Shown here piece after piece: positions 1 to 64,000 of a stretch of DNA of 64,000 nucleotides. The translations under genes and the position numbers were made by a program. Position 1 is the stretch's first letter; the number at the start of each line of letters is the position of its first letter. The stretch lies in contig OZ242274.1 in assembly GCA_965207375.1 (NCBI GenBank), forward strand, positions 576,001-640,000, given 5' to 3'. Under the pieces are notes generated by a model. The model worked only from the letters and a program-made list of their open reading frames with translations. It had not been told where the DNA came from and searched no databases. The stretch comes from Nitrosopumilaceae archaeon. GTDB taxonomy: Archaea > Thermoproteota > Nitrososphaeria > Nitrososphaerales > Nitrosopumilaceae.

Positions 1-1
1 G

Positions 2-328
2 GAAAATGTTTTCCTTGCAGGCAGGCTCTTATCTGAAAACCAAGGCATTGATTCTCTAGTCCAAAGTGTAATACAAAATTCAAAAATTTCTACGGTTGTC
101 ATTTGTGGCAAGGAGGTATGGGGCCACAAAGCAGGCCACGCATTACTTTCATTGTACAATAATGGAATTTCAACTGATGGAAGAATAATTGACTGTCACA
201 GTCCTGATCCGACACTGACTGCAACTGTTCATGACATTGAACAGTTTCAAAAGCAAATTACAATAATTGATAAAATTGGACAAGATGATCCAAAAGAGAT
301 CATACGTCTTGTACAAACACTGACATGA
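2..328 (+). CDS. MtrA-like (tetrahydromethanopterin S-methyltransferase subunit A-like) corrinoid-binding protein, 5'-truncated by window edge
   Basis: Frame 2 translates ENVFLAGRLLSENQGIDSLV...VICGKEVWGHKAGHALLSLYNNG...GRII, matching the MtrA pattern ENxGI...CGxExxGH..G; TGA at 326-328. Confidence 0.75.
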   Translation, partial: ENVFLAGRLLSENQGIDSLVQSVIQNSKISTVVICGKEVWGHKAGHALLSLYNNGISTDGRIIDCHSPDPTLTATVHDIEQFQKQITIIDKIGQDDPKEIIRLVQTLT

Positions 329-504
329 AAATTAATTCGTAATTGGACAATTCTTGCAATTTTCATCTGATATGCTGTTCCACCAAATAGTGTGATCCGT
401 GTTTAATGAAAATGCGTGGTGCGGACTGCAAAATTGAGACCACTCAAATGGAAACAAATTTCTGATAGGCGGTGTACTACAAGTCCCAAAAAAGAACTAG
501 ATAT

Positions 505-2153
505 GTAACAGATCGACTTTCTGAAGTTGTCTAGAAAATCGATCTGACAGCAGAAATTATTACTGACATGTCAATATACTTGAGTATTGTACCCGTATCA
601 AAACATCAGATGAAACAGTATCTTTTACTATAAGGAAATATCTAGGCAGCAGCTGCTAGTACCGGCAGTTGTGGTTTTACACACACGGGAAGACATGCCA
701 CAGGCATTGGTATGTCAGTAACCTTGCCATCAAGAAAATCCTTAAAGAATCGATACGGATTGATTCTGCGTACATTGCAGGTGGCATAGATTGTGGCAAG
801 CGTTTCTGTAGTTTCTAGGCCTCTCTTAGATCTATTTCCGTACAGTATTTTGCGCATCAGAGCCACACCTCGTAGCGCCCTCTCGCTGGTATTGTTGTGA
901 TATTCAACATTAGGATGACGCAAGAATGTAAGTAGTTGATTTCTTTCTCTCTTGAGCCGCTTGGCATATCGCTTACAATCCTTGTCAGAATATTGCTGCT
1001 CTGCAAGCGTATCTATTCTGTTCTGTAACGAATCTATCAGCTCTGATGATATGTCCTTTTCATCCCATGCATCCTGTGCACTCTTGAATATGTTGTGCAA
1101 CTCTTCAAATAATTTCTTAAACTCGTCACTATCAGTGCAGTCTTTGGTGCGATACATGTCGCGATGATAATGTAACAGACATCTCTGCTGCTCTTTACCG
1201 AGATCGTTCCATCCCGGATAAGAATCTGAATTCGTAATTCCGTCAAATTCGCCCAGTATTGCCTCTGCTACCAGCTTGCTGCGGGTAGGTGCTATGTGGA
1301 ACAATCGAATGTATTGAGATGCAAATACCCACACCCAGAACCTTTTCTCGTCAAGGTGCCAACCCGTCTCGTCTCCGTATATCACGCCTGCCTTGATTAG
1401 ATCCTCAAGCAGAGAATCATACAATGGTCTGCACATATCCGATACCTTGTGACACATTTTGACTAGAGTTGAATCAGGTATGTGTTTTCCATACATCATA
1501 GATATGATGAGACGTATCTTTTCAAAGGATATTGACATGTTTCGTAACACTACGACCATGGCCATTATGTTATTGCCATAGTGCTCGTTTGAGAGTACCT
1601 CAGGCACGTGTGCAAATTGTTGAAATTTACAGTTTTTGCAGTAACGACGCATGATCGTCCATTGGGTACTGCACCATCTTCCGTCTACAACATCCTCAAT
1701 GGTTCTGGTGTACGAATTTGCAGATTCAGACAGTATATTGCCGCAGTTTGTACAGTGCAGCATGTCTGCTGTTTTCTTTCTTGTATCTGGACTGGTCTCA
1801 TATGTTTTCTTTCTCTCAGGTCTGGTTTCTGTATGCGGGTATTCCTTGAACTCTCTTTTGTTATAGCTACGTAATTTGCCTGATTTGTGCCGTTTGGTCT
1901 TTAGTTTTAAATTCTCTTCTTCTAGCTGTTTTATTTTGTCTTTTAGCTGTGTGTTTCTTTTATCTCCGTATTCTTCTTTTCTACAGCATCAAATCTTTTG
2001 TTGAAAAATTCTAATATTTTGATAACATCTGGGTTATTCCAATCAACATCGGTAATCTCAAATCCCGAAATCAACGATTTATGTTATGAATACGTGATCA
2101 ATATGTCTTGCTATTTTGCTTTATAAGAGAACTTCAGAAAGTCGAGGTGTTAC
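505..2153 (-). mobile_element. IS66-family (ISBst12-like, single ORF) insertion sequence, copy A
   Basis: 23-bp TIRs GTAACAGATCGACTTTCTGAAGT (505-527) and GTAACACCTCGACTTTCTGAAGT (revcomp of 2131-2153), 21/23 identical; 8-bp TSD CTAGATAT at 497-504 and 2154-2161. Confidence 0.95.
642..2074 (-). pseudogene. IS66 TnpC-like DDE transposase with one -1 frameshift near 1955 (main ORF 642-1763, frame open upstream to about 1950)
   Basis: CxxC zinc ribbon, GDETGW, SDSY, QRCLLH and NNTSERALR motifs; N-terminal segment from TTG 2074 (DWNNPDV...) stops at about 1945 in a different frame. Confidence 0.85.
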
Positions 2154-2316
2154 CTAGATATCCATTGATGGGAAGATAACCCGTCTGGTTAAAGTTTAGT
2201 ACACCGCGTCCTGCATAGTAATCACAAAAAAGAATGAAACGTTTTCTGATTCCATCTGCTCTCTTAGATTTTAACTATCTATAAATAATCTTGCTTTGGC
2301 AATTACCATAATAACT

Positions 2317-3096
2317 ATGAAAAATCTGCAATACACAATCCCGTTTTTGACACTGATTCTACTAGTTCCAGGAACTGCTTTTGGACAAAATGCTGACAAA
2401 TACTCGCTGGATGAAATTAACAGTGCATTTGAAAATACGGAAAACTATGTAACATATACAGATAAGAAAAATCAAATGAAAATCGATGTTGCATCAATGA
2501 AATCAGATGGAATTGATAAAAAAGATATTAAGATAATAAAACAATATGCCAAGGTACATAACAAGATCATGAAATCTTTTCTAAACCATGGTAACATGAC
2601 GGCTGTTGTAGATTATGCAAAAACCGGAAAGTTCAGTCAATTATTCACGCCAACTGAATTACCAATAACTGGACAGAGCCACCAGAATACTGACTATCTA
2701 AGCCTATATGCATGTGGCATTTGGGCGTGGCAATCTCACACCGAACCTCCCGTCCTTGTTGGAAAACAGGGTTATTCCTCACTTTCTGCTATTCAAAAGG
2801 CAATAGTAAGTGACGGTTATCATCAGGTACAGCAACCTTGGGCAGATAAACGTGATGTAGGTTATACATATGCAAAAATAAACCCTATAGGTATAGGAGG
2901 ATGTAATGGCGGCGAGTTTAGAGACGAAAATCATATTTATTCCCCAGATGCAATACACGAGGATGGTAAAGGCAATATCTTAACTGACTGGCATTCATTA
3001 ACCCAGTTTAACTAACCAAATCCTGAATTAGATGACTATGTTACACCTACGCTTTGGTGGGATGTATATGTTGCCCTGTGGCATTATTCTGGCTGA
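2317..3096 (+). pseudogene. Secreted hypothetical protein interrupted by an in-frame TAA at 3013-3015
   Basis: Signal peptide MKNLQYTIPFLTLILLVPGTAFG; the frame continues past the stop as PNPELDDYVTPTLWWDVYVALWHYSG to TGA 3096. Confidence 0.6.
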
Positions 3097-3105
3097 CCTT
3101 GTATT

Positions 3106-3333
3106 ATGATCAAAAAATATATCATCATAGGTGCACTAATACTAACACTGTTGATTGTTCTACTTGTGGTAATTCCCACAGTATTTTACAAGACATGGGG
3201 CAATAATGAAATGGATTATTATGTACCCAATGACAATTTCATGGCAATATGTGACGAGGTGTTGTGGCAGCCTCCTACCAACTGCCAGACTTGGGTAAAG
3301 GTTGAATATGCAAAAGATAATTTTGGTAACTGA
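3106..3333 (+). CDS. Small membrane-anchored hypothetical protein
   Basis: 75-aa ORF with N-terminal hydrophobic helix, starting 9 bp after the extended upstream gene. Confidence 0.55.
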   Translation: MIKKYIIIGALILTLLIVLLVVIPTVFYKTWGNNEMDYYVPNDNFMAICDEVLWQPPTNCQTWVKVEYAKDNFGN

Positions 3334-3479
3334 TCGATTTGTAGAGTAATAATCTAGGCGTGCAAAAATCCTCATTGTTCAAAATATATGACATGATATT
3401 GCACATTCTGCATTATTTCATAGAATCATTGTAATACCCAAGGCTTGACTGTATCATGGCACCAGAAATCTCTTTTATG

Positions 3480-3693
3480 TCTAGTTGCTAGTTTGATACA
3501 ATGCTCCTTGATTGGCGGTGCCTCTGGTGATTTCGTTTAGCTGTTCGTTGTCACGTTCTACGCGTTCAAACCGTCCTATGACGTACTTCGTATAATTTCA
3601 CCACATCTGGGTTGTTCCAATCATAATACGGCACATGGATACTTGTTCACGTAATAGTTAATTTGTACCCAAATGGTTCTAATTGCAAATTAC
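3480..3693 (-). mobile_element. Degenerate 5' end of another IS66-like element
   Basis: Minus strand begins GTAA at 3693 and encodes frameshifted YDWNNPDVVK...RFERVE, similar to DWNNPDVIK...RFDAVE of copy A. Confidence 0.5.
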
Positions 3694-3702
3694 GCCCGTA
3701 GA

Positions 3703-5466
3703 TTATTCTCCATCATCTGCATCTCCACGCCTAAGATCTCCTATGCCATACTCTTCAATAATTGCATCTCTTTGCTCATCAAGAGAACTGATCTCTTCGG
3801 CCTCTCTCTTTTCATCGCCTTGGTATACCGTACGTATTGGCCACGGGATTCGAATGTCGTTCTTTTTGAATTCATCATAAATGTACATCAGCATGTCTGT
3901 TTTGATCTTGTACTGGGAACCATAGTCTCGAACATACACCCATAAGGTAAAATCCAAAGATGAATCATTGAATCTATTAAAACGAACCACAGGTTGACTA
4001 ATATCTGAGTGTATGTCTTTGTCGCATCCGCAACTTGGTTTGTTATTATCTAGATACGGACATCTGATCTGTCTTACAACGTGCCTGCCCTTGCCGTCAG
4101 TAACCTGTACCATGGCTTTTTTTCCAACCTTGACCAAAATAGCTGCCACCTGTCTTGGATTATTCAAATATGAAACTCCTACCTCTACAACGGCTGGCAC
4201 CATCTTGATCTCCTTTGAATAATTAATTATCTGCGCATTAACTAGCTGTCTTGTAGGAATTATGGCAAAAGATTCGTTTAATGCATCTCGAAGATATGTA
4301 ACCCTTGGCGTAATTTTGTGTACATAGCCGTTGTATCCTGTATCTAGCTTTATTCGATCGCCTTCGACAAATATTTTGTCCTTTCTAATTAATATATACG
4401 CAAAATAATTCTGCATAGTTTCTTGTAATGCAAAACCTATACCTATTGCCAATCCACCTGTAGCGGTTGCAAGAACAACAAGATCGACTCCCCACCAGCT
4501 GACTACTCCGATTAACACCCCAATGAAAATTCCCAACGGCAAAATCTGGGAAATCGATTTTGGCAAATCCTGGCGTTTTCTGTGCGCGTTTCCTGGAGGT
4601 CGTGCCCCTGCAAGAATGGCTTCAAAACCACCCATTCTTTTTTCTTCCCGCCAAATATCAATAGGATAGATCTCTTCGGGCTCCTGACCTGTTTTCAGTT
4701 TTTTTCCTGCCTGATTTTTACCTGAGACACAGCTTTGAAAATAATCTTCATACTTTTTTCTTTCATTTTTCTTCCAGTCTTCAAATGGATTCTTTATGAG
4801 TGCCTCGTAACTTCCGATGGGAATTCCTTTTGTGGTTCTATATCCTTCTAAATACATTCTGCCCTCCTCGGTTTTCCTCTTTTCCTCAAACTCCTCCTCG
4901 GACATATCTTCAGGTGCCTGCGTTGGCGCAACCCACTTGAAAAATTTATGAAATACATCTCCTACATCGTCATGAAATCCTCTTAATTCCTTCCATGCCT
5001 CAAAGTCTTCTTTTTCTAGTACCGCCTTTGCCCTTTTTGTCAGTATTATGGGAATCAAATGCGCAACAGCATATCCTACAACAAGAATATTTATGGTGTT
5101 TAGAATCTTTGCAAATGTTTCACCTGCCGTCATCTGTTCACTATACATTGCTGCAATCCGTTCTACTTCATCATCAAATAATTCAAAGGTTTGAATATAC
5201 GCATTAGTAGATGAAACCAACACTATGGCAAAGAACGGCAATATTGCAACCCTGACAAGCCTAGATAAGTGTGGCCTGTGATAATAGAATTTTTGCGTCT
5301 TGACCCAGTTAGAAAATTTGTAATAACCTAAAACGATACCTACTATTCCAATTACTAGTACTATAAATGCGATTTGTAGCGACGTTGATGAGGACAACAA
5401 TTGTGAAAGTGTATCAAACTGCCCAACCTGACTTGATACTGCATCTATAATCTCTTCTTCTGCCAT
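3703..5466 (-). CDS. mscS: MscS-family mechanosensitive channel with large insertion
   Basis: GLAIGIGFALQETMQNYFA, GDRI, G.V.KI..R.T, IINYS, FNDSSLDFTL and IRIPWP motifs. Confidence 0.85.
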   Translation of the reverse strand: MAEEEIIDAVSSQVGQFDTLSQLLSSSTSLQIAFIVLVIGIVGIVLGYYKFSNWVKTQKFYYHRPHLSRLVRVAILPFFAIVLVSSTNAYIQTFELFDDEVERIAAMYSEQMTAGETFAKILNTINILVVGYAVAHLIPIILTKRAKAVLEKEDFEAWKELRGFHDDVGDVFHKFFKWVAPTQAPEDMSEEEFEEKRKTEEGRMYLEGYRTTKGIPIGSYEALIKNPFEDWKKNERKKYEDYFQSCVSGKNQAGKKLKTGQEPEEIYPIDIWREEKRMGGFEAILAGARPPGNAHRKRQDLPKSISQILPLGIFIGVLIGVVSWWGVDLVVLATATGGLAIGIGFALQETMQNYFAYILIRKDKIFVEGDRIKLDTGYNGYVHKITPRVTYLRDALNESFAIIPTRQLVNAQIINYSKEIKMVPAVVEVGVSYLNNPRQVAAILVKVGKKAMVQVTDGKGRHVVRQIRCPYLDNNKPSCGCDKDIHSDISQPVVRFNRFNDSSLDFTLWVYVRDYGSQYKIKTDMLMYIYDEFKKNDIRIPWPIRTVYQGDEKREAEEISSLDEQRDAIIEEYGIGDLRRGDADDGE

Positions 5467-5770
5467 GCCTACATCTTTGGCAAAAGTTAGGTATCTTGGT
5501 TAATAATTGTTGTATGATATCATATTTTTTATCAATTTTTGTAAAAAATTATCTTAAAAAACGGCTATTTGTACCCGGGTATCGGCACCTGTGGATTTGT
5601 TCCTTGTACTATTGCCTGATGCAGGCAGGATATGCACAAATATTGTTGATTGTTCAGGCACAAATTGTCATACCTGATATGCCAAATCAGGCACAAAATA
5701 CTGAGGCCATCTAGATGTGTATTGCCCACTGCTTGTAACATTTAACAAGGACTGTAGCTAAATCTATGAA

Positions 5771-7123
5771 TTGAGCTTGGAAACTGCATGGGATGATTCC
5801 CCGTCACTGAAATCATACACACTGAATAATTTCAGGTCCTTGCCCCAAATTCAAAATATTTCTGAGGACAAACAATTTGAAATGGAGGTTGTTGGAAACG
5901 TCTTGCCATTTAAAGCAAATAACTATGTAGTAGAACAGTTAATTGACTGGAATAACATACCAAACGACCCAATGTTTGTTCTGACATTTCCACAGCGAGG
6001 AATGTTAAAACCAAAACATTACCAACAAATGGAGGAAACTCTGAAAAAAGGCGCAGATAAATCTGAAATTGCCAAAGTAGCAAATGAAATCCGCCTGCAA
6101 TTAAATCCGCATCCCGCAGGACAAATGGAATTAAACGTTCCAGTCTTGTCTGATGGAACAAAACTATACGGAATGCAACACAAATACAAAGAAACCTGCC
6201 TTTTCTTTCCTAGTCAGAGTCAGACCTGCCATGCATATTGTAGTTTCTGTTTTAGATGGCCGCAGTTTGTGGGAATGGATGAAATGAAATTTGCAATGAA
6301 GGAAAGCGAATCCTTAATTCAATATGTAAGTGAACATCCTGAAATTACCGATATACTATTCACCGGAGGTGATCCGATGATCATGAAGGCAAAAATTTTC
6401 AAAACATATGTTGATTCGTTATTGTCTGCAGATTTGCCCAATCTGAAAACCATTAGAATTGGAACCAAATCTCTGGCCTATTGGCCCTACAAATTTTTGA
6501 CAGATGCCGATGCAAACGATATGCTAGAAACATTTGCAGATGTGACCGGCAAAGGACTTCATCTAGCGTTTATGGCCCACTTTAATCATATTGCAGAGCT
6601 GTCAACTGGCCCCGTAAAAGATGCAATAAGGCAGGTCAAAAAAACGGGCGCTGAAATCCGGACACAATCCCCGTTACTTGCACACATTAACGATGATGCA
6701 GACATGTGGGCACAAATGTGGAGAAAACAGGTTCAACTCGGCTGTATTCCATATTACATGTTTGTAGTACGGGATACGGGCGCACAACATTATTTTGGAG
6801 TTTCACTAACAAAGGCGTATGAGATTTTTAAAAGTGCATACATGCAAACAAGCGGCCTGTGCCGTACGGTAAGGGGTCCTAGCATGTCTGCTACCCCCGG
6901 CAAGGTGCTAGTTGACGGCATATCCACAATTAATAACAAAAAGGTAATCTCACTTCGATTTTTACAGGGAAGAAACCCACAATGGGTTCAAAAGCCGTTT
7001 TTTGCCCAATATGATGATACGGCAATATGGCTAGACGATCTAAGGCCTGCATTTGAAGATCGGTTCTTTTTTGAAGATGAATTACACCAAAAATACGGCC
7101 AGGCAAAAACTCTAGCAAAATAA
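5771..7123 (+). CDS. KamA-family radical SAM 2,3-aminomutase (lysine/glutamate 2,3-aminomutase-like)
   Basis: QHKY, CHAYCSFCFR (CxxxCxxC), FTGGDPM, RIGTK, HFNH, QSPLL and PYYMF motifs. Confidence 0.88.
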   Translation: MSLETAWDDSPSLKSYTLNNFRSLPQIQNISEDKQFEMEVVGNVLPFKANNYVVEQLIDWNNIPNDPMFVLTFPQRGMLKPKHYQQMEETLKKGADKSEIAKVANEIRLQLNPHPAGQMELNVPVLSDGTKLYGMQHKYKETCLFFPSQSQTCHAYCSFCFRWPQFVGMDEMKFAMKESESLIQYVSEHPEITDILFTGGDPMIMKAKIFKTYVDSLLSADLPNLKTIRIGTKSLAYWPYKFLTDADANDMLETFADVTGKGLHLAFMAHFNHIAELSTGPVKDAIRQVKKTGAEIRTQSPLLAHINDDADMWAQMWRKQVQLGCIPYYMFVVRDTGAQHYFGVSLTKAYEIFKSAYMQTSGLCRTVRGPSMSATPGKVLVDGISTINNKKVISLRFLQGRNPQWVQKPFFAQYDDTAIWLDDLRPAFEDRFFFEDELHQKYGQAKTLAK

Positions 7124-7198
7124 TAATTTTTACTCTTAACCATCTAGCTAAAACAATCTCACTTATCATTATTTAGTAAATTAAAACCGATAAATAGC

Positions 7199-8644
7199 AT
7201 GGATGCAAGTACAGTCCTAAAAACCATTGAGGATAAAAATATAACATTTATAGATTTCTGGTTTGTCGATATTTTCGGCGAATTACACCGAATGGGCATG
7301 CCAAGCTATGCCATTGACGAATCTAGTTTTACAAACGGCCTTGAAAAACTAGATGGAAGCTCAATTGCTGGCTTTAAATCAATAAACCAATCAGACATGA
7401 TTTTAAAACCCGATCCATCATCATTTCGAATTTTACCTCCAGACTATGATAACGGTCACAGAATAAATGCAAGAATCATCTGTGATTTGTATGAGGGAAA
7501 TACAACAGAGGAATCCCGCTATAACAGGGACTCGAGAGGAATATCCTACAAGGCCGCATCCAAGCTAAATGATTTTGGCTTTACCCATACAAACTGGGGA
7601 CCCGAGGTTGAATTCTTTGTTTTTGATAATATCAACGTCTATCCCTCCCCCTATGCTGCAACACACTCTGGAGGCGGCTCTGGATATTCAATTGAATCCA
7701 AGGAATCTCCCTGGGCAAAAGGCAACATAAGCACAGCCATAGATTTCAAAGAGGGATATTATCCGTCACAACCAAAAGACACCCTTGAAACCTTTAGAAA
7801 GGACGTCTGTGACGATCTGTACAAATATTTTGGAATTAAAATTGAGGCAGAACATCACGAGGTAGCAACATCTGGACAATGTGAAATTAACCTTGTTTAT
7901 GACGACATGTTAAACATGGGTGATAATGTAATTACAGTAAAAAATGTTGTAAAGGTAAAGGCAAAACGGCAAAACAAGGTTGCCACCTTTATGCCAAAAC
8001 CAATATTTGGAGATAATGCATCTGCAATGCACACACATCAGAGCTTGTGGAACGACAATACAAACGCAATGTATGATCCTGATGATGATGTGGCACAACT
8101 AAGTCAGGTTGGAAGGTATTATGTGGGTGGATTACTTGATCATGCATCTGCGCTATGTGCAATATCTAATCCTACTACCAACTCTTACAAACGACTAGTT
8201 CCAGGATTTGAGGCTCCAGTTAACATGTGTTGGGGCATTGGAAACAGGTCTGCTGCAATTCGAGTTCCAATGTATTATCGTAATCAGGAAAAAAGCAAGC
8301 GAATTGAATATCGGGTTCCAGATCCGACTGCAAACATCTATTTGCTAGAGGCAGCACTGCTTTTAGCCGGATTGGATGGAATAAAGCAAAAACTTGATCC
8401 CGGTGATCCCGTAAAAGAAAATGTATACAAATTAACTAGTGAAAAGAAAAGAGAATACAGAATTGGCTCACTGCCTGTCTCGTTAAAGGGAGCACTAGAC
8501 GCCTTGAACAGTGATCAGGATTTCCTATCAGAGGTATTTACCGTTGATTTTCTAGATATCTACAAGGAATTAAAGCAAAAAGAATATGTCGCATTTGCAC
8601 AAACTCCCACCCCTTGGGAAGTTTCAATGTATACTGATTCTTAA
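7199..8644 (+). CDS. glnA: Type I glutamine synthetase
   Basis: DGSSI, GPEVEFF, HHEVA, TFMPKP, NSYKRLVPGFEAP, NRSAAIRVP and RIEYRVPDP motifs. Confidence 0.92.
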   Translation: MDASTVLKTIEDKNITFIDFWFVDIFGELHRMGMPSYAIDESSFTNGLEKLDGSSIAGFKSINQSDMILKPDPSSFRILPPDYDNGHRINARIICDLYEGNTTEESRYNRDSRGISYKAASKLNDFGFTHTNWGPEVEFFVFDNINVYPSPYAATHSGGGSGYSIESKESPWAKGNISTAIDFKEGYYPSQPKDTLETFRKDVCDDLYKYFGIKIEAEHHEVATSGQCEINLVYDDMLNMGDNVITVKNVVKVKAKRQNKVATFMPKPIFGDNASAMHTHQSLWNDNTNAMYDPDDDVAQLSQVGRYYVGGLLDHASALCAISNPTTNSYKRLVPGFEAPVNMCWGIGNRSAAIRVPMYYRNQEKSKRIEYRVPDPTANIYLLEAALLLAGLDGIKQKLDPGDPVKENVYKLTSEKKREYRIGSLPVSLKGALDALNSDQDFLSEVFTVDFLDIYKELKQKEYVAFAQTPTPWEVSMYTDS

Positions 8645-8689
8645 ACTGGTACAACTATCAATACGACCCAACATTGCACTGTTACTATA

Positions 8690-8776
8690 TCTGTTAATGT
8701 GGTTTTGAAATTATGTAGGTTTTAGGCACAAGTTTGCAATACCATAAAAAATACCAGGCAGAACGATAACAATTAC
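8690..8776 (-). repeat. Solo left end of IS66 family B (degenerate)
   Basis: Revcomp begins GTAATTGTTATCGTTCTGCCTGG; homologous to 10426-10483 (direct) and 43565-43657 (inverted). Confidence 0.75.
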
Positions 8777-8800
8777 CAAATTATAGATTTACAAAATCAA

Positions 8801-8935
8801 CAATAATTTCTGCTTTAGGTCGATTTTTTAGGCAACTTAAGAAAGTCGATCTGTTACGATTTATGTTATGATTACGTGATCAATATGTCTTGCTATTTTA
8901 CTTTATAAGAAAACTTCAGAAAGTCAAAGTGTTAC
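8801..8935. repeat. Two fused ends of IS66 family A
   Basis: 8801-8857 resembles the revcomp of 505-561; 8858-8935 resembles 2076-2153. Confidence 0.85.
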
Positions 8936-8945
8936 ATCGAATGAT

Positions 8946-9755
8946 TTATTCGGTGACTCTTATTGAAGCATACACCTTATTTCCAGAATCTGACTCTGTT
9001 GAAGTACATACAGTCCATGTGTTTTTTTTGTTGTTGTATCCAAAGTTCCACAAATTGTCATCATAGCAACTGTCAACCCAACTGTTCCCACTCTTTATTG
9101 AGACCCAGCTGTCTGTAGTCACTTCATTCACCGGAGGATGCCCACCCTTATACTGCGTACTTTGATAAGCCGAAAGCCATCCCGGATATGCATGTGATGG
9201 GAGAGTTACGGAAGGGAATGATTTTAGGTCGCCTGAGTTGCTGTTATAATTCATCCAACTGGACATGCACACCAACAGGCCATTCTGACACCAATATTTG
9301 TACTGCGCTCCTACCCTCCAATCATAAGATTGGTGTGAGACATTGGTTACTTTGTCATCTACCTCTTGCTGTCGAAAGCTCTCGAGAAGATTGTCCCACA
9401 TCTCAGGGTTTTCCTCATACAGGTGACGTGGGACTACGCCCGCCTTTAGCATCTCAGATATCATGCTGTTAAGTTTAGATTGCAGCTGCTCCTTTACGGA
9501 TGGATCGGTGGCATCTTCAATTTGCTTAAGAAGGTCGCCCGCCGTTCTGCTTACAGTTTCCTGGTTTGCAGGTAGTGGCATATCGATGGCATCGGTATTC
9601 AGGTTTGATTCTATCTGGCTCTTTATGTCTGCTGGCACATCGGTGTCAGGAAAGAGCTGATCATACAGGCTTTCGGTAGCAATTGCGGATGTAGGTATGA
9701 TGACAGCAACTACCAACAGCATAGAGACGTATAGAACTGTTGTAGTTTTAGTCAT
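8946..9755 (-). CDS. Secreted hypothetical protein (likely start ATG 9755)
   Basis: MTKTTTVLYVSMLLVVAVIIPTSAIA signal peptide, helical middle region, Trp/Cys-rich C-terminal domain. Confidence 0.65.
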   Translation of the reverse strand: MTKTTTVLYVSMLLVVAVIIPTSAIATESLYDQLFPDTDVPADIKSQIESNLNTDAIDMPLPANQETVSRTAGDLLKQIEDATDPSVKEQLQSKLNSMISEMLKAGVVPRHLYEENPEMWDNLLESFRQQEVDDKVTNVSHQSYDWRVGAQYKYWCQNGLLVCMSSWMNYNSNSGDLKSFPSVTLPSHAYPGWLSAYQSTQYKGGHPPVNEVTTDSWVSIKSGNSWVDSCYDDNLWNFGYNNKKNTWTVCTSTESDSGNKVYASIRVTE

Positions 9756-9874
9756 TACATACTCTCCCACTTGTGTTATATAAGCAGATATATCCAAATC
9801 TGGAGTGCCTTTTTGGTTGAGGATTATTAGATTCACGCCATGCGGGCCGTGTCTGCCCGTAATTCCAGATATAC

Positions 9875-10372
9875 TTGTACTCTGCAACGTTTTATGCCAA
9901 AACATATCCATCACGGCGTCCCCACCTCAAGGAATACGACATGCAGTACGGGAACCTCATGTCGTACAAGCACTACATGAGGCCCGAGGCATACAGGCTG
10001 TATGGCAGCTCCTCAAAGCATAAAACTAGGTACCAGAAGGGAATGCAAGAGATCCTGCGAGTCATGTTTGAGAACGGGCCGTGCACCACGTGGGCATCGC
10101 CAAGCCCAGACTCTGCACCAAGGACGTCTCGCCGATCAGGGCAAAGGAGAAGGAATACAGGCGGCATACTTGACCTAGGCCTGGTTGTCAGGGAGAATGC
10201 CGGGCAGTACAGCAAGTACCGACTCTCACTGCACGGCATACTGTACTGCATCTACGTGTTGAACCCCCTGATGTCAATTTTGACCATATGGCTAAAACAT
10301 ACGTCAGCGTGTTTCCTAGAGTGTTTGACAGGTGGGGAGGGGGTGATCAAATCGGTCACAGGTGTTATGTAA
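9875..10372 (+). pseudogene. Frameshifted thaumarchaeal winged-helix-like hypothetical gene
   Basis: NGPCTTW...GILDLGLVV...KYRLSLHGILYC fragments joined by implausible sequence; visibly GC-richer than the flanks. Confidence 0.45.
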
Positions 10373-10425
10373 CTAGGCTGAAGCTTCAAAAAGCAAAACA
10401 ATTACGATTATTTCTAATCATAGAT

Positions 10426-10483
10426 GGTTTTAGGCACAAGTTTGCAATGCCATAAAAAATCTAGGCAGGACGATAACAATTAC
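10426..10483 (-). repeat. Solo left end of IS66 family B (empty IS1111 target site)
   Basis: Revcomp reads GTAATTGTTATCGTC-C-TG-CCTAG-ATTTTT. Confidence 0.75.
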
Positions 10484-10518
10484 AATGTTTTTAATATACA
10501 TTCTCTAAAATCATACCT

Positions 10519-11127
10519 ATGAAATTAACTGCAATCTGTATATTGTTTCTAATAACGCTTGTACCTCTAGTCTCTGCGCACCAAATTGACTCTGTAGGTC
10601 AATATAGAATCCAAATAGGTTGGATGCAGGAACCTGCAGTTTCTGGAGAATCAAACGGAATAGAATTGTATGTTAGTCCATTAAATGCCAATCTAGCCCC
10701 TGAAGAGCAGCCATTTAAGGATGGAATATCCGGACTATACAAGGATCTTAAAATCCAGCTTATCCTAAGGGGAGAAACAATTACTTTACCACTAAGGGCA
10801 GATCATAATATACCTGGAAAATATTTTACTCTGGTTGAACCAACAGTTGCCGGATATTATCAGGTCAACATTTTGGGCAATATTGGAGACACAATAGTAA
10901 GCAAATCCCTTCATGCTCCAAAAGTAGAAAATAAAACGTACCTGCAATTTCCACAGCTTCCATCTGATGATATCATACAAGAACATGAGACCTTTAAAGA
11001 CAAAATAATCCAGATGGAAAATTCAATTCAGAAATTAGAATCAACCCAGGCCTATTCAAATGTGGGATATGTCGGAATTGCAGTAGGTATTGTAGCCATT
11101 GTAATTGCTTTGATCAGACGTAAATAA
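10519..11127 (+). CDS. Secreted, C-terminally anchored hypothetical protein
   Basis: Signal peptide followed by His, IGWxxEP motif, coiled coil, C-terminal TM helix plus RRK. Confidence 0.75.
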   Translation: MKLTAICILFLITLVPLVSAHQIDSVGQYRIQIGWMQEPAVSGESNGIELYVSPLNANLAPEEQPFKDGISGLYKDLKIQLILRGETITLPLRADHNIPGKYFTLVEPTVAGYYQVNILGNIGDTIVSKSLHAPKVENKTYLQFPQLPSDDIIQEHETFKDKIIQMENSIQKLESTQAYSNVGYVGIAVGIVAIVIALIRRK

Positions 11128-12657
11128 TTACACCACAATTATCCCATTAGATATCAAAAACTCTATACCGCCAACAAACTCCTCATCAGAGATCAGTCCC
11201 TCTGACCACCAGCCCGCATTGCTCCTAACCCAGTCCGGTATGGTACTGCTGCTGCCAGCCGCATCTACACTCGACACTATTATGATATTTTGTTTTATCA
11301 AAAACTCTATACCACCAACAAACTCCTCATCAGAGATCAGTCCCTCTGACCACCAGCCCGCATTGCTCCTAACCCAGTCCGGTATGTCAGTTTCAGCATG
11401 GTACTGTACCCTGTCTATCACAATTGGTAGCTTTGCTGCTGCCAAAGAATTTCCAGCCAAATTTTCAAAATGAACATAAATTATACCCGTTACGTCTTTT
11501 GGAATGTTAATTTTTACAGAATCCCATTTTCCAACTTTATCGTTGCTTACACCGTTGCCCCGGAAAAGCATTTTTTCATTTTGAACTACATACATATCAT
11601 AATCAATCCCTATTGGCATGTCTTTTAGGAATACGTCTACGAATTTGTATAAAATCTCTAGTTCCTGACCCGATTTACCCTCTATAGTTTTCATGATAAT
11701 CTTGAACTGTCCATTTTTTGTAACTATCGAGAGGGGCAAGTCCTTTGCAGACGGACCTATGACAAAATCAAGCTGAGACTGCGCAATCTTGTTTTGATTG
11801 TATATCTCTAGTATGTTCTTTTGTGTCATGGTCAAATGTATCGTACGAATATTCTCTGTAAAGTCATCTATCTGAATTACCTCTTCAGGCATCAGCATTC
11901 CGTTTACCGTTGCAGACATCTCAGAGGTCATCAAATCGCCAAAATCCTTTGAAATTATAATTTCCTCATGCACTATTGATGTCTGATTTATGGCATCAAT
12001 CGATGTATCAAATGGCATACTAAAGGAAATCTCTCTGGATTTCTGATCATATTGCAAATCCTTGATTATGTCATAATATGATATATGCCTGATCTCTTGC
12101 ATCCCAAAATTTGCATCATTTACTGCATATTCTGTGATATCTGCCAAAGAGATTCCGGCATTCCATGTTAACGGAGGGTTTAGCTTGTTTGAATAACTTT
12201 CTGCAGTAATGACACTGATTTGAAACTGGTATAATCCTCCGTAATCAAAATACGGACCTGACACCCTGACTGCGCCTTTGTCCCCAAAGATAAATCCAAA
12301 CACCTCTGATTCTTTTTCTACAACAATGTGGTCACCTGAATTTATCAAATCAATTCTCAGCGTTCCAGAATCACTCTCAAATGTTTCATCAAAAAGCAAC
12401 TGATTCTGTTTTGATGCCTTGATGTGCCAGGTCACATCCTTTATTGGCTCACCTGTTTTCATATTTGACATTTGAAAAGTAAATTGTTGATCAATGTCTG
12501 AATCTGCAACAGTTACTGCATTTATCTCAACTAATACCTGCTTGTCTCCTAAATTCTTGGCAGGCAGTGTTTCTGAGCCTATTCCGTGCCCATCTGCCTC
12601 GCAGGCAACACCCAACGATACTAGTACCAACAAAATCATTGAAACTTTTAAAATCAA
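11128..12657 (-). CDS. Secreted protein with two C-terminal IPxWxxxxAGWW repeats typical of Nitrosopumilaceae
   Basis: Signal peptide; IPDWVRSNAGWWSEGLISDEEFVGGIEFLI occurs twice. Confidence 0.85.
   Translation of the reverse strand: MILKVSMILLVLVSLGVACEADGHGIGSETLPAKNLGDKQVLVEINAVTVADSDIDQQFTFQMSNMKTGEPIKDVTWHIKASKQNQLLFDETFESDSGTLRIDLINSGDHIVVEKESEVFGFIFGDKGAVRVSGPYFDYGGLYQFQISVITAESYSNKLNPPLTWNAGISLADITEYAVNDANFGMQEIRHISYYDIIKDLQYDQKSREISFSMPFDTSIDAINQTSIVHEEIIISKDFGDLMTSEMSATVNGMLMPEEVIQIDDFTENIRTIHLTMTQKNILEIYNQNKIAQSQLDFVIGPSAKDLPLSIVTKNGQFKIIMKTIEGKSGQELEILYKFVDVFLKDMPIGIDYDMYVVQNEKMLFRGNGVSNDKVGKWDSVKINIPKDVTGIIYVHFENLAGNSLAAAKLPIVIDRVQYHAETDIPDWVRSNAGWWSEGLISDEEFVGGIEFLIKQNIIIVSSVDAAGSSSTIPDWVRSNAGWWSEGLISDEEFVGGIEFLISNGIIVV
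11152..11386. repeat. 91-bp direct repeat, period 144 bp
   Basis: 11152-11242 vs 11296-11386, one mismatch seen. Confidence 0.9.
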
Positions 12658-12659
12658 TA

Positions 12660-13607
12660 TTATTTGGCATCCGGCCTTCTCTTTTTAGAGTTTTGTGCCC
12701 TCCTAATCAACAGAGACAGCGTTGCACCTGCAGGAATTCCAATTATTGTTCCAAGACTTACATACGGTGCTATGAAGAAATTACCAATCCAAAGCCCGCC
12801 ATCTGTAGTTATCTCCATAAATGTTCGTGGACGTAATACTAGATGTACAGTTTTAGATTCTGTCTTTTCCTCATCTAGATGATCCTTGTATGTTATGATC
12901 ACCTCAAATGGCAGATTATATTGAGAATTAATTTCCTCTGTTGGAGTAATTATTTCAGATCTAAGCTTTACTGTAGTTGCTTTTTCTATGCTAGAAAACG
13001 TGTGTAGCGTCTGGCCCCTGAACTCAATATCTCTTGGCGGTATAATTTTCACATTTACGTCATATAGATCAATGTCTTGTGATGATATTTCCAGCTCAAA
13101 GGGAAATTCTGCATTGGTAAAAATTGATCCAGGCGTAATGGTGTGAATCTGTATTGTGGGTTGATTCTTGATAATTATTGGTATTGCTATATTAGTTTGA
13201 AATGGTTCTAATGGCCTCTGGTTGTCTTGCACTAAAACCTGCGAATAAGCTATGTTTAGAAAATGCGTACTCTTATTTTCTGCTGATGCATCAAAATCAA
13301 TTGTAGCTCCATAGGAACCCCCTTCTGCTATCCTTTCAATTGTGAGGTCGTTTTGTGATGGAACCAATGACGAAACCAAATCAAATTCAAATCGTATATC
13401 CTGTTTGTCCTCCCATCCCTTATTTTCTACAAGTATTGAAATTGAAAATTTCTGCTCAGATACCACCGATTCAGGATATATTATTGAAACATCTACTCCT
13501 CCATCCATTGTTTGCCTAAATGTTTCGGCGTAAATACCGTGTATCGCACCTGCCATGAAAATGGCCAGCATTAAAAGGTACAAAGGAATCACATCAATAA
13601 TTCTCAT
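12660..13607 (-). CDS. COG1361-like surface/S-layer domain protein
   Basis: Signal peptide, two Ig-like beta-rich modules (ISILVENKG, FEVIITYKD), C-terminal TM helix and basic tail. Confidence 0.65.
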   Translation of the reverse strand: MRIIDVIPLYLLMLAIFMAGAIHGIYAETFRQTMDGGVDVSIIYPESVVSEQKFSISILVENKGWEDKQDIRFEFDLVSSLVPSQNDLTIERIAEGGSYGATIDFDASAENKSTHFLNIAYSQVLVQDNQRPLEPFQTNIAIPIIIKNQPTIQIHTITPGSIFTNAEFPFELEISSQDIDLYDVNVKIIPPRDIEFRGQTLHTFSSIEKATTVKLRSEIITPTEEINSQYNLPFEVIITYKDHLDEEKTESKTVHLVLRPRTFMEITTDGGLWIGNFFIAPYVSLGTIIGIPAGATLSLLIRRAQNSKKRRPDAK

Positions 13608-13735
13608 TTATCGCTAAAGAAGTCTTTGATGCCTTTTTTTGGCAAAAATGGTATAAAAACGGCAGATGTGCCTAAAAATCATATTAAAAAAGTTATTGAT
13701 TAATAAATAGTAGGGTTCACTTTATAAAATCGACA

Positions 13736-14650
13736 ATGGTAACAAAAACATCTAATCCAAAAGAATTGTGCCCTCGCTGTGCAAAAGGCAAGCTCGTTAC
13801 TGACAACGAATCTGGTGAAATGTTTTGCTCTAAATGTGGATTTGTTCTATCTGAAAAAATCCAAGAATCTGGTCCAGAATGGAGATCATTTACACAAGAT
13901 GAGCACGGTGACAGAGCAAGAGCAGGTGCTCCTACATCGCTTACAATGCACGATATGGGACTTGCAACAATTATCAATCCTGTAAACAAGGACGCATCAG
14001 GAAGACCATTGACTGCTTCAATGAAAAGTACTATTGAGCGTCTGAGAACATGGGACAGCAGGAGTCAAGTTCATGAACCAGTTGACAGAAACTTTAGACA
14101 AGCATTTAGCGAATTGAATAGACTAAAAGACAAACTAGCTATTTCTGATGCTGTAATTGAAAAGGCAGCCTACATATATCGAAAGGCGCTTGACAAGGGC
14201 CTTGTTAGAGGAAGATCAATATCTGCCCTGATGGCATCTGCCTTGTATGCTGCATGTAGAGATACGGCAACACCAAGAAATCTAAAAGACGTAGAACAAG
14301 CTGCCAACATCAAAAGAAAAGATATTGCAAGGTGTTACAGACTTTTAGTAAAAGAACTAGATCTGAAAATGCCAGTCACTGATTCAATTCAATGTGTAGC
14401 CAGAATTGCAAGCAGAATCGGAATTGCTGAAAAAACAAAAAGATACGCAATCAAGGTTCTAAAGTCTGCACAAGAAAACGAGGTATCTGCAGGCAAAGAT
14501 CCAATGGGTCTAGCAGCTGCGGCACTGTATTTGTCCTGTGTAAAAAACGGAGAGGACAAGACTCAGCGTGACATTGCAGAAGCTGCCAATGTAACTGAGG
14601 TCACAATCAGAAACCGATACAAGGGATTAAAAGACTCTCTAAACATCTAA
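13736..14650 (+). CDS. tfb: Transcription initiation factor IIB
   Basis: CPRC...CSKCG zinc ribbon, GPEWRSF, two cyclin folds, VTEVTIRNRY. Confidence 0.97.
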   Translation: MVTKTSNPKELCPRCAKGKLVTDNESGEMFCSKCGFVLSEKIQESGPEWRSFTQDEHGDRARAGAPTSLTMHDMGLATIINPVNKDASGRPLTASMKSTIERLRTWDSRSQVHEPVDRNFRQAFSELNRLKDKLAISDAVIEKAAYIYRKALDKGLVRGRSISALMASALYAACRDTATPRNLKDVEQAANIKRKDIARCYRLLVKELDLKMPVTDSIQCVARIASRIGIAEKTKRYAIKVLKSAQENEVSAGKDPMGLAAAALYLSCVKNGEDKTQRDIAEAANVTEVTIRNRYKGLKDSLNI

Positions 14651-14656
14651 ACACCC

Positions 14657-14663
14657 TTTTTTT
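14657..14663 (+). terminator. Oligo-T terminator after tfb
   Basis: T7 run 6 bp after the stop codon, between convergent genes. Confidence 0.5.
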
Positions 14664-14686
14664 GTTCACAGTATCTTGTACCAAAA

Positions 14687-16087
14687 TCATTGCGAATCTT
14701 TAGGTTTTTGCACAAATCCGCCCTCCTGACTTTCAGGTGCAGAAATCTTCTTTGCCCTGCCAAGACCTATTGTAGTCATTATTACAGATGACAAAATTAT
14801 AAAGAAAATAATCTCTGGATAGGCCTGAGCGTTTGGCAATCCATAAGTGATGGGCAGCGTAGCTAAGACTGCAGCTGCCAATCCTCGTGGAATCATTGTT
14901 CCTGTAACACTTTTGTCCAATTTTGAAAATCTCTTTGTTAGTGTGGTTTTTACTACCGTGACTCTTCCTATGTAAATTGCTATGGTGGCTAGTATGCCAA
15001 ATACAATGTATTCTATTTGGCCAAAACTTGCCAACAATCCTACAAACACAAAGAAAAATGATCTTACTAGAAATGTTAGCTGACTGTGCATAGAATCATC
15101 ACCTTGAATTCTTGGCAGCTTGAACTTGAGATATCGTGAAAAATGTTGCTTGTTTCCCAACATTAATCCAAACACTAGGGCTGTTAGAGCACCTGATTCT
15201 CCCAGCGTGTTTGCTAAAAAGAACAGTACGAACAAAATTCCCAACGTTAACATGTATGCATGCTGTGCATTTCCCAGCTTTGTTGTGACATACATCCACG
15301 GTATTCCAACACCAAATCCTAGAATCAATCCTACTATTACAGCGCGGCCTATGGTCTCTCCTAGTAAATTGATATCAAACTGATTTGTTAAAATTGCCTC
15401 AAATAAAATAAATGCAATAATTGTTGCTAAAATATCTGTCACGGCTGATTCAAAGCTCAGCATCGATTTTGTTTCTTCAGAAATTCTAAGATTTCTAACA
15501 AGACCAAACACGATTACTGAGCTGCTTCCTCCGACAATTACTGACAATAAAATACTGTCTAGCCACTGCCATCCCAACCCATAATGGGCAAACAGCGTCA
15601 CTATAGTTACAGATACTGCAAATCCTACAAATGCCAAAATAGATGCAAAATGCACCGTTTTTGCAATATGTTTGAAATCTAGATTCAATCCCCCATCGAA
15701 CATAATTATAATTAGTGCTATTGCTGCAAAAAATGGAACAATTTGAATTACAACTTCGGCCTGAATTATTCCTAAAAGCGGACCTATGATCACTCCAAGA
15801 ATCATTAAAAATGCAATATCTGGAATACCGGTTTTCTTAAAAAACGCCTCACCTGCAACCCCCAAGAAAATTACCACACCTGCTGCCAGCAACACCACAT
15901 GCGCATCTGCAATCGGGGCAGTCTCTGATGATAATCCCACAATTGCATTTTGTAAATCACCAAATCCGCTAAACAAGGAATTAGATTCTAATCCCTTGAT
16001 GTCTAGTGGCAGCTCATTTTGTTCAAAGTATGCCCTGATAACATCAAGCAGGCTATATAGCACCGGTATCATTGATTCAATTTTCAT
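14687..16087 (-). CDS. CPA1/NhaP-type cation:proton antiporter
   Basis: About 12 TM helices, IMFDGGL, FESAVTD, FFFVFVG and PRGLAAAVLA motifs. Confidence 0.9.
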   Translation of the reverse strand: MKIESMIPVLYSLLDVIRAYFEQNELPLDIKGLESNSLFSGFGDLQNAIVGLSSETAPIADAHVVLLAAGVVIFLGVAGEAFFKKTGIPDIAFLMILGVIIGPLLGIIQAEVVIQIVPFFAAIALIIIMFDGGLNLDFKHIAKTVHFASILAFVGFAVSVTIVTLFAHYGLGWQWLDSILLSVIVGGSSSVIVFGLVRNLRISEETKSMLSFESAVTDILATIIAFILFEAILTNQFDINLLGETIGRAVIVGLILGFGVGIPWMYVTTKLGNAQHAYMLTLGILFVLFFLANTLGESGALTALVFGLMLGNKQHFSRYLKFKLPRIQGDDSMHSQLTFLVRSFFFVFVGLLASFGQIEYIVFGILATIAIYIGRVTVVKTTLTKRFSKLDKSVTGTMIPRGLAAAVLATLPITYGLPNAQAYPEIIFFIILSSVIMTTIGLGRAKKISAPESQEGGFVQKPKDSQ

Positions 16088-16318
16088 TACTATGGATAAA
16101 AGGCAATGCTGTCAAGTCCTATTCACCAAATTACACAGTAAATAGCAGCAGATTACTCAAAATATCTATACCTAGATTGATGTCCTGCTTGCTCCCTGTA
16201 TATCCTTACTCCAAAACGTGCGTCTTGATTACAGGTACAGATCTTTTTATTTTTGTAGAAAAGACACTCTGGTATGTTGCAGTGAATAGTAATTAACGCC
16301 TAAAACACTATACATTTC

Positions 16319-16867
16319 ATGAGTGGTACAGAAACACTTCGAAATGATCACAGGCAAATTAGAAGACTGCAAAAAGTCATTTTCCGATGTTACACATACC
16401 TGCATGGAGGTAGAAACATTCCCTTTTCTGATATGGATAAAATTACTCTGATAATATCTGAATTCTTAGATTCTATTCACTATGAACGTGAGGAAAACTC
16501 GTATTTTGCATGTGTTGCAGGTTACGACAGTCTAAATGAGGAAATTAGAAGGTTCATGATTGAACATGAGTTTGGTAGGCGAGTTGCAAGTAAAATTGCC
16601 AAACACCTCCAAGAGTGGAAATCAGGTAAAGATGCAAGAGAACCTGTGGCCAGATTCATGAAGACATATCATGTTTATCTCGAGGACCATCTTGGAAAAG
16701 AGGACAAATTTTTTGACGAGGCACAAAATAATGTGTTATCCTCTGAAGAGGAGACTGAACTATATCAACAATTCCGTTCCGTAATGACTGAAACTAGAAC
16801 AATACAACAAATGATACAAGAGATTGAATTTTTAGAAGATCAACCTTGGTACAAAGATAAATTATGA
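16319..16867 (+). CDS. Hemerythrin/HHE cation-binding domain protein
   Basis: DH..., HYEREE..YF, EHE and HLGKED motifs. Confidence 0.85.
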   Translation: MSGTETLRNDHRQIRRLQKVIFRCYTYLHGGRNIPFSDMDKITLIISEFLDSIHYEREENSYFACVAGYDSLNEEIRRFMIEHEFGRRVASKIAKHLQEWKSGKDAREPVARFMKTYHVYLEDHLGKEDKFFDEAQNNVLSSEEETELYQQFRSVMTETRTIQQMIQEIEFLEDQPWYKDKL

Positions 16868-16909
16868 TCGCAAGCTCTTTTAAGCGGTTTTATTTCATCA
16901 TGAATTGAA

Positions 16910-17422
16910 ATGAGCTTTGTACTCTGGATGACGGGCCTGCCATGTTCTGGAAAAACAACAATTTTGAGAAAATTACAACAAAAAATTCCCAATTTGGCAA
17001 TGTTAGACGGAGATGAATTAAGAGAGTGGCTGTCTCCAAAGGATTTTTCCAAGGAAGGCAGGGATGAGCACAACAACAAAGTTGCACATCTTGCAAAGCT
17101 GCTTCTCAAACACAAGGTTCCCGTAGGCGTCTCACTTGTCAGTCCATATGTTGAAAATCGTACTAATGCACGAAAGGTAATTGATGCAGGACAACAATTT
17201 TCAGAAATTTACGTAAAATGTTCCCTAGATCAATGTGAATCACGTGATGTTAAAGGAATGTACAAAAAGGCAAGGGCAGGACAAATCAAGAACTTTACCG
17301 GATTAGATGATCCTTACGAAGCTCCTCAAAACCCCGACTTTGTAGTTGACACTGAAAAAGAATCACTTGATGAAAGTGTGGATAAAATCCTAGATTATCT
17401 CAAATCCCAGAATCTACTTTAA
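16910..17422 (+). CDS. cysC: Adenylyl-sulfate kinase
   Basis: GLPCSGKTT P-loop, LDGD, RDVKGMYKKA, NFTGLDDPYEAP. Confidence 0.95.
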   Translation: MSFVLWMTGLPCSGKTTILRKLQQKIPNLAMLDGDELREWLSPKDFSKEGRDEHNNKVAHLAKLLLKHKVPVGVSLVSPYVENRTNARKVIDAGQQFSEIYVKCSLDQCESRDVKGMYKKARAGQIKNFTGLDDPYEAPQNPDFVVDTEKESLDESVDKILDYLKSQNLL

Positions 17423-18232
17423 TTTTTTATATTTTTTTATGATGATATCGTGAATAACTCCGTTACTTGCTACAATGCCATTTTGATGGTTTACAATTTC
17501 GTTATTATACGTTAGATTGTTTCCCAAAGTATCCGTCATTTTGCCTCCTGCCTCTGTAATTATACAGTAGGATGCACAGGTATCCCATTCTTTTATCTTG
17601 TCTGTTGTTGTAATGTATATCTCTGCTGCGCCCTCGCTGATTTTTGCAACCTTTAGGGAACTTCCGACACTTGCAAATTCTTTAACCTTTAATTTTTCAA
17701 ACATTGCCTTTTCATGTTCCGATAAATGATTACGGCTACCAATTGCCCTGCAATTTTTCAAATTCTTTTCATTGGTTACATGAATCTGTGTCCATGTCTC
17801 ATTAGAATATCTAAATGCACCAGAATTTTTTTGTGCCATAAACAATGTATTTCCTACAGGCCAAAATATAACACCTAAAACGGGAACTGATCTTTTCACC
17901 AGTGCAATCATAATTGTAAATTCTCCAGTACGTTTTACAAAATCCGACGTTCCATCCAATGGATCAACAACCCATACATATTCTTGTTCCAATCTGCTTT
18001 TCTCGTCTTTGTCCTCTTCAGAAAGAATCCAATGATTGGATTTTTTCAATATTTCTTTGATTGTGTTGTTACTTTTGATATCTGCCTCTGTAATTGGCGA
18101 ATTATCTTTCTTTATTTGTGTGGAGAATTTACTTGAATACACATCCATCACATCTTTTCCGGCCTCCAATGCGGCTTTAATAGCATATTTTAATTCTGGT
18201 TTTGGATTGACAATTGGCAAAATATCAATCAT
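17414..18232 (-). CDS. cysQ: 3'(2'),5'-bisphosphate nucleotidase CysQ
   Basis: SPITEAD, LSEE, WVVDPLDGT, GSSLK and EWDTCA motifs; adjacent to cysC. Confidence 0.9.
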   Translation of the reverse strand: MIDILPIVNPKPELKYAIKAALEAGKDVMDVYSSKFSTQIKKDNSPITEADIKSNNTIKEILKKSNHWILSEEDKDEKSRLEQEYVWVVDPLDGTSDFVKRTGEFTIMIALVKRSVPVLGVIFWPVGNTLFMAQKNSGAFRYSNETWTQIHVTNEKNLKNCRAIGSRNHLSEHEKAMFEKLKVKEFASVGSSLKVAKISEGAAEIYITTTDKIKEWDTCASYCIITEAGGKMTDTLGNNLTYNNEIVNHQNGIVASNGVIHDIIIKKYKKLK

Positions 18233-18446
18233 GACTCTCTCTAGTCAACTCCGGTTTGAGTGTCCATACTATACCTAACACTACAAATGGAATTGACATT
18301 ATCCCTATAATTCCTAAAATTGTGTAAAATTGTTTTTCTGGAACAGCTGGATTGTTAATTAAAACCGGCAGCGGCAGTGTGATTACAAACCAAATAATTG
18401 CTAGCAATATGAGCATCCTGGCTTTTTTCTTTTGCTCCGGTTTCAT
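18225..18446 (-). CDS. Small two-TM membrane protein
   Basis: ORF with two hydrophobic helices overlapping the cysQ start; ATG 18446 chosen. Confidence 0.6.
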   Translation of the reverse strand: MKPEQKKKARMLILLAIIWFVITLPLPVLINNPAVPEKQFYTILGIIGIMSIPFVVLGIVWTLKPELTRESHD

Positions 18447-19073
18447 GATTTTTTCCAATTTTTAGACTATTAATTTGATGTGAATTATTTGGAACAGGAT
18501 TTTTCAGCCTACCGCATATGTAAAATTTGAATCGCATCAAGCCAAACCGTGCACATACGAGATTGGAATTGAATACCTAGTTCTGTTACAAATCGTGTTT
18601 ATACCATGTTATTTTGAGAGTACTTGTTCACGTAAGAACTAATTTGTACCTAGATGATGTAATGATTGAAAAATTAGACAAAGGTGAACAAGTACGATCA
18701 CCGATGAAATAACAAAGATGACACCGTACGAAAAGGTATCAGATACTCTATGACACACTCAATACCGAAAAAATCAATCTAGCGCATGATGAGAATTTAG
18801 ATAGCACTTTAGGATGCTAATTCTAAAATATCTTCAATCTGCGTATTTTTCATAAAATATGAATTTTAAACAAAATAATTCCAAAAAACCTAATATTTTA
18901 TTGTAAAATATCATGTTAAATGTTAAATAGCTAAATATTATATAAGAAATAATGCCGAAGGATATAATTCCTATCGACTAAAATTGCGTGATCCCGCAGA
19001 ACAAATGAATGTAGACATTGTGTCTGAGGAGAGGAAATCTCTCAAGGTTCTGCAGAAAAGGGGTCACGCCTAA

Positions 19074-19508
19074 TTATTCTTTTAACAAACTAACTGATAC
19101 GGGCCCTAGCAAATTTCCATTCGGATTAATAATAATCTGTACCTTCTGTACTTTAGTATTGTATATGGTGTTTTGTCCCAAATACTCCCACGTGTAGTAT
19201 TGTGCAATTTCTGTAGTATGTGCCGTTCCTTTTAGCTCAAAGTCCTCCTCTAACAAAGCTGTTTCTCCCCTAACAGATATGGACAAAATTTTTGGACTGT
19301 CTCCATTAGGCGTGAATTTGAGCCTGTAATTTCCAGGTTCTAAAACAAACTCGTCAGAAAAAACCCCACCAATATACAGTTCTGGATCAGCCAAGGTCAC
19401 ATGAAATATCCTGTCATCTTGCTTCTGCTCGCCTGTATCTAGCATTGCTATAACTATGATGATACCGATAATAATTACTCCAATCATGCCTAGTTTACGT
19501 TTTGCCAC
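19074..19508 (-). CDS. Hypothetical membrane-anchored protein
   Basis: N-terminal TM helix, HVTLADP and FTPNGDSP motifs. Confidence 0.7.
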   Translation of the reverse strand: MAKRKLGMIGVIIIGIIIVIAMLDTGEQKQDDRIFHVTLADPELYIGGVFSDEFVLEPGNYRLKFTPNGDSPKILSISVRGETALLEEDFELKGTAHTTEIAQYYTWEYLGQNTIYNTKVQKVQIIINPNGNLLGPVSVSLLKE

Positions 19509-19631
19509 AACTCTATCTGCAAGTCAATTGATATTAAAATTTGGTCAAAATTTAGTTTGTTAGTGAAATTTTACGACTAGCTAAGCATCTTTGACACGCG
19601 ATATTAAGTATATAATTCTAAAGAATCATGC

Positions 19632-20270
19632 ATGAGTGGAATTCAAAATAAATGGTCCAAGACACCGTCACCGTCGATATCTGAAAAAATCAGCGACGTG
19701 ATAAAACCAAAAGGTGCTCTAAAACCACGAGTTTTGAATGCAGTACAGAAATTACAAAAACAAATTGCAAAACTTGATGCAATGCTAAACAAACTACAGG
19801 AACGAGACACAAAAATTTTTCAGCGCATTGTTGAGGCAACACAACAACACGATGCTCATACTAGCAAAGTTTTATCCAATGAGCTAGCCGAAGTACGAAA
19901 GGTAACTAAAATTTTAGGAAACGCAAGGATGGCACTAGAACAAATTGAATTGCGATTAACTACATACAATGATCTTGGCGATACTGTAACTACGATTATG
20001 CCTACAATCGGCTTGATGAAGAACATGAAATCTTCACTATCAAAATTCATGCCGGGAGCAGATCAGGAAATATCTAGTATGGCAGAAATGTTGGGCGGAT
20101 TTATGGTTGATACATTCTCTGGAGAAGCATCATTTGGTATAGATGCCCCAAGCAATGAAGAGACTGACAGAATTCTCCAAGAAGCATCAGCTGTTGCAGA
20201 AAATTCTGTCAACGACAAATTCCCAGACATGCCAACATCTACTGCCGCCACAGAAAGTAAATTCATCTAA
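19632..20270 (+). CDS. ESCRT-III/Snf7 family cell-division protein (CdvB paralogue)
   Basis: Snf7 coiled coil, SNELAEVRK, LEQIELRL; paralogous to 46805-47455. Confidence 0.88.
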   Translation: MSGIQNKWSKTPSPSISEKISDVIKPKGALKPRVLNAVQKLQKQIAKLDAMLNKLQERDTKIFQRIVEATQQHDAHTSKVLSNELAEVRKVTKILGNARMALEQIELRLTTYNDLGDTVTTIMPTIGLMKNMKSSLSKFMPGADQEISSMAEMLGGFMVDTFSGEASFGIDAPSNEETDRILQEASAVAENSVNDKFPDMPTSTAATESKFI

Positions 20271-20770
20271 ACATTTGATTCATAGCTTTCTCTTGCTTGC
20301 TTTATCTGCTTGATATTTTTTTCTTCGGCATCAATCACACCGTCAATTCCAGAAAGCTTGTCTCTTAATCCGTTTATCATATTTGCAACCTCGTCAGCTT
20401 CTTGCTCCACATTTGATCTTTTTCTGGTCAGTTCTGCTATACCTCTGTTTTCTTCTTCGATATAGTCATTTACTTTTTCTAATTTTTCCTTCAAATTCTT
20501 AATGTCTACAGACTCTTCTTCAATCTCCTTTTCTAGTCCGGTTCTTTTATCTTTGAGATTCTTTATCATTAATCCAACATAATCAATGGCCTCTTCCAGC
20601 TTTGTCCGCTTGTCAATGAGGCCACCTATTCCGATATCTGAATTTGTTTGTTGTTGATTTGGCATGTCTTCTGAACTAGTCTCTGATCTAACACCGGCTT
20701 CTGCAATATCTTCTCTTTCAGCTACCATTTCTGAGCCTTTCTCCTTGTCACGTTTGAACCTATTAAACAT
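20267..20770 (-). CDS. Coiled-coil hypothetical protein
   Basis: 167-aa heptad-rich ORF. Confidence 0.7.
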   Translation of the reverse strand: MFNRFKRDKEKGSEMVAEREDIAEAGVRSETSSEDMPNQQQTNSDIGIGGLIDKRTKLEEAIDYVGLMIKNLKDKRTGLEKEIEEESVDIKNLKEKLEKVNDYIEEENRGIAELTRKRSNVEQEADEVANMINGLRDKLSGIDGVIDAEEKNIKQIKQARESYESNV

Positions 20771-21232
20771 CTGACAATTATTAGTTGTTATTTGAATAAA
20801 AAGCTAGGCTAAAGATTAAATCTAACAATATGACATACTTTTTCACATTTTATTGACTAGAGTATGCAAAGTAGCCACGGGTACACTTGATTTTTAGAAT
20901 TTTTACCAATTCCTTTCAAATCTAGTCTGAATAGCCTTGGGCATATTCGTAGCTCCTTTATCAAAAGATAACTGCCTTTTTGTCAGGTGCAGTTTAATCT
21001 AGTGGCAATACAACAGGTTCCTATTTAGTGGCGTATTTATCAAATCCTAGATTCAATCAAAAATTCATTCCAAGCCAGAGCACACACAAATCATCAAACT
21101 ACCTGATCCACCTGATTTTCTAAAATTATTACGCAGCGACATTTTGAACACCTGATTAATTTGGGATAAAAACAAAGCATTCTAGTCTCAAACTAGCATA
21201 AACTTCATATATATTTTCCAAAGAAGTCGAGC

Positions 21233-21427
21233 ATGGTTTCCAAGGAGATTACGGTAGGTGTAGGAATACCAATGATTGTTGTTGGTGCTTTGATGGCAGT
21301 ACTATGGGCTCCAACAGAGCTCAGCATGGGTTCAACTGTGGAATTTGTTGGAAGTCTAATTGGAATACTAGGGGTTGCATTTTTTATTGCAGGTCTGTTC
21401 TATACCAAAGAACCCGTATTGCATTAG
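21233..21427 (+). CDS. Small two-TM membrane protein
   Basis: 64-aa hydrophobic ORF preceded by a TATA-like run. Confidence 0.65.
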   Translation: MVSKEITVGVGIPMIVVGALMAVLWAPTELSMGSTVEFVGSLIGILGVAFFIAGLFYTKEPVLH

Positions 21428-21469
21428 AAAAACCACTGAATAAATAATGAAACATTTCATCAAAATTAC

Positions 21470-22180
21470 TTGAAAGTTAGGATATTTGAAATATTTACAT
21501 CAATAGAGGGCGAGGGAATTTTTTACGGCACAAAAACACTTTTTGTCAGACTTGCAGGATGCCCCTTTACCTGTTTTTACTGTGACACTGTAGATGCATT
21601 GCCGCTAGATTCCGGAGATCAATACAGCATTGAATCTGCATGCAAACTAATTGATGATAATTTGCAAAACAACACGTTTAAGGTAAATTTTACCGGTGGA
21701 GATCCATTATTGCAACACAGACAAGTAGCCGAACTTGCAAAATACATCCAGTCAAAAAACATTCCTACATATCTTGAATCTTCCTGTTTTGACTCTACTA
21801 GATTTGATCACGTATTGCCTTTTATCGACTATATCAAAATTGAATTAAAAACCCGAGATTCTAACTTTGTAGACGAACAACACTATGATAATCTGATCTC
21901 AAATGCAGTACAGTGCCTTGCAAGTTCTGTCTCCTCTGGAAAGAAAACCTACATCAAAATTGTAACAAGTGCAAAAACTACCCTTGATGATTTTAAAGAT
22001 CTTACAAACAAAGTATTTGATACTGCTGTAAACGAATTATCCGGATTTATAATACAACCTACCTATGGGGTACAAGAGCCATCCTTGGAGCAACTGATGA
22101 GTTTCTATGATGTAGTGTATCCTGCCTACCCTGATGTTCGTATTGTTCCACAACTACACAAATTCATTGGTGCCCGTTAG
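21470..22180 (+). CDS. queE: 7-carboxy-7-deazaguanine synthase (radical SAM)
   Basis: EIFTSIEGEG, FVRLAGCPFTCFYCDT, TGGDP and PQLHK motifs. Confidence 0.92.
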   Translation: MKVRIFEIFTSIEGEGIFYGTKTLFVRLAGCPFTCFYCDTVDALPLDSGDQYSIESACKLIDDNLQNNTFKVNFTGGDPLLQHRQVAELAKYIQSKNIPTYLESSCFDSTRFDHVLPFIDYIKIELKTRDSNFVDEQHYDNLISNAVQCLASSVSSGKKTYIKIVTSAKTTLDDFKDLTNKVFDTAVNELSGFIIQPTYGVQEPSLEQLMSFYDVVYPAYPDVRIVPQLHKFIGAR

Positions 22181-22239
22181 CACTTGATATAGCAGAGTCG
22201 GATTAACTTCAAATAATAGCAAAATTCTGAATAGATCAC

Positions 22240-22791
22240 ATGGACAATGAGAGGGTAGAAAAACTAGTTAGAGAATTAATTATCGAATTAGGGGAGGACC
22301 CGACAAGGGAGGGATTACGAGAAACTCCCAAGCGCATAGCCAATATGTATAAGGAAATCTTTGGAGGTTACGAATCTGACTCTGAATTATCTGTGCAATT
22401 TTCTGAAGATTCTGACGTTGTTGTGGCAAAAGACATCCAGTTTTATTCAATGTGTGAGCATCACATGCTTCCATTCTTTGGCAAAATCCATATTGCATAT
22501 TCTCCTAACGGCCGCGTTTTTGGAATATCAAAACTGATAAGATTGGTAGAAAAATATGCAAAGAGACTGCAAATTCAAGAACGATTGACCAAAAACATTG
22601 CAGACGAGCTTTATGCCCAGGGTGTTAAAGGCGTCATTGTGGTTGCAGATGCAGAACATCTATGCATGAAAATGAGAGGCGTTAGAAACGATGCCAAGAT
22701 GACATCCTCTGCATTTAGGGGCATTTATGAGAACAAAGAGGATAAAGAAAGCATCTTGGCAATGATTTGCAAGCCTGCAAGCCATCTTTGA
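22240..22791 (+). CDS. folE: GTP cyclohydrolase I
   Basis: REGLRETPKR, SMCEHHMLPF, LQIQERLT and HLCMKMRG motifs. Confidence 0.96.
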   Translation: MDNERVEKLVRELIIELGEDPTREGLRETPKRIANMYKEIFGGYESDSELSVQFSEDSDVVVAKDIQFYSMCEHHMLPFFGKIHIAYSPNGRVFGISKLIRLVEKYAKRLQIQERLTKNIADELYAQGVKGVIVVADAEHLCMKMRGVRNDAKMTSSAFRGIYENKEDKESILAMICKPASHL

Positions 22792-22830
22792 TGGTTAAAA
22801 ATTAAATACCCTGTCCGGCGAGAAAATTTC

Positions 22831-23088
22831 ATGAGAGCTCACAACAATGTCCACATTCCTACCGAATCATGGCCACGCTGGACCTGGTTTGCAATTGAAT
22901 TTGGAATTGTACTTGCAGTATCTATGCTGGTCGGACGAGAACTTGTAAACCTCTTTCCTAATCTTACCGCAGAAATACAAAACTGGGTCTTTTATGGATT
23001 TGTAGCAGGAATTTTCATTGGATGGTATCTTGTTATTCGTGCACTGGTTTTTAAGCGTCCAATACTTGGCACCACGTACTCAAACTAG
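22831..23088 (+). CDS. Small membrane protein
   Basis: 85-aa ORF with two TM helices. Confidence 0.65.
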   Translation: MRAHNNVHIPTESWPRWTWFAIEFGIVLAVSMLVGRELVNLFPNLTAEIQNWVFYGFVAGIFIGWYLVIRALVFKRPILGTTYSN

Positions 23089-23762
23089 CTCAAATATTTT
23101 GTCTTGTCTATGATATTTGCCTTTTCAAAAGCAATTTTTCTATTGTTACATGATTCACATTGTCCACAATGTGCACTTTTGCCTGCATAACAACTCCATG
23201 TTTTAAAAATTTCATCCTGCAAATTTTTGTATCCTAACCTTATCAAATCACTTTTTGAATATCTGTCGATATATGGCGACTTTATGGTTATCGCACTTCT
23301 GATTTTCCTGTTTATTCCGTCAATTTCTCCCTGGTTTAGTGCATTTTGCATCTTTTTTGCAAACAACGGCCTACAATCTGGATAGTGCAAGTCCTGTGTA
23401 TGTGCCCCATATGCTACTACCGTTGCGTGTATTGTGTATGCCCATGCAGCAGCCATTGTAAGAAAAATGGCGTTTCTGATTGGCACCACAATAGAGTATT
23501 CAAATTTGTTTGGAATCTTCTTCTTAGAACTTGTCAGCACATTGGTGTCCCCATACAGTTCCTTCATAAAGGCAATGTCTACAATCTTGTGCTGTTGTAG
23601 TCTGACCTTTTTTGCAAACCGTTTTGCAGTTTTTATCTCCTGGTCTGCTTTTTGTCCATATGAAAATGTAATACCGTACAAATCATATTTTTTGCCAAGC
23701 TGTGTCGCATAACAAATAGAGTCTATCCCTCCACTGAAAACAATTACTGCCTTTTTAGACAA
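23085..23762 (-). CDS. queC: 7-cyano-7-deazaguanine synthase
   Basis: SGGIDS, VPIRNAIFL, YPDCR, TWSCY...HCGQCESC. Confidence 0.95.
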   Translation of the reverse strand: MSKKAVIVFSGGIDSICYATQLGKKYDLYGITFSYGQKADQEIKTAKRFAKKVRLQQHKIVDIAFMKELYGDTNVLTSSKKKIPNKFEYSIVVPIRNAIFLTMAAAWAYTIHATVVAYGAHTQDLHYPDCRPLFAKKMQNALNQGEIDGINRKIRSAITIKSPYIDRYSKSDLIRLGYKNLQDEIFKTWSCYAGKSAHCGQCESCNNRKIAFEKANIIDKTKYLS

Positions 23763-23772
23763 ATTTCCGAAC

Positions 23773-24699
23773 CTACCTTTGTCTTGTTATGACTGCTCCC
23801 TTACTTGGTCTGCAAATCACAACTTGGGATTCGGTTTTGGAGCCATCAAACCCTTTTTTCATTGCAAGTGCAATTTTTTTAGGATCAGCTCTTCCTGCAA
23901 ATGCAATAACTGATGGCCCAGCCCCGCTAATTGTCACCCCCAAGGCGCCCGCCTTTAGAGCATTATTCTTGACTGCATCGTATCCTGGAATCATGTGCTT
24001 TCGCGCAGGCTCTACAATTACATCAATAACTGACTCTCCAATTATGGTCAAATCCTTTTTCATAAACCCTACTACAATGGAGCTTGCATTAGACAAATTC
24101 AAAATACTGTCCTTTAATTCGACCTTTTTTGGAATTACGCCCCTTGAGACCATTGTCTTCTTTGGAGGCACATTTAACTTTGGAATTGCAACACACATTA
24201 TCAAATTGGCAGGTGGATCTATTCTGATTACTCTTAATGGCTCCACCCTTATAATTACAAATCCCCCTAGAACCGATGCTGCCACGTTATCATAATGAAC
24301 CAAACCTGCAGCAGCCTTTTCCCCGACTCCTGCAAATTCGACTAGCTGATTCTCTGAAAGCCTTAGACTAAACAGTTTGTTGATCGCAATTGCCGCAGCT
24401 GCTGCAGATGCTGCACTACTGCCCATTCCAAAACCTGCAGGTACTCCTTTTTTGATATTAATCTCCAAACCTGTTTTAATTTTGAATCTTTTTACCATCT
24501 TTTGCACCACTAGACCCGCCGTATTTTTTCCAAGCTCAGTTGGAATGCTGTCAGAAGATTTTATTGTAATTTCACCTTGTTTTTTCTTTGTTATCGTAAC
24601 TGTGTCATAAAATGCATCTACTGCCAAACCAAACACATCAAATCCCGGACCCAAGTTTGCAGTAGAGCAAGGTGCCTTTACAGTAACACTGTTTACCAT
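23773..24699 (-). CDS. thrB: Homoserine kinase
   Basis: TANLGPGFD, GMGSSAAS, HYDNVA and ISGAGPS motifs. Confidence 0.95.
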   Translation of the reverse strand: MVNSVTVKAPCSTANLGPGFDVFGLAVDAFYDTVTITKKKQGEITIKSSDSIPTELGKNTAGLVVQKMVKRFKIKTGLEINIKKGVPAGFGMGSSAASAAAAAIAINKLFSLRLSENQLVEFAGVGEKAAAGLVHYDNVAASVLGGFVIIRVEPLRVIRIDPPANLIMCVAIPKLNVPPKKTMVSRGVIPKKVELKDSILNLSNASSIVVGFMKKDLTIIGESVIDVIVEPARKHMIPGYDAVKNNALKAGALGVTISGAGPSVIAFAGRADPKKIALAMKKGFDGSKTESQVVICRPSKGAVITRQR

Positions 24700-25457
24700 T
24701 AATCCTCTACCTCCTCTCCAAGATTTATTGTCCTGCTCAATGCGCCTTCTAGATTTATCATTCCATCCCCTGTCACATTGGATACAGGAAAAAGTCCCTG
24801 TGCAAATCCCCCCAAGTTCATTCCACGTAAGATATTTGCAGTTAATGTATAAGTTTCGCCATCTGATGATGCAGAAATTGCATCCTCCAAAGTCCTAAGA
24901 TTGGTAGACCATCTCAAAATCTGGGCCATTTTATCTGCAATTAAATCAGATTTTGTAATCACGTTAATGGCAGGCAATTTCAATCGTAATTTAATTGAGG
25001 TTGCAAGTAGTGCTATTGATACAAAATTTACTGGCGTGGTAATTAATGCCCCATCAAAAAGAAAAATACCTGCCTTTTGCTCAGAATCAATGCTGTTGAT
25101 CATAAATGGACCACTTGATCTATATGCAAATAATTCTATCTGTCCTGGGGTATCTACAATTAGATAGTCTGGATTTACATTTTTTATCTGTCCGTCGATC
25201 TCATCAAATTTTGATGCAATAAGATCATTTGCCATTACGAGTGCACCGTTTGGTCCTAGATCGTACTGTTTCATAATTGATACAAGATCAATACTGTCTC
25301 TTACGTCAATATCTGGAGTATACGGCAGACTTTCAACACCTGGATCCAGATTTAAAACAGAGGCAAAAGCACCATTTTTTGTATAATATTCGTAAAGCTT
25401 TGAAGTTAGGAGTGACTTTCCAGAGCCTGCTGTACCGGTAACAAAAATTGACTTCAA
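24699..25457 (-). CDS. GPN-loop GTPase
   Basis: GTAGSGKS, NLDPG, LGPNG, DTPGQIE and TKSD motifs. Confidence 0.93.
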   Translation of the reverse strand: MKSIFVTGTAGSGKSLLTSKLYEYYTKNGAFASVLNLDPGVESLPYTPDIDVRDSIDLVSIMKQYDLGPNGALVMANDLIASKFDEIDGQIKNVNPDYLIVDTPGQIELFAYRSSGPFMINSIDSEQKAGIFLFDGALITTPVNFVSIALLATSIKLRLKLPAINVITKSDLIADKMAQILRWSTNLRTLEDAISASSDGETYTLTANILRGMNLGGFAQGLFPVSNVTGDGMINLEGALSRTINLGEEVED

Positions 25458-25506
25458 TCTTTCGCGATATTGTTCATTATTGGCTTATATTTGAATCCAT
25501 AAAAAA

Positions 25507-26529
25507 GTGGTAATGAACTGGAGATTAGCGGCAATCCCTGTAAGCATGATACCCATTATTATCATTGCAATTCAGTTTGATATCCGAGCCGAGGACGTTT
25601 TTGCCATAGGTGTCATACCTTTTGTAGCCGCCGTCTTTTCGATGATGATGAAATTGGCAATTCAAGGATTCAAGTTTAGCTATATTGCCCGGCATTATCT
25701 TGGAAACATAGATTCTATATGGAGAATGGCAGGAGTTAGAGTCGGAAGTGAATTTATTAAATTTACAACGCCCATGTTTGTAGGGGCAGAATTTGTTGTA
25801 ATATATTGGATGCACAAAAAAGGCGTAAAGCCATCAAAGGCGATGTGGGTTGCCATCTTAGACATTGTGACTGAAGTCTTGGCAGGTGGAATACTGTCCA
25901 TCATTGCAGGAATAATTGCAATGATTTATGGCGCATATGTTGTAGGCATTGTAATTTTGACAACTAGTATCTTTGTAACATCTTTGTGGATGGTGTTGTT
26001 TTTCCTATCTTCAAAAAGAACGTTTACAGTGCCGAAAATTCTTGCATTGCTTGTAGAAAAAATTGGCAAGGCCAAGGGGAAAAAATACATTGAACAATCC
26101 AACATGTGGATGGAGGAGGTATGTACCATGAGCAGGCAAAACCTTCACACATCAGAATCAAAACAGGTTTTTACAAAAAGTTTCATTCTATCTCTTATCT
26201 CTTGGCTGTTTTACGGAATCTCGTTTATGATAATTGTGATCGGAATCGGTTATCATATAGGGGCCTTTGATTCCATAATGGCAGTCATGGGTGCAAATGC
26301 AATTGGAAATCTACCAATTACCATAGGAGGCTCTGGTCTTGCCGAATTTGGCATTGTTGCATATTTGAACAATTTAAACCCATTTGATATTGCAGCCGTT
26401 GAAAAAACAAGCGAATGGAATGCTGTAATTGCATGGAGAATCGCCACATACTATGTTCCTATAGCCGTAACTTGGTTCCTTTTGATGAAGTTGGCACTAA
26501 CCAAATATGACAAAAAACAAATCACATAG
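25507..26529 (+). CDS. UPF0104/lysylphosphatidylglycerol synthase TM-like (flippase-like) membrane protein
   Basis: Multi-TM, TP..VGAE, PITIGGSGLAE and WRIATYY motifs. Confidence 0.8.
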   Translation: MVMNWRLAAIPVSMIPIIIIAIQFDIRAEDVFAIGVIPFVAAVFSMMMKLAIQGFKFSYIARHYLGNIDSIWRMAGVRVGSEFIKFTTPMFVGAEFVVIYWMHKKGVKPSKAMWVAILDIVTEVLAGGILSIIAGIIAMIYGAYVVGIVILTTSIFVTSLWMVLFFLSSKRTFTVPKILALLVEKIGKAKGKKYIEQSNMWMEEVCTMSRQNLHTSESKQVFTKSFILSLISWLFYGISFMIIVIGIGYHIGAFDSIMAVMGANAIGNLPITIGGSGLAEFGIVAYLNNLNPFDIAAVEKTSEWNAVIAWRIATYYVPIAVTWFLLMKLALTKYDKKQIT

Positions 26530-26540
26530 GGGACTAGATA

Positions 26541-27335
26541 TTGAATTTTAAAAACAAAGTGGTTGTAATTACCGGTGCATCAAGCGGAATTGGCAAAGCA
26601 ACTGCAATCGAGTTTGCAAAAAAAGGCGCACAACTAGTCTTAGTTGCACGAGGAAAGGACAGACTACACCAGACATCTAAAGAACTAGAAAAATTCAAGG
26701 CCAACACGCTTGTAATTGCATGCGATGTTTCTGACAAAGATCAGGTCAAATCCATGAGTGCTACCGTCATTGATAAATTTGCCAAAATTGACATTCTAGT
26801 AAACAATGCCGGATTTGCCATATATGGAAGCGTTCTAGACTCATCCATACAGGATATTGAATCACAAATGCAAACAAATTACCTAGGCATGGTATACTGT
26901 ACAAAAAACCTCCTTCCAGTTCTTTTAAAACAAAAATCAGGACATATTGTCAATGTGGCATCAGTGGCTGCAAGTTTTGGCCTGCCAGGTATCGCCCCAT
27001 ACTGCGCATCAAAATTTGCCATGTTGGGATTTTCAGAGGGATTGCAACACGAGTTACACGGCACCGGCGTAAGAGTTACAGTTGTTAGTCCGATAATGGT
27101 TAGAACCAAATTTTTTGACGGTCCCTCATTTGAGAAATTTCCAAAATATTCTCCTGTATCTCTTGGCGCAAAAACTGTGGCAAAGGCAGTTCTTCGTGCA
27201 GCAAATTCTCCAAGATTGGAAATTATAGTTCCTTCTGTGGCCAGAGGCGCAGTATGGCTAAAACATACTGTACCATACGCCATCAATCCGATTTTGGGAA
27301 AATCATTTAGAGATCAATTGGACAGATCCCAATAA
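26541..27335 (+). CDS. Short-chain dehydrogenase/reductase
   Basis: TGASSGIG, NNAG and YCASK motifs. Confidence 0.93.
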   Translation: MNFKNKVVVITGASSGIGKATAIEFAKKGAQLVLVARGKDRLHQTSKELEKFKANTLVIACDVSDKDQVKSMSATVIDKFAKIDILVNNAGFAIYGSVLDSSIQDIESQMQTNYLGMVYCTKNLLPVLLKQKSGHIVNVASVAASFGLPGIAPYCASKFAMLGFSEGLQHELHGTGVRVTVVSPIMVRTKFFDGPSFEKFPKYSPVSLGAKTVAKAVLRAANSPRLEIIVPSVARGAVWLKHTVPYAINPILGKSFRDQLDRSQ

Positions 27336-27725
27336 TTATTCTGCATCTGCCACAGATTCTGCTGCACTCTCGTCTATTATTTCAAGACCTTTGAGCTCAA
27401 ATTGATAGATGGCATCCATGTCTATCTCTTTTTCTGTATGCAAATACTCTACGACCTCTTTGCTAAGTGAGGCCTTTAGTTGATCGAATTTGAAAGAGTA
27501 AACTACGTCTCTTTGCAATTCTGATATTTTGATATTTTTTGCAAAGTCCATCGTCACAATATGTCTTCCATCATCTGTAGGTTCATACAGCTGGACATCC
27601 ATCTTATTATCTGATTCAAAAATCTCTAAAATATATCCGGTTCTAGTCTCCTCACTTGGCTTGCCAAACTTTGCATTTCGTATCTCGTCTGTTACCCATT
27701 GTGGAATATCATCTTTTTTTGCCAT
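27336..27725 (-). CDS. Hypothetical protein
   Basis: 129-aa ORF tightly packed in a same-strand run. Confidence 0.7.
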   Translation of the reverse strand: MAKKDDIPQWVTDEIRNAKFGKPSEETRTGYILEIFESDNKMDVQLYEPTDDGRHIVTMDFAKNIKISELQRDVVYSFKFDQLKASLSKEVVEYLHTEKEIDMDAIYQFELKGLEIIDESAAESVADAE

Positions 27726-27737
27726 AAAAATTCACAA

Positions 27738-28088
27738 CTAATTTTCTAATTTATTTTTTTTACTTTTTTGCCACCAATCAAGATAATCATCATGTTTGTC
27801 CTCCCTTGTTTTGTCTCTTCTGTTGAGTCTTTCCCTGATGTCTCCTACCTGTTCTCTTGTTGCATACAATCCGCATTTCTTACAGATAAAGTGCTTTGTT
27901 CTAGAATCCATTTTCATCGGATATTCTATCTCATCAAACAACTTGAGAAGCTCGTCTCTATTTCTTGATTCTATCTCTGTTTCGGTCTCATATTTTGCCT
28001 GAACCTTCTTTCGCTCACGTGCTGTACATTCTGGACAATTAGGCAATAGTTGTGATGCAAGATTTTTTCCATAAAAGCGTTCCCACAC
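27738..28088 (-). CDS. Zinc-ribbon hypothetical protein
   Basis: CPEC...CKKCG; start codon uncertain. Confidence 0.7.
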   Translation of the reverse strand: MWERFYGKNLASQLLPNCPECTARERKKVQAKYETETEIESRNRDELLKLFDEIEYPMKMDSRTKHFICKKCGLYATREQVGDIRERLNRRDKTREDKHDDYLDWWQKSKKNKLEN

Positions 28089-28098
28089 TCATTTTTGA

Positions 28099-28163
28099 TC
28101 TGGTACGTGGATTATATCGTCATCCCTTTCGGTCAGTTCGCCCATCGAACACCACGTACCAGA
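28099..28163 (-). ncRNA. Candidate K-turn-containing small RNA
   Basis: Perfect 12-bp stem 28099-28110/28152-28163; inside it the minus strand reads CUGA-CC-GAAA-GG-GAU-GA-CG. Confidence 0.45.
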
Positions 28164-28189
28164 CACATGTAAAATCTGTTTGAAATCTA

Positions 28190-29413
28190 TTATGTTTTCT
28201 CTAAAAGCTCGGCTGCAATCTTGGCAGCATTTTTTGCCCCATCTCCTACAAAATTCCTCGAAAACTCCCTCAAAGAGTCTTCGAATGTGCCGTAATCATT
28301 TTTTATCGCAGAAATGGCCCCTATTACCTCCTTGGAATTTCTTGCAAGCACGCCTAGATTCCTTTCTTGTGCCCATCTGATCTGATTTGTATGTTCATCG
28401 TATACCGGCATTCCTATAATTGGACGCATCCTGTCTAGTATCTCTCCCATTACAGTATGTGATCCGTTTACTACTGCATAGCGGCATTTTTCCAACACTG
28501 CCATCTTTTCATCATCGCTTAAAAATCCAATATCTATCTGAACCCAGTCGACCTTTCTGTCTAGTGCCTCCTCTACAGAGTATGTCTTTCCGTCCCTGTC
28601 CCTTACGGCATTTATTGCTGGATCATTTCTTGCATGTGACACAATTCGCTTTTCGTCCTTCATTTCCTCACAAAGAAATACCTCGTTGTATCTTTTTCCG
28701 GTAGCATCGTTTGTTGACTTGTTGCCTGTCCTCATCCAGTATCCAAATTCATTATTCTCTACGAGTTTTTCCAGCTTGGTTTTCTTGCTTTTTTCTTTTT
28801 TCTTTGCCGTAAAGTGTCCTACATACTCTACCTTTTCTTTGACGCCTTTTGTAAAATTCAGATTATATTCACACATCGTATATGGCGGCGGCGAATCTGC
28901 CACTATTATCCTAGTTGCACGTGCAATCTGTTTTGCAATAAAAACCAGCGACGGATAAAAATACATTCTTGATTTGTACAGTTTGGGTTTGAACTGATTT
29001 GTTATAAACATGCTAGGAATATTTCTCCTATCGGCCAAAATATTTGCACCCATATCTCCGTCATTTATTGCTAGATCAAATTTTTCCCTGTTAAACAATT
29101 TTCCCTCCTTTTTCAAATAACTTGCAATCTGTTTCACTAACGGAGGTTGGTTTGACACAGACACTAGCAAATTTATCATAGATAACGTGATGCTTGGACC
29201 AAAGTCTCCATCTATTGGGGTAGGCATCAAAATCTCGTGGATTTTATCCTTTTGGGAGGGAAACCTGTCTAATAGCTTTTGATACACATGACCCTTGCTT
29301 GAATAATGTACCTCAAAATCTTGCACAAATTCTGGTAATTCGTCATTTAGGCGCATCATTCTAGTATAGTGCCCTCCACCCCACGGATAGATGAATTCGC
29401 CTATTTTTAACAC
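28190..29413 (-). CDS. GT-B glycosyltransferase (family 28/MJ1255-like)
   Basis: GGGHYTR, ITNQ, YVG, NGSHTVMGE and DEH.NQ motifs. Confidence 0.8.
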   Translation of the reverse strand: MLKIGEFIYPWGGGHYTRMMRLNDELPEFVQDFEVHYSSKGHVYQKLLDRFPSQKDKIHEILMPTPIDGDFGPSITLSMINLLVSVSNQPPLVKQIASYLKKEGKLFNREKFDLAINDGDMGANILADRRNIPSMFITNQFKPKLYKSRMYFYPSLVFIAKQIARATRIIVADSPPPYTMCEYNLNFTKGVKEKVEYVGHFTAKKKEKSKKTKLEKLVENNEFGYWMRTGNKSTNDATGKRYNEVFLCEEMKDEKRIVSHARNDPAINAVRDRDGKTYSVEEALDRKVDWVQIDIGFLSDDEKMAVLEKCRYAVVNGSHTVMGEILDRMRPIIGMPVYDEHTNQIRWAQERNLGVLARNSKEVIGAISAIKNDYGTFEDSLREFSRNFVGDGAKNAAKIAAELLEKT

Positions 29414-29444
29414 AAACTCAAAGCATACAAGCCGGTTTAAATTT

Positions 29445-30548
29445 TCAATGATCTTTTATCGCATCTAAAATATCATGCGTGAGATTTGGCCCGATTTTAA
29501 TGACTATATGCCTGTCTTTGGTTTTAGGGGCCTTGTATTGTGTTAAAGAGTCAGAAAAATTCCCATAGATGTGAATCCTTTGCAGGTATTTTTCTAAAAC
29601 ATACTCTCTTGCCATCTCTCTTATTTTATCCTCTAATCCATGTATTGGAAAATACGGAATCAGCTCTGATTTAGTTACGAATCTAGATATATTTTCTGTA
29701 AACTCTAATGGAAAAATCTGATTTGATATAGGAATAGCTATTCTGTTAATATTTGAGCTCTTTGATAACTTTATGCATAACTGTATTGTTGCATTTACAA
29801 AATCATATTGATTTGCCACTTTTTGCTTTGAATCAAATTTGTAAAATTCCAAATGTACTATTTCTTGTAATGTGTAAATGACAACTTTGGATAATATTTT
29901 TGCAATTTTATTCAACTCGGATCTTTTCCTGTACGGGACGATAATTTTAACTTCAAATCCCTGTCTTATTGCTTCAATACACGATATTGCCGATACTGTG
30001 TCATAAACCGGACAAATTATCGTTTGATTTTGTGAAAAGTTGGGCACCCCTTTGTGTCCCTGATCTATGAAAATACACACATATGCAAATTTTTTGGTAA
30101 TGTATGTATACAACAATTTGTCATGTTTGTTTTCTGAACCAGGTGTGGCCTGAAGATGGGATTTTTTTTCAATTATTGCAGAAGTTGCTGCCATCTCTGC
30201 ATCTTTGGGAACAAATCCCATTGCATCTCCCTCAATTTTAACAAGAAATTTTTCACCCCTTAACAGTAAATTTCCACCCAAATCTGTAATTTCTGCCAAT
30301 ATTGACTTTAGGTCGTTTTGAATCTGTTTTGCAATTGCAATTTTTTTTATTCCAAATAGCTGATTTATGGAAGATGAGGCAAACACGGGATCGTTTGCAT
30401 GGACTATAATTACATCGCCGTCCCTTTTTACAGATTGAAATTTGTGTTCTTTGAATCTTAGATTTTTTTTAATATTTTTGACTAGTTGATTCATTTTCGG
30501 CCTTGCAAATTCAGAAGGAAATACCACAACAAAGGCATCATCTTGCAT
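29445..30548 (-). CDS. Divergent ThiI/THUMP-like protein
   Basis: N-terminal ferredoxin-like/THUMP layout (FPSEF, LFGIKKI, FLVKIE); PP-loop SGGxDS not retained. Confidence 0.55.
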   Translation of the reverse strand: MQDDAFVVVFPSEFARPKMNQLVKNIKKNLRFKEHKFQSVKRDGDVIIVHANDPVFASSSINQLFGIKKIAIAKQIQNDLKSILAEITDLGGNLLLRGEKFLVKIEGDAMGFVPKDAEMAATSAIIEKKSHLQATPGSENKHDKLLYTYITKKFAYVCIFIDQGHKGVPNFSQNQTIICPVYDTVSAISCIEAIRQGFEVKIIVPYRKRSELNKIAKILSKVVIYTLQEIVHLEFYKFDSKQKVANQYDFVNATIQLCIKLSKSSNINRIAIPISNQIFPLEFTENISRFVTKSELIPYFPIHGLEDKIREMAREYVLEKYLQRIHIYGNFSDSLTQYKAPKTKDRHIVIKIGPNLTHDILDAIKDH

Positions 30549-30583
30549 GGTTTCATTATATGATGCTTGTTTATAATTCAGAA

Positions 30584-30707
30584 TGTAAAGTCTTTACAGG
30601 AGTGATACATCCTTGAATCTGTCATTTTTCGACAGGCAAATCGACCCACCGTTTTAGTGGACTATCTGGATCTTGTGTACGATTTGCTTATTGCCTCCCC
30701 GGGCAAT
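30584..30707. ncRNA. Candidate multi-hairpin structured intergenic RNA
   Basis: Stems CTGTC/GACAG, GCAAATCG/CGATTTGC enclosing CCAC/GTGG, ATTGCC/GGCAAT and AGGA/TCCT within 125 bp. Confidence 0.35.
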
Positions 30708-30737
30708 CATTATAAAACAATTCTAATTAACCATAAC

Positions 30738-31457
30738 GTGAGTAAATTCTCCCAATCCGAACTAGACAAAATAAACAAATCAATTCATTCTGCAGACGAT
30801 GCTTTAAGATGGGCCTTTGAGAATCTGCATCCTAAACTTGCCAAGGCGTCTAGCTTTGGAGCAGAAGACTCTGTTCTTATTGATATTATGACCAAGATTA
30901 ATCCAGAGGCCCGATTTTTCACTTTAGATACGGGCAGACTAAATCCTGAAACCTACGATACAATGACTGTCTTGGAAAAAAAATACAACATTAGGTTTGA
31001 AGTTCAATTTCCAGATGCCGACGAAGTCTGTCAAATGGTAAAACAAAAGGGAATCAATCTATTTTATGACAGTGTAGAGAATAGACAACTATGCTGTGGC
31101 ATACGTAAAGTAAAACCGCTTCAAAAAATATTGTCCACCCTAGATGGCTGGATTACAGGAATCCGACGAGATCAGACGTCGATTCGAAAGGATGCCTCAT
31201 ATTTGGAAATCGATCATAAATACGGTGACATCATCAAGGTCAATCCGCTGTTGGATTGGACATGGGATGACGTCCAAAACTATATCAAAAAACACAGCAT
31301 TCCGTATCATCCGCTGCTAGACAGAGGATTTCCAAGCATTGGTTGTGCACCATGTACTAGGGCTATAGGAGACGGTGAGGATTTGAGAGCCGGACGCTGG
31401 TGGTGGGAATCAAACGAACATAAAGAGTGCGGGTTGCACGTGTACAACGGCGAATAA
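30738..31457 (+). CDS. cysH: Thioredoxin-dependent APS/PAPS reductase (Fe-S type); likely start GTG 30738
   Basis: [44 protein letters not shown] and ECGLH motifs. Confidence 0.93.
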
Positions 31458-31458
31458 A

Positions 31459-32592
31459 ATGACAGGAATCACACCCCATGGGGGCAAACTAATCAATAGA
31501 ATTACAGACAAGGATCCGACCGGCCTTGTACCAATTACAATATCAAATGATCTTGCAAACGACGTTGAAAATATTGCAGACGGCATATTTAGTCCATTAG
31601 AAGGATTTCTAAATCAGTCTGATTTTGAAGCTGTAATTAATACGGGCAGATTGGCAGATGAGACTGCATGGACTATTCCTATAGTGCTTGATGTCGATGA
31701 GGCCACATCTAAGAAAATCAAAGACGCGGGAGATGTTTTGCTACAAAATGCAGATGGCACAGGTGTGGCAATATTGCATGCACAGGATGTATTTTCCTAT
31801 GATAAATCAAAGGTAGCTCTTAGAGTCTATGGAACCGTCGATGATGGACATCCCGGGGTTGCAAAAACTATGTCCATGAATGATTTTTTAGTGGGTGGAA
31901 AAATTGATTTTATCAAAAGGCCGCAACAAACCGAGATTAGAAAAAACCGAATGACGCCGACTCAAACAAGGGAGGCATTTGCAAATGCGGGATGGAAAAC
32001 CATCTGTGCATTTCAAACAAGAAACCCTCCCCATGTTGCCCATGAAATGCTTCAAAAAACCTCAATTACTACGCGCGATGGCGTCTTTGTTAATCCATTA
32101 ATCGGAAAGAAAAAATCAGGCGACTTTGCAGATGAGGTAATTATCAAGGCATATGAAACTATGATTGCAAATTATTATCCCAAAAACAGATGTCAGCTTG
32201 CAACTCTACATACCGAAATGAGATATGCTGGCCCCAAAGAGGCGATTCATCACGCCATAATGAGACAAAACTATGGCTGTACCCATATTATTATTGGAAG
32301 AGACCATGCAGGTGTTGGAAACTATTATGATCCGTTTGCTGCACACAAAATTTTCGATGACTATGCAGACTTGGAAATATCCCCCGTATTTTTTCCGGCC
32401 TTTTTTTACTGTACAAAATGCCTTACCTTTACAAATCCAAAGGCATGTCCACACGGAGATGACTCTCGTGAACAAATCAGCGGCACAAAACTTCGTCAAA
32501 TGATTCAAAATGGAGAGGCTCCATCAGAATTTATTCTTAGGCCCGAGGTTGCCAAAGTAATCATTGACTTTCCAAAACCGTTTGTAGACTAG
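31459..32592 (+). CDS. sat: Sulfate adenylyltransferase
   Basis: [31 protein letters not shown] and ISGT motifs. Confidence 0.96.
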
Positions 32593-32656
32593 TGTTATAA
32601 CTCTAATTTCATGCGTAATTTTGTATGTTTGAAAGAGTTTGGGCAGGGTTACAACA
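32593..32656. mobile_element. 64-bp MITE with CTAG duplication
   Basis: CTAG-TGTTATAACTCT ... AGGGTTACAACA-CTAG (10/12 inverted repeat; CTAG at 32589-32592 and 32657-32660). Confidence 0.55.
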
Positions 32657-32659
32657 CTA

Positions 32660-32798
32660 GAGACATCAATACACCTAAACGGCAAAAACGTATGGGCGTT
32701 TCTGTTTTCATGTGTGATGACGTGGAGAAATACCGGATTAAATCATCTGGTATAGATGGTAAAATACCTTAGATTGGGAAAACTATGTTAACACTTAT
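32660..32798 (+). mobile_element. Internally deleted IS66 family B remnant with right end
   Basis: 32660-32699 is identical to 36236-36275; about 32703-32798 resembles 36819-36916 and ends GTTAACACTTAT. Confidence 0.85.
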
Positions 32799-33232
32799 GG
32801 AATTTTTAGAATCTCTTTTGCTTTTGTAACAAAAATGTCTGCCTTTTCTACTAATTTTTTTCCTTGGGTTTCAGATATTGTCCCTACTCTGTCATACAAT
32901 GATTCATTTCTGCGCAATCTTGCCTTTCTAAAGTATTGTATAACGTCTTGCGATATTTTTGTAGAGTATACAACTTCAATAAATGATATTACTGCCACAT
33001 GATGCTCTTGACTTTTTGGTCTGTATCCTTTTGAGAACATTAATGCCCGACCTGCTTGTAGCATTGCATTGTAGGCAGCGTTGTGAGCCCATCCCCACTC
33101 TTTAATCTTTAACATCTTTTTAGCAGAAGCGACATCCTTTGATGCAATCATTATCTCGTTTTTGATCTGCGCAATGTCGGCAGATTCAAATTTTTCAACT
33201 AAATTCTTTTTTAATAGATCGCTTAAATTCAT
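32795..33232 (-). CDS. HEPN domain protein (toxin-like partner of MNT)
   Basis: AYNAMLQAGRALM..KG...H and RNESLY (Rx4Y) motifs; overlaps the MNT gene. Confidence 0.85.
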   Translation of the reverse strand: MNLSDLLKKNLVEKFESADIAQIKNEIMIASKDVASAKKMLKIKEWGWAHNAAYNAMLQAGRALMFSKGYRPKSQEHHVAVISFIEVVYSTKISQDVIQYFRKARLRRNESLYDRVGTISETQGKKLVEKADIFVTKAKEILKIP

Positions 33233-33797
33233 TCTTATCTCCAACTATCATTATTACAGGAGTCTTTAAGATCTCCTTTAGCAAAGGGATTTTTTCATTC
33301 GATTTTTTCTTAAACTCTTTTTCAGTCCATGTTGAAATGTTAATCTCACATCCAATTTTCTTTTCAATTTTTGCAATTGAGTTTAATAATGAATCCTCAT
33401 CCACACTGTCTCCAATTATCAACATATCGACATCGCTTGTTGCCATTTCTGTGCCTTTTGCCACTGAGCCATATATCGCAGCGTACTTGATCTCTTTTTT
33501 GTCCCCTTCGAGTCCCTTACGTATCACCTGCCCTATACTTTCAGTCTTGAGAAATATTCTTTTGAGGTCCTCCCAAATTGGTGAAGCTCTCTCAAGTCTA
33601 TACAAGACCATGTTTCCCTCCTTTCTACTTTTTAAGAGTCCCAATGACTGTAGATTTTTGAGCTCTTTTTGTACATAAATGGGAGATATTTCCACAATTC
33701 TTGATAACTTTCGTATATGATATTGTGCATCAGGGTTCAGCAAGATCTGCTCTAGGATCTTTACTCTTGCCTTTGATGTGAAGAGTTTTTCTAGCAT
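33195..33797 (-). CDS. wHTH-fused minimal nucleotidyltransferase (MNT antitoxin-like)
   Basis: N-terminal wHTH; YGSVAKGTEMATSDVDML (GSx10DxD). Confidence 0.88.
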   Translation of the reverse strand: MLEKLFTSKARVKILEQILLNPDAQYHIRKLSRIVEISPIYVQKELKNLQSLGLLKSRKEGNMVLYRLERASPIWEDLKRIFLKTESIGQVIRKGLEGDKKEIKYAAIYGSVAKGTEMATSDVDMLIIGDSVDEDSLLNSIAKIEKKIGCEINISTWTEKEFKKKSNEKIPLLKEILKTPVIMIVGDKNEFKRSIKKEFS

Positions 33798-34044
33798 ATA
33801 TGTATACTAAATATATACAAACGTAAATAAAAAGTTTACAATAAAATTTCTAGTATCTAAATCGTTTTGGTAAAGCAACAGCGATGCACTGAATACAATC
33901 TTTTGCTCTCTTCTGTCCAACAAGAGTGGGCAATCTAGACTGGATATAAACAGGTAAAACCCATACGTCCGTATACTAGAATCCTTGTAAGTGTTTACGT
34001 CGTGAACACATGATAACCACCCCTGCGCTGTACTAGTGATGAAT

Positions 34045-34150
34045 CGACCCCTGATTAGGTATGGGCTATGCGCCCTTGGTCGTGAATGGGGCAATCCGAG
34101 CTGCTGTGTAATTGGGCTACGCGCCCTGATAGATGTGTGCAGCTTCCGAT
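34045..34150 (+). ncRNA. Predicted bridge/seek RNA of IS1111 element 1 (target loop plus donor loop)
   Basis: Two loops with the internal hairpin GGGCTAYGCGCCC; guide segments match the target and the donor junction (see findings); ends approximate. Confidence 0.8.
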
Positions 34151-34185
34151 CCGTCAAAACATCCGTAAGGAGGTGAAAAGAAAGG

Positions 34186-35277
34186 ATGAAAACATACATT
34201 GGAATAGACATTGGAAAGAAAAAGTGTGACGTATGCGTCATAAATGGTACAGGACGAGTACTTGAGACCTGTCAGTATATGAACACGGTAGCAGATGCTA
34301 AAAAGTTTGCAGAAACCATGGCACGAAAATACACGGGAAATAAAAAAACATGCAGTGCTGCATGTGAAACTACAGGCAACATGTGGAATGTTACCTATGC
34401 TAAATTTGAGGCAGCAGGTATACCAATCAAGCTTGCAAATACGTACAAGATGGCCATAATTGCCAAGACTGGTAAAAAGACAGACAAGGTGGATGCACAA
34501 AAGATAGCACAGGTATTACGAATGGATATGATTCCAGAATGTTATGTACCAAAACCGGACATACGAGGAATACGTGCAATGATACGACAGCATATCAAGA
34601 TAGTACATGATAGGACACGAGTGATAAACAGAGTACGCAGTCTTTTAGACAGACATGATGTCTCAATTGATACAGTACAAGTATATGCAGTAAAGACAAT
34701 GCAGTATCTAGAGTCTGTATCTCTTGATGAAATACATGATGAAATAATTCTGCAGCAATATGTCCGACAGATCAGACATCTGACCGAAGAGTTGACCAAA
34801 ATGAATGATTACATAGAACAAGAGGCAGCAAACAACGAGTATGCCAAACTATTGACAAGCATGACAGGGATGGGAACATATACTTCATTGTTGCTAGCAG
34901 TCGAAATTGCAGACATTTCAAGATTTGATAATCCAAAGAAACTTGTTGCATGGGCAGGTCTGTGTCCTACCATACACCAGTCAGGAGATCAAAAATATCT
35001 TGGAAGGATGAAGAAACTAGACACCAACAGTATAGTGAATTGGGCAATGTGCGAGGCAGCAAATGTGGCAGTAACACATGACCCTAGGATGAAATCAATA
35101 TACGAATCTGCAAAAAGGCGACATGCAGACAAGCATGCACTTGCAGTTGTTGTAGTTGCAAACAAGATGATAACAATATCATGGCACATTCTGAACACAA
35201 AGACACCATATTCGTCACACAATACAAGATTGTATCAGCGCAAGCTTGCTAAATTGGAAAAGGCACGTCAGAAATGA
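34186..35277 (+). CDS. IS110-family DEDD recombinase (transposase)
   Basis: YIGIDIGK, ACETTG, KTDKVDA, AWAGLCPTIHQSG (catalytic Ser) and VANKM motifs. Confidence 0.95.
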   Translation: MKTYIGIDIGKKKCDVCVINGTGRVLETCQYMNTVADAKKFAETMARKYTGNKKTCSAACETTGNMWNVTYAKFEAAGIPIKLANTYKMAIIAKTGKKTDKVDAQKIAQVLRMDMIPECYVPKPDIRGIRAMIRQHIKIVHDRTRVINRVRSLLDRHDVSIDTVQVYAVKTMQYLESVSLDEIHDEIILQQYVRQIRHLTEELTKMNDYIEQEAANNEYAKLLTSMTGMGTYTSLLLAVEIADISRFDNPKKLVAWAGLCPTIHQSGDQKYLGRMKKLDTNSIVNWAMCEAANVAVTHDPRMKSIYESAKRRHADKHALAVVVVANKMITISWHILNTKTPYSSHNTRLYQRKLAKLEKARQK

Positions 35278-35479
35278 TTTGTACCTGTCAAATCCGGTAT
35301 TAAGCTTGCTAGCGTTAGCTATAAATGATATACTAAATAATTAGGCACGGAACGGAAACGCAATAGGGATACATCAAGGTACGCGCCGGGGTGGTTAACA
35401 TAGATGCCTAGATTTTGACCATTTACGATCAAATTTTTGGCAACATGATCTAAATGAGGTCAAATAGCCAAACCATACA

Positions 35480-36889
35480 TTGACAGATTTCAAAAAACTC
35501 TACAAAGCCGAACGAACTAAGAATCTAAAACTCGAACAGATGATGGAGTTGAAAGATGCCATGATCCAAAAAAAAGATGACAACGAAAAAAAACTAAAAG
35601 ATCTAGTAAAGGAGTTAGAAAACAACATACACAATTTGAAAACTATTGCCACTGATCTTAATAAAAAACTCCAATTTTATGATAACGCACACACTCCACC
35701 ATCACGCAAGATGCCAGAAAAGAAGAAAACTGATAATAAAAACAAGGATAAAAACAAGAAAACAACAGGTGAGCGAGGAGCACCAAAGGGACACAAAGGT
35801 GCAACAAGCAAGCCAAAACCTACAAAATTCAAACAACACACGCCAGCAAAATGTCCAGAGTGTGGCTCAAAAGATCTTAAAATTATCAAAACACAGATAC
35901 GTGACATTACAGAAGTACCGCCACAGGTACAACCTGAAACAACACGTCATCATGTAGATTTGTGCTCATGCAAAAACTGTGGCAAAAAAGACATAATCCC
36001 AGAGACTGATTTTCCTACAAAAGGCAATTATGGCAACAATATAGTAACACAGGCAGTAGCAAATTATATCGACAGACTACCTCATCGCAGAAACGCAGAA
36101 GCACTGACCTTGAGGGGAATCAAAATATCTCCAGCTTCTGCACACAACATAATAACCATGGTTGGTGCGTGCCTAACGGCACCCACAAAACAACTCCTAA
36201 AGGCAATCAGGGCTGCAGTCCTGTTACACATAGATGAGACATCAATACACCTAAACGGCAAAAACGTATGGGCGTGGGTATTTTACATTCCAGGTACAAA
36301 TACTGCACTGTATGTGGTACGGCCTAGCAGGGGAAGAGACGTACTCGAAGAGATACTAGGAGATGACTGGAAGGGAACAATCATCTGTGACGGACACAAA
36401 CCGTACATGGTATATGATATCCAGAGATGTTGGGCTCACATCATGCGTGAGATGCACCACGAGACACAAAAATGTGGATGTAAAAAATGTCTGGGTGCAC
36501 AAGAGGCTCTCAAGAAAATATATGAAGATGCAAAAGATACCATAACTGCACGTATCTCGTATAAACGGCGCAAAAAAATACGGCGCAATCTGTATCGTCG
36601 TGTAAAGAGAATTATTAACACATACACTCCATTGCACAATCTCAAAAGATTCATGGGAAAGCTGGGACGAGCCCTACCAAACCTGTTCAGGTTTGTGCTG
36701 GATCCTACCATACCTCCTACCAACAATACAGCAGAACGTGCACTGCGTGAGATTGTTGTACACAGAAAAATACGTGGTGGAATCAGATCCGAAAAAAGCA
36801 TGGAGACATTGGGCAATTTGTTTTCATGTGTGATGACTTGGAGAAATGCTGGATTAAATTATCTAGAAGAGATGGCAAAATACCTCTAG
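35480..36889 (+). CDS. IS66 TnpC-like DDE transposase
   Basis: Coiled coil, TPPS, GAPKGHKG, CPECG, HIDET, ICDG, QRCWAH and PTNNTAERALR motifs. Confidence 0.93.
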   Translation: MTDFKKLYKAERTKNLKLEQMMELKDAMIQKKDDNEKKLKDLVKELENNIHNLKTIATDLNKKLQFYDNAHTPPSRKMPEKKKTDNKNKDKNKKTTGERGAPKGHKGATSKPKPTKFKQHTPAKCPECGSKDLKIIKTQIRDITEVPPQVQPETTRHHVDLCSCKNCGKKDIIPETDFPTKGNYGNNIVTQAVANYIDRLPHRRNAEALTLRGIKISPASAHNIITMVGACLTAPTKQLLKAIRAAVLLHIDETSIHLNGKNVWAWVFYIPGTNTALYVVRPSRGRDVLEEILGDDWKGTIICDGHKPYMVYDIQRCWAHIMREMHHETQKCGCKKCLGAQEALKKIYEDAKDTITARISYKRRKKIRRNLYRRVKRIINTYTPLHNLKRFMGKLGRALPNLFRFVLDPTIPPTNNTAERALREIVVHRKIRGGIRSEKSMETLGNLFSCVMTWRNAGLNYLEEMAKYL

Positions 36890-36968
36890 AGACGTAAAAA
36901 CCACGTTAACACTTACAAAATAACTATTGTAGACTAGGTATTTATTCACGCCTGCAAAATACGGTGTT

Positions 36969-37637
36969 GTGAAGTATTACGTCACAATTTTCGTCCTTAC
37001 AATGTTAGTATGCGTGCCCGGATTTGCCCAAGAAATCAATCCCTCGTTGAATATAATCCCCGTTGAAATTCCAGCTGACGCATTTAATGTGGTTGCAAGA
37101 GATTCTGTCATTGTATCACTTGATGAGTTACAGCAAACAAGCTGGCAGGTCACCTTGGATAACGATCTTTTATATTCAAATCCGCAAGGTAATGCAGTAA
37201 TTCGATTATACGACAATGATAGACAAGACACCTTTATTGAAGTAGGAATGGGCAGTCCCCCTCAATACTCTTTTTGGGTTGCAGTACAGCTGCCAGAGGA
37301 AGGCTATGTTCCAATTTATAATGATTTGGAGCGGGGATGGAGCACCTCATCAAAAACAATCGTATCTTATACTGACAGGGCAGGCCTTACTGTCAACAAC
37401 GGGGCAAGAATTGTAGTTACCAATTTGGACATTGACGTTTTTGCAATCGACAGTTATTCGGTACACGGAAAACAAAGCTCAACTGATCCCCCAGCAATAA
37501 ATTCTGGCATTTATAGTGCCGAGTTTTTGTCAGGCGATCCATCTCAAAATATTTTCAGCCTATATCCATTCATTTTGGCTGCAGCTATAGGAATCCTAGT
37601 AGGTGTCTTGTTTTTAACTAAGAAACGCTCCTCTTAA
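36969..37637 (+). CDS. Secreted, C-terminally anchored hypothetical protein
   Basis: Signal peptide and C-terminal TM helix plus KKR. Confidence 0.75.
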   Translation: MKYYVTIFVLTMLVCVPGFAQEINPSLNIIPVEIPADAFNVVARDSVIVSLDELQQTSWQVTLDNDLLYSNPQGNAVIRLYDNDRQDTFIEVGMGSPPQYSFWVAVQLPEEGYVPIYNDLERGWSTSSKTIVSYTDRAGLTVNNGARIVVTNLDIDVFAIDSYSVHGKQSSTDPPAINSGIYSAEFLSGDPSQNIFSLYPFILAAAIGILVGVLFLTKKRSS

Positions 37638-38268
37638 AATAACTACAGTTTTTGCTTATTTTGCAGACATCACACATCGGTGAGACAGGCTTGCATATGT
37701 TTTGTCCATACATTACAAATGTATCGTTGATATCGATCCAGAACTTTTTAGGAATCTTTTTCATCAACGCCTGCTCTGTATCCTCGGGATTTTTTGTTTT
37801 GACTAGTCCCAATCGGTTAGAAATTCTATGTACGTGAATGTCAACTGGAATGGCAGGTTTTTCAAACGCATAAACTAGCACGCAGTTTGCAGTCTTTCTT
37901 CCCACGCCGGGAAGTTGTATCAATTTTTCAAGATTTTCAGGCACCACTCCGTTATATTGGGTGTGAATTACTCTTGCAACCTCTATGATTCTTTTAGATT
38001 TTACGTGATAAAAGCCAATTGCCCTAATTACCCTTTCAACATCTTTTATTTTGGCAGCCGCCAAATCCTTTGCGGTGGGATATCGTTTGAACAGCTCCTT
38101 TACAACCTTGGTAGTGCTTTCATCTCTAGTTCTTGCAGAAAGAATGGTTCCTATCAAAATACTAAACGGGCCGCCGGTTTCAGCCTCGTGCAGCTCTCTT
38201 AGTGCCGTCATTCTTGGCGGTTTTACAGAATTCATAGTCTTGTGCATTCCATCAAGAATCCGTTTCAT
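37618..38268 (-). CDS. nth: Endonuclease III
   Basis: ILSART, LPGVGRKTAN (HhH), VDIHVHR, Cx6Cx2Cx5C Fe-S motif. Confidence 0.95.
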   Translation of the reverse strand: MKRILDGMHKTMNSVKPPRMTALRELHEAETGGPFSILIGTILSARTRDESTTKVVKELFKRYPTAKDLAAAKIKDVERVIRAIGFYHVKSKRIIEVARVIHTQYNGVVPENLEKLIQLPGVGRKTANCVLVYAFEKPAIPVDIHVHRISNRLGLVKTKNPEDTEQALMKKIPKKFWIDINDTFVMYGQNICKPVSPMCDVCKISKNCSYFKRSVS

Positions 38269-38319
38269 ATTTCAAAAACCAACCATACAAGTATTATATC
38301 TGTCACTATGAGTTGTTGC

Positions 38320-39480
38320 GTGGAATTAACCAAACAAGAACAGGCCGCACTAAACGGCAAGTATGGTCAAGTCCAGCAACTAGCTTATAGAATTTTAGCT
38401 GCCACAGGCGAGGCAACTGACGCTGAAAGATTAATTCCAATTAAATGGGCACATCTTTCTGGCGTAAATTACAACACAATCGGTGATGCAGGAGAAGAAT
38501 TCCTCTCTAACTTGAGCAAAAACCCAGACGCACGTGTCAGGGTCAGAACAACTCTGAACCCCATGGGATTTGACAATGATACAGTTTCAGATTACAATCT
38601 AGATGAAAATTTCATCTCAAAACAGCTCAGTATCCGGGACTCTTATGAAACAATGGGAGTAATTCCATCCTTTTCGTGTATTCCGTATGAAATATTTGAC
38701 ATTCCAAAGGCTGGAACGCAGGTTGCCTTTGCAGAAAGCAACGCAGCCATTTATGCAAACTCTTTTGATAATCTAAAAACAAACAAGGAAAGCGCCTTTA
38801 GTGCATTGGCAAGCGCATTGACCGGAAAAAGTCCGTATTCTGCACTACGAAAAAATGACACTTCAGACATTACAATACAGATGAGGGTGAAAAATCCAGA
38901 CGAGCTTGCATATGGAATGTTGGGATTTTTTGCAGGCAAGGTAGGAAACAACTCTGTGACAATTTCTGGCGTATCTGATATGGATCGACGAAGCTGTAAA
39001 TCGATGTGCGGCGGCATGGGAACCTCTGGAACGTGCGCAAAATTTGAATTTGGAGCAGGCTCTGCTGATTCTGAAAAGATTGATTTTGACCAAAAGGAGA
39101 TGCAAAATGTCTACGATGAGCTAAATACTGCAGAAAAAGGCGACATCATAACACTAGGTAGTCCACAGCTTGGATTAGAAGAAATGCATGACCTGTCTTC
39201 CATGTTGCAAGGCAGATCATTTTCTAAAAACTGTCTCATCTTTTGCCCCAGATCCGTGCAGGAGCAGGCCACGCATCTAGGATATACCAATGAAATTAGA
39301 CGTGCAGGAGGTCAAATACTGTCTGACTGTTGTACGTGCTTGACCCCGTTAATTGATCCTGACAAAATTGATGCAGTTACGACCAACAGTATCAAGGGAG
39401 GCTATTATCTAAAAAACTCAACCGGGGTAGATGTAAATCTCAAACCGCTGTCACAAATTATCAAAGAAGAAACAAAATGA
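38320..39480 (+). CDS. Aconitase X large subunit (phosphomevalonate dehydratase large subunit-like); start uncertain
   Basis: AHLSGVNYNTIGDAG, TLNP, SCIPY, ESNA, LGSPQ, DCC and TNSIK motifs. Confidence 0.85.
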   Translation: MELTKQEQAALNGKYGQVQQLAYRILAATGEATDAERLIPIKWAHLSGVNYNTIGDAGEEFLSNLSKNPDARVRVRTTLNPMGFDNDTVSDYNLDENFISKQLSIRDSYETMGVIPSFSCIPYEIFDIPKAGTQVAFAESNAAIYANSFDNLKTNKESAFSALASALTGKSPYSALRKNDTSDITIQMRVKNPDELAYGMLGFFAGKVGNNSVTISGVSDMDRRSCKSMCGGMGTSGTCAKFEFGAGSADSEKIDFDQKEMQNVYDELNTAEKGDIITLGSPQLGLEEMHDLSSMLQGRSFSKNCLIFCPRSVQEQATHLGYTNEIRRAGGQILSDCCTCLTPLIDPDKIDAVTTNSIKGGYYLKNSTGVDVNLKPLSQIIKEETK

Positions 39481-39860
39481 AGGTAATTGTAAAGGGATGC
39501 GCAACGGATAAAATCCTCAAATCAGATAAACCAATTAATTTTCTTGGAACCGTTGACAAAAAAACAGGTCACATACAAGACAAAACGCACCCGTTATACG
39601 GCAAATCCGTCAAGGATTCTGTTCTTGTCTTTCCTTACGGTGTGGGTAGCAGTGTGGGTGCATATACCATATACTCACTAAAATCTAACGGCTGTGCACC
39701 TTCGGCGATGATCTGCAAAAAGGCAGATCTTACCGTTGCAACAGGATGTGCACTAGCAGACATCCCCCTAGTTCTGATAGGTGATGATGACTTTACCGGA
39801 TTAAATCCGGGACAATGTGTCAAAATAAATACAGAGTTAAAATCTATAATTCTTGTCTGA
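39477..39860 (+). CDS. Aconitase X small (swiveling, DUF126) subunit
   Basis: FLGTVD..TG, HPLYG.SV, VFPYGVGSSVG; coupled to the large subunit. Confidence 0.88.
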   Translation: MKVIVKGCATDKILKSDKPINFLGTVDKKTGHIQDKTHPLYGKSVKDSVLVFPYGVGSSVGAYTIYSLKSNGCAPSAMICKKADLTVATGCALADIPLVLIGDDDFTGLNPGQCVKINTELKSIILV

Positions 39861-40440
39861 TTTGCCCGTTTGGGCTAGTTTCTGCAAAAATGACTCCTTG
39901 AAATTTTAGTATCTCTGTATCTGCATCCTTCCAGCAATCTTTTTGCAGTCCTGACTTTTTGCAGGTATGCTCCAAAAACTCAACCGCGCTCCAATTATAT
40001 TTCACAGGCACCTGTGGTAGCAACAATCCGGAATTAAATCCATTTCTTACAACTAGTCCGTCCCTGCTCACTCTGATTTGATCCAGATATTGTTGGGCTT
40101 TTTCGACTTGAATTATCTTGGGTTCTGATAGTATGGTTACCTCAAAGGTAATCTCATCTAACTCTTCAATGCTAACTGTGGGAAATCTAGGATCACTTGT
40201 AGCTGCAGAAATTGCTGCCTCCTTTAGAGCAGAAGACAGGACTTTATCAGGAAATGGATATCCGATGCATCCTCTGAGACTGTTGTTTTTGTTCAGTGTG
40301 ACAAATACTCCAGAGGGATGTGCAAATTTTTCTAAAAATTCCTTGTTTTGTGATACAGTTTCAGATTTTGTCAAAAAATCCACTACTGATTTTCTTGCCT
40401 GCTTTACAAGCATTGCACCGTCCTCACTTGATACCTTCAT
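39844..40440 (-). CDS. AMMECR1-domain protein
   Basis: GVFVTL, LRGCIG, DPRF and GLLLPQV motifs. Confidence 0.93.
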   Translation of the reverse strand: MKVSSEDGAMLVKQARKSVVDFLTKSETVSQNKEFLEKFAHPSGVFVTLNKNNSLRGCIGYPFPDKVLSSALKEAAISAATSDPRFPTVSIEELDEITFEVTILSEPKIIQVEKAQQYLDQIRVSRDGLVVRNGFNSGLLLPQVPVKYNWSAVEFLEHTCKKSGLQKDCWKDADTEILKFQGVIFAETSPNGQIRQEL

Positions 40441-42349
40441 TTTGACCGTCTCCTAATTCGGTTATGTGTGATCCTCCTGCAGGCAAAACACGTACAAATT
40501 CGTCAAGGGGTATTGTTCTAGCAATATCTTGATGAATCTTTGTAAATTCCAGCTTTATCCTTTTTGCAGCTTCTGCCATGTCTCCACTAGAGGGCTCTAT
40601 TACTGCATAACACAGGCATTTATGCTTGATTGGTTCTAGAGGTCCGCATGTCAACAAATAATTTTCATCATACTGCAAAATTCCAACTGCAAGCTTTAGG
40701 GTTGCAATCTTTACTGCATTTCTTTGCCCTTCTATTATGAAAGATCCCTTTGCTAGAAACTGTCCACTCGGAGCTGCCTTTTTGATCTGTTCTGGAACGA
40801 CCCAATACGCCCCCATTCCGTACATTGCCTCCCTCCAAGCTCTACTAAAACAGACTGTTGCATGAGCCACCTCATTTAAGCTAGAGGTAGTAGCATCTGT
40901 TGCATTTTTTAAAATAAAAAACGGTGAGCCAAAAATTTCGGCATGAAAAACCTTGTCATTTTTTTCCAAGTGTTTTCGAATTACTGCTGAATTTGAGGAA
41001 GAGTCGCGTCCCCCTATTGCAATCATGTTATCTGATGTGAAAAACCAGCGATATCTTTGAAACCAAGTACGCTTTATGATCTCGTTGAATCCAATCTCTG
41101 TCTCGCTGTTTAGTGACTGGTTCTTTAGTTTCTCAATTTTTGCTTTCGTTTTTGATTTTTGTGATTCAATTGTAGATACTGCGTTTGCCTGTTTTTTTGA
41201 TTCATTAAACAGGGCAGATGCAATTGCCTGCAATGACGACTCTGCTTTGATTTGAATTTTTTCATCCTCAATTTTGATATGTGGAACACCCTTTATCGTG
41301 ACTAGTTCTGCATCTTGCTCTTTTAGCAGGTCGACTGCACGCTTGTCCTGTATTGATAATATTCCAATAGTGACAAATCTCATGATTTCCTTTGCTATTG
41401 CAGATATCCTGTCGGCTCTGCGTAAAACCGTCTCTATTGCCTTTGTCTGTTCTTCTAATTGACTATTATATTCCTCAATTTTTTTATTGCTGGCACTAGA
41501 CTGCATTTGTTTTCCTTCATCAATGATGTCTTCTGTAAATAATTGATCTAGACCCTCCATAAACGAGCTTACCGATTCTGTTGCGTCACTTGTCGGAATA
41601 CGTATCGGATAGATTTCTGAAACTTCCTTTCTCCTAACAATTATTGGTGTGTGTTTGCCGTCTATGATGTCGCTTACTAAATTATTTGTTGTACAAAATA
41701 ATTTTTTTATTTCTTGTGACGAAAGTGTATTGGATTCTTTTTTTGGATCCATTTGGGCCTGATTGAAAATTTCCTCAGCATACTTTTTTGGAAATCCAAG
41801 ATTCTTTCCAATCCATCTAACTGCCTCTGTTTGTGCATTTGATATCTCGTTGAATTGTTCTTCTTTGATATCGAAAATATTTAGACTGTTGCTTGGGGGG
41901 GCAACATACTTTAAACCAACTGAAAGTTTTCTGTGCCGTACATCAATTGAATGCAATAAAGCCAAAATTTTCATATCCGAATTACATAAAATTATATTCC
42001 CATCCCCAAATAACTCTGCAACCAAAACAAACTCTTTTTCAAAATTATTAAATGTCATATATGCGATACGTTCTGCACCTATCTGCTCAACTTTGATTAT
42101 TTTGGCACGAAGCAGGTCATTGCGCAATCGCTTCAACAGCCTGTTTGGCTCGATTGGATCAATTTTTTTTGTTGTAGTCCAGATACCTGATGTTGAGAGC
42201 ATCATAAACACATCTGGCTTTTCTGGATGATGCAGCTTGAACAGTAGACTGCTCCTTGTTATTCCGTATATGTTGCTTACATAGTAACCGCTGGAAATCT
42301 GTCCTATCTGATTTACCAAATATCGCAGTTCTATACCTGCAAGATTCAT
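40424..42349 (-). CDS. Ribosome quality-control protein Rqc2/NFACT family
   Basis: NFACT-N (QIGAERI, ELFGDGNIIL), coiled coil, WFQRYRWF, GGRD, FHA and GSFII motifs. Confidence 0.9.
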   Translation of the reverse strand: MNLAGIELRYLVNQIGQISSGYYVSNIYGITRSSLLFKLHHPEKPDVFMMLSTSGIWTTTKKIDPIEPNRLLKRLRNDLLRAKIIKVEQIGAERIAYMTFNNFEKEFVLVAELFGDGNIILCNSDMKILALLHSIDVRHRKLSVGLKYVAPPSNSLNIFDIKEEQFNEISNAQTEAVRWIGKNLGFPKKYAEEIFNQAQMDPKKESNTLSSQEIKKLFCTTNNLVSDIIDGKHTPIIVRRKEVSEIYPIRIPTSDATESVSSFMEGLDQLFTEDIIDEGKQMQSSASNKKIEEYNSQLEEQTKAIETVLRRADRISAIAKEIMRFVTIGILSIQDKRAVDLLKEQDAELVTIKGVPHIKIEDEKIQIKAESSLQAIASALFNESKKQANAVSTIESQKSKTKAKIEKLKNQSLNSETEIGFNEIIKRTWFQRYRWFFTSDNMIAIGGRDSSSNSAVIRKHLEKNDKVFHAEIFGSPFFILKNATDATTSSLNEVAHATVCFSRAWREAMYGMGAYWVVPEQIKKAAPSGQFLAKGSFIIEGQRNAVKIATLKLAVGILQYDENYLLTCGPLEPIKHKCLCYAVIEPSSGDMAEAAKRIKLEFTKIHQDIARTIPLDEFVRVLPAGGSHITELGDGQNEGIK

Positions 42350-42452
42350 ACAAATTTATCACGAATCTGAAATTAATACCCTTACTAATTGAGCCTGTAA
42401 ATATTACCAAAGATTTTAAACGAGGCTAGGCTCAGTCACGATAGAAATTTCA

Positions 42453-42947
42453 TTGGCAAAGTTTAAGAAAAAAAAATCAGAGCCTACACAGGGCACAAAG
42501 GAACCCGGCAAAATCGAGTCTGGGCATGATGCACCTGCTGCCAAAGAGCCAAAAAGTGAAATTACGCCATCTCCTCCCACCGAATCCCCACCAAAAGATG
42601 ATCCACCAATTAATTTGGCACAACAGGGTGAAAAGGACAGCAAATTAAACAAACTGTTCTGGATGAGGGTTGCCTTTGCAGTTATTGCAGGAATCATGGC
42701 CACATTTATCTTTGAATCTGTAGAAGGCGAGGAAAGACGCTGGTCTTCAATTGCTTTTATGATAATTGTCTTTATTGCCACTATCGTCATTGCAAAAGCA
42801 ATGAGAATACCGTTTGCATTATCTGACAGAAAAAAACTTGTTACTCAAGGTATAGGAAGTTATGTTTTCATCTATCTGTTTGTCTGGGTTTTCTCATATA
42901 CTCTGGCGCATCTAGAAGATTCTAGCGGCTCTATGCCGTTTCCATAA
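42453..42947 (+). CDS. Membrane protein, possibly archaeal EMC6-like
   Basis: Disordered N-terminus then three TM helices ending GIGSYVFIYLFVWVFSYTL. Confidence 0.6.
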   Translation: MAKFKKKKSEPTQGTKEPGKIESGHDAPAAKEPKSEITPSPPTESPPKDDPPINLAQQGEKDSKLNKLFWMRVAFAVIAGIMATFIFESVEGEERRWSSIAFMIIVFIATIVIAKAMRIPFALSDRKKLVTQGIGSYVFIYLFVWVFSYTLAHLEDSSGSMPFP

Positions 42948-42958
42948 ATGTGACTTTC

Positions 42959-43549
42959 ATGTGGAAATCTAAAACGCCTGGAATTCCAGATGATGCATTT
43001 GAGCGAGCAGACAACATACCTATAACAAAAGAAGAAGTTAGAGTCATACAAATCAGCAAAGCCAGACTAAATGAAGGACAAACAGTATATGATGTGGGAT
43101 GCGGCAGTGGTTCTGTTACTGCCGAAGCTGCAATTCAAATTGGTTTGACTGGAAAAATTTTTGCAATAGATTATGATCAAAATGCAATTGAGCTGACCAG
43201 AACGAATTTGCAAAAATTTGGAATAACAAACGTTAATTTGATTTTTGGCAATGCAAAGCAAAAAATCTCCGACCTGCCCATGGCTGATGCAATATTTGTG
43301 GGTGGCACAGGAGGTGACACTCGGGAAATTGTTCAATTATGTGAAAACAAGCTCAAGAGTGGAGCAAGAATAGTTGTAGGTATAATTTTAATTGAAACAT
43401 TATCTGCAGTATTGTCGATACTTGATAAACTTGACTTTTCAGATGTCGATATTACGCAGGTTACAATTTCTAAAAGCCGAAAAACTTCGACTGGAACTAT
43501 GATGCTAGCACGCAATCCGGTCACCGTCATCTCTGCTACCAAAAATTAA
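42959..43549 (+). CDS. cbiT: Cobalt-precorrin-6B C15-methyltransferase (decarboxylating)
   Basis: GIPDDAF, PITKEEVR, DVGCGSGSV, FVGG and NPV motifs. Confidence 0.92.
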   Translation: MWKSKTPGIPDDAFERADNIPITKEEVRVIQISKARLNEGQTVYDVGCGSGSVTAEAAIQIGLTGKIFAIDYDQNAIELTRTNLQKFGITNVNLIFGNAKQKISDLPMADAIFVGGTGGDTREIVQLCENKLKSGARIVVGIILIETLSAVLSILDKLDFSDVDITQVTISKSRKTSTGTMMLARNPVTVISATKN

Positions 43550-43564
43550 TTGGTTAGATCAGTC

Positions 43565-43657
43565 GTAAATGCTAACGTCCTGCCTAGATTTTTTATTTTT
43601 ATGACCTTCCGAATTTGTGCCTAAAACCTACATAATTTCAAAACAATGTTAACAGAT
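43565..43657 (+). repeat. Solo left end of IS66 family B (empty IS1111 target site)
   Basis: GTAAATGCTAACGTC-C-TG-CCTAG-ATTTT; inverted homologue of 8690-8776. Confidence 0.8.
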
Positions 43658-43835
43658 ACGATCAGTCTGAATTGCAACCAAGATAGATCAAAGGTAAGAT
43701 TAATCATGGCTGAAATGACTAAAGACGATATCGAATTTTCATCTATTGTAAAATATGAATAAAGTGGTGAGGACCTAGTCAGAATATGACCGATCAAAAC
43801 CGAATGCTTATGGGTGCAGGGGTAGTATTAAGGAC

Positions 43836-44285
43836 ATGAGTAAGAGACGTAGCTCACAAGAAAAGGCTGGTATGGGTTTAAAAATTGAACAGCATACAGA
43901 CACAAAAATAGGACCACTAGAAGATTTGACAACAGGTAGTTCCTCGGCCAAAGTACTAGATTTTTTCTTAATATTTGATGAATTTGACTATAGTGAAGCA
44001 GACATAAGGCGAGGATCTAGTGTATCGCAAAGACACCTGTACCGAGTTTTACCCAAATTAGTAAAATACGGAATTTTAGAGCATACAAGAAAGTCAGGTA
44101 AATCAAAAATGTACAGATTAAACAAAAATGAAAAAGCAGTTAAACACTTAGAACAATTTGTGTTTTTGTTAGCTATGAAAAGAATAGAAAAATCGGAAAC
44201 ATGGCCAGACGAAGAAAGTAAAGAAATAGTACCAATTATTGAGCCTCAAAAAGAAATACAAGAAAACAGTATCACTGTAGAATAA
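43836..44285 (+). CDS. Winged-helix DNA-binding protein
   Basis: KVLDFFL...YSEADI...VSQRHLYRVLPKLVKYGIL..TRKSGKSKMYRLN. Confidence 0.75.
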   Translation: MSKRRSSQEKAGMGLKIEQHTDTKIGPLEDLTTGSSSAKVLDFFLIFDEFDYSEADIRRGSSVSQRHLYRVLPKLVKYGILEHTRKSGKSKMYRLNKNEKAVKHLEQFVFLLAMKRIEKSETWPDEESKEIVPIIEPQKEIQENSITVE

Positions 44286-44298
44286 AATCTATTTTTTA

Positions 44299-44355
44299 GT
44301 AAGTGTTAACGTCATGAACACATGATAACCGCCCTAGCGCAGGTTAGTGGTGAAT
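44299..44355 (+). mobile_element. Truncated IS66-B TIR / IS1111-1 left-end junction (second, diverged copy)
   Basis: GTAAGTGTTAACGTCA-TG-AACAC-ATGATAACCGCCCTAGCGC..., homologous to 33987-34044. Confidence 0.85.
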
Positions 44356-44461
44356 TTCCATCTACTGAAATTTATATGGATTCGTCAAAAATATAATTTC
44401 ACATGTACCATTATTCCAAATATTTCTTGCAATAGTTTAGATTTTAACTAGGAAAAATACA

Positions 44462-45193
44462 ATGTTTTTCATGCCAGGATTGATTGGAATCGGTGTGGGT
44501 CCAGGAGATCCTGATTTACTTACAGTCAAAGCAGTCAAAGCCATACAAAATGCCGACATTATCATGTGTCCTGCCTCAAAACAAGACAGACCAAGCATTG
44601 CACTATCCGTTGTAGAATCATTAATTGACAAATCTAAAAATCAGCAAATCATCAAGCTCATATTTCCCATGACAAAGGACAGAGACGTACTTGAGGCGAC
44701 TTGGAAAAAAAATGCAAAGATAATGGCAGAAACTGTATTATCTGGAAAAAACGTCGTGTATCTTACAGTAGGTGATCCATATTTGTATAGCACATGGATC
44801 TACATGCACAAGGATCTCACCGAAAATTATCCTGACATGCAAATTAGTGTCATTCCTGGTATTGTTTCAATGTTTACCTTTGCATCCAAGATAGGCGTTA
44901 GTATTGCAGAGGGTGCTGAAAAGGTGGCCATCATTCCATCCTGTTATGACCTGTCATCGGTAAAACAAATTGCAAAAAATTCTGAAACGCTGGTATTTCT
45001 AAAGGATGGCAGATATTTTGATCAGGTAGTAGACTTGCTAAAAGAATCAGGGTTTGCAGATGATTCTATCTTTGCAATAGGTCAAGATCTGGGTACTGAA
45101 AATGAAATTATTAAAAAGCTTACACTAGGCGAGGTCACAGACGGCACATTGACTACAAAGTATTTTTCAATCTTGGTGGTAAAGCGTGCCTAA
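44462..45193 (+). CDS. cbiL: Precorrin-2/cobalt-factor II C20-methyltransferase
   Basis: GVGPGDPDLLTVKA, FPMTKD, GDPYLYST and YFS motifs. Confidence 0.9.
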   Translation: MFFMPGLIGIGVGPGDPDLLTVKAVKAIQNADIIMCPASKQDRPSIALSVVESLIDKSKNQQIIKLIFPMTKDRDVLEATWKKNAKIMAETVLSGKNVVYLTVGDPYLYSTWIYMHKDLTENYPDMQISVIPGIVSMFTFASKIGVSIAEGAEKVAIIPSCYDLSSVKQIAKNSETLVFLKDGRYFDQVVDLLKESGFADDSIFAIGQDLGTENEIIKKLTLGEVTDGTLTTKYFSILVVKRA

Positions 45194-45956
45194 AGTCTTT
45201 TTTGTCGGATGTGGCCCAGGCGATCCCGATCTTATTACAGTAAAGGCCAAAAAACTAATTCAAAGGGCAGACATTGTAGTCTATTCTGGCTCCCTGATTC
45301 CAGACAAAATCCTAAAAATGTGCAAACGGGGAAAATTATATGATGCATCAAGGCTGGTCAGGGAAGAAATTTTTGACATTCTTTACACAAATGCCAAAAA
45401 AGACAAACTTGTAATTCGCCTGCATGACGGCGATCCATGCATTTATGGTGCAATACGTGAACAAATTGACAATCTAAAAACAAAGGAAATAGAGTCTGTT
45501 ATAGTTCCAGGCATCACTGCATTTTTGGCATCTGCTGCCGCACTAGCAACTCAGCTTACCCTTCCTGCTGTAACCCAAACCATCATTGTAACTAGGGCAG
45601 AATCACGTACCAAAGTTCCAAAACGCGAACAAATCTCAGAACTTGCAAAGCACAAAGCCACCATGACGTTTTACCTGAGTGTACATTTGCTATCTGATAT
45701 CGTAAAGCAGGCAATCAGGGGCGGATACAAAAAAGCTACACCCGTAGCCGTAGTGTACAGGGCAAGCTGGCCTGATCAAAAAATTATAACCGGAACACTT
45801 GATGATATCGCAAAAAAAGTAAGAGATCAAAAAATTACCAAGACCGCAATTGTGATTGTAGGCGACGTAGTAAAACCTACCTCATATGAGTATTCAAAAC
45901 TTTATGACAAGACATTTAGTCACGGCTATCGCAAGGCAAAATCTAAAAAGAAATAA
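45186..45956 (+). CDS. cbiF: Cobalt-precorrin-4 C11-methyltransferase
   Basis: GPGDPDLIT, YSGSL, RLHDGDPCIYGAIREQ, RASWPD, SKLYD..FSH motifs. Confidence 0.93.
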   Translation: MPKVFFVGCGPGDPDLITVKAKKLIQRADIVVYSGSLIPDKILKMCKRGKLYDASRLVREEIFDILYTNAKKDKLVIRLHDGDPCIYGAIREQIDNLKTKEIESVIVPGITAFLASAAALATQLTLPAVTQTIIVTRAESRTKVPKREQISELAKHKATMTFYLSVHLLSDIVKQAIRGGYKKATPVAVVYRASWPDQKIITGTLDDIAKKVRDQKITKTAIVIVGDVVKPTSYEYSKLYDKTFSHGYRKAKSKKK

Positions 45957-46695
45957 CTTTATTTTTTATCTTTAATTTTTTCAGATTGTTTTCAAATGTC
46001 TCATTTTTTCCGGTTACGTAAATCCTTAGCCTGTTTTTTGTCATCGGTTTGATTCTTTTAGAAATGTTTTTTGCAATGTTATCTGCAGGATCTAAAAATC
46101 TGACACCTGGAAACTGTCTTGCCAAATAATTTTCCAAAAAAGGCAAATGTGTACTAGACAGTGTTGCCGCATCAATTTTTTTATCTTCGATTATTTTTGC
46201 AAGCGTTTCATTAATTGTTTTTTTGGTTTTGTCTTTGTCGTTTAGAAAATCTCCAGACTCTACTAGATCTACAAGTTTTGAACAATTGATTTTATACACG
46301 TTTGTGTTCTTTGGCAATTTCATTTTGATGACATAATGTGACAACTCCCTACTTGCAACTGCAGCTTTTGTAGCTAGTATTGCAATATTTTTTGTCTTTG
46401 AAATTTTAACAGCCTGCTTTAGCGGCGGCAATACCTTGAATGTGTTTTTAGATCTTATATTCAAAATAATTGATGGCGTGTTTGAGCCAATTATGATAAA
46501 ATCTGGTCCAAATTTCTCCCTTATTTCCTTTATAGTTTTTTGGATAATTTTTGCAAGCTCTGATTTTGATTTGTTTCCATATGGAAAGCTTTTATGATCT
46601 GCAAAATAGATGATTTCACACTTTGTATTTTTCTGCAATGCCTTAATTATTGATAATGAACCAAGCCCCGAATCAAAAACTGCAATTTTTGCCAA
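45943..46695 (-). CDS. Glutamate racemase (MurI)-like protein with Ser at both catalytic Cys positions
   Basis: VFDSGLGSLSI, YFAD...PYG.KS, GSNTPS, ILAT and SSTHLP motifs. Confidence 0.82.
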   Translation of the reverse strand: MAKIAVFDSGLGSLSIIKALQKNTKCEIIYFADHKSFPYGNKSKSELAKIIQKTIKEIREKFGPDFIIIGSNTPSIILNIRSKNTFKVLPPLKQAVKISKTKNIAILATKAAVASRELSHYVIKMKLPKNTNVYKINCSKLVDLVESGDFLNDKDKTKKTINETLAKIIEDKKIDAATLSSTHLPFLENYLARQFPGVRFLDPADNIAKNISKRIKPMTKNRLRIYVTGKNETFENNLKKLKIKNKVISF

Positions 46696-46804
46696 TACTC
46701 TAGTTTTATCTAAAATCTGGAGATAATATTGGTTAGCTAAATTTAGCCTAAAGTTGATCTAAATATACACCCCCCATTAAGAGTAGATTTCTAAACAATT
46801 CATC

Positions 46805-47455
46805 ATGCCAAACTTTGACAAGAGTTGGGCTCGTCAAGAGACCCAAGGTGTAGGAAGCAAATTTCGTGAGGCAGTAAAGCCACAGGGTGCCTTAAAACCA
46901 CGCATCCAGACTGCGGTAAACAAGTTGCAGGTCCAAATATCCAAGATGGATTCCATGCTTACAAAACTACGTGAAAGAGATGCGCAACTCTTTCAGAGAA
47001 TTGTAGCTGCAATGCAGCAGCATGATACCTCGGCCAGCAAGGTTTTATCTAACGAATTAGCCGAAATACGCAAAGTATCAAAGATGCTTGGCAACGCAAG
47101 AATGTCACTTGAGCAGGTTCAAATGAGATTGACTACTATTCATGATCTCGGTGATGCAATGGTTGCAATCGGTCCAGCAATGTCAACAATGAAGGGATTA
47201 AAGTCATCGCTAGGACGGTTCATGCCAGAAGCAGATTCTGAGTTAAACTCCATGACACAGACACTTAATGGCCTCATGATGGACTCTCTTGCAGGAGATT
47301 CATTTAACATGGATTCTGATGTCTCAACTGAAGAGACCGATAAGATTCTACAGGAAGCCTCCGCAGTTGCTGAACAGCAGATTGGTGATAAATTCCCGTC
47401 TGTACCAACTCCAACCGGACGTTCGTCTGAAACATCTACTTCGTCATTTGAGTAG
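46805..47455 (+). CDS. ESCRT-III/Snf7 family cell-division protein (CdvB paralogue)
   Basis: Snf7 fold, SNELAEIRK, LEQVQMRL; paralogous to 19632-20270. Confidence 0.88.
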   Translation: MPNFDKSWARQETQGVGSKFREAVKPQGALKPRIQTAVNKLQVQISKMDSMLTKLRERDAQLFQRIVAAMQQHDTSASKVLSNELAEIRKVSKMLGNARMSLEQVQMRLTTIHDLGDAMVAIGPAMSTMKGLKSSLGRFMPEADSELNSMTQTLNGLMMDSLAGDSFNMDSDVSTEETDKILQEASAVAEQQIGDKFPSVPTPTGRSSETSTSSFE

Positions 47456-47734
47456 ATTGTAAAAAGACGTCTGTCATTCTTTTTGTTTTTTGGATTATCT
47501 TTAGACATCATCTGAATCTGGGTTTTTAGAAATACTAGTCCAAACGGTATAAAATCTGGACATTTTTCACATAAACTATTGCAAGTTTCTGTACCCTGTC
47601 AATCTTTTTAGGATTCAAACTCTAGTCCGTATCTGTCAAGTGTTACATAAAATCAGATTTTTTGTATTTGCCAACGTTATTCTGAATTTATGGTAATTAA
47701 ACATGAAATTACTTTGCCGTCAAAAAATAGAATA

Positions 47735-47762
47735 AAAATTTAGGCGTGACGTTAACACTTAT
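47735..47762 (-). repeat. Degenerate IS66-B left TIR
   Basis: Revcomp reads ATAAGTGTTAACGTCA-CG-CCTAA-ATTTT. Confidence 0.65.
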
Positions 47763-47811
47763 ACAGTTTAGAATCACGTGCACAATCTGTAAAAACACCA
47801 ATACTTGAGAG

Positions 47812-49275
47812 TCACGGATATGCCAACTCTTTAACTAGCAAGGAATCAACATCTGAAATTTTAACTCTAGACTGTTCCATAGAGTCTCGCCTTCTTATCG
47901 TTATTGTGTGATCCTCTAGTGTCTGATGATCAACTGTTATTGCAAATGGACAACCAACTTCATCTAATCTGCGATATCTCCTACCTATTGCTCCTGAATG
48001 ATCCAAGAACGCATCAACCTTTGTTCTAATCTCTTTAAAAATCTCGTCTGTCTTTTCTTTTAATCCATCCTTTTTTACTAGCGATAAAACTCCTACATGA
48101 ACCGGAGACAGGTATGGTCGCAAAGCAAGATAAATCCTTTCATTTTCAGCGTCTTTGTGTATGCAGTGTTCCAAAATAGTGTACAAGCTACGGTCTATTC
48201 CCATTGAGATTTCAAATACATGTGGCAAAACTTTTTGTTCATCATCCATCACCTCAAACTTTTCCTTGCTTTTCTTTGCGTGATTTGCCAAATCATAATC
48301 TGATCTATAATTACACGCTACAAGCTCAAGCCATCCTGTTGTTGTTTTGACTTCAAAATCAAAGGCAACTTTTGCATAAAATGCCTTTTCTTTGTCTCCC
48401 AATTTCCTAAATCTGCTTTGAGTCATATCAATTCCGGTCTTGCTGTAAAATTCGGCCAAAATTCCCAAATAATAGGCCACAAATTTGTTTGGAACCAAGC
48501 CTGTATCTATTGCCTGCTGACATGTAACCTGTTTTAATTCCGAATCCGTCTGTATCTGGATTTTTGTATCTTTGACCTCGTCAAACTTTTCTAATTCATC
48601 TAGCTTTTGTGGATTGCAAAACACCTCTATTTCTGCCTGATAAAATTCCCTTAATCGAAGCAAACTCCGCCTAGGCGCTATCTCGTTTCTAAAACTTTTT
48701 CCTACCTGTGCAATACCTTGCGGAAGTTTCCCCCTCATTATCTTGAACAATCTTGGAAAGTCAACAAAAATTGATTGGCATGTTTCAGGTCTCAAATATG
48801 CAGGTTCACCCTCTGGACCAATTCCTACCTGAAACATCATGTTGAATTTTCTCGTACTTTCAAAATCACCCTTACATTTTGTACACTTGATGTTATTTTC
48901 TAAAATCACCTTGTCAAATTCTGCACTATCTGCACTTTCAGGAATCTCAATATTGAAATTCTCTAAAATCATTCTATCTGCTCTAAATGTTGCCTTGCAC
49001 TTTGTACATTTTACAATTGGATCTGCAAAACTTGCAAGATGCCCTGATGCCTCAAACACTGATTTGGACATAATCTGGGATCCGTCAATCTCAAGCATGC
49101 CATCACGTCTGACCAATTCACGCCTCCACAGCTCCAAAAACTTGTTTTTCATACTTACACCGGGTGGACCATATTCCCAAAATCCTGCTTGTGCGTCTCC
49201 ATAAACCTCACAGCTTGGAAAGTAAAACCCTCGTTCTAGGGCAAGCTTCATCACATCATCATATTGCATGGACAT
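47812..49275 (-). CDS. glyS: Glycine--tRNA ligase (alpha2 type)
   Basis: EASGH, LRPETCQ, FRNEIAPR, REFYQAE, SGAIGRRYRR motifs. Confidence 0.95.
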   Translation of the reverse strand: MSMQYDDVMKLALERGFYFPSCEVYGDAQAGFWEYGPPGVSMKNKFLELWRRELVRRDGMLEIDGSQIMSKSVFEASGHLASFADPIVKCTKCKATFRADRMILENFNIEIPESADSAEFDKVILENNIKCTKCKGDFESTRKFNMMFQVGIGPEGEPAYLRPETCQSIFVDFPRLFKIMRGKLPQGIAQVGKSFRNEIAPRRSLLRLREFYQAEIEVFCNPQKLDELEKFDEVKDTKIQIQTDSELKQVTCQQAIDTGLVPNKFVAYYLGILAEFYSKTGIDMTQSRFRKLGDKEKAFYAKVAFDFEVKTTTGWLELVACNYRSDYDLANHAKKSKEKFEVMDDEQKVLPHVFEISMGIDRSLYTILEHCIHKDAENERIYLALRPYLSPVHVGVLSLVKKDGLKEKTDEIFKEIRTKVDAFLDHSGAIGRRYRRLDEVGCPFAITVDHQTLEDHTITIRRRDSMEQSRVKISDVDSLLVKELAYP

Positions 49276-49444
49276 TACTGATTTTTGGTTAGTAATTAAA
49301 TGCTAAGATCAAGTCATCAGACACTCAAATTTATAGTGGTCTTTACCATCAGTATCTATGTGCAGTCTTAATAAAGACTTGGTTGGATTTTGCTAGTTGG
49401 AGTATGACTTTCACTAGAACAATACTTTTTCAAAAATGAAGGTC

Positions 49445-49563
49445 GGAAATGTATCTATTCGGGCATTAAATCCCAGTACCATGCTTCATCCATTCATTAG
49501 GGTCAAAGTGTAGTTAGTTCCCCGGGCATCGAATCCCATACTGTGATCACACAAATCCCTAAC
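49445..49563 (-). ncRNA. Predicted bridge/seek RNA of IS1111 element 2
   Basis: Two loops with the internal hairpin GGG-ATTYRATG-CCC; guides GGAACTA/CAGTA and ATAGATA/ATGGT match target and donor; ends approximate. Confidence 0.85.
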
Positions 49564-49578
49564 CATAATGATATCATC

Positions 49579-50787
49579 TCAACTTCGCAGCTGACGTGCA
49601 GTGCTCTTTTGTCCCTCCTTTATACACGTCTCAAAATCAATCTGTTTAATCAACATCCAAAATACACTTTTTAATAATTTGGCAGCAGCTGCTACCCTGG
49701 CCTTTGACCTCCCACGCCTTTTTGCAAGACGTTTGTAAAACACACTAACAGGCGTATATGATTCCCTTTTCTCGGTGACTGCTAGATGTGTAACTACTGC
49801 CTCGACAAGTGCGTGTCTTACTAGAGATGCGCCCATCTTTGTTATGTGTCCATGATGGACAGTATCTGCAGAACGTCTAACTGATGGAACCAATCCAAAA
49901 TACGATGCCAGATGATCTTCATCAGAAAACCTTGCAATATCATCTATTTCAGAAGACAACACAAGTGCAGTATAGTTGGCTATTCCGGGTATCGTGGTGA
50001 GAAGTTGTGCGTTTTTATCCTCCTGTACCTGTTGTTTGATTTGCAGGTTGGCATACGTGATACTGTCTGTAACAGAGGCTAGATTCTTTAGATGCTGGTC
50101 TATTCTCCAGTTGTTTAGCTGGAGCAGTCTCTTTGTATATGGTCCACAAAACGGCGTTCCAGGTATGTCAATGCCTTCCTGTAACAAGATTCCGTGTATC
50201 ATGTTCTTAAAGCGAGTAGACTCTTGGACCATCTTGTGTCTGTATCTGACAAGCTGTTGCTTTTTTACAGTGTTTTCATCTGGTACATGGCATGCTGCAA
50301 CATAATCTCCACGCAGGAGGTCTGCAAGTATTTGCGCATCTACCTTATCTGTCTTCTTTTTAGACTCTGCAATGAGCCTTGTTTTGTATGGGTTAGATAA
50401 TGTTACGTCTAGTTTCAGCTTATCTGTGAGCATACGGTATATGCCGTACCATACAGATGATGATTCTAGTACGTATTTTGCATTCTTTGGCATTTTGGAA
50501 AACGCCTTTTTGATTGCAACCGGATTGCACTCTATCCTGCGGTTCTCATGCACCTTGCCGTCTTTATCCATTACTGCGACCTGCATGAATTTTTTGTGTA
50601 GATCTATTCCAACAAAGTATTTGGGTTTGGTTTTGGGGGTGTTGTTTTGGCCTGTCTTAGATGTCTTTACCTTTGAATTTGTTTTTTTGACAGACCTCAC
50701 ATTTTTTGGATTTTTTTTGCATAATCTGTTTGTTTGCTTTTTGGTAGCATTACCGGTACCATCTAAACCAGAGTTTTTTCGGGGCAC
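49579..50787 (-). CDS. IS110-family DEDD recombinase with Lys-rich N-terminal extension
   Basis: FVGIDLHK, VLESS, KTDKVDA, IPGI, YFGLVPSVRRSA and VAAAAKL motifs. Confidence 0.94.
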   Translation of the reverse strand: MPRKNSGLDGTGNATKKQTNRLCKKNPKNVRSVKKTNSKVKTSKTGQNNTPKTKPKYFVGIDLHKKFMQVAVMDKDGKVHENRRIECNPVAIKKAFSKMPKNAKYVLESSSVWYGIYRMLTDKLKLDVTLSNPYKTRLIAESKKKTDKVDAQILADLLRGDYVAACHVPDENTVKKQQLVRYRHKMVQESTRFKNMIHGILLQEGIDIPGTPFCGPYTKRLLQLNNWRIDQHLKNLASVTDSITYANLQIKQQVQEDKNAQLLTTIPGIANYTALVLSSEIDDIARFSDEDHLASYFGLVPSVRRSADTVHHGHITKMGASLVRHALVEAVVTHLAVTEKRESYTPVSVFYKRLAKRRGRSKARVAAAAKLLKSVFWMLIKQIDFETCIKEGQKSTARQLRS

Positions 50788-50816
50788 ATATGGTTAGTTC
50801 CGATTTTAAATCCAGA

Positions 50817-51974
50817 TCACGTCGATTTATTGGGGGGCGGCCAAGTTGAATGACACTCAAAATATGCATGAGCCATCTGCATTACAAAGGCTACAAGTGT
50901 AATATTGTATGTCTGATGGGCAACCTCTATCCGCGAATCTATCCATATGTTAGATAGGATTACAGCTACGATAAACATCAGCATCCGCATTGAGGAATTC
51001 TTGCTTGTGGTGTATGGACGTATAGATTTTACCTGCTTGTATCCCGTCTCAATCCCCCATCTCTTTTTGTATGCTTCAGGAATGTATTTCAACATGTCAT
51101 CAGAATCTGTACACGGAAGCGATGTTGCAAACACATGATATCTCTCAAAGATATTTTTTGCATCAGGTTTTTTGGGATTTGGTACTATGATCAAATTAAA
51201 TTCAAATCCATTATCAAAGGTATACTGTGATATTGCATCGCGCTTTCCTTGGGCATATTGAGATATTGCCTTTTTGATTCCCGCATTCTTTACTGCAGGC
51301 ATTATGAAATGTTTTTTGAGATTCTGTATTGTATCCATAACATCAGATGCATAAAACTCGCGGTCCAACAAGTATATGTTCACATCAGCACCCAAATTAT
51401 CGCATTTTTGTATGGTTTTACGCACGAATTCAGGGTTAAACTTGTTCCGAGTTACTGGAACCATTGCAAGATGAAATTCTTTTGCACCTGAGACCATCTT
51501 GGCAGTCATGTATGCTTCAAAGACGTATGTTCCTGCATGATGCTTTGAGTATACCATATCTGTCATGTCAGGGTCTTTGTCATAGTGTGGGATCTTGTGT
51601 TTGTCTATTGCTGCAACGCGCGTCTGGTTGTTGCCGTTTCTGCGGTCCAGCTTCATTTGGCGTACATCAACAGTATCGTGTATCATCTTTTCTCCATGTT
51701 TTATCATGTCGTCATGATCGATTGGGGTTATCTTTTGTACAAGCCAGTCTCCGCCTGGAATATCTATTCCTGAAGGAGCGTATTGGTGTGCACTGTTGGC
51801 AGCCACGCCGTATACTGACATGACCTGTAGCATGTTGACTGCGTTTGAGAGTCCATACCTCGTGTTGTTTCCTGTTCCAAACGAAATGGGCAGCCTGCCT
51901 AATGCAGATTGAAATACTTTAAACCCTCGTGTTCCGGATTTTATTGGGATATCTTGCCCATCTTTTTCTCTCAA
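50817..51974 (-). CDS. ISH3-family DDE transposase
   Basis: AAID, LLDREFY, FIMPA, FATS and YKKRWGIETGYK motifs. Confidence 0.9.
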   Translation of the reverse strand: MREKDGQDIPIKSGTRGFKVFQSALGRLPISFGTGNNTRYGLSNAVNMLQVMSVYGVAANSAHQYAPSGIDIPGGDWLVQKITPIDHDDMIKHGEKMIHDTVDVRQMKLDRRNGNNQTRVAAIDKHKIPHYDKDPDMTDMVYSKHHAGTYVFEAYMTAKMVSGAKEFHLAMVPVTRNKFNPEFVRKTIQKCDNLGADVNIYLLDREFYASDVMDTIQNLKKHFIMPAVKNAGIKKAISQYAQGKRDAISQYTFDNGFEFNLIIVPNPKKPDAKNIFERYHVFATSLPCTDSDDMLKYIPEAYKKRWGIETGYKQVKSIRPYTTSKNSSMRMLMFIVAVILSNIWIDSRIEVAHQTYNITLVAFVMQMAHAYFECHSTWPPPNKST

Positions 51975-52134
51975 GGTTAAGATGGGTAGGATTATTCCGT
52001 TATTTGGATCGGTATGTCAAAAAATATTGTCTAAATAGTGACCTGTGATCTATAATCGGAACTACTGACCATACATGTAATTGCCCAATCCTAATAATGC
52101 TCAATTGTCTAGTTTTTTCAAATTCTATCTTTTT

Positions 52135-52977
52135 TCATTTGGCAAGTGACTTTACCACTTTAATATTATCAAAGTCTGTACGAGTTTCATCGATGGGAGT
52201 CTCTAAAATTATCGGTATATTTTTACCATTGATAATCTTGATAATTTCCCTCATGCCTGTTTCTCCAATATTTCCCAATCCTATGTGATAATGCCTGTCC
52301 AAATTATTGCCAAGCTCCCCCCTAGAGTCATTTAGATGTAAAATTTTTAAATGTTTAAAACCAATTGCCTTGTCAAACTTTGCAAACGTTTCTCTTACCG
52401 TTTTTGAAGTTCTAAGATCATATCCTGCAGCAAATGCATGACACGTATCAAAACAAACCCCAAACCGATTTGCCGGTTTTAGTTGAAATAGTATTTCTGC
52501 CCACTGTTCAAAGTCAGAGCCGACTGAGTTTTTTTGTCCTGCAGTATTTTCCAAAAGTATCATTGTGTCGTTATCCACCTCCGCTGCCTTGTTCAGTGCC
52601 TTTACAAGTCTCTTGATACCTGCCCCCTCTCCTGTTTCTAAATGGCTGCCTAGGTGTGTAACCAAATACGGAATACTCAACCGTCCACACCTTTCAACCT
52701 CTTCTACAAGTGCATTTACTGATTTTTCAAATGCTTCTGCATCAGGTGTTGCAAGATTTGGCAGATACGGCATATGAGCTACTGTTGCCATTTTGTCAAT
52801 CTCTGATCTTTGGATTTTTTCTTTAAAGACTGAACAATCCTTGTCTGTAAGTGCTTTTGCATGCCAGCTTCTAGGACTTCTAGTGAATATTTGAAATGCC
52901 GTACACTTTCTTTCTATTGCATTATCTACTGCCTTGTCTACAGATCCTGAAATTGAGACATGGCATCCTACCTGCAT
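52135..52977 (-). CDS. nfo: Endonuclease IV
   Basis: GCHVS, QIF, HMPYLPNL, LENTAGQ, DTCH, HLNDS, DRH and ILETP motifs. Confidence 0.95.
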   Translation of the reverse strand: MQVGCHVSISGSVDKAVDNAIERKCTAFQIFTRSPRSWHAKALTDKDCSVFKEKIQRSEIDKMATVAHMPYLPNLATPDAEAFEKSVNALVEEVERCGRLSIPYLVTHLGSHLETGEGAGIKRLVKALNKAAEVDNDTMILLENTAGQKNSVGSDFEQWAEILFQLKPANRFGVCFDTCHAFAAGYDLRTSKTVRETFAKFDKAIGFKHLKILHLNDSRGELGNNLDRHYHIGLGNIGETGMREIIKIINGKNIPIILETPIDETRTDFDNIKVVKSLAK

Positions 52978-53051
52978 GCTTGATCTTTTTTGACGTCCAA
53001 TTTAAACCCGTTTTAGAATATTGTAAATTCTGTCCATGAAATTGTATCATC

Positions 53052-54257
53052 TTGTTTTGTGAAAAAAAGCACACATTTCTTGACATGCAAAAATCATCAT
53101 GTACCGTAAATCAGATTTTTAAGGCTACAAAACCATCTGTATTTGTGATAGGCAATATAGGCTCCTACGAGATGGCCAAATACCCGTTTTTGAGCGAAAC
53201 GGGCAGCTATTTTAAGGAACAAAACTTTTCTCTAAAGGATTTTGGCACCTTAGATGATCTTGCTCCATTCGTTGAAAAGGCCTATGATAGAATCGTGTCT
53301 GCTAGAGACGGCAAAACCTACAAATCCGAGATTCCAAAAGATGGGAGAATTACACCCGTCATACTGCAAAAAGAGGTGTTTTCATTTCTTTTGGCAGTAG
53401 TTCTCATAAAGCTAGCCAAAGCCAACATGCTGATTCAGAGATTTTCCCTTCAAGAGGCACGCACAGCCGAAAAGTCTCTGGAAAATGATCTCAGAGTATC
53501 TGATATTGTTTCTGGACCCATGTACCTTTCACAGGAAAAACTTCATGCCCGTGAACTGACAATTAAAATCATTTATGACATCTCAAAAGTAAAAATCTCA
53601 AAACCGGCACAAAATAATCTCTCCTCGTCTTCTGCAATGGTGCAAAATGATGATTGGTTGGTATCTGTTTTTGATTATGTGACACGTGCAATTCATTTTC
53701 ACGAACGCGAATGGGAGCTAGTAAACAGAAGAGTTCACAACGGATATGTGTATCTGTCTTCTCATGAGGTAGTCCGGCTGATTCGAAAAGAAATTGAAAC
53801 CTTTATTCGTACACGAATACAATCTATGGGCGTTTCTGAAATGTATCCAATATTTGAAAACTATGTCAAAGAATTATCCGAATGGAACAACTTGCACCAA
53901 CCCACCTTTGTTTCCTCCTCTGAATATCCGCCATGCATAAAGCATGCAATTGATATTTTGGAAAAAGGGGAGAATTTACCGCATTCGGGCCGCTTTATGC
54001 TTGCAACATATCTTTTAGGAAGGGATCAGTCCGTCTCTGATATTGCACCTTTGTTCAAAAATGCCCCCGACTATAACGAAAAGATTACGTTGTATCAACT
54101 AAATAATCTATCAGGTCAAGGCAGTGGTACAAAATACAAATGTCCGTCTTGTGACAAGGTGCGTTCAAATGATCTATGTTTTGCCATATCTGAATGTGAT
54201 AATATAATAAATCCTTTACAATTTGGCAGGAAGCGCGTTAATGATTCAAAAACATGA
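53052..54257 (+). CDS. priL: DNA primase large subunit (true start probably downstream)
   Basis: AKYPFL, WELVNR.V.NG.V, PPCI, H.GRF.LA, PDYNE..T.YQ, CPSC and NPL motifs. Confidence 0.9.
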   Translation: MFCEKKHTFLDMQKSSCTVNQIFKATKPSVFVIGNIGSYEMAKYPFLSETGSYFKEQNFSLKDFGTLDDLAPFVEKAYDRIVSARDGKTYKSEIPKDGRITPVILQKEVFSFLLAVVLIKLAKANMLIQRFSLQEARTAEKSLENDLRVSDIVSGPMYLSQEKLHARELTIKIIYDISKVKISKPAQNNLSSSSAMVQNDDWLVSVFDYVTRAIHFHEREWELVNRRVHNGYVYLSSHEVVRLIRKEIETFIRTRIQSMGVSEMYPIFENYVKELSEWNNLHQPTFVSSSEYPPCIKHAIDILEKGENLPHSGRFMLATYLLGRDQSVSDIAPLFKNAPDYNEKITLYQLNNLSGQGSGTKYKCPSCDKVRSNDLCFAISECDNIINPLQFGRKRVNDSKT

Positions 54258-55371
54258 TGAGATATTTCTCGAAACTGCTTTTAAAAAGTATTATTTTGAT
54301 AATTTCAAATTATTTTCCATACCAAAACGTCCAAACGAGCGTGAGTTTGGATATCAGAAATTTAATTCTGGAATGATACGCCATTTATCCATAAACACAG
54401 ACGAGCAACTCAGACTTTTGCTGATGACAAATGTGCCCTCTGATGTGTATTGTTCTAATGCATACTATACATTTCCGAATCTTCCAATGAAGGACAAGGA
54501 CTGGAAGGAGGCAGATCTTATATTTGATGTTGATGCCAAAGATCTAAATTTAAGCTGTCGTCCAAAACACATCTGTCAAAAATGTATAGGATGCAATTCT
54601 ACCTTTCAAAACTTACCTGTCTGTCCACAGTGCAATTCCAACAAAATAGAATCAAAATCATTTCCATGCATACACTGTATAGATGCCTCAAAAAACGAAA
54701 TACAAAAATTGTACAAAATTTTAACCGATGATCTAAACATATCAGAATCTCACATTCAAACATATTTCTCAGGAAATGAAGGATTTCACGTCCATGTAAT
54801 TGATTCGGATTTTCAAACCTGGGGTTCGCAGGAACGCAGATTTTTGTCAAACTATGTTTCATTCAAAAATGTTCTGCCTGACAGATATGGAATGAAAAAA
54901 CACAATGCAAAAAAGGAAAACTTTCCATCACTTGATGAGAACGGCTGGCGAGGCAGAGTGGCCAAATCCCTGTTTGGTTCAAAATCAAAACGCTCCAAAG
55001 TAATCTCTGATATGATGGCAAAGGACTATACTAGTTTTCAAAATACATTGCTTGAAATTGCTCCTAAAATTGGCGCAATAATTGACCCCAATGTAACCAC
55101 AGATATACACCGAGTCTTTAGGCTTGCCGGAAGCATCAACAGTAAAAGCGGCTTGACAAAAACGCATTGTGATGACATTAAAAAATTTGATCCCTATTTT
55201 GATGCCTGTTTTATAGATGATACAGACGTGCAGGTGCAAGCAGACTGTCCTGTTTCATTCAAGCTAAAACGTACAAAATTTGGTCCCTACACAAATGAAA
55301 AGGTCACGCTGCCTAGATTTGCTGCTGTATATCTTATCTGCAAGGGCTTTGCCACATCTATGATACAGTAG
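54241..55371 (+). CDS. priS: DNA primase small subunit
   Basis: REFG, DVYCS, DLIFDVD, FSGNEGFH and ID..VT.DIHRVFR motifs. Confidence 0.93.
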   Translation: MIQKHDEIFLETAFKKYYFDNFKLFSIPKRPNEREFGYQKFNSGMIRHLSINTDEQLRLLLMTNVPSDVYCSNAYYTFPNLPMKDKDWKEADLIFDVDAKDLNLSCRPKHICQKCIGCNSTFQNLPVCPQCNSNKIESKSFPCIHCIDASKNEIQKLYKILTDDLNISESHIQTYFSGNEGFHVHVIDSDFQTWGSQERRFLSNYVSFKNVLPDRYGMKKHNAKKENFPSLDENGWRGRVAKSLFGSKSKRSKVISDMMAKDYTSFQNTLLEIAPKIGAIIDPNVTTDIHRVFRLAGSINSKSGLTKTHCDDIKKFDPYFDACFIDDTDVQVQADCPVSFKLKRTKFGPYTNEKVTLPRFAAVYLICKGFATSMIQ

Positions 55372-55634
55372 CGTAACCCAAATTTCAGGCACGAAATCCA
55401 TCACACTTTTCACTAGTTTAGATAGTCATCACTATTTGATCCAAATGTGTAATTAATCCCAAAAATCTACCCCCAAAATCCTGCAAAAAAACACAGCTAA
55501 GCTAAATGTGAACTAAATTCTTAACCTAATCCTGTTGTTCTCTCCATTCTGGGCATAGATTTTGGCCTATTTTACCCACATTTCGCTTAGCTGAGACACT
55601 GGTAAGACATTAATTTATCATATCTTGAGTATGA

Positions 55635-58487
55635 GTGATTTTGTATAACGCCTCTACCGAAAAAGACACTCCTCCGCCAGATACTGGGAAATTCATCAGG
55701 CTGGGAATTATTGCAATAATTGGAGTGGTAATATTTCTTATCGTAGGCAACCAGGCAGTCAGTATTTATATGAACTTTAGCGAGTTTGAAGAACAATTCA
55801 CAAAGCCACTGTACTATGCGGTGATATCCTCTGTAATTCTGTCTGCAATTGCACTGATTCGAATCAACGGTGCGGCACGTTCATCCATTTTCTGGTATGT
55901 AATATCTACACTGATTGGATTTTTGGGAAGGGCACAACATGACCCGATTGCAAATAACATCACAAGCTTTAGGGACTATAAGCTATCAGGAATCCAGTTT
56001 ACAGTATGGCAAATTACCAAGGTGCTACTCTTTGGTGCCTTTTTTGCAAATATTATGTTCGGATTTGCAGTAATGTCAGTAATTGATGGAACCGATCTGG
56101 GACTGCAAAATCTGCCAACACTGTTTACCCTGCCTTTCATAACTCCACCCACTGATCCGACATTTGCAACAGACAATGTGGTTCCGATGGTTCCTGCATT
56201 ACTAATTTTAATTCCGCCAATTTTGGGCGCAATCGGCTTGAGATTAATCCTATACATCGGATTAAATTCCATCATCAAAGTTGTTACCTCCTATGTAAAG
56301 GACTCTTCTGAAGGAAAACCAAGATATCTAAATTATGTATCCACTGTGGAGGCCATTATCGGTATCGGAATAATCTGGGCCGGATTCAATTTGTTCTTTA
56401 CTGACTTTATTGATTATAATACGCGTTACATCATTGCAGGAGTTTTACTTATTGGTTTTGCATTGATTGCATTTTCAGTACTTGATAGAATCAGGGCACG
56501 AGTGCTTACTCACATGTTCCAACGTGATCTTCTGATACGAATCGGAGTGATTCTCTTAATTGCAATTGTTGTAGCAGTTCTAGTGGGAGTAAACGACAGC
56601 ATTGCAGATGCAAAAAAAATCGAATATTTGGGACCCTACAAGGCACAAGAAATCGGCGTAAACCGTCATCTTGCAGAACTAGACCGCGTATCTGAAACCA
56701 TCCATGATGTAAAACTAGAATCCATATCGCCCAACAATATCAACAATTACGTAGATGCAAACAGTGATCTGCTAAATGTCATCCGTGTATGGGATTGGGA
56801 GGCAGCCTCTGCCAAACTCAAACCGGAAATAGGTCTGATTCCATATGTCACCTTCAACGATCAGGACATTTTACGGTTCAACAACACCCTTTATTGGACT
56901 GCATCAATGTCACCGATTCTTCCAAACACTGTAGAACTTGCCGACAGATGGTACAACGAACATCTGGTGTATACGCATGTCCCAAACGGATTTTTGACTT
57001 TGGAGGCAACTGAGGGACAAATCGTTGACAGCAGTACCTTCTTCCAACAACGCTCCATTTACTATGGCGAAGGTGAACTGCTTGCAGAAAAATGGTCTGC
57101 ATATCCGACAAACCGAGTAGAGTCTGCCGAACTGAATCAGGTATTTTACAATGGCGCAGGCGGTTTGGATGTGCCACCTCCGCTAAGTTGGATTTTTGAG
57201 CCCAACTTTTTACTTTCTTTTCCGGCCGAATCTGTACACATTATGAGATACAAAGACGTCAACGACAGAATGGAAACGCTGTATCCGTACTTTTTGTACC
57301 ATATGTTTGGAAATGATATTGATACATTTCCGGTAACTGATGGTGAAAATACCTACTGGCTTATTCCATTGATAGTTGGATTCCAAGCTCATGACGTACC
57401 TTGGTCTGCTGGCAGTCCGTATCTGCGACTTGCAGGATACGCCCTAGTCGATGCCTACGACGGTGATATTACGCTGCTAAAGACAGGTGATGATTTCTTT
57501 GCAGAGATGTTTGCTAGTCAGTACAGTGAACAGTTTGAGGAAATTCCACCGTGGTTAGAGGAGCAGATTAGATATCCTGCCGAACTGTTTAACTGGAAAA
57601 CTGACAGATACAATACCTATCATGTAACTGATGTTGAAACCTTTATTCAGGCAAATGAATTCTATGAAATTCCAAAGGGCTTAGATACTTACTATATTGA
57701 AGCACAACCGCCAGGTTTTGAAGAAGCAGAATTTGTAGGCCTGCTATCACTAGAACTCAAAGGCTCTCAGGGCAGGAACCTAGCAGGTTACATGATTGTT
57801 GAAAATGATCTTTCCAACCTTGGAAATATGAAATTTTATGAGGTTCCGTTAAACTCTACTACCAAACTAATCGGCCCCACCGCAGTACGTGAGGCTCTAG
57901 ACCGTGATCCTGACTTTGCTCAACTCAAAACATTGTTGAGAAATCCCCGAATTGGCGATAATATTTTGTATAGGGTGGGACAACACGATACTTACTTTAT
58001 TCCCGTGTATACTGCAGGTGCAGGCGGCGTGGTGGCCCAGCTAGGAACCATTGCAGCAGTTGGTGCCTCATTCACAGGCGAATATTATGTAGGTTTAGGT
58101 GATACGCAACAAGATGCATTCAAGGCATATTTGCAAAAATTATCAGGAGTAGCAGCTCCCTCCGGCAGTGTTCAGTCAGATGAATTGACAAAAAATGACA
58201 GAATAGATCTGATTAGAACCCTGTTTGAGGAACATGGAATTGATGTATTAGAACCCATATCTATTCAGATTCCACTCTCCTTTGAGGAAGGCAACATAAT
58301 ATTTTATACTGACGCCGAGGTTGAGGATGTGACAGAACTGATCTCTGAGTTCATAGATGATTTTGTTAAACCACGTACGGACAGGGTCTTCATGTGGGAA
58401 GAAAACAATGTAATCCACATGGGTACTATATTTGTAAAAGATGCAATACCACAAATCCACTTTATCTCTATTGAGGTAGGAAGCTAG
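55635..58487 (+). CDS. UPF0182 family membrane protein
   Basis: N-terminal multi-TM region, IRVWD, HLVYTH, IYYGE, VDAYDG and RYP motifs. Confidence 0.88.
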   Translation: MILYNASTEKDTPPPDTGKFIRLGIIAIIGVVIFLIVGNQAVSIYMNFSEFEEQFTKPLYYAVISSVILSAIALIRINGAARSSIFWYVISTLIGFLGRAQHDPIANNITSFRDYKLSGIQFTVWQITKVLLFGAFFANIMFGFAVMSVIDGTDLGLQNLPTLFTLPFITPPTDPTFATDNVVPMVPALLILIPPILGAIGLRLILYIGLNSIIKVVTSYVKDSSEGKPRYLNYVSTVEAIIGIGIIWAGFNLFFTDFIDYNTRYIIAGVLLIGFALIAFSVLDRIRARVLTHMFQRDLLIRIGVILLIAIVVAVLVGVNDSIADAKKIEYLGPYKAQEIGVNRHLAELDRVSETIHDVKLESISPNNINNYVDANSDLLNVIRVWDWEAASAKLKPEIGLIPYVTFNDQDILRFNNTLYWTASMSPILPNTVELADRWYNEHLVYTHVPNGFLTLEATEGQIVDSSTFFQQRSIYYGEGELLAEKWSAYPTNRVESAELNQVFYNGAGGLDVPPPLSWIFEPNFLLSFPAESVHIMRYKDVNDRMETLYPYFLYHMFGNDIDTFPVTDGENTYWLIPLIVGFQAHDVPWSAGSPYLRLAGYALVDAYDGDITLLKTGDDFFAEMFASQYSEQFEEIPPWLEEQIRYPAELFNWKTDRYNTYHVTDVETFIQANEFYEIPKGLDTYYIEAQPPGFEEAEFVGLLSLELKGSQGRNLAGYMIVENDLSNLGNMKFYEVPLNSTTKLIGPTAVREALDRDPDFAQLKTLLRNPRIGDNILYRVGQHDTYFIPVYTAGAGGVVAQLGTIAAVGASFTGEYYVGLGDTQQDAFKAYLQKLSGVAAPSGSVQSDELTKNDRIDLIRTLFEEHGIDVLEPISIQIPLSFEEGNIIFYTDAEVEDVTELISEFIDDFVKPRTDRVFMWEENNVIHMGTIFVKDAIPQIHFISIEVGS

Positions 58488-59030
58488 TTGTTACTAGTGG
58501 TCGACAACGGCTCTATTTTTACAAAAAACCTTTCTGATTATCTGACCTCCAAAAATGTTGATTTTGTATTATTGTATCATGATAAAATAAATCCCAATAT
58601 CATAAATGATTATGATTCCTTTATCTTATCGGGACGCAAAAAAAACAACAAACAAATGAATTCACTAAACTCTAAAATCATCTTACACTGTGTCAATACA
58701 TCAAAAAAGCTCTTGGGAATTTGTTACGGTGCAGAATTGCTAGCCTTGACTCTAGGCGGGACAATTCGTATGATGCCAAATTTACAAAAGGGTAATCAAA
58801 TAGTTACTGTAACCCAAAGCAACCTCCTTGCAGATTCACCCATCACCGTCTTTGAAAGTCACAGGTATGAACTATCTAGATTAGGAGACGATCTTTTTTC
58901 CATAGGTACCTCTGATCAATGCAGGCACGAGATTATACAGCACAAGACTCGAAAAATTTTTGGAACACAATTTCATCCCGAAATGACGCATGACGGTCAT
59001 AATTTGATTGCAAACTTTCTTGATCTGTGA
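58488..59030 (+). CDS. Class I glutamine amidotransferase (GMP synthase subunit A-like)
   Basis: VDNGS, ILSG, LGICYG, ESH and QFHPE motifs. Confidence 0.88.
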   Translation: MLLVVDNGSIFTKNLSDYLTSKNVDFVLLYHDKINPNIINDYDSFILSGRKKNNKQMNSLNSKIILHCVNTSKKLLGICYGAELLALTLGGTIRMMPNLQKGNQIVTVTQSNLLADSPITVFESHRYELSRLGDDLFSIGTSDQCRHEIIQHKTRKIFGTQFHPEMTHDGHNLIANFLDL

Positions 59031-59066
59031 ACGTTTTTAACAACTATATCATGACTGTTTGTTACC

Positions 59067-60023
59067 ATGGATTCTGTAGATCATGATCTTTTACTTCCAC
59101 TTGTGGAGGAACAAAACACCTGCCTTCCTCTGTCAATTAATGTAATAGCAAAATACTGGAATGTTGATCTGCCTCTAGCCGAAGCCATACTGCGGGCAAA
59201 AAACTATCCAAATGTAGACGGCAACATTTTGATTGAGGGAATTGAGCTAGCAGAAAAATACGGACTGAAAACAAAGATTTTACACTGTACTGTATCGCAA
59301 CTAAAAAAATTCATTGATATGGGAATTGCACCCATTGTTTTACTGCCAGGCGTTCAAGATATCATACAGCACGCATCTGTAATTTCAGGATATGATCCAG
59401 ACGATAAAACCATCATGCATTATGTTCCTAAAATGGAAAAGGATGGCTCATTTCATGTAGGCGTTATCCCCGAGGAAAAATTTGATCAGCATTGGTCTGA
59501 AGAAGGACGTTTGGCAATAGTTATTGCCCCACCTGATATATTTTCTCAATTAAAGAAATACGATGATGAAACATCAAACAGACTATGTTTTGAGTACGAA
59601 AAGCACAGCCTTTCAGGCAACCCACAAAAAGCAATAGAGCTGCTCAATCAAGCACTGTCCCTTTATCCCAAAAACATCAATGCCCATATGATTTTAGGAG
59701 GACTACTCAACGAACAAAATTCCTCAGACTGTATAAAACATTACGAGCAATGCATAAAACTGAACAAAAACTCTTACCTAGCTTATAGGGGATTGGGAAA
59801 TTATTTTCTAAAAACTAAACAATATTTGAGGGCCGAGCAATATTATACTGAGGCCATTGAAATTAATCCGCAGCGCTTTGGTCCAATATATAAAAATCGA
59901 GCAATTGTTAGAATGGAACAACAAAACAATTCTGGGGCAAAACTGGATCTTCAAAAATATCTCCAGTATACACCAGGTGCACATGACACATCAAGTATTA
60001 AACAGGCAATCAAGGAATTATGA
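59067..60023 (+). CDS. Peptidase C39-like domain plus TPR protein
   Basis: CLP nucleophile-like motif, HASVISGYD, C-terminal TPRs. Confidence 0.75.
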   Translation: MDSVDHDLLLPLVEEQNTCLPLSINVIAKYWNVDLPLAEAILRAKNYPNVDGNILIEGIELAEKYGLKTKILHCTVSQLKKFIDMGIAPIVLLPGVQDIIQHASVISGYDPDDKTIMHYVPKMEKDGSFHVGVIPEEKFDQHWSEEGRLAIVIAPPDIFSQLKKYDDETSNRLCFEYEKHSLSGNPQKAIELLNQALSLYPKNINAHMILGGLLNEQNSSDCIKHYEQCIKLNKNSYLAYRGLGNYFLKTKQYLRAEQYYTEAIEINPQRFGPIYKNRAIVRMEQQNNSGAKLDLQKYLQYTPGAHDTSSIKQAIKEL

Positions 60024-60052
60024 TTAAATATTATGATACAGTACAATAACAC

Positions 60053-60226
60053 ATGGATGCAAAATGCCCCGAATGTGAACAGGTAGCAGTTTTAGATGAT
60101 GAAATTACACAGGTAAAATGTCCTCACTGCAATTTCGAGGCAGATTATGAAAAATATCTAGAAATTATGACCGATCATGCAGTCAACATGGCAGCAGACT
60201 ATATTCCTAAACGTTCTGGCATGTAA
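60053..60226 (+). CDS. Small zinc-ribbon protein (57 aa, below ORF-track cutoff)
   Basis: MDAKCPECEQVAVLDDEITQVKCPHCNFEADYEKYLEIM... Confidence 0.75.
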   Translation: MDAKCPECEQVAVLDDEITQVKCPHCNFEADYEKYLEIMTDHAVNMAADYIPKRSGM

Positions 60227-60227
60227 T

Positions 60228-60350
60228 CTACCAAAAGCTTCCCTTGTCAGAGCAATCTAGATGTGCACCACATTTGGGACAAAACATGTGACATGCCTGC
60301 ATCCTGACCATCTTATTTTCACATCTTGGACAGGTAATCTTTTCTGTCAC
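60228..60350 (-). CDS. Zinc-finger micro-protein (40 aa, below ORF-track cutoff)
   Basis: MTEKITCPRCENKMVRMQACHMFCPKCGAHLDCSDKGSFW. Confidence 0.7.
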   Translation of the reverse strand: MTEKITCPRCENKMVRMQACHMFCPKCGAHLDCSDKGSFW

Positions 60351-60423
60351 AATGACATCCTGATAAAATCCTTAAAAAATATGTCCAAACGTTAATTAGG
60401 AGTTTTGCAAATTTGTTGCGTAC

Positions 60424-60828
60424 TTGACAAATTTCAAGCTGACCGTATCTGACATCAAGGGAAAATCCGTCACAAAGGAGATCAAAGAAGGCGAGGCCAA
60501 TGCGCTAATCGGCCTTCAGGTAGGAGCACAAACAGATGCAACCGTTGTCGGTCTGACCGGAAAAATTACCATAACCGGCGGTAGTGACAAATCTGGTGTT
60601 CCAATTCGCGGAGATGTACACGGTAGCGCAAGAAAGTATGTTTTACTATCCAAGGGTGTGGGATTACAAAAGGCAGAAACGGGTCAAAGAATTAGAAAGC
60701 TTGTCAGGGGAAATCAAATTTCTGAAGAAATTTATCAAATTAACTGTCGTTTTGATGGACAGTTGCCTGTAGAGCAGCAAGCACAAGAATCTGCTGACGA
60801 CACAAAATCCAAAGAAACGAAGCAATAA
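60424..60828 (+). CDS. rps6e: 30S ribosomal protein S6e
   Basis: ITGGSDKSG.P, G.RIRKLVRG and QIN motifs. Confidence 0.95.
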   Translation: MTNFKLTVSDIKGKSVTKEIKEGEANALIGLQVGAQTDATVVGLTGKITITGGSDKSGVPIRGDVHGSARKYVLLSKGVGLQKAETGQRIRKLVRGNQISEEIYQINCRFDGQLPVEQQAQESADDTKSKETKQ

Positions 60829-60859
60829 CTTAAGATACCCCAATCCTAATTTTGCAATA

Positions 60860-62119
60860 TTGCATTGGAAAGAAACTCTTCCTGATTGGTATGTTAAAAA
60901 ATACGGCTACCAGCCGTGTGTCAACATTGGCACCGCAGGCCACGTTGATCATGGAAAAACCACTCTAATCCAAGCACTTACCGGAAATTGGACCAGCGTT
61001 CACAGCCAAGAGCTAAAACGTGGTATTACTATTCGTGTGGGCTATTCTGATGCAGCATTTTACAAATGTCCCAAATGTGAGGAACCACTGGGATACTCTA
61101 CGACTCCTACCTGTCCTAATTGCGGTAGCCAAAGTGAATTATCTAGGGTCGTTAGTTTTGTTGATAGTCCAGGACACGAAAGTCTTATGGCCAACATGCT
61201 TTCTGGTTCTGCCTTGATGGATGGTGCACTGTTATTAGTTGCTTCAAATGAAAAGGTTCCAAAACCCCAGACAAAAGAGCACTTGCTGGCCCTTCAAACC
61301 TTGGGAATTAAACAAATTGTAATCATTCAAAACAAAGTTGATTTAATCACCTACAAAGAATCAATGTCTAATTATTCAGATATTACCAAATTTGTCAAAG
61401 GCACCAATGCTGCCAAATCGCCTGTAATACCGGTCTCTGCCCAGTCCGGCCTAAACATGGATGCATTAATTGGGGCAATTGAATCAAATATCGCAACACC
61501 AAAACGAGACGAGTCTGCAGATGCAGTCATGCATGTTTTGCGTTCCTTTGATGTCAACAAACCAGGCACTCTGATAAAAAACATCAGGGGGGGTGTAATT
61601 GGGGGAAGTCTTGTCCAGGGTAAATTTAAGGTAGGAGATGAAATTGAAATCAAACCCGGAATAGTCAACTCAAAAAACAAATACGATCCAATACAGACTG
61701 AGATTGTTTCATTGGGTACAGGTGCAGGCATTGTAGAGGCTGTAAAACCGGGAGGTCTAGTCGCAATAGGAACAAAATTGGATCCTTCACTTACTCGAAG
61801 TGATTCATTTATTGGCTCTATAATAGGAAAACCAGGAACTTTGCCTGAAAACTCTACAAAGGCTATCTTGAAGACAAGTCTTTTTGATCTTGCAGTAGGA
61901 TCACAGGAGGAGACAAAGGTCTTACCAATACAAAAAGCCGAGAATTTGCGGCTCAACATCGGCACTGCGCCCATACTGTCCAAAGTTTCTAACGTAAAGG
62001 GAAATTCCATATGTGTTGAATTCAAGAGACCTGTGTGCCTGTTTAAGGGAAGCAACGTTGCAATTAGCAGAAGAATTGCAGACAGATGGAGATTAATCGG
62101 TGCAGGTGTAGTTGGTTGA
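60860..62119 (+). CDS. eif2g: Translation initiation factor aIF2 gamma subunit
   Basis: GHVDHGKT, RGITIRVGY, DSPGHE, NKVD and RWRLIG motifs. Confidence 0.97.
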   Translation: MHWKETLPDWYVKKYGYQPCVNIGTAGHVDHGKTTLIQALTGNWTSVHSQELKRGITIRVGYSDAAFYKCPKCEEPLGYSTTPTCPNCGSQSELSRVVSFVDSPGHESLMANMLSGSALMDGALLLVASNEKVPKPQTKEHLLALQTLGIKQIVIIQNKVDLITYKESMSNYSDITKFVKGTNAAKSPVIPVSAQSGLNMDALIGAIESNIATPKRDESADAVMHVLRSFDVNKPGTLIKNIRGGVIGGSLVQGKFKVGDEIEIKPGIVNSKNKYDPIQTEIVSLGTGAGIVEAVKPGGLVAIGTKLDPSLTRSDSFIGSIIGKPGTLPENSTKAILKTSLFDLAVGSQEETKVLPIQKAENLRLNIGTAPILSKVSNVKGNSICVEFKRPVCLFKGSNVAISRRIADRWRLIGAGVVG

Positions 62120-62480
62120 TGTTATCTGTGACACAAATTTTCTAATTCATCTGTCTACTTTTAGAATTAAAAATATTTCAAACCTAGATGTTGAAATTGG
62201 ACAAATCTCCTTTGTTGTTCCCACAGTTGTAATATCTGAATTGACAAAATTGTCAGAGGATCCCAAAAAGCATCAAAAGGCCCAGTCGGCCATACAATAT
62301 GCAAACAAACTGGAAAAAATCGAGATCAACGGAAAATATGCAGATGGGGCAATTTTGCAGCACGTATCAGATAACGGCGGCATTGTAGCTACACTAGACA
62401 AGGAGCTAAAATCTAAAGTCAAAGAAATTGGGGGCAGTGTAATGTCTCTTTGTAATGACTGTATTGTTTTAGAGTCTTAG
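62112..62480 (+). CDS. PIN-domain protein (Fcf1/Utp24-like)
   Basis: DTNFL, V..EL, ADGAI and ATLD motifs; coupled to aIF2-gamma as is usual in archaea. Confidence 0.85.
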   Translation: MVDVICDTNFLIHLSTFRIKNISNLDVEIGQISFVVPTVVISELTKLSEDPKKHQKAQSAIQYANKLEKIEINGKYADGAILQHVSDNGGIVATLDKELKSKVKEIGGSVMSLCNDCIVLES

Positions 62481-62497
62481 AAAAATTTAATTTAGTC

Positions 62498-62977
62498 GTG
62501 TCTGCATCTATCTGTATCGTGGAAGAATTTTCGTTAACTAGTCCTGCATTTGCAAACGGCTCTCAAATTCCCAAAAAATACGGCTACAAGCATGGAAACT
62601 CTAGTCCTCCGTTACATTTGAACAACATACCAGACGGCTGCAAGTCTCTGGCCCTGATAATGGATGATCCTGATGCAATGGGTGCAGTAGGCAAAATATG
62701 GACACACTGGCTAATCTGGAACATATCTCCAGAGACCTCTGCCATTTTAGAATCAAAGGTACCTGAACATGCCATACAGGGCATTACTGATTTTGGCAAA
62801 ATAGGCTATGGTGGCCCCGCACCTCCTGACAGGCAACATACCTATGTTTTCAAACTATATGCACTAGATTCTGTCTTGAATCTATCAGAGGGCGCAGATA
62901 AAGGTCAACTAGAACGGGCAATAAATGATCATATTATATCATCCTCCAAACTGACAGGAACATTTGCACCACAATGA
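62498..62977 (+). CDS. YbhB/YbcL (PEBP) family protein
   Basis: SPPL, MDDPDA, HW, YGGPAPP and H.Y.F.LYALD motifs. Confidence 0.92.
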   Translation: MSASICIVEEFSLTSPAFANGSQIPKKYGYKHGNSSPPLHLNNIPDGCKSLALIMDDPDAMGAVGKIWTHWLIWNISPETSAILESKVPEHAIQGITDFGKIGYGGPAPPDRQHTYVFKLYALDSVLNLSEGADKGQLERAINDHIISSSKLTGTFAPQ

Positions 62978-63018
62978 CTTCAAAAGAATAATAAGCTATT
63001 ATTTTGTCATTTGTATGA

Positions 63019-64000
63019 TTGATTGGCAATTCTACAATGTTTAAAATAGGCACATTCTCTTTTACGCGTCGCCATCTTTTGATTTTGGCAATACTGTCCA
63101 TATCCTTTACAATATCCTTTATGTTACGTTCAGCACCTGCTGAATTTGGCTATGAATTAAACGAGTTTGATCCGTTTTTTAATTATCGCGCCACCTCCTT
63201 TATTGTAGAAAACGGATACTTTGAATATTTGGACTGGCACGATGATAAAAGCTGGTATCCCAACGGCCGTGACGTGTCTAATTCACAAAGCATGCTGCAC
63301 TTGACTGCTGCTACAACATATCAAATATTTGGTGGCTCTACAGACCTGTATGATTTTACAATAATATTTCCCGTAGTATTTGGCTCCCTTACTGCCATAG
63401 TGGTATTTGCGCTTGTACGCGTTATTGGCGGCACCTCTGCTGGCCTGCTTGCAGCCCTATTTTATTCAGTGTCTGTTCCAATATTGGTCAGAGGAACCAT
63501 CGGCTGGTTCAAATCCGAACCATTGGGATTGTTTTATGGCGTTTTGGGAATCTACCTTTTTGCCAGTGGAATAAAATCAGATAACAAAAAAATTGCCGCC
63601 TTAAAATTGGCAGGTGCCGGAATCTTTTTGTCATTTGGACTCTCTTCTTGGGGAGGCATTCAATTTTTCATTTTACCGCTAGGGGTATTTTTCTTGGTTT
63701 TGCCATTTCTCCGAAATGATCACAGATTTCAGATGTGGGCCATTCCCTTATTTACGGCGTCTTTTGCAGCTGCCATACTTTTGTTTGACAGACCTGGACC
63801 TAGTTTCCTGACCGGCCTTGGAGGACTAGCAATTATTGGACCTACAATATCTCTTGTAATATGTAACGTAATCATGATGTATAGTAAGAAGGAAAAAACA
63901 TTCCGTAATGGGATTTTGTTTTTGGGCGGCATACTAGCATCAGGAGTTGCCATAATTTCTGCAAGCTTTGCTGGCGCGTTTTTGGGCATACCTAGTTTCA
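63019..64000 (+). CDS. aglB: Oligosaccharyltransferase AglB/STT3, 3'-truncated by window edge
   Basis: Open frame with LNEFDPFFNYRAT, WHDDKSWYPNGRD, RGTIGWFKSE, SWGG and many TM helices; absent from the ORF track because it runs off the window. Confidence 0.88.
   Translation, partial: MIGNSTMFKIGTFSFTRRHLLILAILSISFTISFMLRSAPAEFGYELNEFDPFFNYRATSFIVENGYFEYLDWHDDKSWYPNGRDVSNSQSMLHLTAATTYQIFGGSTDLYDFTIIFPVVFGSLTAIVVFALVRVIGGTSAGLLAALFYSVSVPILVRGTIGWFKSEPLGLFYGVLGIYLFASGIKSDNKKIAALKLAGAGIFLSFGLSSWGGIQFFILPLGVFFLVLPFLRNDHRFQMWAIPLFTASFAAAILLFDRPGPSFLTGLGGLAIIGPTISLVICNVIMMYSKKEKTFRNGILFLGGILASGVAIISASFAGAFLGIPSF

Follow-up and report, generated by a model that had tools for sequence, protein, structure and literature searches.

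An IS1111-type insertion sequence in a Nitrososphaeria archaeon whose left end very probably encodes a two-loop bridge RNA

The window analysed here, a stretch of 64,000 nucleotides from a Nitrososphaeria archaeon of the ammonia-oxidising type, contains an intact IS110-family insertion sequence that is of the IS1111 type by its ends and guide order. The element occupies 34005-35406 on the plus strand (1402 bp, counting one core) and consists of a recombinase gene, a non-coding left end of 181 nt upstream of the gene and a right end of 127 nt with conserved blocks. It interrupts an IS66-family element, and the host genome carries an archaeal SSU rRNA (1445 bits). The main features of the locus are:

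33987-34002, plus strand: left target half GTAAGTGTTTACGTCG, which makes up nt 1-16 of the IS66-family element's left terminal inverted repeat (sequence; empty copies)
34003-34004, plus strand: TG core dinucleotide, left copy (single TG at empty sites; TG on either side of all four copies)
34005-35406, plus strand: whole element (four full-length copies at 98-100% identity; alignment of copies)
34010-34028, plus strand: left sub-terminal inverted repeat ATGATAACCACCCCTGCGC, complementary to 35383-35401 at 17/19 positions
34169-34175, plus strand: Shine-Dalgarno-like GGAGGTG, 10 nt ahead of the start codon (conserved in the family alignment)
34186-35277, plus strand: recombinase gene, 363 aa (Pfam, translation, alignment to the ISCro4 and IS621 transposase chains)
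35383-35401, plus strand: right sub-terminal inverted repeat GCGCCGGGGTGGTTAACAT (read from the sequence)
35400-35406, plus strand: right tip ATAGA and right copy of the TG core (sequence reading; match to the 3' donor guide)
35407-35411, plus strand: right target half CCTAG, running on into the IS66-family element (sequence; empty copies)
35480-36889, plus strand: IS66-family transposase open reading frame (DDE_Tnp_IS66, 1.2e-38, 133.6 bits)

The left junction reads TTTACGTCG-TG-AACAC, with the TG at 34003-34004, and the right junction reads CATAGA-TG-CCTAG, with the TG at 35405-35406. These strings and positions had been proposed in a first-pass annotation of the window, and re-reading confirmed them to the base. 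The same annotation described sub-terminal inverted repeats 7 and 3 nt from the ends as the hallmark of IS1111; the left-hand repeat does lie 7 nt from its end, when the TG is assigned to that end, and the right-hand repeat 3 nt from its own, and the two are complementary at 17 of their 19 positions. The repeat arms vary in sequence among orthologues, yet remain complementary.

The encoded protein is an IS110-type recombinase, as the annotation had held. It contains both Pfam domains of the family, DEDD_Tnp_IS110 (1.6e-27, 96.6 bits) and Transposase_20 (4.7e-21, 75.4 bits), each above its cut-off, and conserves the catalytic residues D8, E61, D100, D103 and S266-G267, where E61 was chosen by eye from a CETTG motif. 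The GID, KTDxVDA and SG motifs align with the ISCro4 chain 9t56, and the carboxy-terminal motif is GLCPTIHQSG. Phmmer relates the protein to IS621 (E 5e-14) and ISCro4 (E 1e-15), both of them remote proteins. Matches in plasmid records are nearly all named just 'IS110 family transposase', and the PDB chains belong to the IS110 group only.

The insertion site, CGTCG-TG-CCTAG, lies inside the left inverted repeat of an IS66-family element that spans 33987-36916, insertion included. Terminal inverted repeats of IS66-family elements characteristically begin GTAAG; here the left repeat is GTAAGTGTTTACGTCGTG and the right repeat is GTAAGTGTTAACGTGGTT, on the minus strand at 36899-36916. The downstream open reading frame also scores 25.9 bits for zf-IS66, under the 27.3-bit cut-off for that domain. 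At three other sites in the genome GTAAGTGTTTACGTCGTG runs uninterrupted into CCTAGATTTTGACC with a single TG, and these are empty targets. The DDE_Tnp_IS66 frame downstream, the right repeat and the three empty left repeats together bear out the earlier placement of the insertion in an IS66 left end. The empty sites, along with the TG on both sides of all four copies, indicate site-specific insertion without target duplication.

Relatives of the element are found in 35 of the 401 genomes of the class searched. Matches to the non-coding region number 69, of which 53 are unique, and about 50 related elements could be parsed, providing, together with the insertion site of each, 38 different 3' target guides and 29 different 5' ones. 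Before counting, we excluded L047 and L048 (same places as L039 and L038), the truncated L072, and elements whose window ran off the contig. The nearest relatives carry the name Nitrosopumilus or Nitrososphaerales. Two haloarchaeal relatives, at 31-34% amino acid identity, conserve the same guide layout and the same right end, ...CATAGGTG; in single-sequence folds, the left ends of these two give ambiguous closing helices.

Comparison among these relatives makes it very likely that the 181-nt left end encodes a two-loop bridge (seek) RNA that names both target and donor for the DEDD recombinase. The segments of the predicted RNA are:

34036-34046, plus strand: 5' strand of the closing helix P1, GTGATGAATCG (pairs with 34146-34156; covariation)
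34048-34091, plus strand: target-binding loop, outer stem CCCC/GGGG, cap GGGC-UAUGC-GCCC (compensatory changes in helices 2-4)
34055-34061, plus strand: 5' target guide TTAGG-TA (complementary to top strand TG-CCTAG; covariation)
34078-34086, plus strand: 3' target guide GGTCG-TG, then AA (same letters as the top-strand left target plus core; covariation)
34099-34144, plus strand: donor-binding loop, outer stem AGCUGC/GCAGCU, cap GGGC-UACGC-GCCC (helices 5-6 of the stem test)
34106-34110, plus strand: 5' donor guide GTGTA (complementary to the left-end start AACAC at 4/5; covariation)
34129-34135, plus strand: 3' donor guide ATAGA-TG (equal to the right end's five final letters and the core, 7/7)
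34144-34155, plus strand: 3' strand of the closing helix, TTCCGATCCGTC (pairs with 34036-34046; also complementary to 35346-35357)

The target loop has its stem at 34048-34051 and 34088-34091, its cap (GGGC..GCCC) at 34063-34075 and the 3' guide proper at 34078-34084. Both target-guide matches proposed earlier are present. GTCGTG equals the left target plus core at 6/6 letters (6/7 when the preceding G is included); TTAGG forms four Watson-Crick pairs and one G.U pair with CCTAG, and TA forms one Watson-Crick and one G.U pair with the core TG. Both guides also covary with the flanking DNA across the family. Among 64 copies, the 3' target guide matches the left flank at 7/7 letters in 31 and at 6/7 in 27. 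When only distinct guides are counted, 33 of 38 match their own left flank at 6-7/7; mismatched pairs do so in 69 of 1406 cases, and none of 2000 permutations equalled the observed count. The 5' target guide forms at least four of five Watson-Crick pairs in 36 of 53 copies, and its 29 distinct versions average 3.66/5 Watson-Crick pairs with their own targets versus 1.35 with others (0 of 5000 permutations). It fails in L054 (0/5) and in L046, L091 and L093 (1/5 each), two of these cases resembling a 1-nt bulge. The letters of this guide that face the core are CA, CG or TA in 55 of 58 elements. The AA that follows the 3' target guide is identical to the first two letters of the left end, as are the corresponding letters in 27 of 31 family elements. 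Mispairs between guide and target are 16 of the G.U type and 12 of the A.C type, which does not clearly indicate the RNA strand.

The donor loop is organized in the same way, with its stem at 34099-34104 and 34139-34144 and its cap at 34114-34126, and the matches reported for it in the first-pass annotation (ATAGATG at 7/7, GTGTA at 4/5) hold on re-examination. Both donor guides covary across the family. The 3' donor guide finds its own 7-mer exactly in 54 of 63 right-hand windows, compared with 19 of 504 for other guide types. The 5' donor guide, in 16 distinct versions, averages 4.06/5 against its own left end versus 2.28 otherwise (0 of 5000 permutations); this test was run without six of the 64 elements, in which the left junction was unplaceable (L111, L091, L086, L066, L104 and L113). 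Failures of the 5' donor guide are seen in L049, L051, L077 and L079, with left ends AATGG, ATTGG and ATTAG, and in L053, L080 and L081. The AT that follows GTGTA does not pair with the core, and the corresponding core-facing letters are AC, CC, AT or AG in 48 of 58 elements. A comparison of the two letters after the 3' donor guide with the right flank found no match (20 of 64 letters). Thus, covariation between guides and DNA across homologues, to which the annotation had looked as a check, is seen in all four guide segments.

The secondary structure is likewise conserved. In the stems, 15 of 22 pairs show compensatory changes and 92.2% of cells are paired, a level reached by none of 500 shuffles and well above the 27-54% of slid controls (alignment without L086); wobbles in these stems, 43 G.U versus 24 A.C, show a mild lean only. 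For the closing helix, 39 distinct strand pairs have a mean duplex energy of -14.6 kcal/mol with their own partner versus -8.6 kcal/mol when mismatched, and 0 of 5000 permutations are as good; its 390 cells include 299 Watson-Crick, 42 G.U and 23 A.C combinations. The left end folded alone is no better than shuffles (z -0.51), so the support for an RNA comes from comparison and not from folding energy, which we dropped as evidence. A scan of 33000-36500 against Rfam 15, at E values up to 1, gave no match, and among the sequencing runs listed as containing the stretch none is recorded as RNA.

Copies within single genomes provide a further view of the guides. The host genome contains four full copies, one of which has an in-frame TAG, and their flanks are CGTCG-TG/TG-CCTAG, CGTCG-TG/TG-TCTAA, CGTCG-TG/TG-CCTGA and ATTTG-TG/TG-CCTAA. 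In the last of these, the guide TTGGTCGTG is replaced by TTTTTTGTG, so that GTCG has become TTTG, and the flank is altered likewise. Retargeting within one genome is also seen elsewhere in the family (L054 vs L080, L069 vs L100, L088 vs L091). Copies at sites unrelated to the guides would, according to the first-pass annotation, speak against a guide function; all four full copies sit at sites that fit their guides, including the retargeted one. These observations also bear on a simpler possibility, that the upstream region is a mere structured 5' leader of the recombinase mRNA, that the protein picks the site, and that the matches are coincidental. The region does continue into the Shine-Dalgarno sequence and start codon with no T run between, as a leader would. 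Four independent covariations between guides and DNA, each with 0 permutations as high, and the retargeting here and in several other genomes make a coincidental leader extremely improbable.

The 2024 descriptions of bridge and seek RNAs concerned bacterial elements, and the archaeal element would function along similar lines. The RNA would be made from the strand of the recombinase gene, with a closing helix of about 10 bp (34036-34046 with 34146-34156) enclosing first the target loop and then the donor loop, each predicted to combine a short stem with a large internal loop and a cap, GGGC...GCCC. Each loop's 5' side would pair with top-strand letters right of the crossover, that is, with the right target CCTAG plus core in one loop and with the left-end start AACAC in the other. 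The 3' side, which reads like the top strand, would pair with bottom-strand letters left of the crossover, at CGTCG-TG in the target and at the right-end tip ATAGA-TG in the donor. The 363-aa DEDD recombinase may then synapse the circle junction, ...ATAGA-TG-AACAC..., with the target, ...CGTCG-TG-CCTAG..., and exchange strands at the shared TG without duplication, so that the element would land 18 bp into the IS66-family element's left inverted repeat. This scheme builds on the anatomy of the element, its empty sites, the fit of the guides at four copies (one of them retargeted) and the covariation of guides and stems in about 50 elements. Production of the RNA and its binding by the protein, the circle as donor and the chemistry of strand exchange are presumed by analogy with work on IS621, ISEc11 and ISEc21.

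The element can be compared with both groups of the IS110 family. Like the IS1111 group (ISEc11, ISPa11, IS4321 and IS5075), it has a DEDD recombinase with a GL-P----SG motif, sub-terminal inverted repeats (7-17 bp or more by the usual criterion) with 7-nt and 3-nt extensions, and no target duplication; its protein is 363 aa long, against 330-350 aa in the IS1111 criterion. Partridge and Hall are said to have found in 2003 that IS4321 and IS5075 land in the terminal repeats of other mobile elements (Tn21-family inverted repeats), and insertion into the terminal repeat of another mobile element is a trait shared with the element described here. The order of the RNA's segments, with the one for the top strand 5' of the one for the bottom strand, is also that of the IS1111 group (Siddiquee 2024, PMC11187229). 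The IS1111 group differs in carrying its RNA in a long right end, and a long non-coding region and RNA downstream of the gene are part of the description of that group; here an archaeal host carries an element whose 181-nt left end, upstream of the gene, contains the predicted RNA.

The position of the RNA is instead that of IS621 and ISCro4, in which it also lies in the left end upstream of the recombinase gene, with the target loop first and the donor loop second, and each loop likewise covers both strands at a core dinucleotide shared by target and donor. A short guide extension that matches the recombination product is another similarity, comparable to the handshake guides described by Hiraizumi 2026. 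IS621 and ISCro4 differ in several respects: their guide order is the reverse of that seen here, their core is CT rather than TG, and the present element has long sub-terminal repeats (19 nt), a 5' donor guide without core pairing and a remote protein. In its reversed guide order and 19-nt repeats, the element does not fit the description of the IS621-like IS110 group.

The first-pass annotation had listed three features as unusual, namely the archaeal host, an upstream RNA despite IS1111-type ends, and a guide order opposite to that of IS621. IS1111-type ends with an RNA in the left end are indeed uncommon; the remainder of the list is precedented. The right-guide-first order is not odd because it goes with IS1111-type ends: in the seekRNAs of IS1111-family elements the top-strand (right) guide comes first, reversed relative to IS110 (Siddiquee 2024, PMC11187229). 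The same article describes a few IS1111 members with an upstream non-coding region, such as ISMtsp17, and an archaeal element, ISHvo10, with a long non-coding region on each side. The literature also has archaeal IS110 recombinases, with 662 counted in a preprint (Vaysset 2024). By their published descriptions, ISMtsp17 resembles our element as an IS1111-type element with an upstream non-coding region, and ISHvo10, which is archaeal and diverged, in having long non-coding regions at either side (Siddiquee 2024, PMC11187229). The nearest plasmid-borne relatives of the window protein are haloarchaeal. Where that article describes ISMtsp17 and ISHvo10, it gives no RNA structures or guides for them (Siddiquee 2024, PMC11187229), and its supplements may hold more. 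What is uncommon is thus the combination of IS1111-type ends and guide order with a left-end RNA, and published supplements (Siddiquee 2024, PMC11187229; Durrant 2024) may already list archaeal or upstream-RNA IS1111 members.

A second IS110-family element is present in the same window (49345-50808, minus strand). Its loops follow an identical module (5 nt, 2, U, GGG..CCC cap, 2, 7 nt), it shares the right-end tip ACATAGA, and by eye its own insertion site is likewise the end of another insertion sequence. It differs in that its two loops are located downstream of the gene, the standard place in IS1111, and are followed by a T run; in addition, its core is TA and its recombinase is only 32% identical.

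Of particular interest is the right end of the element, which contains two further features:

35309-35325, plus strand: conserved TATA-like box CTAGCGTTAGC-TATAAA, facing the right end (right-end alignment; putative function)
35346-35357, plus strand: segment CACGGAACGGAA, complementary to 34144-34155, about 25 nt past the TATA-like box

The second of these can pair with the same left-end strand that closes the predicted RNA. Across 26 distinct pairs, the right-end strand and the closing strand score -16.7 versus -11.1 kcal/mol, with 0 of 5000 permutations as good, and the pairing is kept by wholly different sequences (for example in L063, L088, L095, L105 and L060). This covarying right-end strand is the one feature unexplained by published models.

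One interpretation, which we consider possible but doubtful, is that the working RNA is transcribed from the excised circle and not from the integrated copy. On this view, a right-end promoter (TATA-like box at 35320) might drive a transcript that starts near 35344 and crosses the joined right end, TG and left end; 35346-35357, rather than 34036-34046, might close both loops by pairing with 34144-34155; and the donor junction might sit in the loop of a long hairpin made by the sub-terminal repeats. In addition to the covariation of the right-end strand with the closing strand, this interpretation is favoured by the consensus fold of 15 joined sequences, which yields the helix between the two ends, and by the fold of the joined window RNA (-88.5 kcal/mol), with z -3.3 versus 200 mononucleotide shuffles as against z -0.5 for the left end alone. 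A conserved box (GCTATAAAT, GCTTTAAAG or GCTTAAGAAG) precedes the covarying strand by about 25 nt in the majority of right ends. Upstream of the left end, the flanks vary among copies, so no conserved promoter is found there, and published elements acquire a promoter on joining of their ends (Siddiquee 2024, PMC11187229).

Transcription from the circle is, however, at odds with other observations. A covarying 5' strand for the closing helix is already present in the left end, so the RNA needs no right end, and the TATA-like box is putative and ambiguous in direction. An unbiased, ungapped count of wobbles in the helix between the ends gives 19 G.U versus 30 A.C. A count in minimum-energy folds gives 50 G.U to 13 A.C, yet the reverse strand gives nearly the same excess (49 to 10), so this count was rejected as a test of the RNA strand and the complementarity does not in itself establish action at the RNA level. 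The junction sequence that a circle would create was absent from the host's own genome, and contigs of four runs, searched at 33700-35700, contained no circle-type back-joint, although contigs cannot show absence. In metagenome contigs, a 25-letter junction pattern had 0 matches; a looser 16-letter pattern had 118, and among the 80 loci listed none had the non-coding region of the family or the flanking repeat letters, so that, judged from those 80, the matches were set aside as chance. The four-run contigs also show internal skips (34069 to 34121, 34108 to 34194/34198 and 34335 to 35404) and loose ends at the element borders.

The complementarity between the ends beyond the sub-terminal repeats may alternatively act on DNA, with the bridge RNA transcribed from nothing but the left end. 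The recombinase could read the complementary stretches as a long inverted repeat, or the left-end RNA could anneal to right-end DNA and hold the ends together. The absence of a G.U excess over A.C is as expected of a repeat acting at the DNA level, and the role of the sub-terminal repeats that define IS1111 is unsettled in the literature (Siddiquee 2024, PMC11187229; Durrant 2024). The left-end partner, however, lies about 130 nt further in, beyond both loops, which is odd for an inverted repeat read by a protein. It is moreover the very strand that closes the RNA, and its sequences vary freely yet stay complementary, a pattern more typical of nucleic-acid pairing than of a protein site. We regard a role on DNA as rather unlikely.

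The two-loop RNA of the left end is the part of the model that we hold with most confidence. The element is ordinary in kind, but it offers a clean natural example from an archaeon, with four directly readable guides and empty targets in the same genome, and the retargeted sister copy amounts to a natural reprogramming experiment. It separates traits that are linked in the literature, by combining the guide order and repeats of the IS1111 type with the RNA position of the IS110 type, and the relative in the same genome with a standard downstream RNA forms with it a pair that bears on how the RNA moved between ends. Two candidate design rules emerge, that the 5' donor guide skips the core and that the 3' target guide extends two letters into the left end.

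Beyond this compact comparative data set, the element may offer a new scaffold. We tentatively suggest, with considerable reservation, that the scaffold is shared by both ends, the right end supplying a promoter together with a 12-nt strand under selection for pairing with the loop-closing strand of the left end. If so, a junction-spanning transcript of the circle would form a circle-specific, differently closed bridge RNA and thereby tie maturation of the guide RNA to excision; alternatively, the left-end RNA would splint onto right-end DNA and draw the ends together. A shared scaffold would also make the element a living intermediate between RNA placement in the right end, as in IS1111, and in the left end, as in IS110, and would give the sub-terminal repeats of IS1111, so far unexplained, a job in nucleic-acid pairing.

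The IS110-family element with IS1111-type ends (window 34005-35406) is 1402 bp long and lies inside the left repeat of an IS66-family element; all strings and coordinates that the first-pass annotation gave for it are found in the window sequence. The ORF at 34186-35277 encodes a 363-aa protein with both Pfam domains of IS110-family recombinases, and residues D8, E61, D100, D103 and S266-G267 are present (translation, alignment). The host genome is archaeal (SSU_rRNA_archaea, 1445 bits), and the nearest recombinases among named records come from Nitrosopumilus and Nitrososphaerales assemblies. The IS66-family element contributes the 18 nt preceding the insertion (GTAAGTGTTTACGTCGTG), which are its left terminal repeat; the next ORF after the recombinase gene (35480-36889) is its DDE transposase, and the right repeat is at 36899-36916 on the opposite strand. 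Since the two repeats differ (CGTGGTT-TTTAC on the right versus CGTCGTG-CCTAG on the left), the left end alone is the target. In three uninterrupted IS66 left ends in the genome GTAAGTGTTTACGTCGTG is followed directly by CCTAGATTTTGACC, which gives CGTCG-TG-CCTAG, with a single TG, as the empty site; insertion is without target duplication. The interrupted IS66-family element is itself only about 1.53 kb, with a single transposase ORF, and its left side is adjoined by a 200-aa ORF (33195-33797, minus strand) with nucleotidyltransferase domains (Polbeta, NTP_transf_2). IS66-type and related ends abound in the genome: the left-end 18-mer has 89 matches in G000:C1, the host sequence, at four or fewer mismatches.

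Four full copies of the element, 98-100% identical, are present in the genome.

Flanks of the four full copies
Window copy: CGTCG-TG on the left, TG-CCTAG on the right
Second copy: CGTCG-TG on the left, TG-TCTAA on the right
Third copy: CGTCG-TG on the left, TG-CCTGA on the right
Fourth copy: ATTTG-TG on the left, TG-CCTAA on the right

The 5' guide of the target-binding loop (loop 1), TTAGG, pairs with the right flanks of all four by Watson-Crick or G.U pairs. In the fourth copy the 3' target guide TTTTG-TG replaces GGTCG-TG, and this copy lies midway along a short element flanked by repeats rather than in an IS66 end. The first-pass annotation had held that copies at sites unrelated to the guides would speak against its reading; the changed guide of this copy fits its changed flank, ATTTG-TG, an outcome in favour of that reading.

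Several other traces of the family were seen in this genome. The retargeted copy (C1:12327-13800) lies midway along an element of approximately 80 bp whose inverted ends are of the GTA.TTGTTCACGT type; in another such element (C1:484241-484300), 9 nt matching the right-end tip in reverse complement come next at the same inner position and may be a remnant. The copy at C1:875700-877122 (L003), whose target is a diverged IS66-type end (GTATGAGTTCACGTCG-TG), carries a CAG to in-frame TAG change in the recombinase gene and so is probably dead. A fossil at window 44299-44358 joins 18 nt of IS66-type left end (2 mismatches, ...CGTCATG) to roughly 40 nt from the left end of a related IS110 element (AACACATGATAACCGCCC...), with unrelated sequence and a 243-aa ORF downstream. 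Two partial copies (C1:555713-556203 and C1:1740058-1740203) lack the stretch between the two GGGC..GCCC caps, which are near-identical, and keep one hybrid loop, in which the target loop supplies the 5' half and the donor loop the 3' half; the same cap-to-cap loss is seen as a contig joint (34069>34121) in one sequencing run, X4. Recombination between the 13-nt direct repeats is the likely cause.

Relatives occur in 35 of 401 genomes of the class and 15 of 81 genera (protein search, E <= 1e-60). From 77 fetched loci a profile of the upstream region gave 69 hits (53 unique sequences), and the guide columns of the family alignment are free of gaps. Guide-target covariation across homologues, proposed earlier as a check, is borne out, as all four guides follow their DNA partners beyond permutation controls. 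The 3' target guide matches the DNA immediately left of its element at 7/7 positions in 31, 6/7 in 27, 5/7 in 3 and 4/7 in 3 of 64 copies; among distinct types, 33 of 38 match at 6/7 or better versus 69 of 1406 pairs from different elements, and none of 2000 permutations was as high as the observed sum. In 54 of 63 elements the right-hand window contains an exact copy of the 7-mer of the element's own 3' donor guide, each time at the right end; for other guide types the count is 19 of 504. With the right junction placed by the donor guide alone, the 5' target guide forms 5, 4, 3, 2, 1 or 0 Watson-Crick pairs of five in 16, 20, 11, 2, 3 and 1 of 53 copies (29 distinct, mean 3.66 versus 1.35 in mismatched pairs; 0/5000 permutations). 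The left ends differ (AACAC, AATAC, AAGGC, GAAGC, AAAGC, ACTTT) and the 5' donor guide, which pairs with their first five letters, changes along with them (16 distinct, mean 4.06 of five versus 2.28; 0/5000 permutations). The guide misses in some elements are real. In 55 of 58 elements the 5' target guide faces the core with the two letters CA, CG or TA; the corresponding letters of the 5' donor guide have no complementarity to TG. For 27 of 31 distinct 3' target guides, the next two letters are those with which the left end starts. In other species, sister copies in one and the same genome have near-identical scaffolds but differ in target guide and correspondingly in site (L055, L083, L084 and L085 in one genome; L054 and L080; L069 and L100-L106; L088-L091), and natural retargeting is therefore common in the clade.

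The RNA structure is conserved as well. In a 42-sequence alignment, 92.2% of cells are paired across the two loop stems, the two caps and a short extension, versus 27-54% in controls shifted by 1-3 columns, and 15 of 22 pairs of the two-loop RNA have compensatory changes. The 10 nt directly 5' of loop 1 pair with the 10 nt directly 3' of the donor-binding loop (loop 2), and this closing helix is kept despite sequence change (39 distinct pairs, -14.6 versus -8.6 kcal/mol, 0/5000 permutations; 299 Watson-Crick, 42 G.U and 23 A.C of 390 cells). The left end is therefore predicted to encode a closed, self-sufficient two-loop RNA.

The 127-nt right end is more than a spacer.

Features of the right end
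35309-35325: conserved block ending in a TATA-like box
35346-35357, about 25 nt past the TATA-like box: strand complementary to the 3' closing strand (34144-34155)
Last part, after 35346-35357: sequence complementary to the left end, through the sub-terminal repeat

Covariation links the right-end strand to its partner in the left end (26 distinct pairs, -16.7 versus -11.1 kcal/mol, 0/5000 permutations), and this pairing may be read in three ways. It may belong to a circle-specific transcript. With the ends joined as in the circle, the sequence of the window copy gives a fold of -88.5 kcal/mol (z -3.3) in which the two loops stand beside a long hairpin at the junction and a closing helix, and that helix is retained in the consensus fold of 15 joined sequences; the circle junction sequence was not found in the genome itself, the contigs of four runs or metagenome contigs, and two passages on circle junctions in one preprint deal with partial-circle junctions of bacterial IS110 elements, not with a junction-spanning transcript. 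The pairing may instead reflect RNA-to-DNA splinting or a DNA-level repeat; no strand bias was seen in its wobble counts.

In Durrant 2024 (PMC11208160), each IS621 loop has its 5' side assigned to the bottom strand and its 3' side to the top strand, and the RNA is located in the left end of IS110-group elements and the right end of IS1111-group elements. Siddiquee 2024 (PMC11187229) reports a reversed order of top- and bottom-strand matches in IS1111 seekRNAs, 7-bp extensions of IS1111 left ends, ISMtsp17 as one of few IS1111 members with an upstream non-coding region, and archaeal ISHvo10 with long non-coding regions on both sides. The studied element is like the IS1111 group in its repeats, extensions and guide order, but its RNA is located in the left end. 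Among plasmid-borne elements its nearest relatives are haloarchaeal (31-34% identity), and the two examined, on Haloarcula and Halorubrum plasmids (L115, L116), have the same upstream two-loop layout. In these two, the 3' guide repeats the left flank and TG (7/7 in both), and the 5' guide can pair with TG and the right flank (7/7 in one, 6/7 with one G.U in the other). They have GTGC..GCAC caps, core TG, a right end ...CATAGGTG and a candidate closing helix of 7-10 bp entirely in the left end, with ambiguous single-sequence folds. A second IS110-family element in the window (49345-50808, minus strand; recombinase 32% identical) has two of the same loop modules, but here they come after the gene and a T run follows them; the element shares the right-end tip ACATAGA, but its core is TA. 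On visual inspection, GGAAC-TA-CTG is fitted by CAGTA and GGAACTA, and ATAGA-TA-ACCAT by ATGGT and ATAGATA.

The observation of a bridge-RNA element is thus confirmed and its interpretation as an RNA-guided IS110-family element is supported. Among the literature matches listed, 'bridge RNA' did not co-occur with archaeal terms. The element belongs to a known system; its novelty is that ends and guide order of the IS1111 type occur together with an RNA in the left end, in a sizeable archaeal clade.

Follow-up and report, generated by a model that had tools for sequence, protein, structure and literature searches.

The window analysed here, a stretch of 64,000 nucleotides from a Nitrosopumilaceae archaeon, holds insertion sequences (ISs) nested in one another. 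Two IS110-family elements, here called A and B, are each embedded in a different DDE transposon, and an earlier note had placed both inside terminal inverted repeats, one of an IS66 and the other of an ISH3-like element. The junctions and the empty copies bear this out: unoccupied copies of both host elements are available elsewhere in the genome, and the junctions are thereby fixed to the base. We hold with considerable confidence that these are two distinct IS110-family elements, each with a two-loop bridge/seek RNA of its own that leads it to a site inside the terminal repeat of a DDE IS. The reading draws on direct observations of junctions, empty sites, guide matches, co-variation between guides and flanks, and conserved RNA helices.

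Element A (34005-35404, plus strand; a 1400-bp body) interrupts an IS66 of the single-gene type within its left end repeat. The outer 16 nt of that repeat and a TG core (34003-34004) occupy 33987-34004 (plus strand), a second TG core stands at 35405-35406, and the remainder of the host follows at 35407-36916 (plus strand), with its transposase at 35480-36889 (NCBIfam NF033517, 237.5 bits; cut-off 180) and a right end reading ..AACACTTAC. End repeats starting GTAAG, and a single-gene subgroup, are typical of the IS66 family. An 8-bp target duplication is present in six of the eight full IS66 copies and absent from the window copy and one other. Seven empty IS66 left ends in the same contig read GTAAGTGTTTACGTCG-TG-CCTAGATTTTG; A has three more full copies (98-99.6% identity), inserted at the same nucleotide of IS66-like ends, and all four full copies share position and orientation in IS66-type ends. 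In the 4.3-Mb genome the perfect 14-nt A target has three unoccupied copies, all of them IS66 left ends.

Element B (49355-50794, minus strand; a 1440-bp body, delimited from its junctions and copies) splits the tip of an ISH3-like end repeat. Junction comparison resolves one side into the target duplication ACCAT (49345-49349), the CAG tip of the end repeat (49350-49352) and a TA core (49353-49354), while the second TA core lies at 50795-50796; read in the orientation of the element, the flanks are ..AATCGGAAC-TA-[body]-TA-CTG, with CTG as the closing 3 bp of the ISH3-like end repeat. The remainder of the host (50797-52067, minus strand), recognised by profiles and by its other copies, encodes a transposase at 50817-51974 whose best family is NF033541 (137.1 bits, under the cut-off of 225; Pfam DDE_Tnp_1, E 9e-7), and the host has end repeats and retains its 5-bp duplication, ACCAT, at 49345-49349 and 52068-52072. 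A second full copy of B lies in the other kind of ISH3 end, so that both kinds are occupied, and of the 12-nt B target the 4.3-Mb genome has a single perfect unoccupied copy (52056-52067), at the opposite end of the same ISH3-like copy.

Membership of both elements in the IS110 family is seen in their domains, in a two-loop predicted RNA that matches the target and the joined ends, and, from occupied versus empty sites, in site-specific insertion with a 2-nt core on both sides and without a longer target duplication. The recombinase of A (34186-35277, plus strand; 363 aa, DEDD type) contains DEDD_Tnp_IS110 and Transposase_20 (E 1.6e-27 and 4.7e-21), as does that of B (49579-50787, minus strand; E 4.3e-23 and 5.2e-21), and NCBIfam NF033542, 'IS110 family RNA-guided transposase', scores 223.8 bits for A and 217.7 bits for B (cut-off 140). 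The B protein has 402 aa if translation begins at a GTG within the left sub-terminal repeat; its residue 58 opens the match to the IS110 profile, and the preceding N-terminal stretch, judged by eye, is open in frame in relatives. The earlier note called these recombinases compact; the two are no smaller than the solved IS621 (328) and ISCro4 (341 residues) chains.

The ends of A, TG+AACAC+ATG ... CAT+AGA+TG, and of B, TA+ACCAT+ATG ... CAT+AGA+TA, follow the common geometry that had been claimed for them (core+5 nt+ATG ... CAT+AGA+core), and their relatives do likewise; the two core nucleotides plus five before ATG, and the three after CAT, equal the 7-nt and 3-nt extensions of the IS1111 type. 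Sub-terminal repeats are 7-17 bp long in the IS1111 group and 2-3 bp in the IS110 group (PMC11208160), and those of the former are usually 11-13 bp (PMC11187229). The sub-terminal inverted repeat of A (ATGATAACCACCCC / GGGGTGGTTAACAT) has 13 of 14 matches (10-19 in A-type relatives), and that of B, at 6 bp (ATGTGC/GCACAT; 5-9 bp in relatives), is borderline for the IS1111 group. The downstream guide RNA of that group is found in B, in a 224-nt right end; the RNA of A lies in a 181-nt left end. Neither element combines the left-end RNA with the 2-3-bp repeat of the IS621-like IS110 group, A having the longer repeat and B the right-end RNA.

The predicted bridge-type RNA of A (34040-34150, plus strand) lies 5' of the gene and has a target loop at 34055-34084 (TTAGG..GGTCGTG; right target guide TTAGG, left target guide GGTCGTG) and a donor loop at 34106-34135 (GTGTA..ATAGATG; right donor guide GTGTA, left donor guide ATAGATG). 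In B the predicted bridge/seek-type RNA region (49355-49578, minus strand), delimited by loop grammar, guide tests and folds, is 3' of the gene, with a target loop at 49545-49515 (CACAG..GGAACTA; right target guide CACAG plus TA, left target guide GGAACTA) and a donor loop at 49482-49452 (ATGGT..ATAGATA; right donor guide ATGGT, left donor guide ATAGATA). All four loops share the grammar right-guide(5)-NN-T-GGG..CCC-NN-left-guide(7), and in this the earlier note was right, as it was about the donor-left ATAGA common to both elements and about their differences in core (TG versus TA), target guides and RNA position (upstream in A, downstream in B). Against their own sites the guides of A match at 6/7 (left target), 4/5 (right target; 5/5 with G:U), 7/7 (left donor) and 4/5 positions (right donor), and those of B at 7/7, 5/7 (right target guide plus core; 3/5 at non-core positions), 7/7 and 5/5, in the same order.

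No Rfam family matches the A or B RNA, and single-sequence fold energies are no better than those of shuffles (z -0.51 for A, +0.74 for B). Relatives from the same archaeal order (Nitrososphaerales) supply the conserved helices. Across 13 A-type sequences, 18 pairs are formed in 91.8% of cells, as against 71.4% in shuffled alignments (0/500) and 31-48% in slid controls, and 12 of the 18 have changed on both sides in compensatory fashion; five out of six B-type RNAs, each folded by itself, show the same pair of modules.

The same relatives (13 A-type and 9 B-type elements) allow guides to be compared with flanks, although the relatives are not independent and all permutation figures given here consequently overstate the evidence. 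With guides read at fixed alignment columns and scored at five non-core positions, A-type guides fit their own flanks better than those of other elements for the left target (4.38 versus 1.65), right target (3.77 versus 1.90), left donor (5.0 versus 3.95) and right donor guide (4.08 versus 2.55), with 0/20000 permutations in each case. Among the nine B-type elements the left target guide gives 36 versus 14.7 (0/20000), the left and right donor guides reach 2/20000 and 244/20000, and the right target guide plus core reaches 123/20000 in a sliding test; at fixed columns the B-clade right target guide is not significant (5931/20000), and in one copy of a B-type element (L032) the left guide fits just 3/7 positions. 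Were the end repeats instead recognised by the recombinase itself, the loop matches would be a by-product of shared end ancestry. The donor side lends this some colour, with ATAGA and ATG..CAT conserved and the left donor guide scoring 3.95 of 5 even in cross-pairs, and donor guide matches alone accordingly weigh little. The target guides speak otherwise: in the sisters L005 and L006 both differ exactly as the flanks differ, those of L049 and L050 also change in step with their flanks, and the left target guide stands at 0/20000 in both clades. We regard protein-read targeting as exceedingly improbable.

For targeting by the elements' own RNAs we propose the following course, in which the circle, the chemistry and the expression are taken by homology from IS621 and ISEc11-type systems. 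The element would excise as a circle joining its right end, the 2-nt core and its left end, and thereby create a donor site, ACATAGA-TG-AACAC in A and ACATAGA-TA-ACCAT in B, with which the donor loop would pair. The target loop of A would pair with CGTCG-TG-CCTAG in the IS66 left end and that of B with the tip of the ISH3-like end, at GGAAC-TA-CTG. The recombinase would then swap strands at the core, and the inserted element, its position and orientation fixed, would have the core at either end. IS ends may be favourable sites, being multi-copy and harmless to the host cell, and guide variants that match them by chance could persist; such persistence would make IS ends a frequent, though not the sole, target in this lineage.

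How frequent they are can be seen in 22 distinct related elements, of which ten lie clearly and three weakly in or beside a DDE IS. The neighbours comprise IS66, ISH3-like, IS5-type, IS1595, DDE_Tnp_1, DDE_Tnp_4 and DUF4096 elements, and at least five DDE families supply occupied IS ends. The other nine have no IS neighbour (examples of what lies there are a PIN gene 5 nt away, a histidine kinase and a formyltransferase), and the preference for IS ends is therefore a tendency and no rule. Chance nesting, in which ISs pile up in tolerant regions without sequence-specific targeting of end repeats, would fit a region rich in mobile DNA and the several relatives (e.g. L050, L051) whose flanks hold fragments of more than one IS. 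It accords poorly with independent copies at the same nucleotide and in the same orientation, with guides that match their sites, with perfect 14-mers that all lie in IS66 ends, and with a binomial P of 0.003 for at least 9 hits in 22 at an assumed IS content of 15%, a figure that was set at nine (the final count being ten) and is only rough because the elements are related. Chance nesting is already disfavoured, and we consider it very improbable.

The earlier note had gone further and seen an archaeal clade of bridge recombinases that retargets to IS ends by guide change. Retargeting holds in so far as guides change with flanks and IS ends recur; a clade of specialists does not emerge, and a majority of related elements in non-IS sequence, the outcome named there as counting against the idea, was nearly reached (nine without an IS neighbour, three weak, ten clear). 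Its strongest form, a dedicated hyperparasite whose insertion disables the host IS and acts as an RNA-guided restraint on its spread, could draw on the ten clear cases in at least five DDE families, and on one relative (from genome G200) with two 100%-identical inverted copies, one at each tip of a 1007-bp IS5-type element. It could also draw on the 1.4 kb by which A sets 16 nt apart from the rest of the IS66 end repeat, on the existence of just one composite of A with a full IS66, and on a C-to-G change adjoining the core in all four ends of the two unoccupied ISH3-like copies, which could be an escape variant. The nine relatives without an IS neighbour weigh against it, as do two of the three copies in genome G038 that sit in a palindromic repeat of about 70 bp, three IS-associated cases whose junction falls beside a recognisable end repeat (11 or 18 nt outside, or 20 nt inside), and low occupancy: one of eight full IS66 copies, with three perfect targets of A empty, and one of three full ISH3-like copies. 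Moreover, host decay is not visible, the occupied IS66 sharing 99.5-99.8% identity with the empty copies closest to it. We judge such a dedicated brake unlikely.

With a low probability of being right, we can imagine one IS1111-like lineage across Nitrososphaerales, with common ends and loop grammar and two gene orders, that has repeatedly been reprogrammed onto the IS ends of at least five DDE families, can occupy both ends of one host copy, and is a true hyperparasite, splitting end repeats and lowering host transposition while hosts escape through a change of the base adjoining the core. Should the RNA-upstream order have originated within that lineage, it would represent a second, independent move of a bridge RNA between element ends.

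Preferring two elements guided by their own RNAs, we see in this locus natural cases of archaeal bridge/seek-RNA targeting, resolved to the base. Since empty sites, multiple copies and guide-changed sisters are all available, genomes by themselves suffice to give the targeting rules: the core is TG or TA, the left guide has 7 nt and includes it, and the right guide has 5 nt. In ammonia-oxidising archaea the IS110 family commonly lands in the ends of other mobile elements, which bears on the interaction among insertion sequences and on the annotation of nested elements; that one mobile element might restrain another is an attractive ecological idea suggested by these sequences. As tools, A and B, which the earlier note took to be possibly orthogonal, are two further candidate recombinases, the principle not being new.

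What the locus shows in an archaeon has bacterial precedents. [quoted passage not shown] Likewise IS1383, a bacterial IS110-family element of Pseudomonas putida H, is said to target the inverted repeats of another IS, IS1384 (Muller et al. 2001). The named IS nearest to the B protein is ISHvo9 of Haloferax volcanii plasmid pHV4 (NC_013966.1; 37% identity over 81% of the query, E 2e-45), which is archaeal too and has a long non-coding stretch 3' of its gene, but comes from another phylum. A and B share with the bridge-RNA recombinases of IS621 and ISCro4 (Durrant 2024, PMC11208160; structures 8wt6, 9t56) the DEDD enzyme, the core of 2 nt and the two-loop layout of the RNA, which supplies both target and donor with a left and a right guide; IS621 is like A in its left-end RNA, while protein similarity to IS621/ISCro4 is distant (5.1e-14/1.1e-15 for A, 2.5e-6/9.7e-8 for B), the cores here are TG and TA, and the sub-terminal repeat of A is long for the IS110 group. 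The seekRNA elements ISEc11, ISPa11 and ISKpn4 of the IS1111 group, which target a short linear site, REP sequences and attC sites, have an RNA downstream of the gene, sub-terminal repeats, and terminal extensions (7 nt left, 3 nt right; Siddiquee 2024, PMC11187229). B shares their downstream RNA, and both A and B share their extensions if the core is counted on the left, whereas A differs from them in combining IS1111-type ends with an upstream RNA.

The window belongs to a 4.3-Mb genome in four contigs, whose prolyl-tRNA synthetase shares 78-81% identity with those in Nitrosopumilaceae records, so that the host is an ammonia-oxidising archaeon. The window carries two genes for IS110-family recombinases: that of element A (34186-35277, forward strand) adjoins an IS66 transposase gene (35480-36889), and that of element B (49579-50787, reverse strand) adjoins an ISH3-like DDE transposase gene (50817-51974). 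Each recombinase contains the two Pfam domains of the IS110 family and scores above the cut-off of NCBIfam's 'IS110 family RNA-guided transposase' model; the mutual identity of the two proteins is 28%. A whole-genome BLAST with the region revealed four full copies of element A and two of element B, each accompanied by fragments, as well as eight full copies of IS66 (seven without an insertion) and three full ISH3-like copies. A third IS110 type, of different end geometry, is also found in three copies in the window's own genome (G000:C1, 1769685-1770815, 2084788-2085861 and about 999404-1000450). One of these copies has a right flank similar to the right-hand flank of an A copy (near C1:12374) as well as to a flank of a decayed B-like copy near C1:356000, a likeness that suggests, by sequence comparison, a small host repeat in common. 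The decayed B-like copy (about 355650-355910) lacks the 5' half of its target loop, and its right end contains a 51-bp tandem duplication repeating the end itself.

IS66 left ends without an insertion read GTAAGTGTTTACGTCG-TG-CCTAGATTTTG, and in the IS66 of the window a 1400-bp body (34005-35404) is flanked on each side by a copy of the TG. The identical nucleotide of IS66-type ends is used by the three other full A copies, whose hosts are one short IS66-derived remnant and two diverged ends; the perfect 14-nt target of element A occurs unoccupied three times in the genome, always in an IS66 left end. An 8-bp target duplication is present at six of the eight full copies of IS66 and absent from the occupied copy and one other; at the occupied copy the corresponding bases are GAATCCTT on the left (33979-33986) and AAAATAAC on the right (36917-36924), and recombination between IS66 copies may account for the missing duplication.

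Element B, in its own orientation, is inserted at AATCGGAAC-TA-CTG; the CTG forms the tip of the host's ISH3-like end repeat, and this host has preserved the 5-bp duplication ACCAT at both sides. The second full B copy is inserted in an ISH3-like end of the other kind, and the only unoccupied perfect 12-nt target in the genome lies in the other terminus of the ISH3-like copy that hosts B in the window (52056-52067). The two unoccupied ISH3-like copies carry G, not C, beside the TA core in all four ends (G000:C1 near 1428551, 1429815, 1678472 and 1679736); this change could be due to chance, or could be a variant that escapes insertion. These junctions and empty sites, together with the guide matches described below, confirm the observation of the earlier note that two RNA-guided IS110 elements sit in the end repeats of DDE transposons. 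All three B copies with a preserved right-hand junction (window 49346-49354; G000:C1 near 1528332 and 47131) have CA-N-CAGTA flanks, so that two bases outside the tip of the host IS are conserved too; these flanks would suit a longer B right guide (UCACAGUA) in which one base bulges out, a fit that, at n=3, may be chance. Contigs from public sequencing runs join window position 36885 to 33800 (runs X1 and X2, going back 3086) and 44372 to 49350 (skipping 4977), joins probably due to further copies of the repeats; the assembled contigs of four public runs end at IS borders, and no circle junction or informative empty site was seen in them.

A regular-expression scan for the loop grammar of the earlier note, right-guide(5)-NN-T-GGG..CCC-NN-left-guide(7), returned exactly the four loops plus one match outside element B. 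The loops of A lie within its 181-nt left end and those of B within its 224-nt right end, bearing out the difference in RNA position, and single-sequence folds give each the form of an internal loop, a short G+C hairpin closing it, and an outer stem. Left guides consist of the core preceded by five bases of the flank or end: in A, the left target guide (LTG) is GGTCGTG against CGTCG-TG and the left donor guide (LDG) ATAGATG against ATAGA-TG, and in B both guides, GGAACTA and ATAGATA, are exact. Right guides complement the five bases 3' of the core, with a right target guide (RTG) of TTAGG against CCTAG and a right donor guide (RDG) of GTGTA against AACAC in A, and an RDG of ATGGT against ACCAT in B; for the RTG of B, CACAG+TA set against TA-CTGAT, five of seven positions fit. 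A permissive Rfam scan of 33000-53000 found no bridge-RNA family, and its lone match, to a snoRNA, was rejected as a chance match. The two-module shape is seen in single-sequence folds of A and B, but with energies no better than those of shuffled sequences, and we therefore used co-variation as the RNA evidence.

Relatives were searched for in 201 genomes of the same archaeal order, and homologues were found in 30 genomes for protein A (E<=1e-20) and in 25 for protein B (E<=1e-30), the window's own genome included in each. Element ends were placed by rule and only elements with clear ends were kept, giving 13 A-type and 9 B-type elements (the window's own included, and copies of one element counted once). 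A-type left ends align well across both loops, and guides were read at the columns of element A's guides and scored as mean matches over the five non-core positions; since the relatives are not independent, the permutation figures here and for the B-type elements, and the fold figures, indicate at most how strong the evidence is. The A-type LTG matches its own flank at 4.38 positions versus 1.65 for the flanks of other elements, and the RTG at 3.77 versus 1.90; the LDG matches its own end at 5.0 versus 3.95 for the ends of others, and the RDG at 4.08 versus 2.55 (0/20000 permutations in every case). In a pair of sister elements, found in separate genomes of a single genus, the guides differ along with the flanks: L005 has LTG CTTGTTG and RTG TTGTG with flanks CTTGT-TG-CCCAA, and L006 has LTG TGTGTTG and RTG TTATG with flanks TGTGT-TG-CATAG. 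When pairs of a four-helix structure were counted on a MAFFT alignment of the 13 A-type RNAs, 91.8% of cells were paired, versus 71.4% in shuffles (0/500 reach 91.8%) and 31-48% in slid controls, with both-sided changes in 12 of 18 pairs.

Guides of the B-type elements also track their flanks and ends, with 36 versus 14.7 expected for the LTG (0/20000), 45 versus 36.6 for the LDG (2/20000) and 36 versus 32.1 for the RDG (244/20000). The RTG read at fixed alignment columns gave no significance (5931/20000); this test was replaced by one in which the core plus five bases is slid along the 5' side of the loop (44 versus 38.1; 123/20000), and the best match falls directly before the hairpin in five of the six elements with a normal loop. 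Hairpins are out of register in the B-type alignment (A2), so structure was judged by single-sequence folds: five of six B-type RNAs fold alone into two modules, and the segment of element B itself folds differently. By eye, all B-type right ends have an A/T-rich box resembling a TATA box, some 11-12 nt ahead of the CACAT in their right sub-terminal repeat (read at window 49355-49400 and 50780-50794, reverse strand, and in relatives L057, L033, L034, L035 and L018), and the recombinase reading frame stays open back to a GTG within the left repeat, its N-terminal peptide being similar among relatives. Given this arrangement of box and frame, B-type transcription could be possible only across the end-to-end junction of a circle.

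The earlier note proposed a clade of hyperparasites that retargets to IS ends. We compared open frames beside the junctions with Pfam and sought host end repeats on 10-kb loci; among 22 distinct elements, 10 are clearly IS-associated, three weakly so, and nine have no IS neighbour found. Besides A in IS66 and B in an ISH3-like element, the clear cases are L005 and L006 (IS5-type transposase at 153 and 226 nt), L049 (start of an IS1595 transposase at 135 nt), L013 (junction 11 nt outside the 20-bp end repeat of a ~1-kb DDE_Tnp_1 element), L034 (20 nt within the 18-bp end repeat of a ~1.15-kb element), L018 (18 nt outside a 27-bp end repeat), L033 (at whose junction an open frame for DDE_Tnp_4 begins) and L035 (a DUF4096, IS4/5-type, frame at 355 nt). 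The weak cases are L002 (half a DDE_Tnp_1 frame at 49 nt, with two sister copies in a ~70-bp palindromic repeat), L011 (DDE_Tnp_1 at 22 bits, slightly below the cut-off) and L050 (an IS240-type fragment); those without an IS neighbour are L003, L007, L009, L012, L026, L057/L032, L039, L041 and the decayed B-like copy of the window's genome. The end repeats of L013, L034 and L018 came from a seeded search of the 10-kb loci, which found none for L049, L033, L002, L011, L005, L006 or L050; 30-nt inverted copies of the empty sites, sought on 4-kb loci, were at background only (15-21 of 30 matches). Taking an IS content of 15%, the highest value given for an archaeon in PMC13343696, the binomial probability of at least 9 IS hits among 22 is 0.003 (computed at 9; L035 was added afterwards, making 10). 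IS ends are thus over-represented among the targets yet not the rule, and some junctions lie outside the repeat itself. The interpretation of the earlier note is partly supported: guides do track flanks, and IS ends are one class of target among others.

In L068 and L069 (G038:C1 near 1327000 and 1543000) an A-type relative sits centrally in a ~70-bp unit with mutually inverted arms, REP- or MITE-like, and the left tip differs from that of a third copy, L067. The LTG GGTTCTG is common to L009 and L010, with RNA upstream (L010 by eye), and to L039 and L041, with RNA downstream; the left flank is GGTTC-TG in three of the four and GATAC-TG in L041, and the two architectures seem, from these sequences, to use one kind of target site. 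L013 and L051 (G117) have a common right flank in which, 6 nt past the core, stands ACATAGATG; this sequence resembles the right end of another A-type element, and here an IS110 element may have inserted beside IS110 remains.

In L005, a 1007-bp IS5-type element lies between two inverted copies of the IS110 element that are 100% identical, and both of its tips are occupied, at CTTGT-TG-CCCAA and TTTGT-TG-CATAA. This double occupancy would suit the further idea that an occupied host IS stops moving, and thereby that the recombinases brake IS spread, as would the splitting of the IS66 end repeat by A and the changed base beside the core in all unoccupied ISH3-like copies. We regard such a brake as very unlikely. 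Seven of eight full IS66 copies are free, three of them with perfect targets, and the occupied IS66 is as well preserved as the others, all of which argues against a strong effect.

For bacteria, IS110 elements that insert within other transposons' end repeats are already in print, as the earlier note stated for IS4321 and IS5075: these reportedly insert into Tn21-family repeats (the work is said to be that of Partridge and Hall in 2003), and IS1383 reportedly into the repeats of IS1384 (Muller, 2001). Archaeal IS110 recombinases are known as well, 662 having been found in bioRxiv 10.1101/2024.06.21.599552; in the literature surveyed we found no description of an archaeal IS110 aimed at IS ends, and the tables of predicted RNAs and targets for ISfinder entries in PMC11208160 and PMC11187229 may include cases. 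What is notable here is the local richness, with two families in one window and guide retargeting legible from sister elements.

Judged by sequence, every feature of A and B that could be tested agrees with the published bridge/seek-RNA systems: the recombinase is of the DEDD type, the RNA has two loops, with target guides distinct from donor guides, the core is 2 nt long, and the RNA lies in the left or right end. On the strength of this match we take the published cycle as very probably the mechanism of both, our data bearing on its sequence side alone: the element would be excised as a circle, the donor loop would pair with the joined element ends and the target loop with the insertion site, and strands would be exchanged at the core. 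The closest named element to B is ISHvo9 (37% identity), and among plasmid records A comes closest to IS110 transposases from haloarchaea (~33%). In PMC11208160 and PMC11187229, an RNA in the left end marks the IS110 group and one in the right end the IS1111 group, and sub-terminal repeats with 7/3-nt terminal extensions are given as IS1111 hallmarks in the latter. Both A and B share these repeats and extensions with IS1111; unlike IS1111, with its RNA in the right end, element A has its RNA upstream, and this combination of IS1111-type ends and upstream RNA is found in all 13 A-type elements.

What the first reader, a model, noticed from the sequence alone, without database searches (positions are those of the whole stretch)
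49345..50808. Bridge-RNA element 2: IS1111-type recombinase inserted 3 bp inside the ISH3 terminal repeat
Seen on the minus strand: junctions ATCGGAAC-TA-ACCAT (core 50796-50795) and CATAGA-TA-CTG (core 49354-49353) give target GGAAC-TA-CTG and donor ATAGA-TA-ACCAT. Excision restores TIR CAGTAGTTCCGATT and the ACCAT TSD pair. The downstream RNA has two loops. Target loop: TTAGGG..GTGT..CACAG-TA-T-GGGATTCGATGCCC-GG-GGAACTA..ACAC..CCCTAA; GGAACTA (49521-49515) equals target-left plus core (7/7), and CAG-TA pairs with TA-CTG, matching exactly up to the IS tip, beyond which flanks vary. Donor loop: ATGGT-AC-T-GGGATTTAATGCCC-GA-ATAGATA; ATGGT (49482-49478) is 5/5 and ATAGATA (49458-49452) is 7/7. 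The other ISH3 end (GGAACTACTG, 52058-52067) is an unoccupied target.
Basis: partly seen in the sequence, partly recalled or inferred. Interest (0 to 1): 0.93.

Follow-up and report, generated by a model that had tools for sequence, protein, structure and literature searches.

The report
Archaeal IS1111-type element with bridge RNA
A small mobile element in an ammonia-oxidising archaeon carries a recombinase plus a two-loop guide RNA whose loops spell out its own ends and its landing site, the tip of another transposon; it is a clear but expected archaeal example of the known bridge-RNA system.

Summary
A 1,440-bp IS110-family element (49355-50794, minus strand) lies between two TA cores, 3 bp inside the 14-bp terminal repeat of an ISH3-like IS. 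A 100%-identical second copy sits in the other end of another ISH3 fragment, and window 52057-52067 is the matching empty site, which fixes the boundaries.

The 3' non-coding region encodes a ~144-nt RNA with two stem/internal-loop/hairpin modules. This RNA is conserved behind related recombinases in 35 of 41 loci. In the 38 aligned matches 95.6% of pair cells are paired and 17 of 24 pairs show compensatory changes.

All four loop strands covary with their DNA partners across relatives (cognate against permuted flanks, 0 of 20,000 permutations each). In this genome the GGAAC guide goes with three insertions at GGAAC-TA ends, while four GGAAG-TA ends are empty. A 91% variant copy carries GGAAG in its guide.

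The architecture matches published IS1111 seekRNA/bridge RNA: RNA downstream, and the top-strand complement 5' of the bottom-strand complement. Not shown here: expression, circles, activity.

Verdict: a real, well-resolved new member of a known kind. The scan found the same kind before in another Nitrosopumilaceae genome (e1-5476666).

The parts
49355..50794 (-). Body of the IS1111-type element (1,440 bp) between the two TA cores; begins ACCATATGTGC, ends GCACATAGA
   Evidence: Filled/empty site comparison with copy 2 and window 52057-52067
50795..50796 (-). Left copy of the TA core (crossover dinucleotide)
49353..49354 (-). Right copy of the TA core
49579..50787 (-). Recombinase ORF, 402 aa from a GTG inside the left subterminal repeat. 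The conserved domain starts at residue 58. The true start codon is uncertain (Lys-rich N-terminal extension).
   Evidence: PF01548 + PF02371. NF033542 at 217.7 bits. Aligned to ISCro4 and IS621 transposases.
50784..50790 (-). Left subterminal inverted repeat TATGTGC (4 nt in from the left end)
   Evidence: Read; conserved as ..TATGTG in relatives
49357..49363 (-). Right subterminal inverted repeat GCACATA (2 nt in from the right end)
   Evidence: CACAT(A/G)GA conserved in relatives
49429..49572 (-). Bridge/seek RNA region, about 144 nt (extent of the covariance-model match; true RNA ends unknown)
   Evidence: Model R1 match at 133.4 bits; structure counts
49539..49543 (-). Target loop, 5' strand: CAGTA, the complement of core + right target (TA-CTG) on the top strand
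49515..49521 (-). Target loop, 3' strand: GGAACTA, identical to left target + core, so it pairs with the bottom strand
49478..49482 (-). Donor loop, 5' strand: ATGGT, the complement of the element's first 5 nt (ACCAT)
49452..49458 (-). Donor loop, 3' strand: ATAGATA, identical to the element's last 5 nt + core
49368..49375 (-). A/T-rich box TTTATTAA at a fixed distance from the right end; a possible archaeal TATA box that faces the recombinase start only in the circular form (inferred)
   Evidence: TTWWWA starts 20-21 nt before the last IS base in 27 of 32 right ends
50797..52067 (-). ISH3-like host IS (transposase ORF 50817-51974). Its left tip CAG (49350-49352) is split off by the insertion.
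52058..52067 (+). Unoccupied cognate target GGAAC-TA-CTG at the other ISH3 end
49345..49349 (+). ACCAT, left copy of the 5-bp target duplication of the ISH3-like IS (right copy at 52068-52072)
   Evidence: One contig of run X3 joins 49344 to 52068 with a 5-letter overlap.

Best explanation
This is an IS1111-group (IS110-family) insertion sequence of an ammonia-oxidising archaeon. It encodes a DEDD/Ser recombinase and, downstream of it, a ~144-nt bridge (seek) RNA made of two stem/internal-loop/hairpin modules.

First module (target loop). The 5' strand (CAGTA) pairs with the top strand of core + right target (TA-CTG). The 3' strand (GGAACTA) pairs with the bottom strand of left target + core (GGAAC-TA).

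Second module (donor loop). The 5' strand (ATGGT) and the 3' strand (ATAGATA) do the same for the element's left end (ACCAT) and its right end + core (ATAGA-TA). These two ends abut in the excised circle.

The recombinase, held on the RNA, would exchange strands at the TA core. That places the circle 3 bp inside the terminal repeat of ISH3-like elements, always pointing outward. ISH3 ends therefore serve as repeated, harmless landing sites.

Shown here:
- the boundaries, by a filled and an empty site;
- the protein family;
- the conserved RNA structure;
- four-fold guide/DNA covariation;
- the match between single-base guide variants and occupied or empty sites.

Inferred from the published bacterial systems:
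- transcription and processing of the RNA;
- RNA-protein binding;
- a circular intermediate;
- strand exchange at TA.
For: (1) Boundaries. Two 100%-identical copies are compared with an empty site that has the same left flank.

(2) Protein.
- PF01548 + PF02371; NF033542 'IS110 family RNA-guided transposase' at 217.7 bits against a cut-off of 140.
- The alignment to the ISCro4 transposase shows GID (D62), E108, TDKVDA (D147, D150) and GLVPSVRRS (S306) in the conserved blocks.

(3) RNA.
- Model R1 finds it in 35 of 41 loci that hold related recombinases (38 matches) and at 5 places in this genome.
- On the MAFFT alignment of 18 sequences, 93.8% of cells are paired against 30-47% when partners are slid. 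11 of 24 pairs change on both sides. No shuffle reached the observed covariation score (0 of 500).
- On the 38 model-aligned matches, 95.6% are paired and 17 of 24 pairs are compensatory.

(4) Guides (36 of 38 rows used, 30 with each flank found).
- Left-target guide, contiguous match of 4 or more next to the core: 13 of 30 cognate against 10 of 870 non-cognate. Sum 79 against 13.8 +/- 4.9 permuted.
- Right-target guide, shared word of 5 or more: 19 of 30 against 53 of 870. Sum 156 against 94.4 +/- 5.4.
- Donor 5' strand against left end: 137 against 123.9 +/- 2.5. Switches seen: ACCAT/ATGGT, ACTAT/ATAGT, ACCGT/ACGGT, GTCAT/ATGAC, ATCAT/ATGAT.
- Donor 3' strand against right end: 202 against 163.2 +/- 7.7.
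- In each of the four tests, 0 of 20,000 permutations reached the observed value.

(5) Within this genome.
- All 3 junctions of the GGAAC-guide element lie at AATCGGAAC-TA in ISH3-family ends.
- The 4 ends of two 98%-identical ISH3 copies read GGAAG-TA-CTG and are empty.
- The 91% variant copy 3 has GGAAG-TA in its guide.
- In genome G004 an element with a GGAAG guide sits at ...GGAAG-TA/TA-CTG (L031, L034), and in L034 an ISH3-like gene lies beside it.

(6) The strand order and the downstream position agree with IS1111 seekRNAs (PMC11187229, sections 6 and 9) and with bridge RNAs in the IS1111 right end (PMC11208160, passages).
Against: - No RNA data: no RNA run holds the stretch, so transcription is unproven.
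- No circle junction and no precise-excision joint was seen in contigs of four DNA runs. Contigs drop rare forms.
- The fold energy is no better than shuffles. No Rfam family matches.
- The window's own target match is short, 5 + 2 + 3 nt.
- Six other perfect GGAACTACTG sites in the genome are unoccupied. About 8 such sites are expected by chance in 4.3 Mb. The 10-bp match alone therefore does not explain the restriction to ISH3 ends. Selection against insertions in genes, low activity, or extra recognition must be invoked.
- In relatives, 17 of 30 left flanks match the guide by 3 nt or fewer. Several right-guide matches need a 1-2-nt shift of register.
- Kin are not independent, so the permutation figures overstate significance.
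- The Ser motif reads SA, not the SG/TG typical of IS1111.
Confidence: 0.88

Rival explanations
1. The element is a genuine IS110-family IS, but the conserved downstream RNA-like region is a recombinase-binding or regulatory 3' region. Target choice would be made by the protein, and the loop/target matches would be incidental.
For: The window's own target match is short (5 + 2 + 3 nt). 17 of 30 relatives show 3 nt or fewer of left-guide match. Six perfect 10-mers elsewhere in the genome are unoccupied. No RNA evidence exists.
Against: All four loop strands covary with their DNA partners, and no permutation reached the observed value (0 of 20,000 each). A single-base guide difference (C or G) matches occupied against empty ISH3 ends. 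The layout equals experimentally proven seekRNA/bridge RNA.
Confidence: 0.05
2. The system is as described but no longer active in this genome. The copies would be fossils spread by duplication or by movement of the host ISH3 rather than by their own RNA-guided transposition.
For: Only two intact copies exist. Copy 4 is truncated and copy 3 is a chimera whose left end does not fit its donor loop (3 of 5 pairs). One cognate ISH3 end is still empty. No circle or excision joint appears in contigs.
Against: The two full copies are 100% identical over 1,462 bp, with intact ORFs. They lie in opposite ends of different ISH3 copies with different outer flanks. This requires separate, recent, site-specific insertions. 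Copy 4 sits in a third, only 68%-identical ISH3-like element.
Confidence: 0.07

Closest known systems
IS1111-family elements with a downstream seekRNA (ISEc11, ISPa11, ISKpn4, ISPst6; Siddiquee et al. 2024, PMC11187229, sections 6, 9 and 13 read)
   Same: A DEDD recombinase with the PF02371 C-terminal domain. The long non-coding region lies downstream. Subterminal inverted repeats are present. The RNA holds one stretch complementary to the top strand 5' of one complementary to the bottom strand of the target. Each element group has its own target.
   Different: The host is archaeal. The RNA modelled here is longer (about 144 nt, against the 82-96-nt predominant seekRNAs) and includes a second, donor-matching module. 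The Ser motif is GL-P----SA. The recombinase ORF may carry a ~55-aa Lys-rich N-terminal extension. No experimental data exist.
IS621 / IS110-group bridge RNA (Durrant et al. 2024, PMC11208160, passages read; structures 8WT6 and others)
   Same: A two-loop RNA with one loop for the target and one for the donor, each reading both strands around a 2-nt core. The recombinase aligns to the IS621 transposase (E = 2.5e-6).
   Different: In IS621 the RNA is in the left (upstream) end and the order of the guide strands is reversed (PMC11187229 abstract). The core here is TA. The paper says many IS1111 orthologues hold their donor-binding nucleotides in a multiloop. Here both modules are simple internal loops.
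[quoted passage not shown]
   Same: An IS1111-type element whose specific target lies inside the terminal inverted repeat of another transposable element.
   Different: Bacterial, and the host element is a Tn3-family transposon. Here the host is an archaeal ISH3-like IS, and the cut lies 3 bp from the tip.
ISHvo9 of Haloferax volcanii pHV4 (closest named IS in the plasmid collection)
   Same: An archaeal IS110-family transposase, 37% identical over residues 58-382.
   Different: RNA model R1 finds nothing within 1.2 kb of the ISHvo9 gene. The RNA family defined here is therefore specific to the Nitrosopumilaceae-type clade, or too diverged to be seen.

Membership tests
IS110 family (DEDD RNA-guided recombinases) | N-terminal DEDD/RuvC-like domain plus C-terminal Transposase_20 domain | tested here: met
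   PF01548 E = 4.3e-23 and PF02371 E = 5.2e-21. NF033542 at 217.7 bits against a cut-off of 140.
IS110 family (DEDD RNA-guided recombinases) | Catalytic D-E-D-D and the conserved Ser of the G--P----S motif | tested here: met
   The alignment to ISCro4 (9T56) places D62 (GID), E108, D147 and D150 (TDKVDA) and S306 (GLVPSVRRS) in identical blocks. Which residues are catalytic is taken from the literature, not tested.
IS1111 group | Long non-coding region downstream of the recombinase gene | tested here: met
   224 nt downstream (49355-49578) against 7 nt upstream of the GTG. Criterion from PMC11187229 section 6.
IS1111 group | Subterminal inverted repeats of 7-17 bp | tested here: met
   TATGTGC (50790-50784) and GCACATA (49363-49357): 7 bp, the lower limit. 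Conserved in relatives.
IS1111 group | GL-P----S(T)G motif, and a recombinase related over its full length to that of IS1111 | tested here: inconclusive
   The motif reads GLVPSVRRSA, that is SA and not SG/TG. No tree with reference IS1111 and IS110 proteins was made. The closest named relative is ISHvo9 at 37%.
Bridge RNA / seekRNA | Conserved structured RNA in the non-coding end | tested here: met
   95.6% of cells paired; 17 of 24 pairs with changes on both sides; slid controls 27-48%.
Bridge RNA / seekRNA | Loop strands complementary to both strands of the target around the core, and covarying with the target | tested here: met
   Window: CAGTA and GGAACTA. Across relatives, cognate exceeds permuted for both strands, with 0 of 20,000 permutations reaching the observed value. 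Caveat: 17 of 30 left flanks match by 3 nt or fewer.
Bridge RNA / seekRNA | Second loop matching the element's own two ends (donor) | tested here: met
   ATGGT and ATAGATA. Five kinds of left end pair with matching donor strands, and A/G at the right end is concordant in the 28 rows that score 6 or more.
Bridge RNA / seekRNA | RNA is expressed, binds the recombinase and is required and reprogrammable for recombination | not testable with these tools
   No RNA run holds the stretch. A bench assay is needed.
Bridge RNA / seekRNA | Circular intermediate with abutted ends | tested here: inconclusive
   No circle or excision joint appears in contigs of 4 runs. Contigs cannot show rare forms.
ISH3 family (host IS) | Transposase reaches the curated ISH3 model cut-off | tested here: not met
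   NF033541 is the best match, but at 137.1 bits against a cut-off of 225. PF01609 DDE domain present. 14-bp terminal repeats and a 5-bp duplication. Best called ISH3-like.

The most novel reading that the evidence does not exclude
The element and its ISH3-like host would be in a guide-versus-repeat chase. A single base next to the crossover core (C or G in GGAAC/GGAAG-TA-CTG) decides whether an ISH3 end can be hit. ISH3 copies would escape by changing it, and the element would follow by the matching one-base change in its guide RNA gene, as in copy 3 and in the G004 element. A second part of this reading concerns the tandem right-end duplications seen in relatives: the guide-coding DNA itself would act as a pseudo-target for self-insertion. 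A third part concerns a conserved A/T box at the right end: it would form an archaeal TATA promoter for a leaderless recombinase mRNA only in the circle.
Probability: 0.25. Interest if true: 0.6.

Novelty: new member of a known kind. Interest (0 to 1): 0.42.

Why it matters
It gives a cleanly delimited natural archaeal bridge-recombinase system. Both ends, the core, an empty site and a filled site are known, as are two natural guide variants and a family of about 38 related RNAs with a structure model.

That is a ready substrate for testing whether RNA-guided recombination works the same way in Archaea. It could also supply mesophilic archaeal orthologues for tool development. It is also a good case for studying how one IS parasitises the ends of another.

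It does not change what is known about the mechanism.

Tried and rejected
- Rfam: no family matched 48500-52500 at E up to 1.
- Single-sequence folding: the whole 246-nt region folds differently from the local two-module fold. Neither fold beats shuffles, so the structure rests on comparison only.
- Expression: no RNA holder was listed for the stretch.
- Mobility in reads: only contigs were available. They show no joint that removes the IS1111-type element alone and no circle junction. One contig of X3 (depth 36, side 25 letters, weak) joins 49344 to 52068. That is the site without the whole ISH3 + IS1111 composite.
- Reach of the RNA model: R1 found nothing around ISHvo9. It also found nothing in L058, in the three distant loci (about 35% identity) L020, L021 and L028, or in the 3'-truncated L023.
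- Nested insertion in L047 (G395): I tested whether one copy sits inside another copy's RNA gene. The left flank of the upstream copy is ordinary DNA and holds no 5' half of an RNA gene. The simple nested form is therefore rejected. Self-insertion followed by deletion between the repeated left parts remains possible.
- Apical hairpins: the idea that the two hairpins of one element are copies of each other is weak (edit distance 3 or less within an element in 5 of 38, against 40 of 1,406 between elements).
- Copy 3 as proof of retargeting: its left flank is not a GGAAG end and its left end is foreign. It shows only that the guide variant exists.
- Supplementary tables of the two 2024 papers could not be opened. 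They may already list archaeal elements of this clade.
- 'Not in print' rests on (IS110 + ammonia-oxidizing archaea + insertion sequence: 2 papers, listing only, neither on guide RNAs; listings).
Full report
**1. What is there**

On the minus strand, 49579-50787 is a 402-aa ORF. It carries the two Pfam domains of IS110-family recombinases (PF01548, PF02371). It passes the NCBIfam model 'IS110 family RNA-guided transposase' at 217.7 bits against a cut-off of 140. By sequence it aligns to the solved ISCro4 and IS621 transposases. The conserved acidic blocks GID, E and TDKVDA and the GL-P----S block are in place: D62, E108, D147, D150 and S306.

The genome is archaeal and ammonia-oxidising. It has an archaeal-model SSU rRNA at 1,445 bits. 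It has an archaeal AmoA at 382 bits, a model that rang in none of 14 control genomes.

**2. Boundaries**

The genome holds the following copies:
- A second copy, 100% identical over 1,462 bp, at C1:1528332-1529793.
- A 5' half (copy 4).
- A 91% variant (copy 3).

Copies 1, 2 and 4 share ...AATCGGAAC-TA-ACCATATG on the left. Copies 1, 2 and 3 share ...CATAGA-TA-CTG on the right. Beyond these words the flanks differ.

The left flank of copy 2 is letter for letter the sequence that precedes window 52057-52067. There it continues CGGAAC-TA-CTG|ACCAT without any insertion. So the element is ACCAT...ATAGA (49355-50794, 1,440 bp). It lies between two copies of a TA core, and its target is GGAAC-TA-CTG.

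The left-neighbouring ORF (50817-51974) is a DDE transposase, and its best family match is ISH3. The score is 137.1 bits, below the curated cut-off of 225, hence 'ISH3-like'. With the element removed, that IS has perfect 14-bp terminal repeats (CAGTAGTTCCGATT) and a 5-bp duplication, ACCAT.

**3. The RNA**

The 224 nt between the stop codon and the right end fold locally into two modules. Each is a basal stem, a large internal loop and a G-rich apical hairpin. Thermodynamics alone is not significant (z = 0.73), so comparison decides.

Related recombinases (41-59% identity) occur in 30 of 401 sampled genomes of the same family at E <= 1e-70 (a first sample is). Their downstream regions align.

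| Measure | A1: MAFFT alignment, 18 sequences | A2: 38 model-aligned matches |
|---|---|---|
| Pair cells that are standard pairs | 93.8% | 95.6% |
| Same, with 3' partners slid by 1-3 columns | 30-47% | 27-48% |
| Pairs changed on both sides | 11 of 24 | 17 of 24 |
| Shuffles reaching the observed covariation score | 0 of 500 | 0 of 500 |

RNAalifold independently predicts four of the five helices. A2 is fitted to the model, so its counts lean towards the structure.

A covariance model built from A1 (R1) finds the RNA in 35 of 41 loci examined (38 matches). It finds the RNA at 5 places in this genome: three copies, the 46%-identity sister element at C1:355789-355953, and a decayed remnant. 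No Rfam family matches.

**4. Guides**

In the window:
- Target loop, 5' strand: CAGTA, the complement of TA-CTG.
- Target loop, 3' strand: GGAACTA, equal to GGAAC-TA.
- Donor loop, 5' strand: ATGGT, the complement of the first five bases, ACCAT.
- Donor loop, 3' strand: ATAGATA, the last five bases plus the core.

All four words together appear in 2 of 200,000 shuffles of the non-coding region.

The stronger test is covariation across relatives. Ends were located only by the subterminal repeat motifs. Of 38 rows, two were dropped: the truncated L044 RNA and the partial L047:924 hit. Each flank was found for 30 rows.

| Loop strand and its DNA partner | Cognate | Non-cognate | Observed sum | Permuted sum |
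|---|---|---|---|---|
| Left-target guide, contiguous match of 4 nt or more next to the invariant TA | 13 of 30 | 10 of 870 | 79 | 13.8 +/- 4.9 |
| Right-target guide, shared word of 5 nt or more with the flank | 19 of 30 | 53 of 870 | 156 | 94.4 +/- 5.4 |
| Donor 5' strand against the element's left end | not counted | not counted | 137 | 123.9 +/- 2.5 |
| Donor 3' strand against the element's right end | not counted | not counted | 202 | 163.2 +/- 7.7 |

No permutation out of 20,000 reached the observed value in any of the four tests.

The donor 5' strand follows the left end through these switches: ACCAT/ATGGT, ACTAT/ATAGT, ACCGT/ACGGT, GTCAT/ATGAC and ATCAT/ATGAT. The donor 3' strand follows the right end between ATAGA and ATGGA.

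Against this reading:
- 17 of 30 left flanks match by 3 nt or fewer.
- Some right-guide matches sit 1-2 nt out of register.
- The sequences are kin, so these figures overstate independence.

**5. A natural specificity experiment in this genome**

- The window's ISH3 copy, and the fragment hit by copy 2, read GGAAC-TA-CTG at their ends.
- Two other full ISH3 copies (98% identical) read GGAAG-TA-CTG at all four ends, and none is occupied.
- The element's guide reads GGAAC-TA. Copy 3 reads GGAAG-TA.
- Copy 3 is a chimera with a foreign left end (3 of 5 donor pairs).
- In genome G004, elements with only about 51% protein identity (L031, L034) carry GGAAG-TA and CAGTA in their target loop. They sit at ...GGAAG-TA / TA-CTG. 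In L034 an ISH3-like transposase gene lies beside the element.
- Copy 4 lies in a third ISH3-like element, only 68% identical.

A caveat: six further perfect GGAACTACTG sites elsewhere in the genome are empty. About eight such sites are expected by chance. Ten base pairs alone therefore do not explain the restriction to IS ends. Purifying selection against insertions in genes, or added recognition, is needed.

**6. Comparison with what is known**

- IS1111-family elements have the long non-coding region downstream, subterminal repeats, and a seekRNA in which the top-strand complement lies 5' of the bottom-strand complement (PMC11187229, sections 6 and 9). All three hold here.
- Durrant et al. 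predict bridge RNAs in the right end of 93% of IS1111 elements (PMC11208160, passage).
- Archaeal IS110 recombinases are known, 662 in one survey (bioRxiv 10.1101/2024.06.21.599552, passage).
- IS1111 members that target terminal repeats of other transposons are known: IS4321 and IS5075 (reference entry, mention).
- The closest named element in the plasmid collection is ISHvo9 at 37% identity. R1 does not match near it.
- The scan itself reported the same kind of element in another Nitrosopumilaceae genome (e1-5476666).

This is therefore a new member of a known kind.

**7. What is not shown**

- Transcription: no RNA holder was listed.
- The circular form and excision: only contigs were available.
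- RNA-protein binding and guide-dependent activity.
- The recombinase start codon. The GTG lies inside the left repeat, and the 57-residue Lys-rich extension is not shared by all relatives.

**8. Side observations**

- An A/T box (TTWWWA) starts 20-21 nt before the last base of the element in 27 of 32 right ends. In the circle it would lie about 29-30 nt upstream of the GTG. That is the geometry of an archaeal TATA box with a leaderless mRNA (inference).
- Some relatives carry a tandem duplicate of the 3' part of the element, starting at an internal TA. In L047 this TA is exactly the guide-coding TA. L036 and L057 show similar duplicates. The simple nested-insertion explanation failed.

Noticed in passing
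window 34177-35079 (+), second copy at G000:C1:1246066-1246968: A second, distant IS110-family recombinase gene (29% identity to the one studied) lies in the same window.
   Followed up: no
window 49368-49375 (-), and 32 right ends in related loci: A conserved A/T-rich box (TTWWWA) starts 20-21 nt before the last base of the element in 27 of 32 right ends. In the excised circle it would sit about 29-30 nt upstream of the GTG in the left repeat, like an archaeal TATA box for a leaderless mRNA.
   Followed up: partly
L047:745-1068 (G395); also L036 (G000:C1:355600-356060) and L057: A full element is followed by TA and then a second copy of its own 3' part. In L047 the duplicate begins exactly after the guide-coding TA of the target loop. 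This suggests self-insertion into the guide DNA followed by deletion. The left flank showed no matching 5' half.
   Followed up: partly
G000:C1:47131-48580 (copy 3; L033, L039): A chimeric element. Its 3' part is 91-95% like the window element but carries GGAAG in the guide. Its 5' part and left end are like the 46%-identity sister element at C1:355949-357022. The left end does not fit its own donor loop.
   Followed up: partly
window 49344 / 52068: One contig of run X3 (depth 36 against about 148 nearby; 25 letters on the shorter side) joins 49344 to 52068 with a 5-letter overlap. That is the locus without the ISH3 + IS1111 composite, which hints that the ISH3 insertion is polymorphic in that sample.
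   Followed up: no
L013 (G001:C20), flanks of the element: The same 29-bp sequence flanks the element on both sides. It is preceded on the left by a fragment resembling a donor-loop hairpin, which suggests a rearranged tandem or remnant copy.
   Followed up: no
G000:C1:552131 (copy 4) = position homologous to window 50138: Copy 4 is cut off at this point by another repeated sequence, also seen as a loose end in run X1. This is probably a further IS inserted into it.
   Followed up: no
G000 as a whole: At 4.3 Mb the genome is about twice the size of most genomes of its family in the sample (0.8-2.5 Mb for most). It holds many IS110-family hits: 19 tblastn rows.
   Followed up: no
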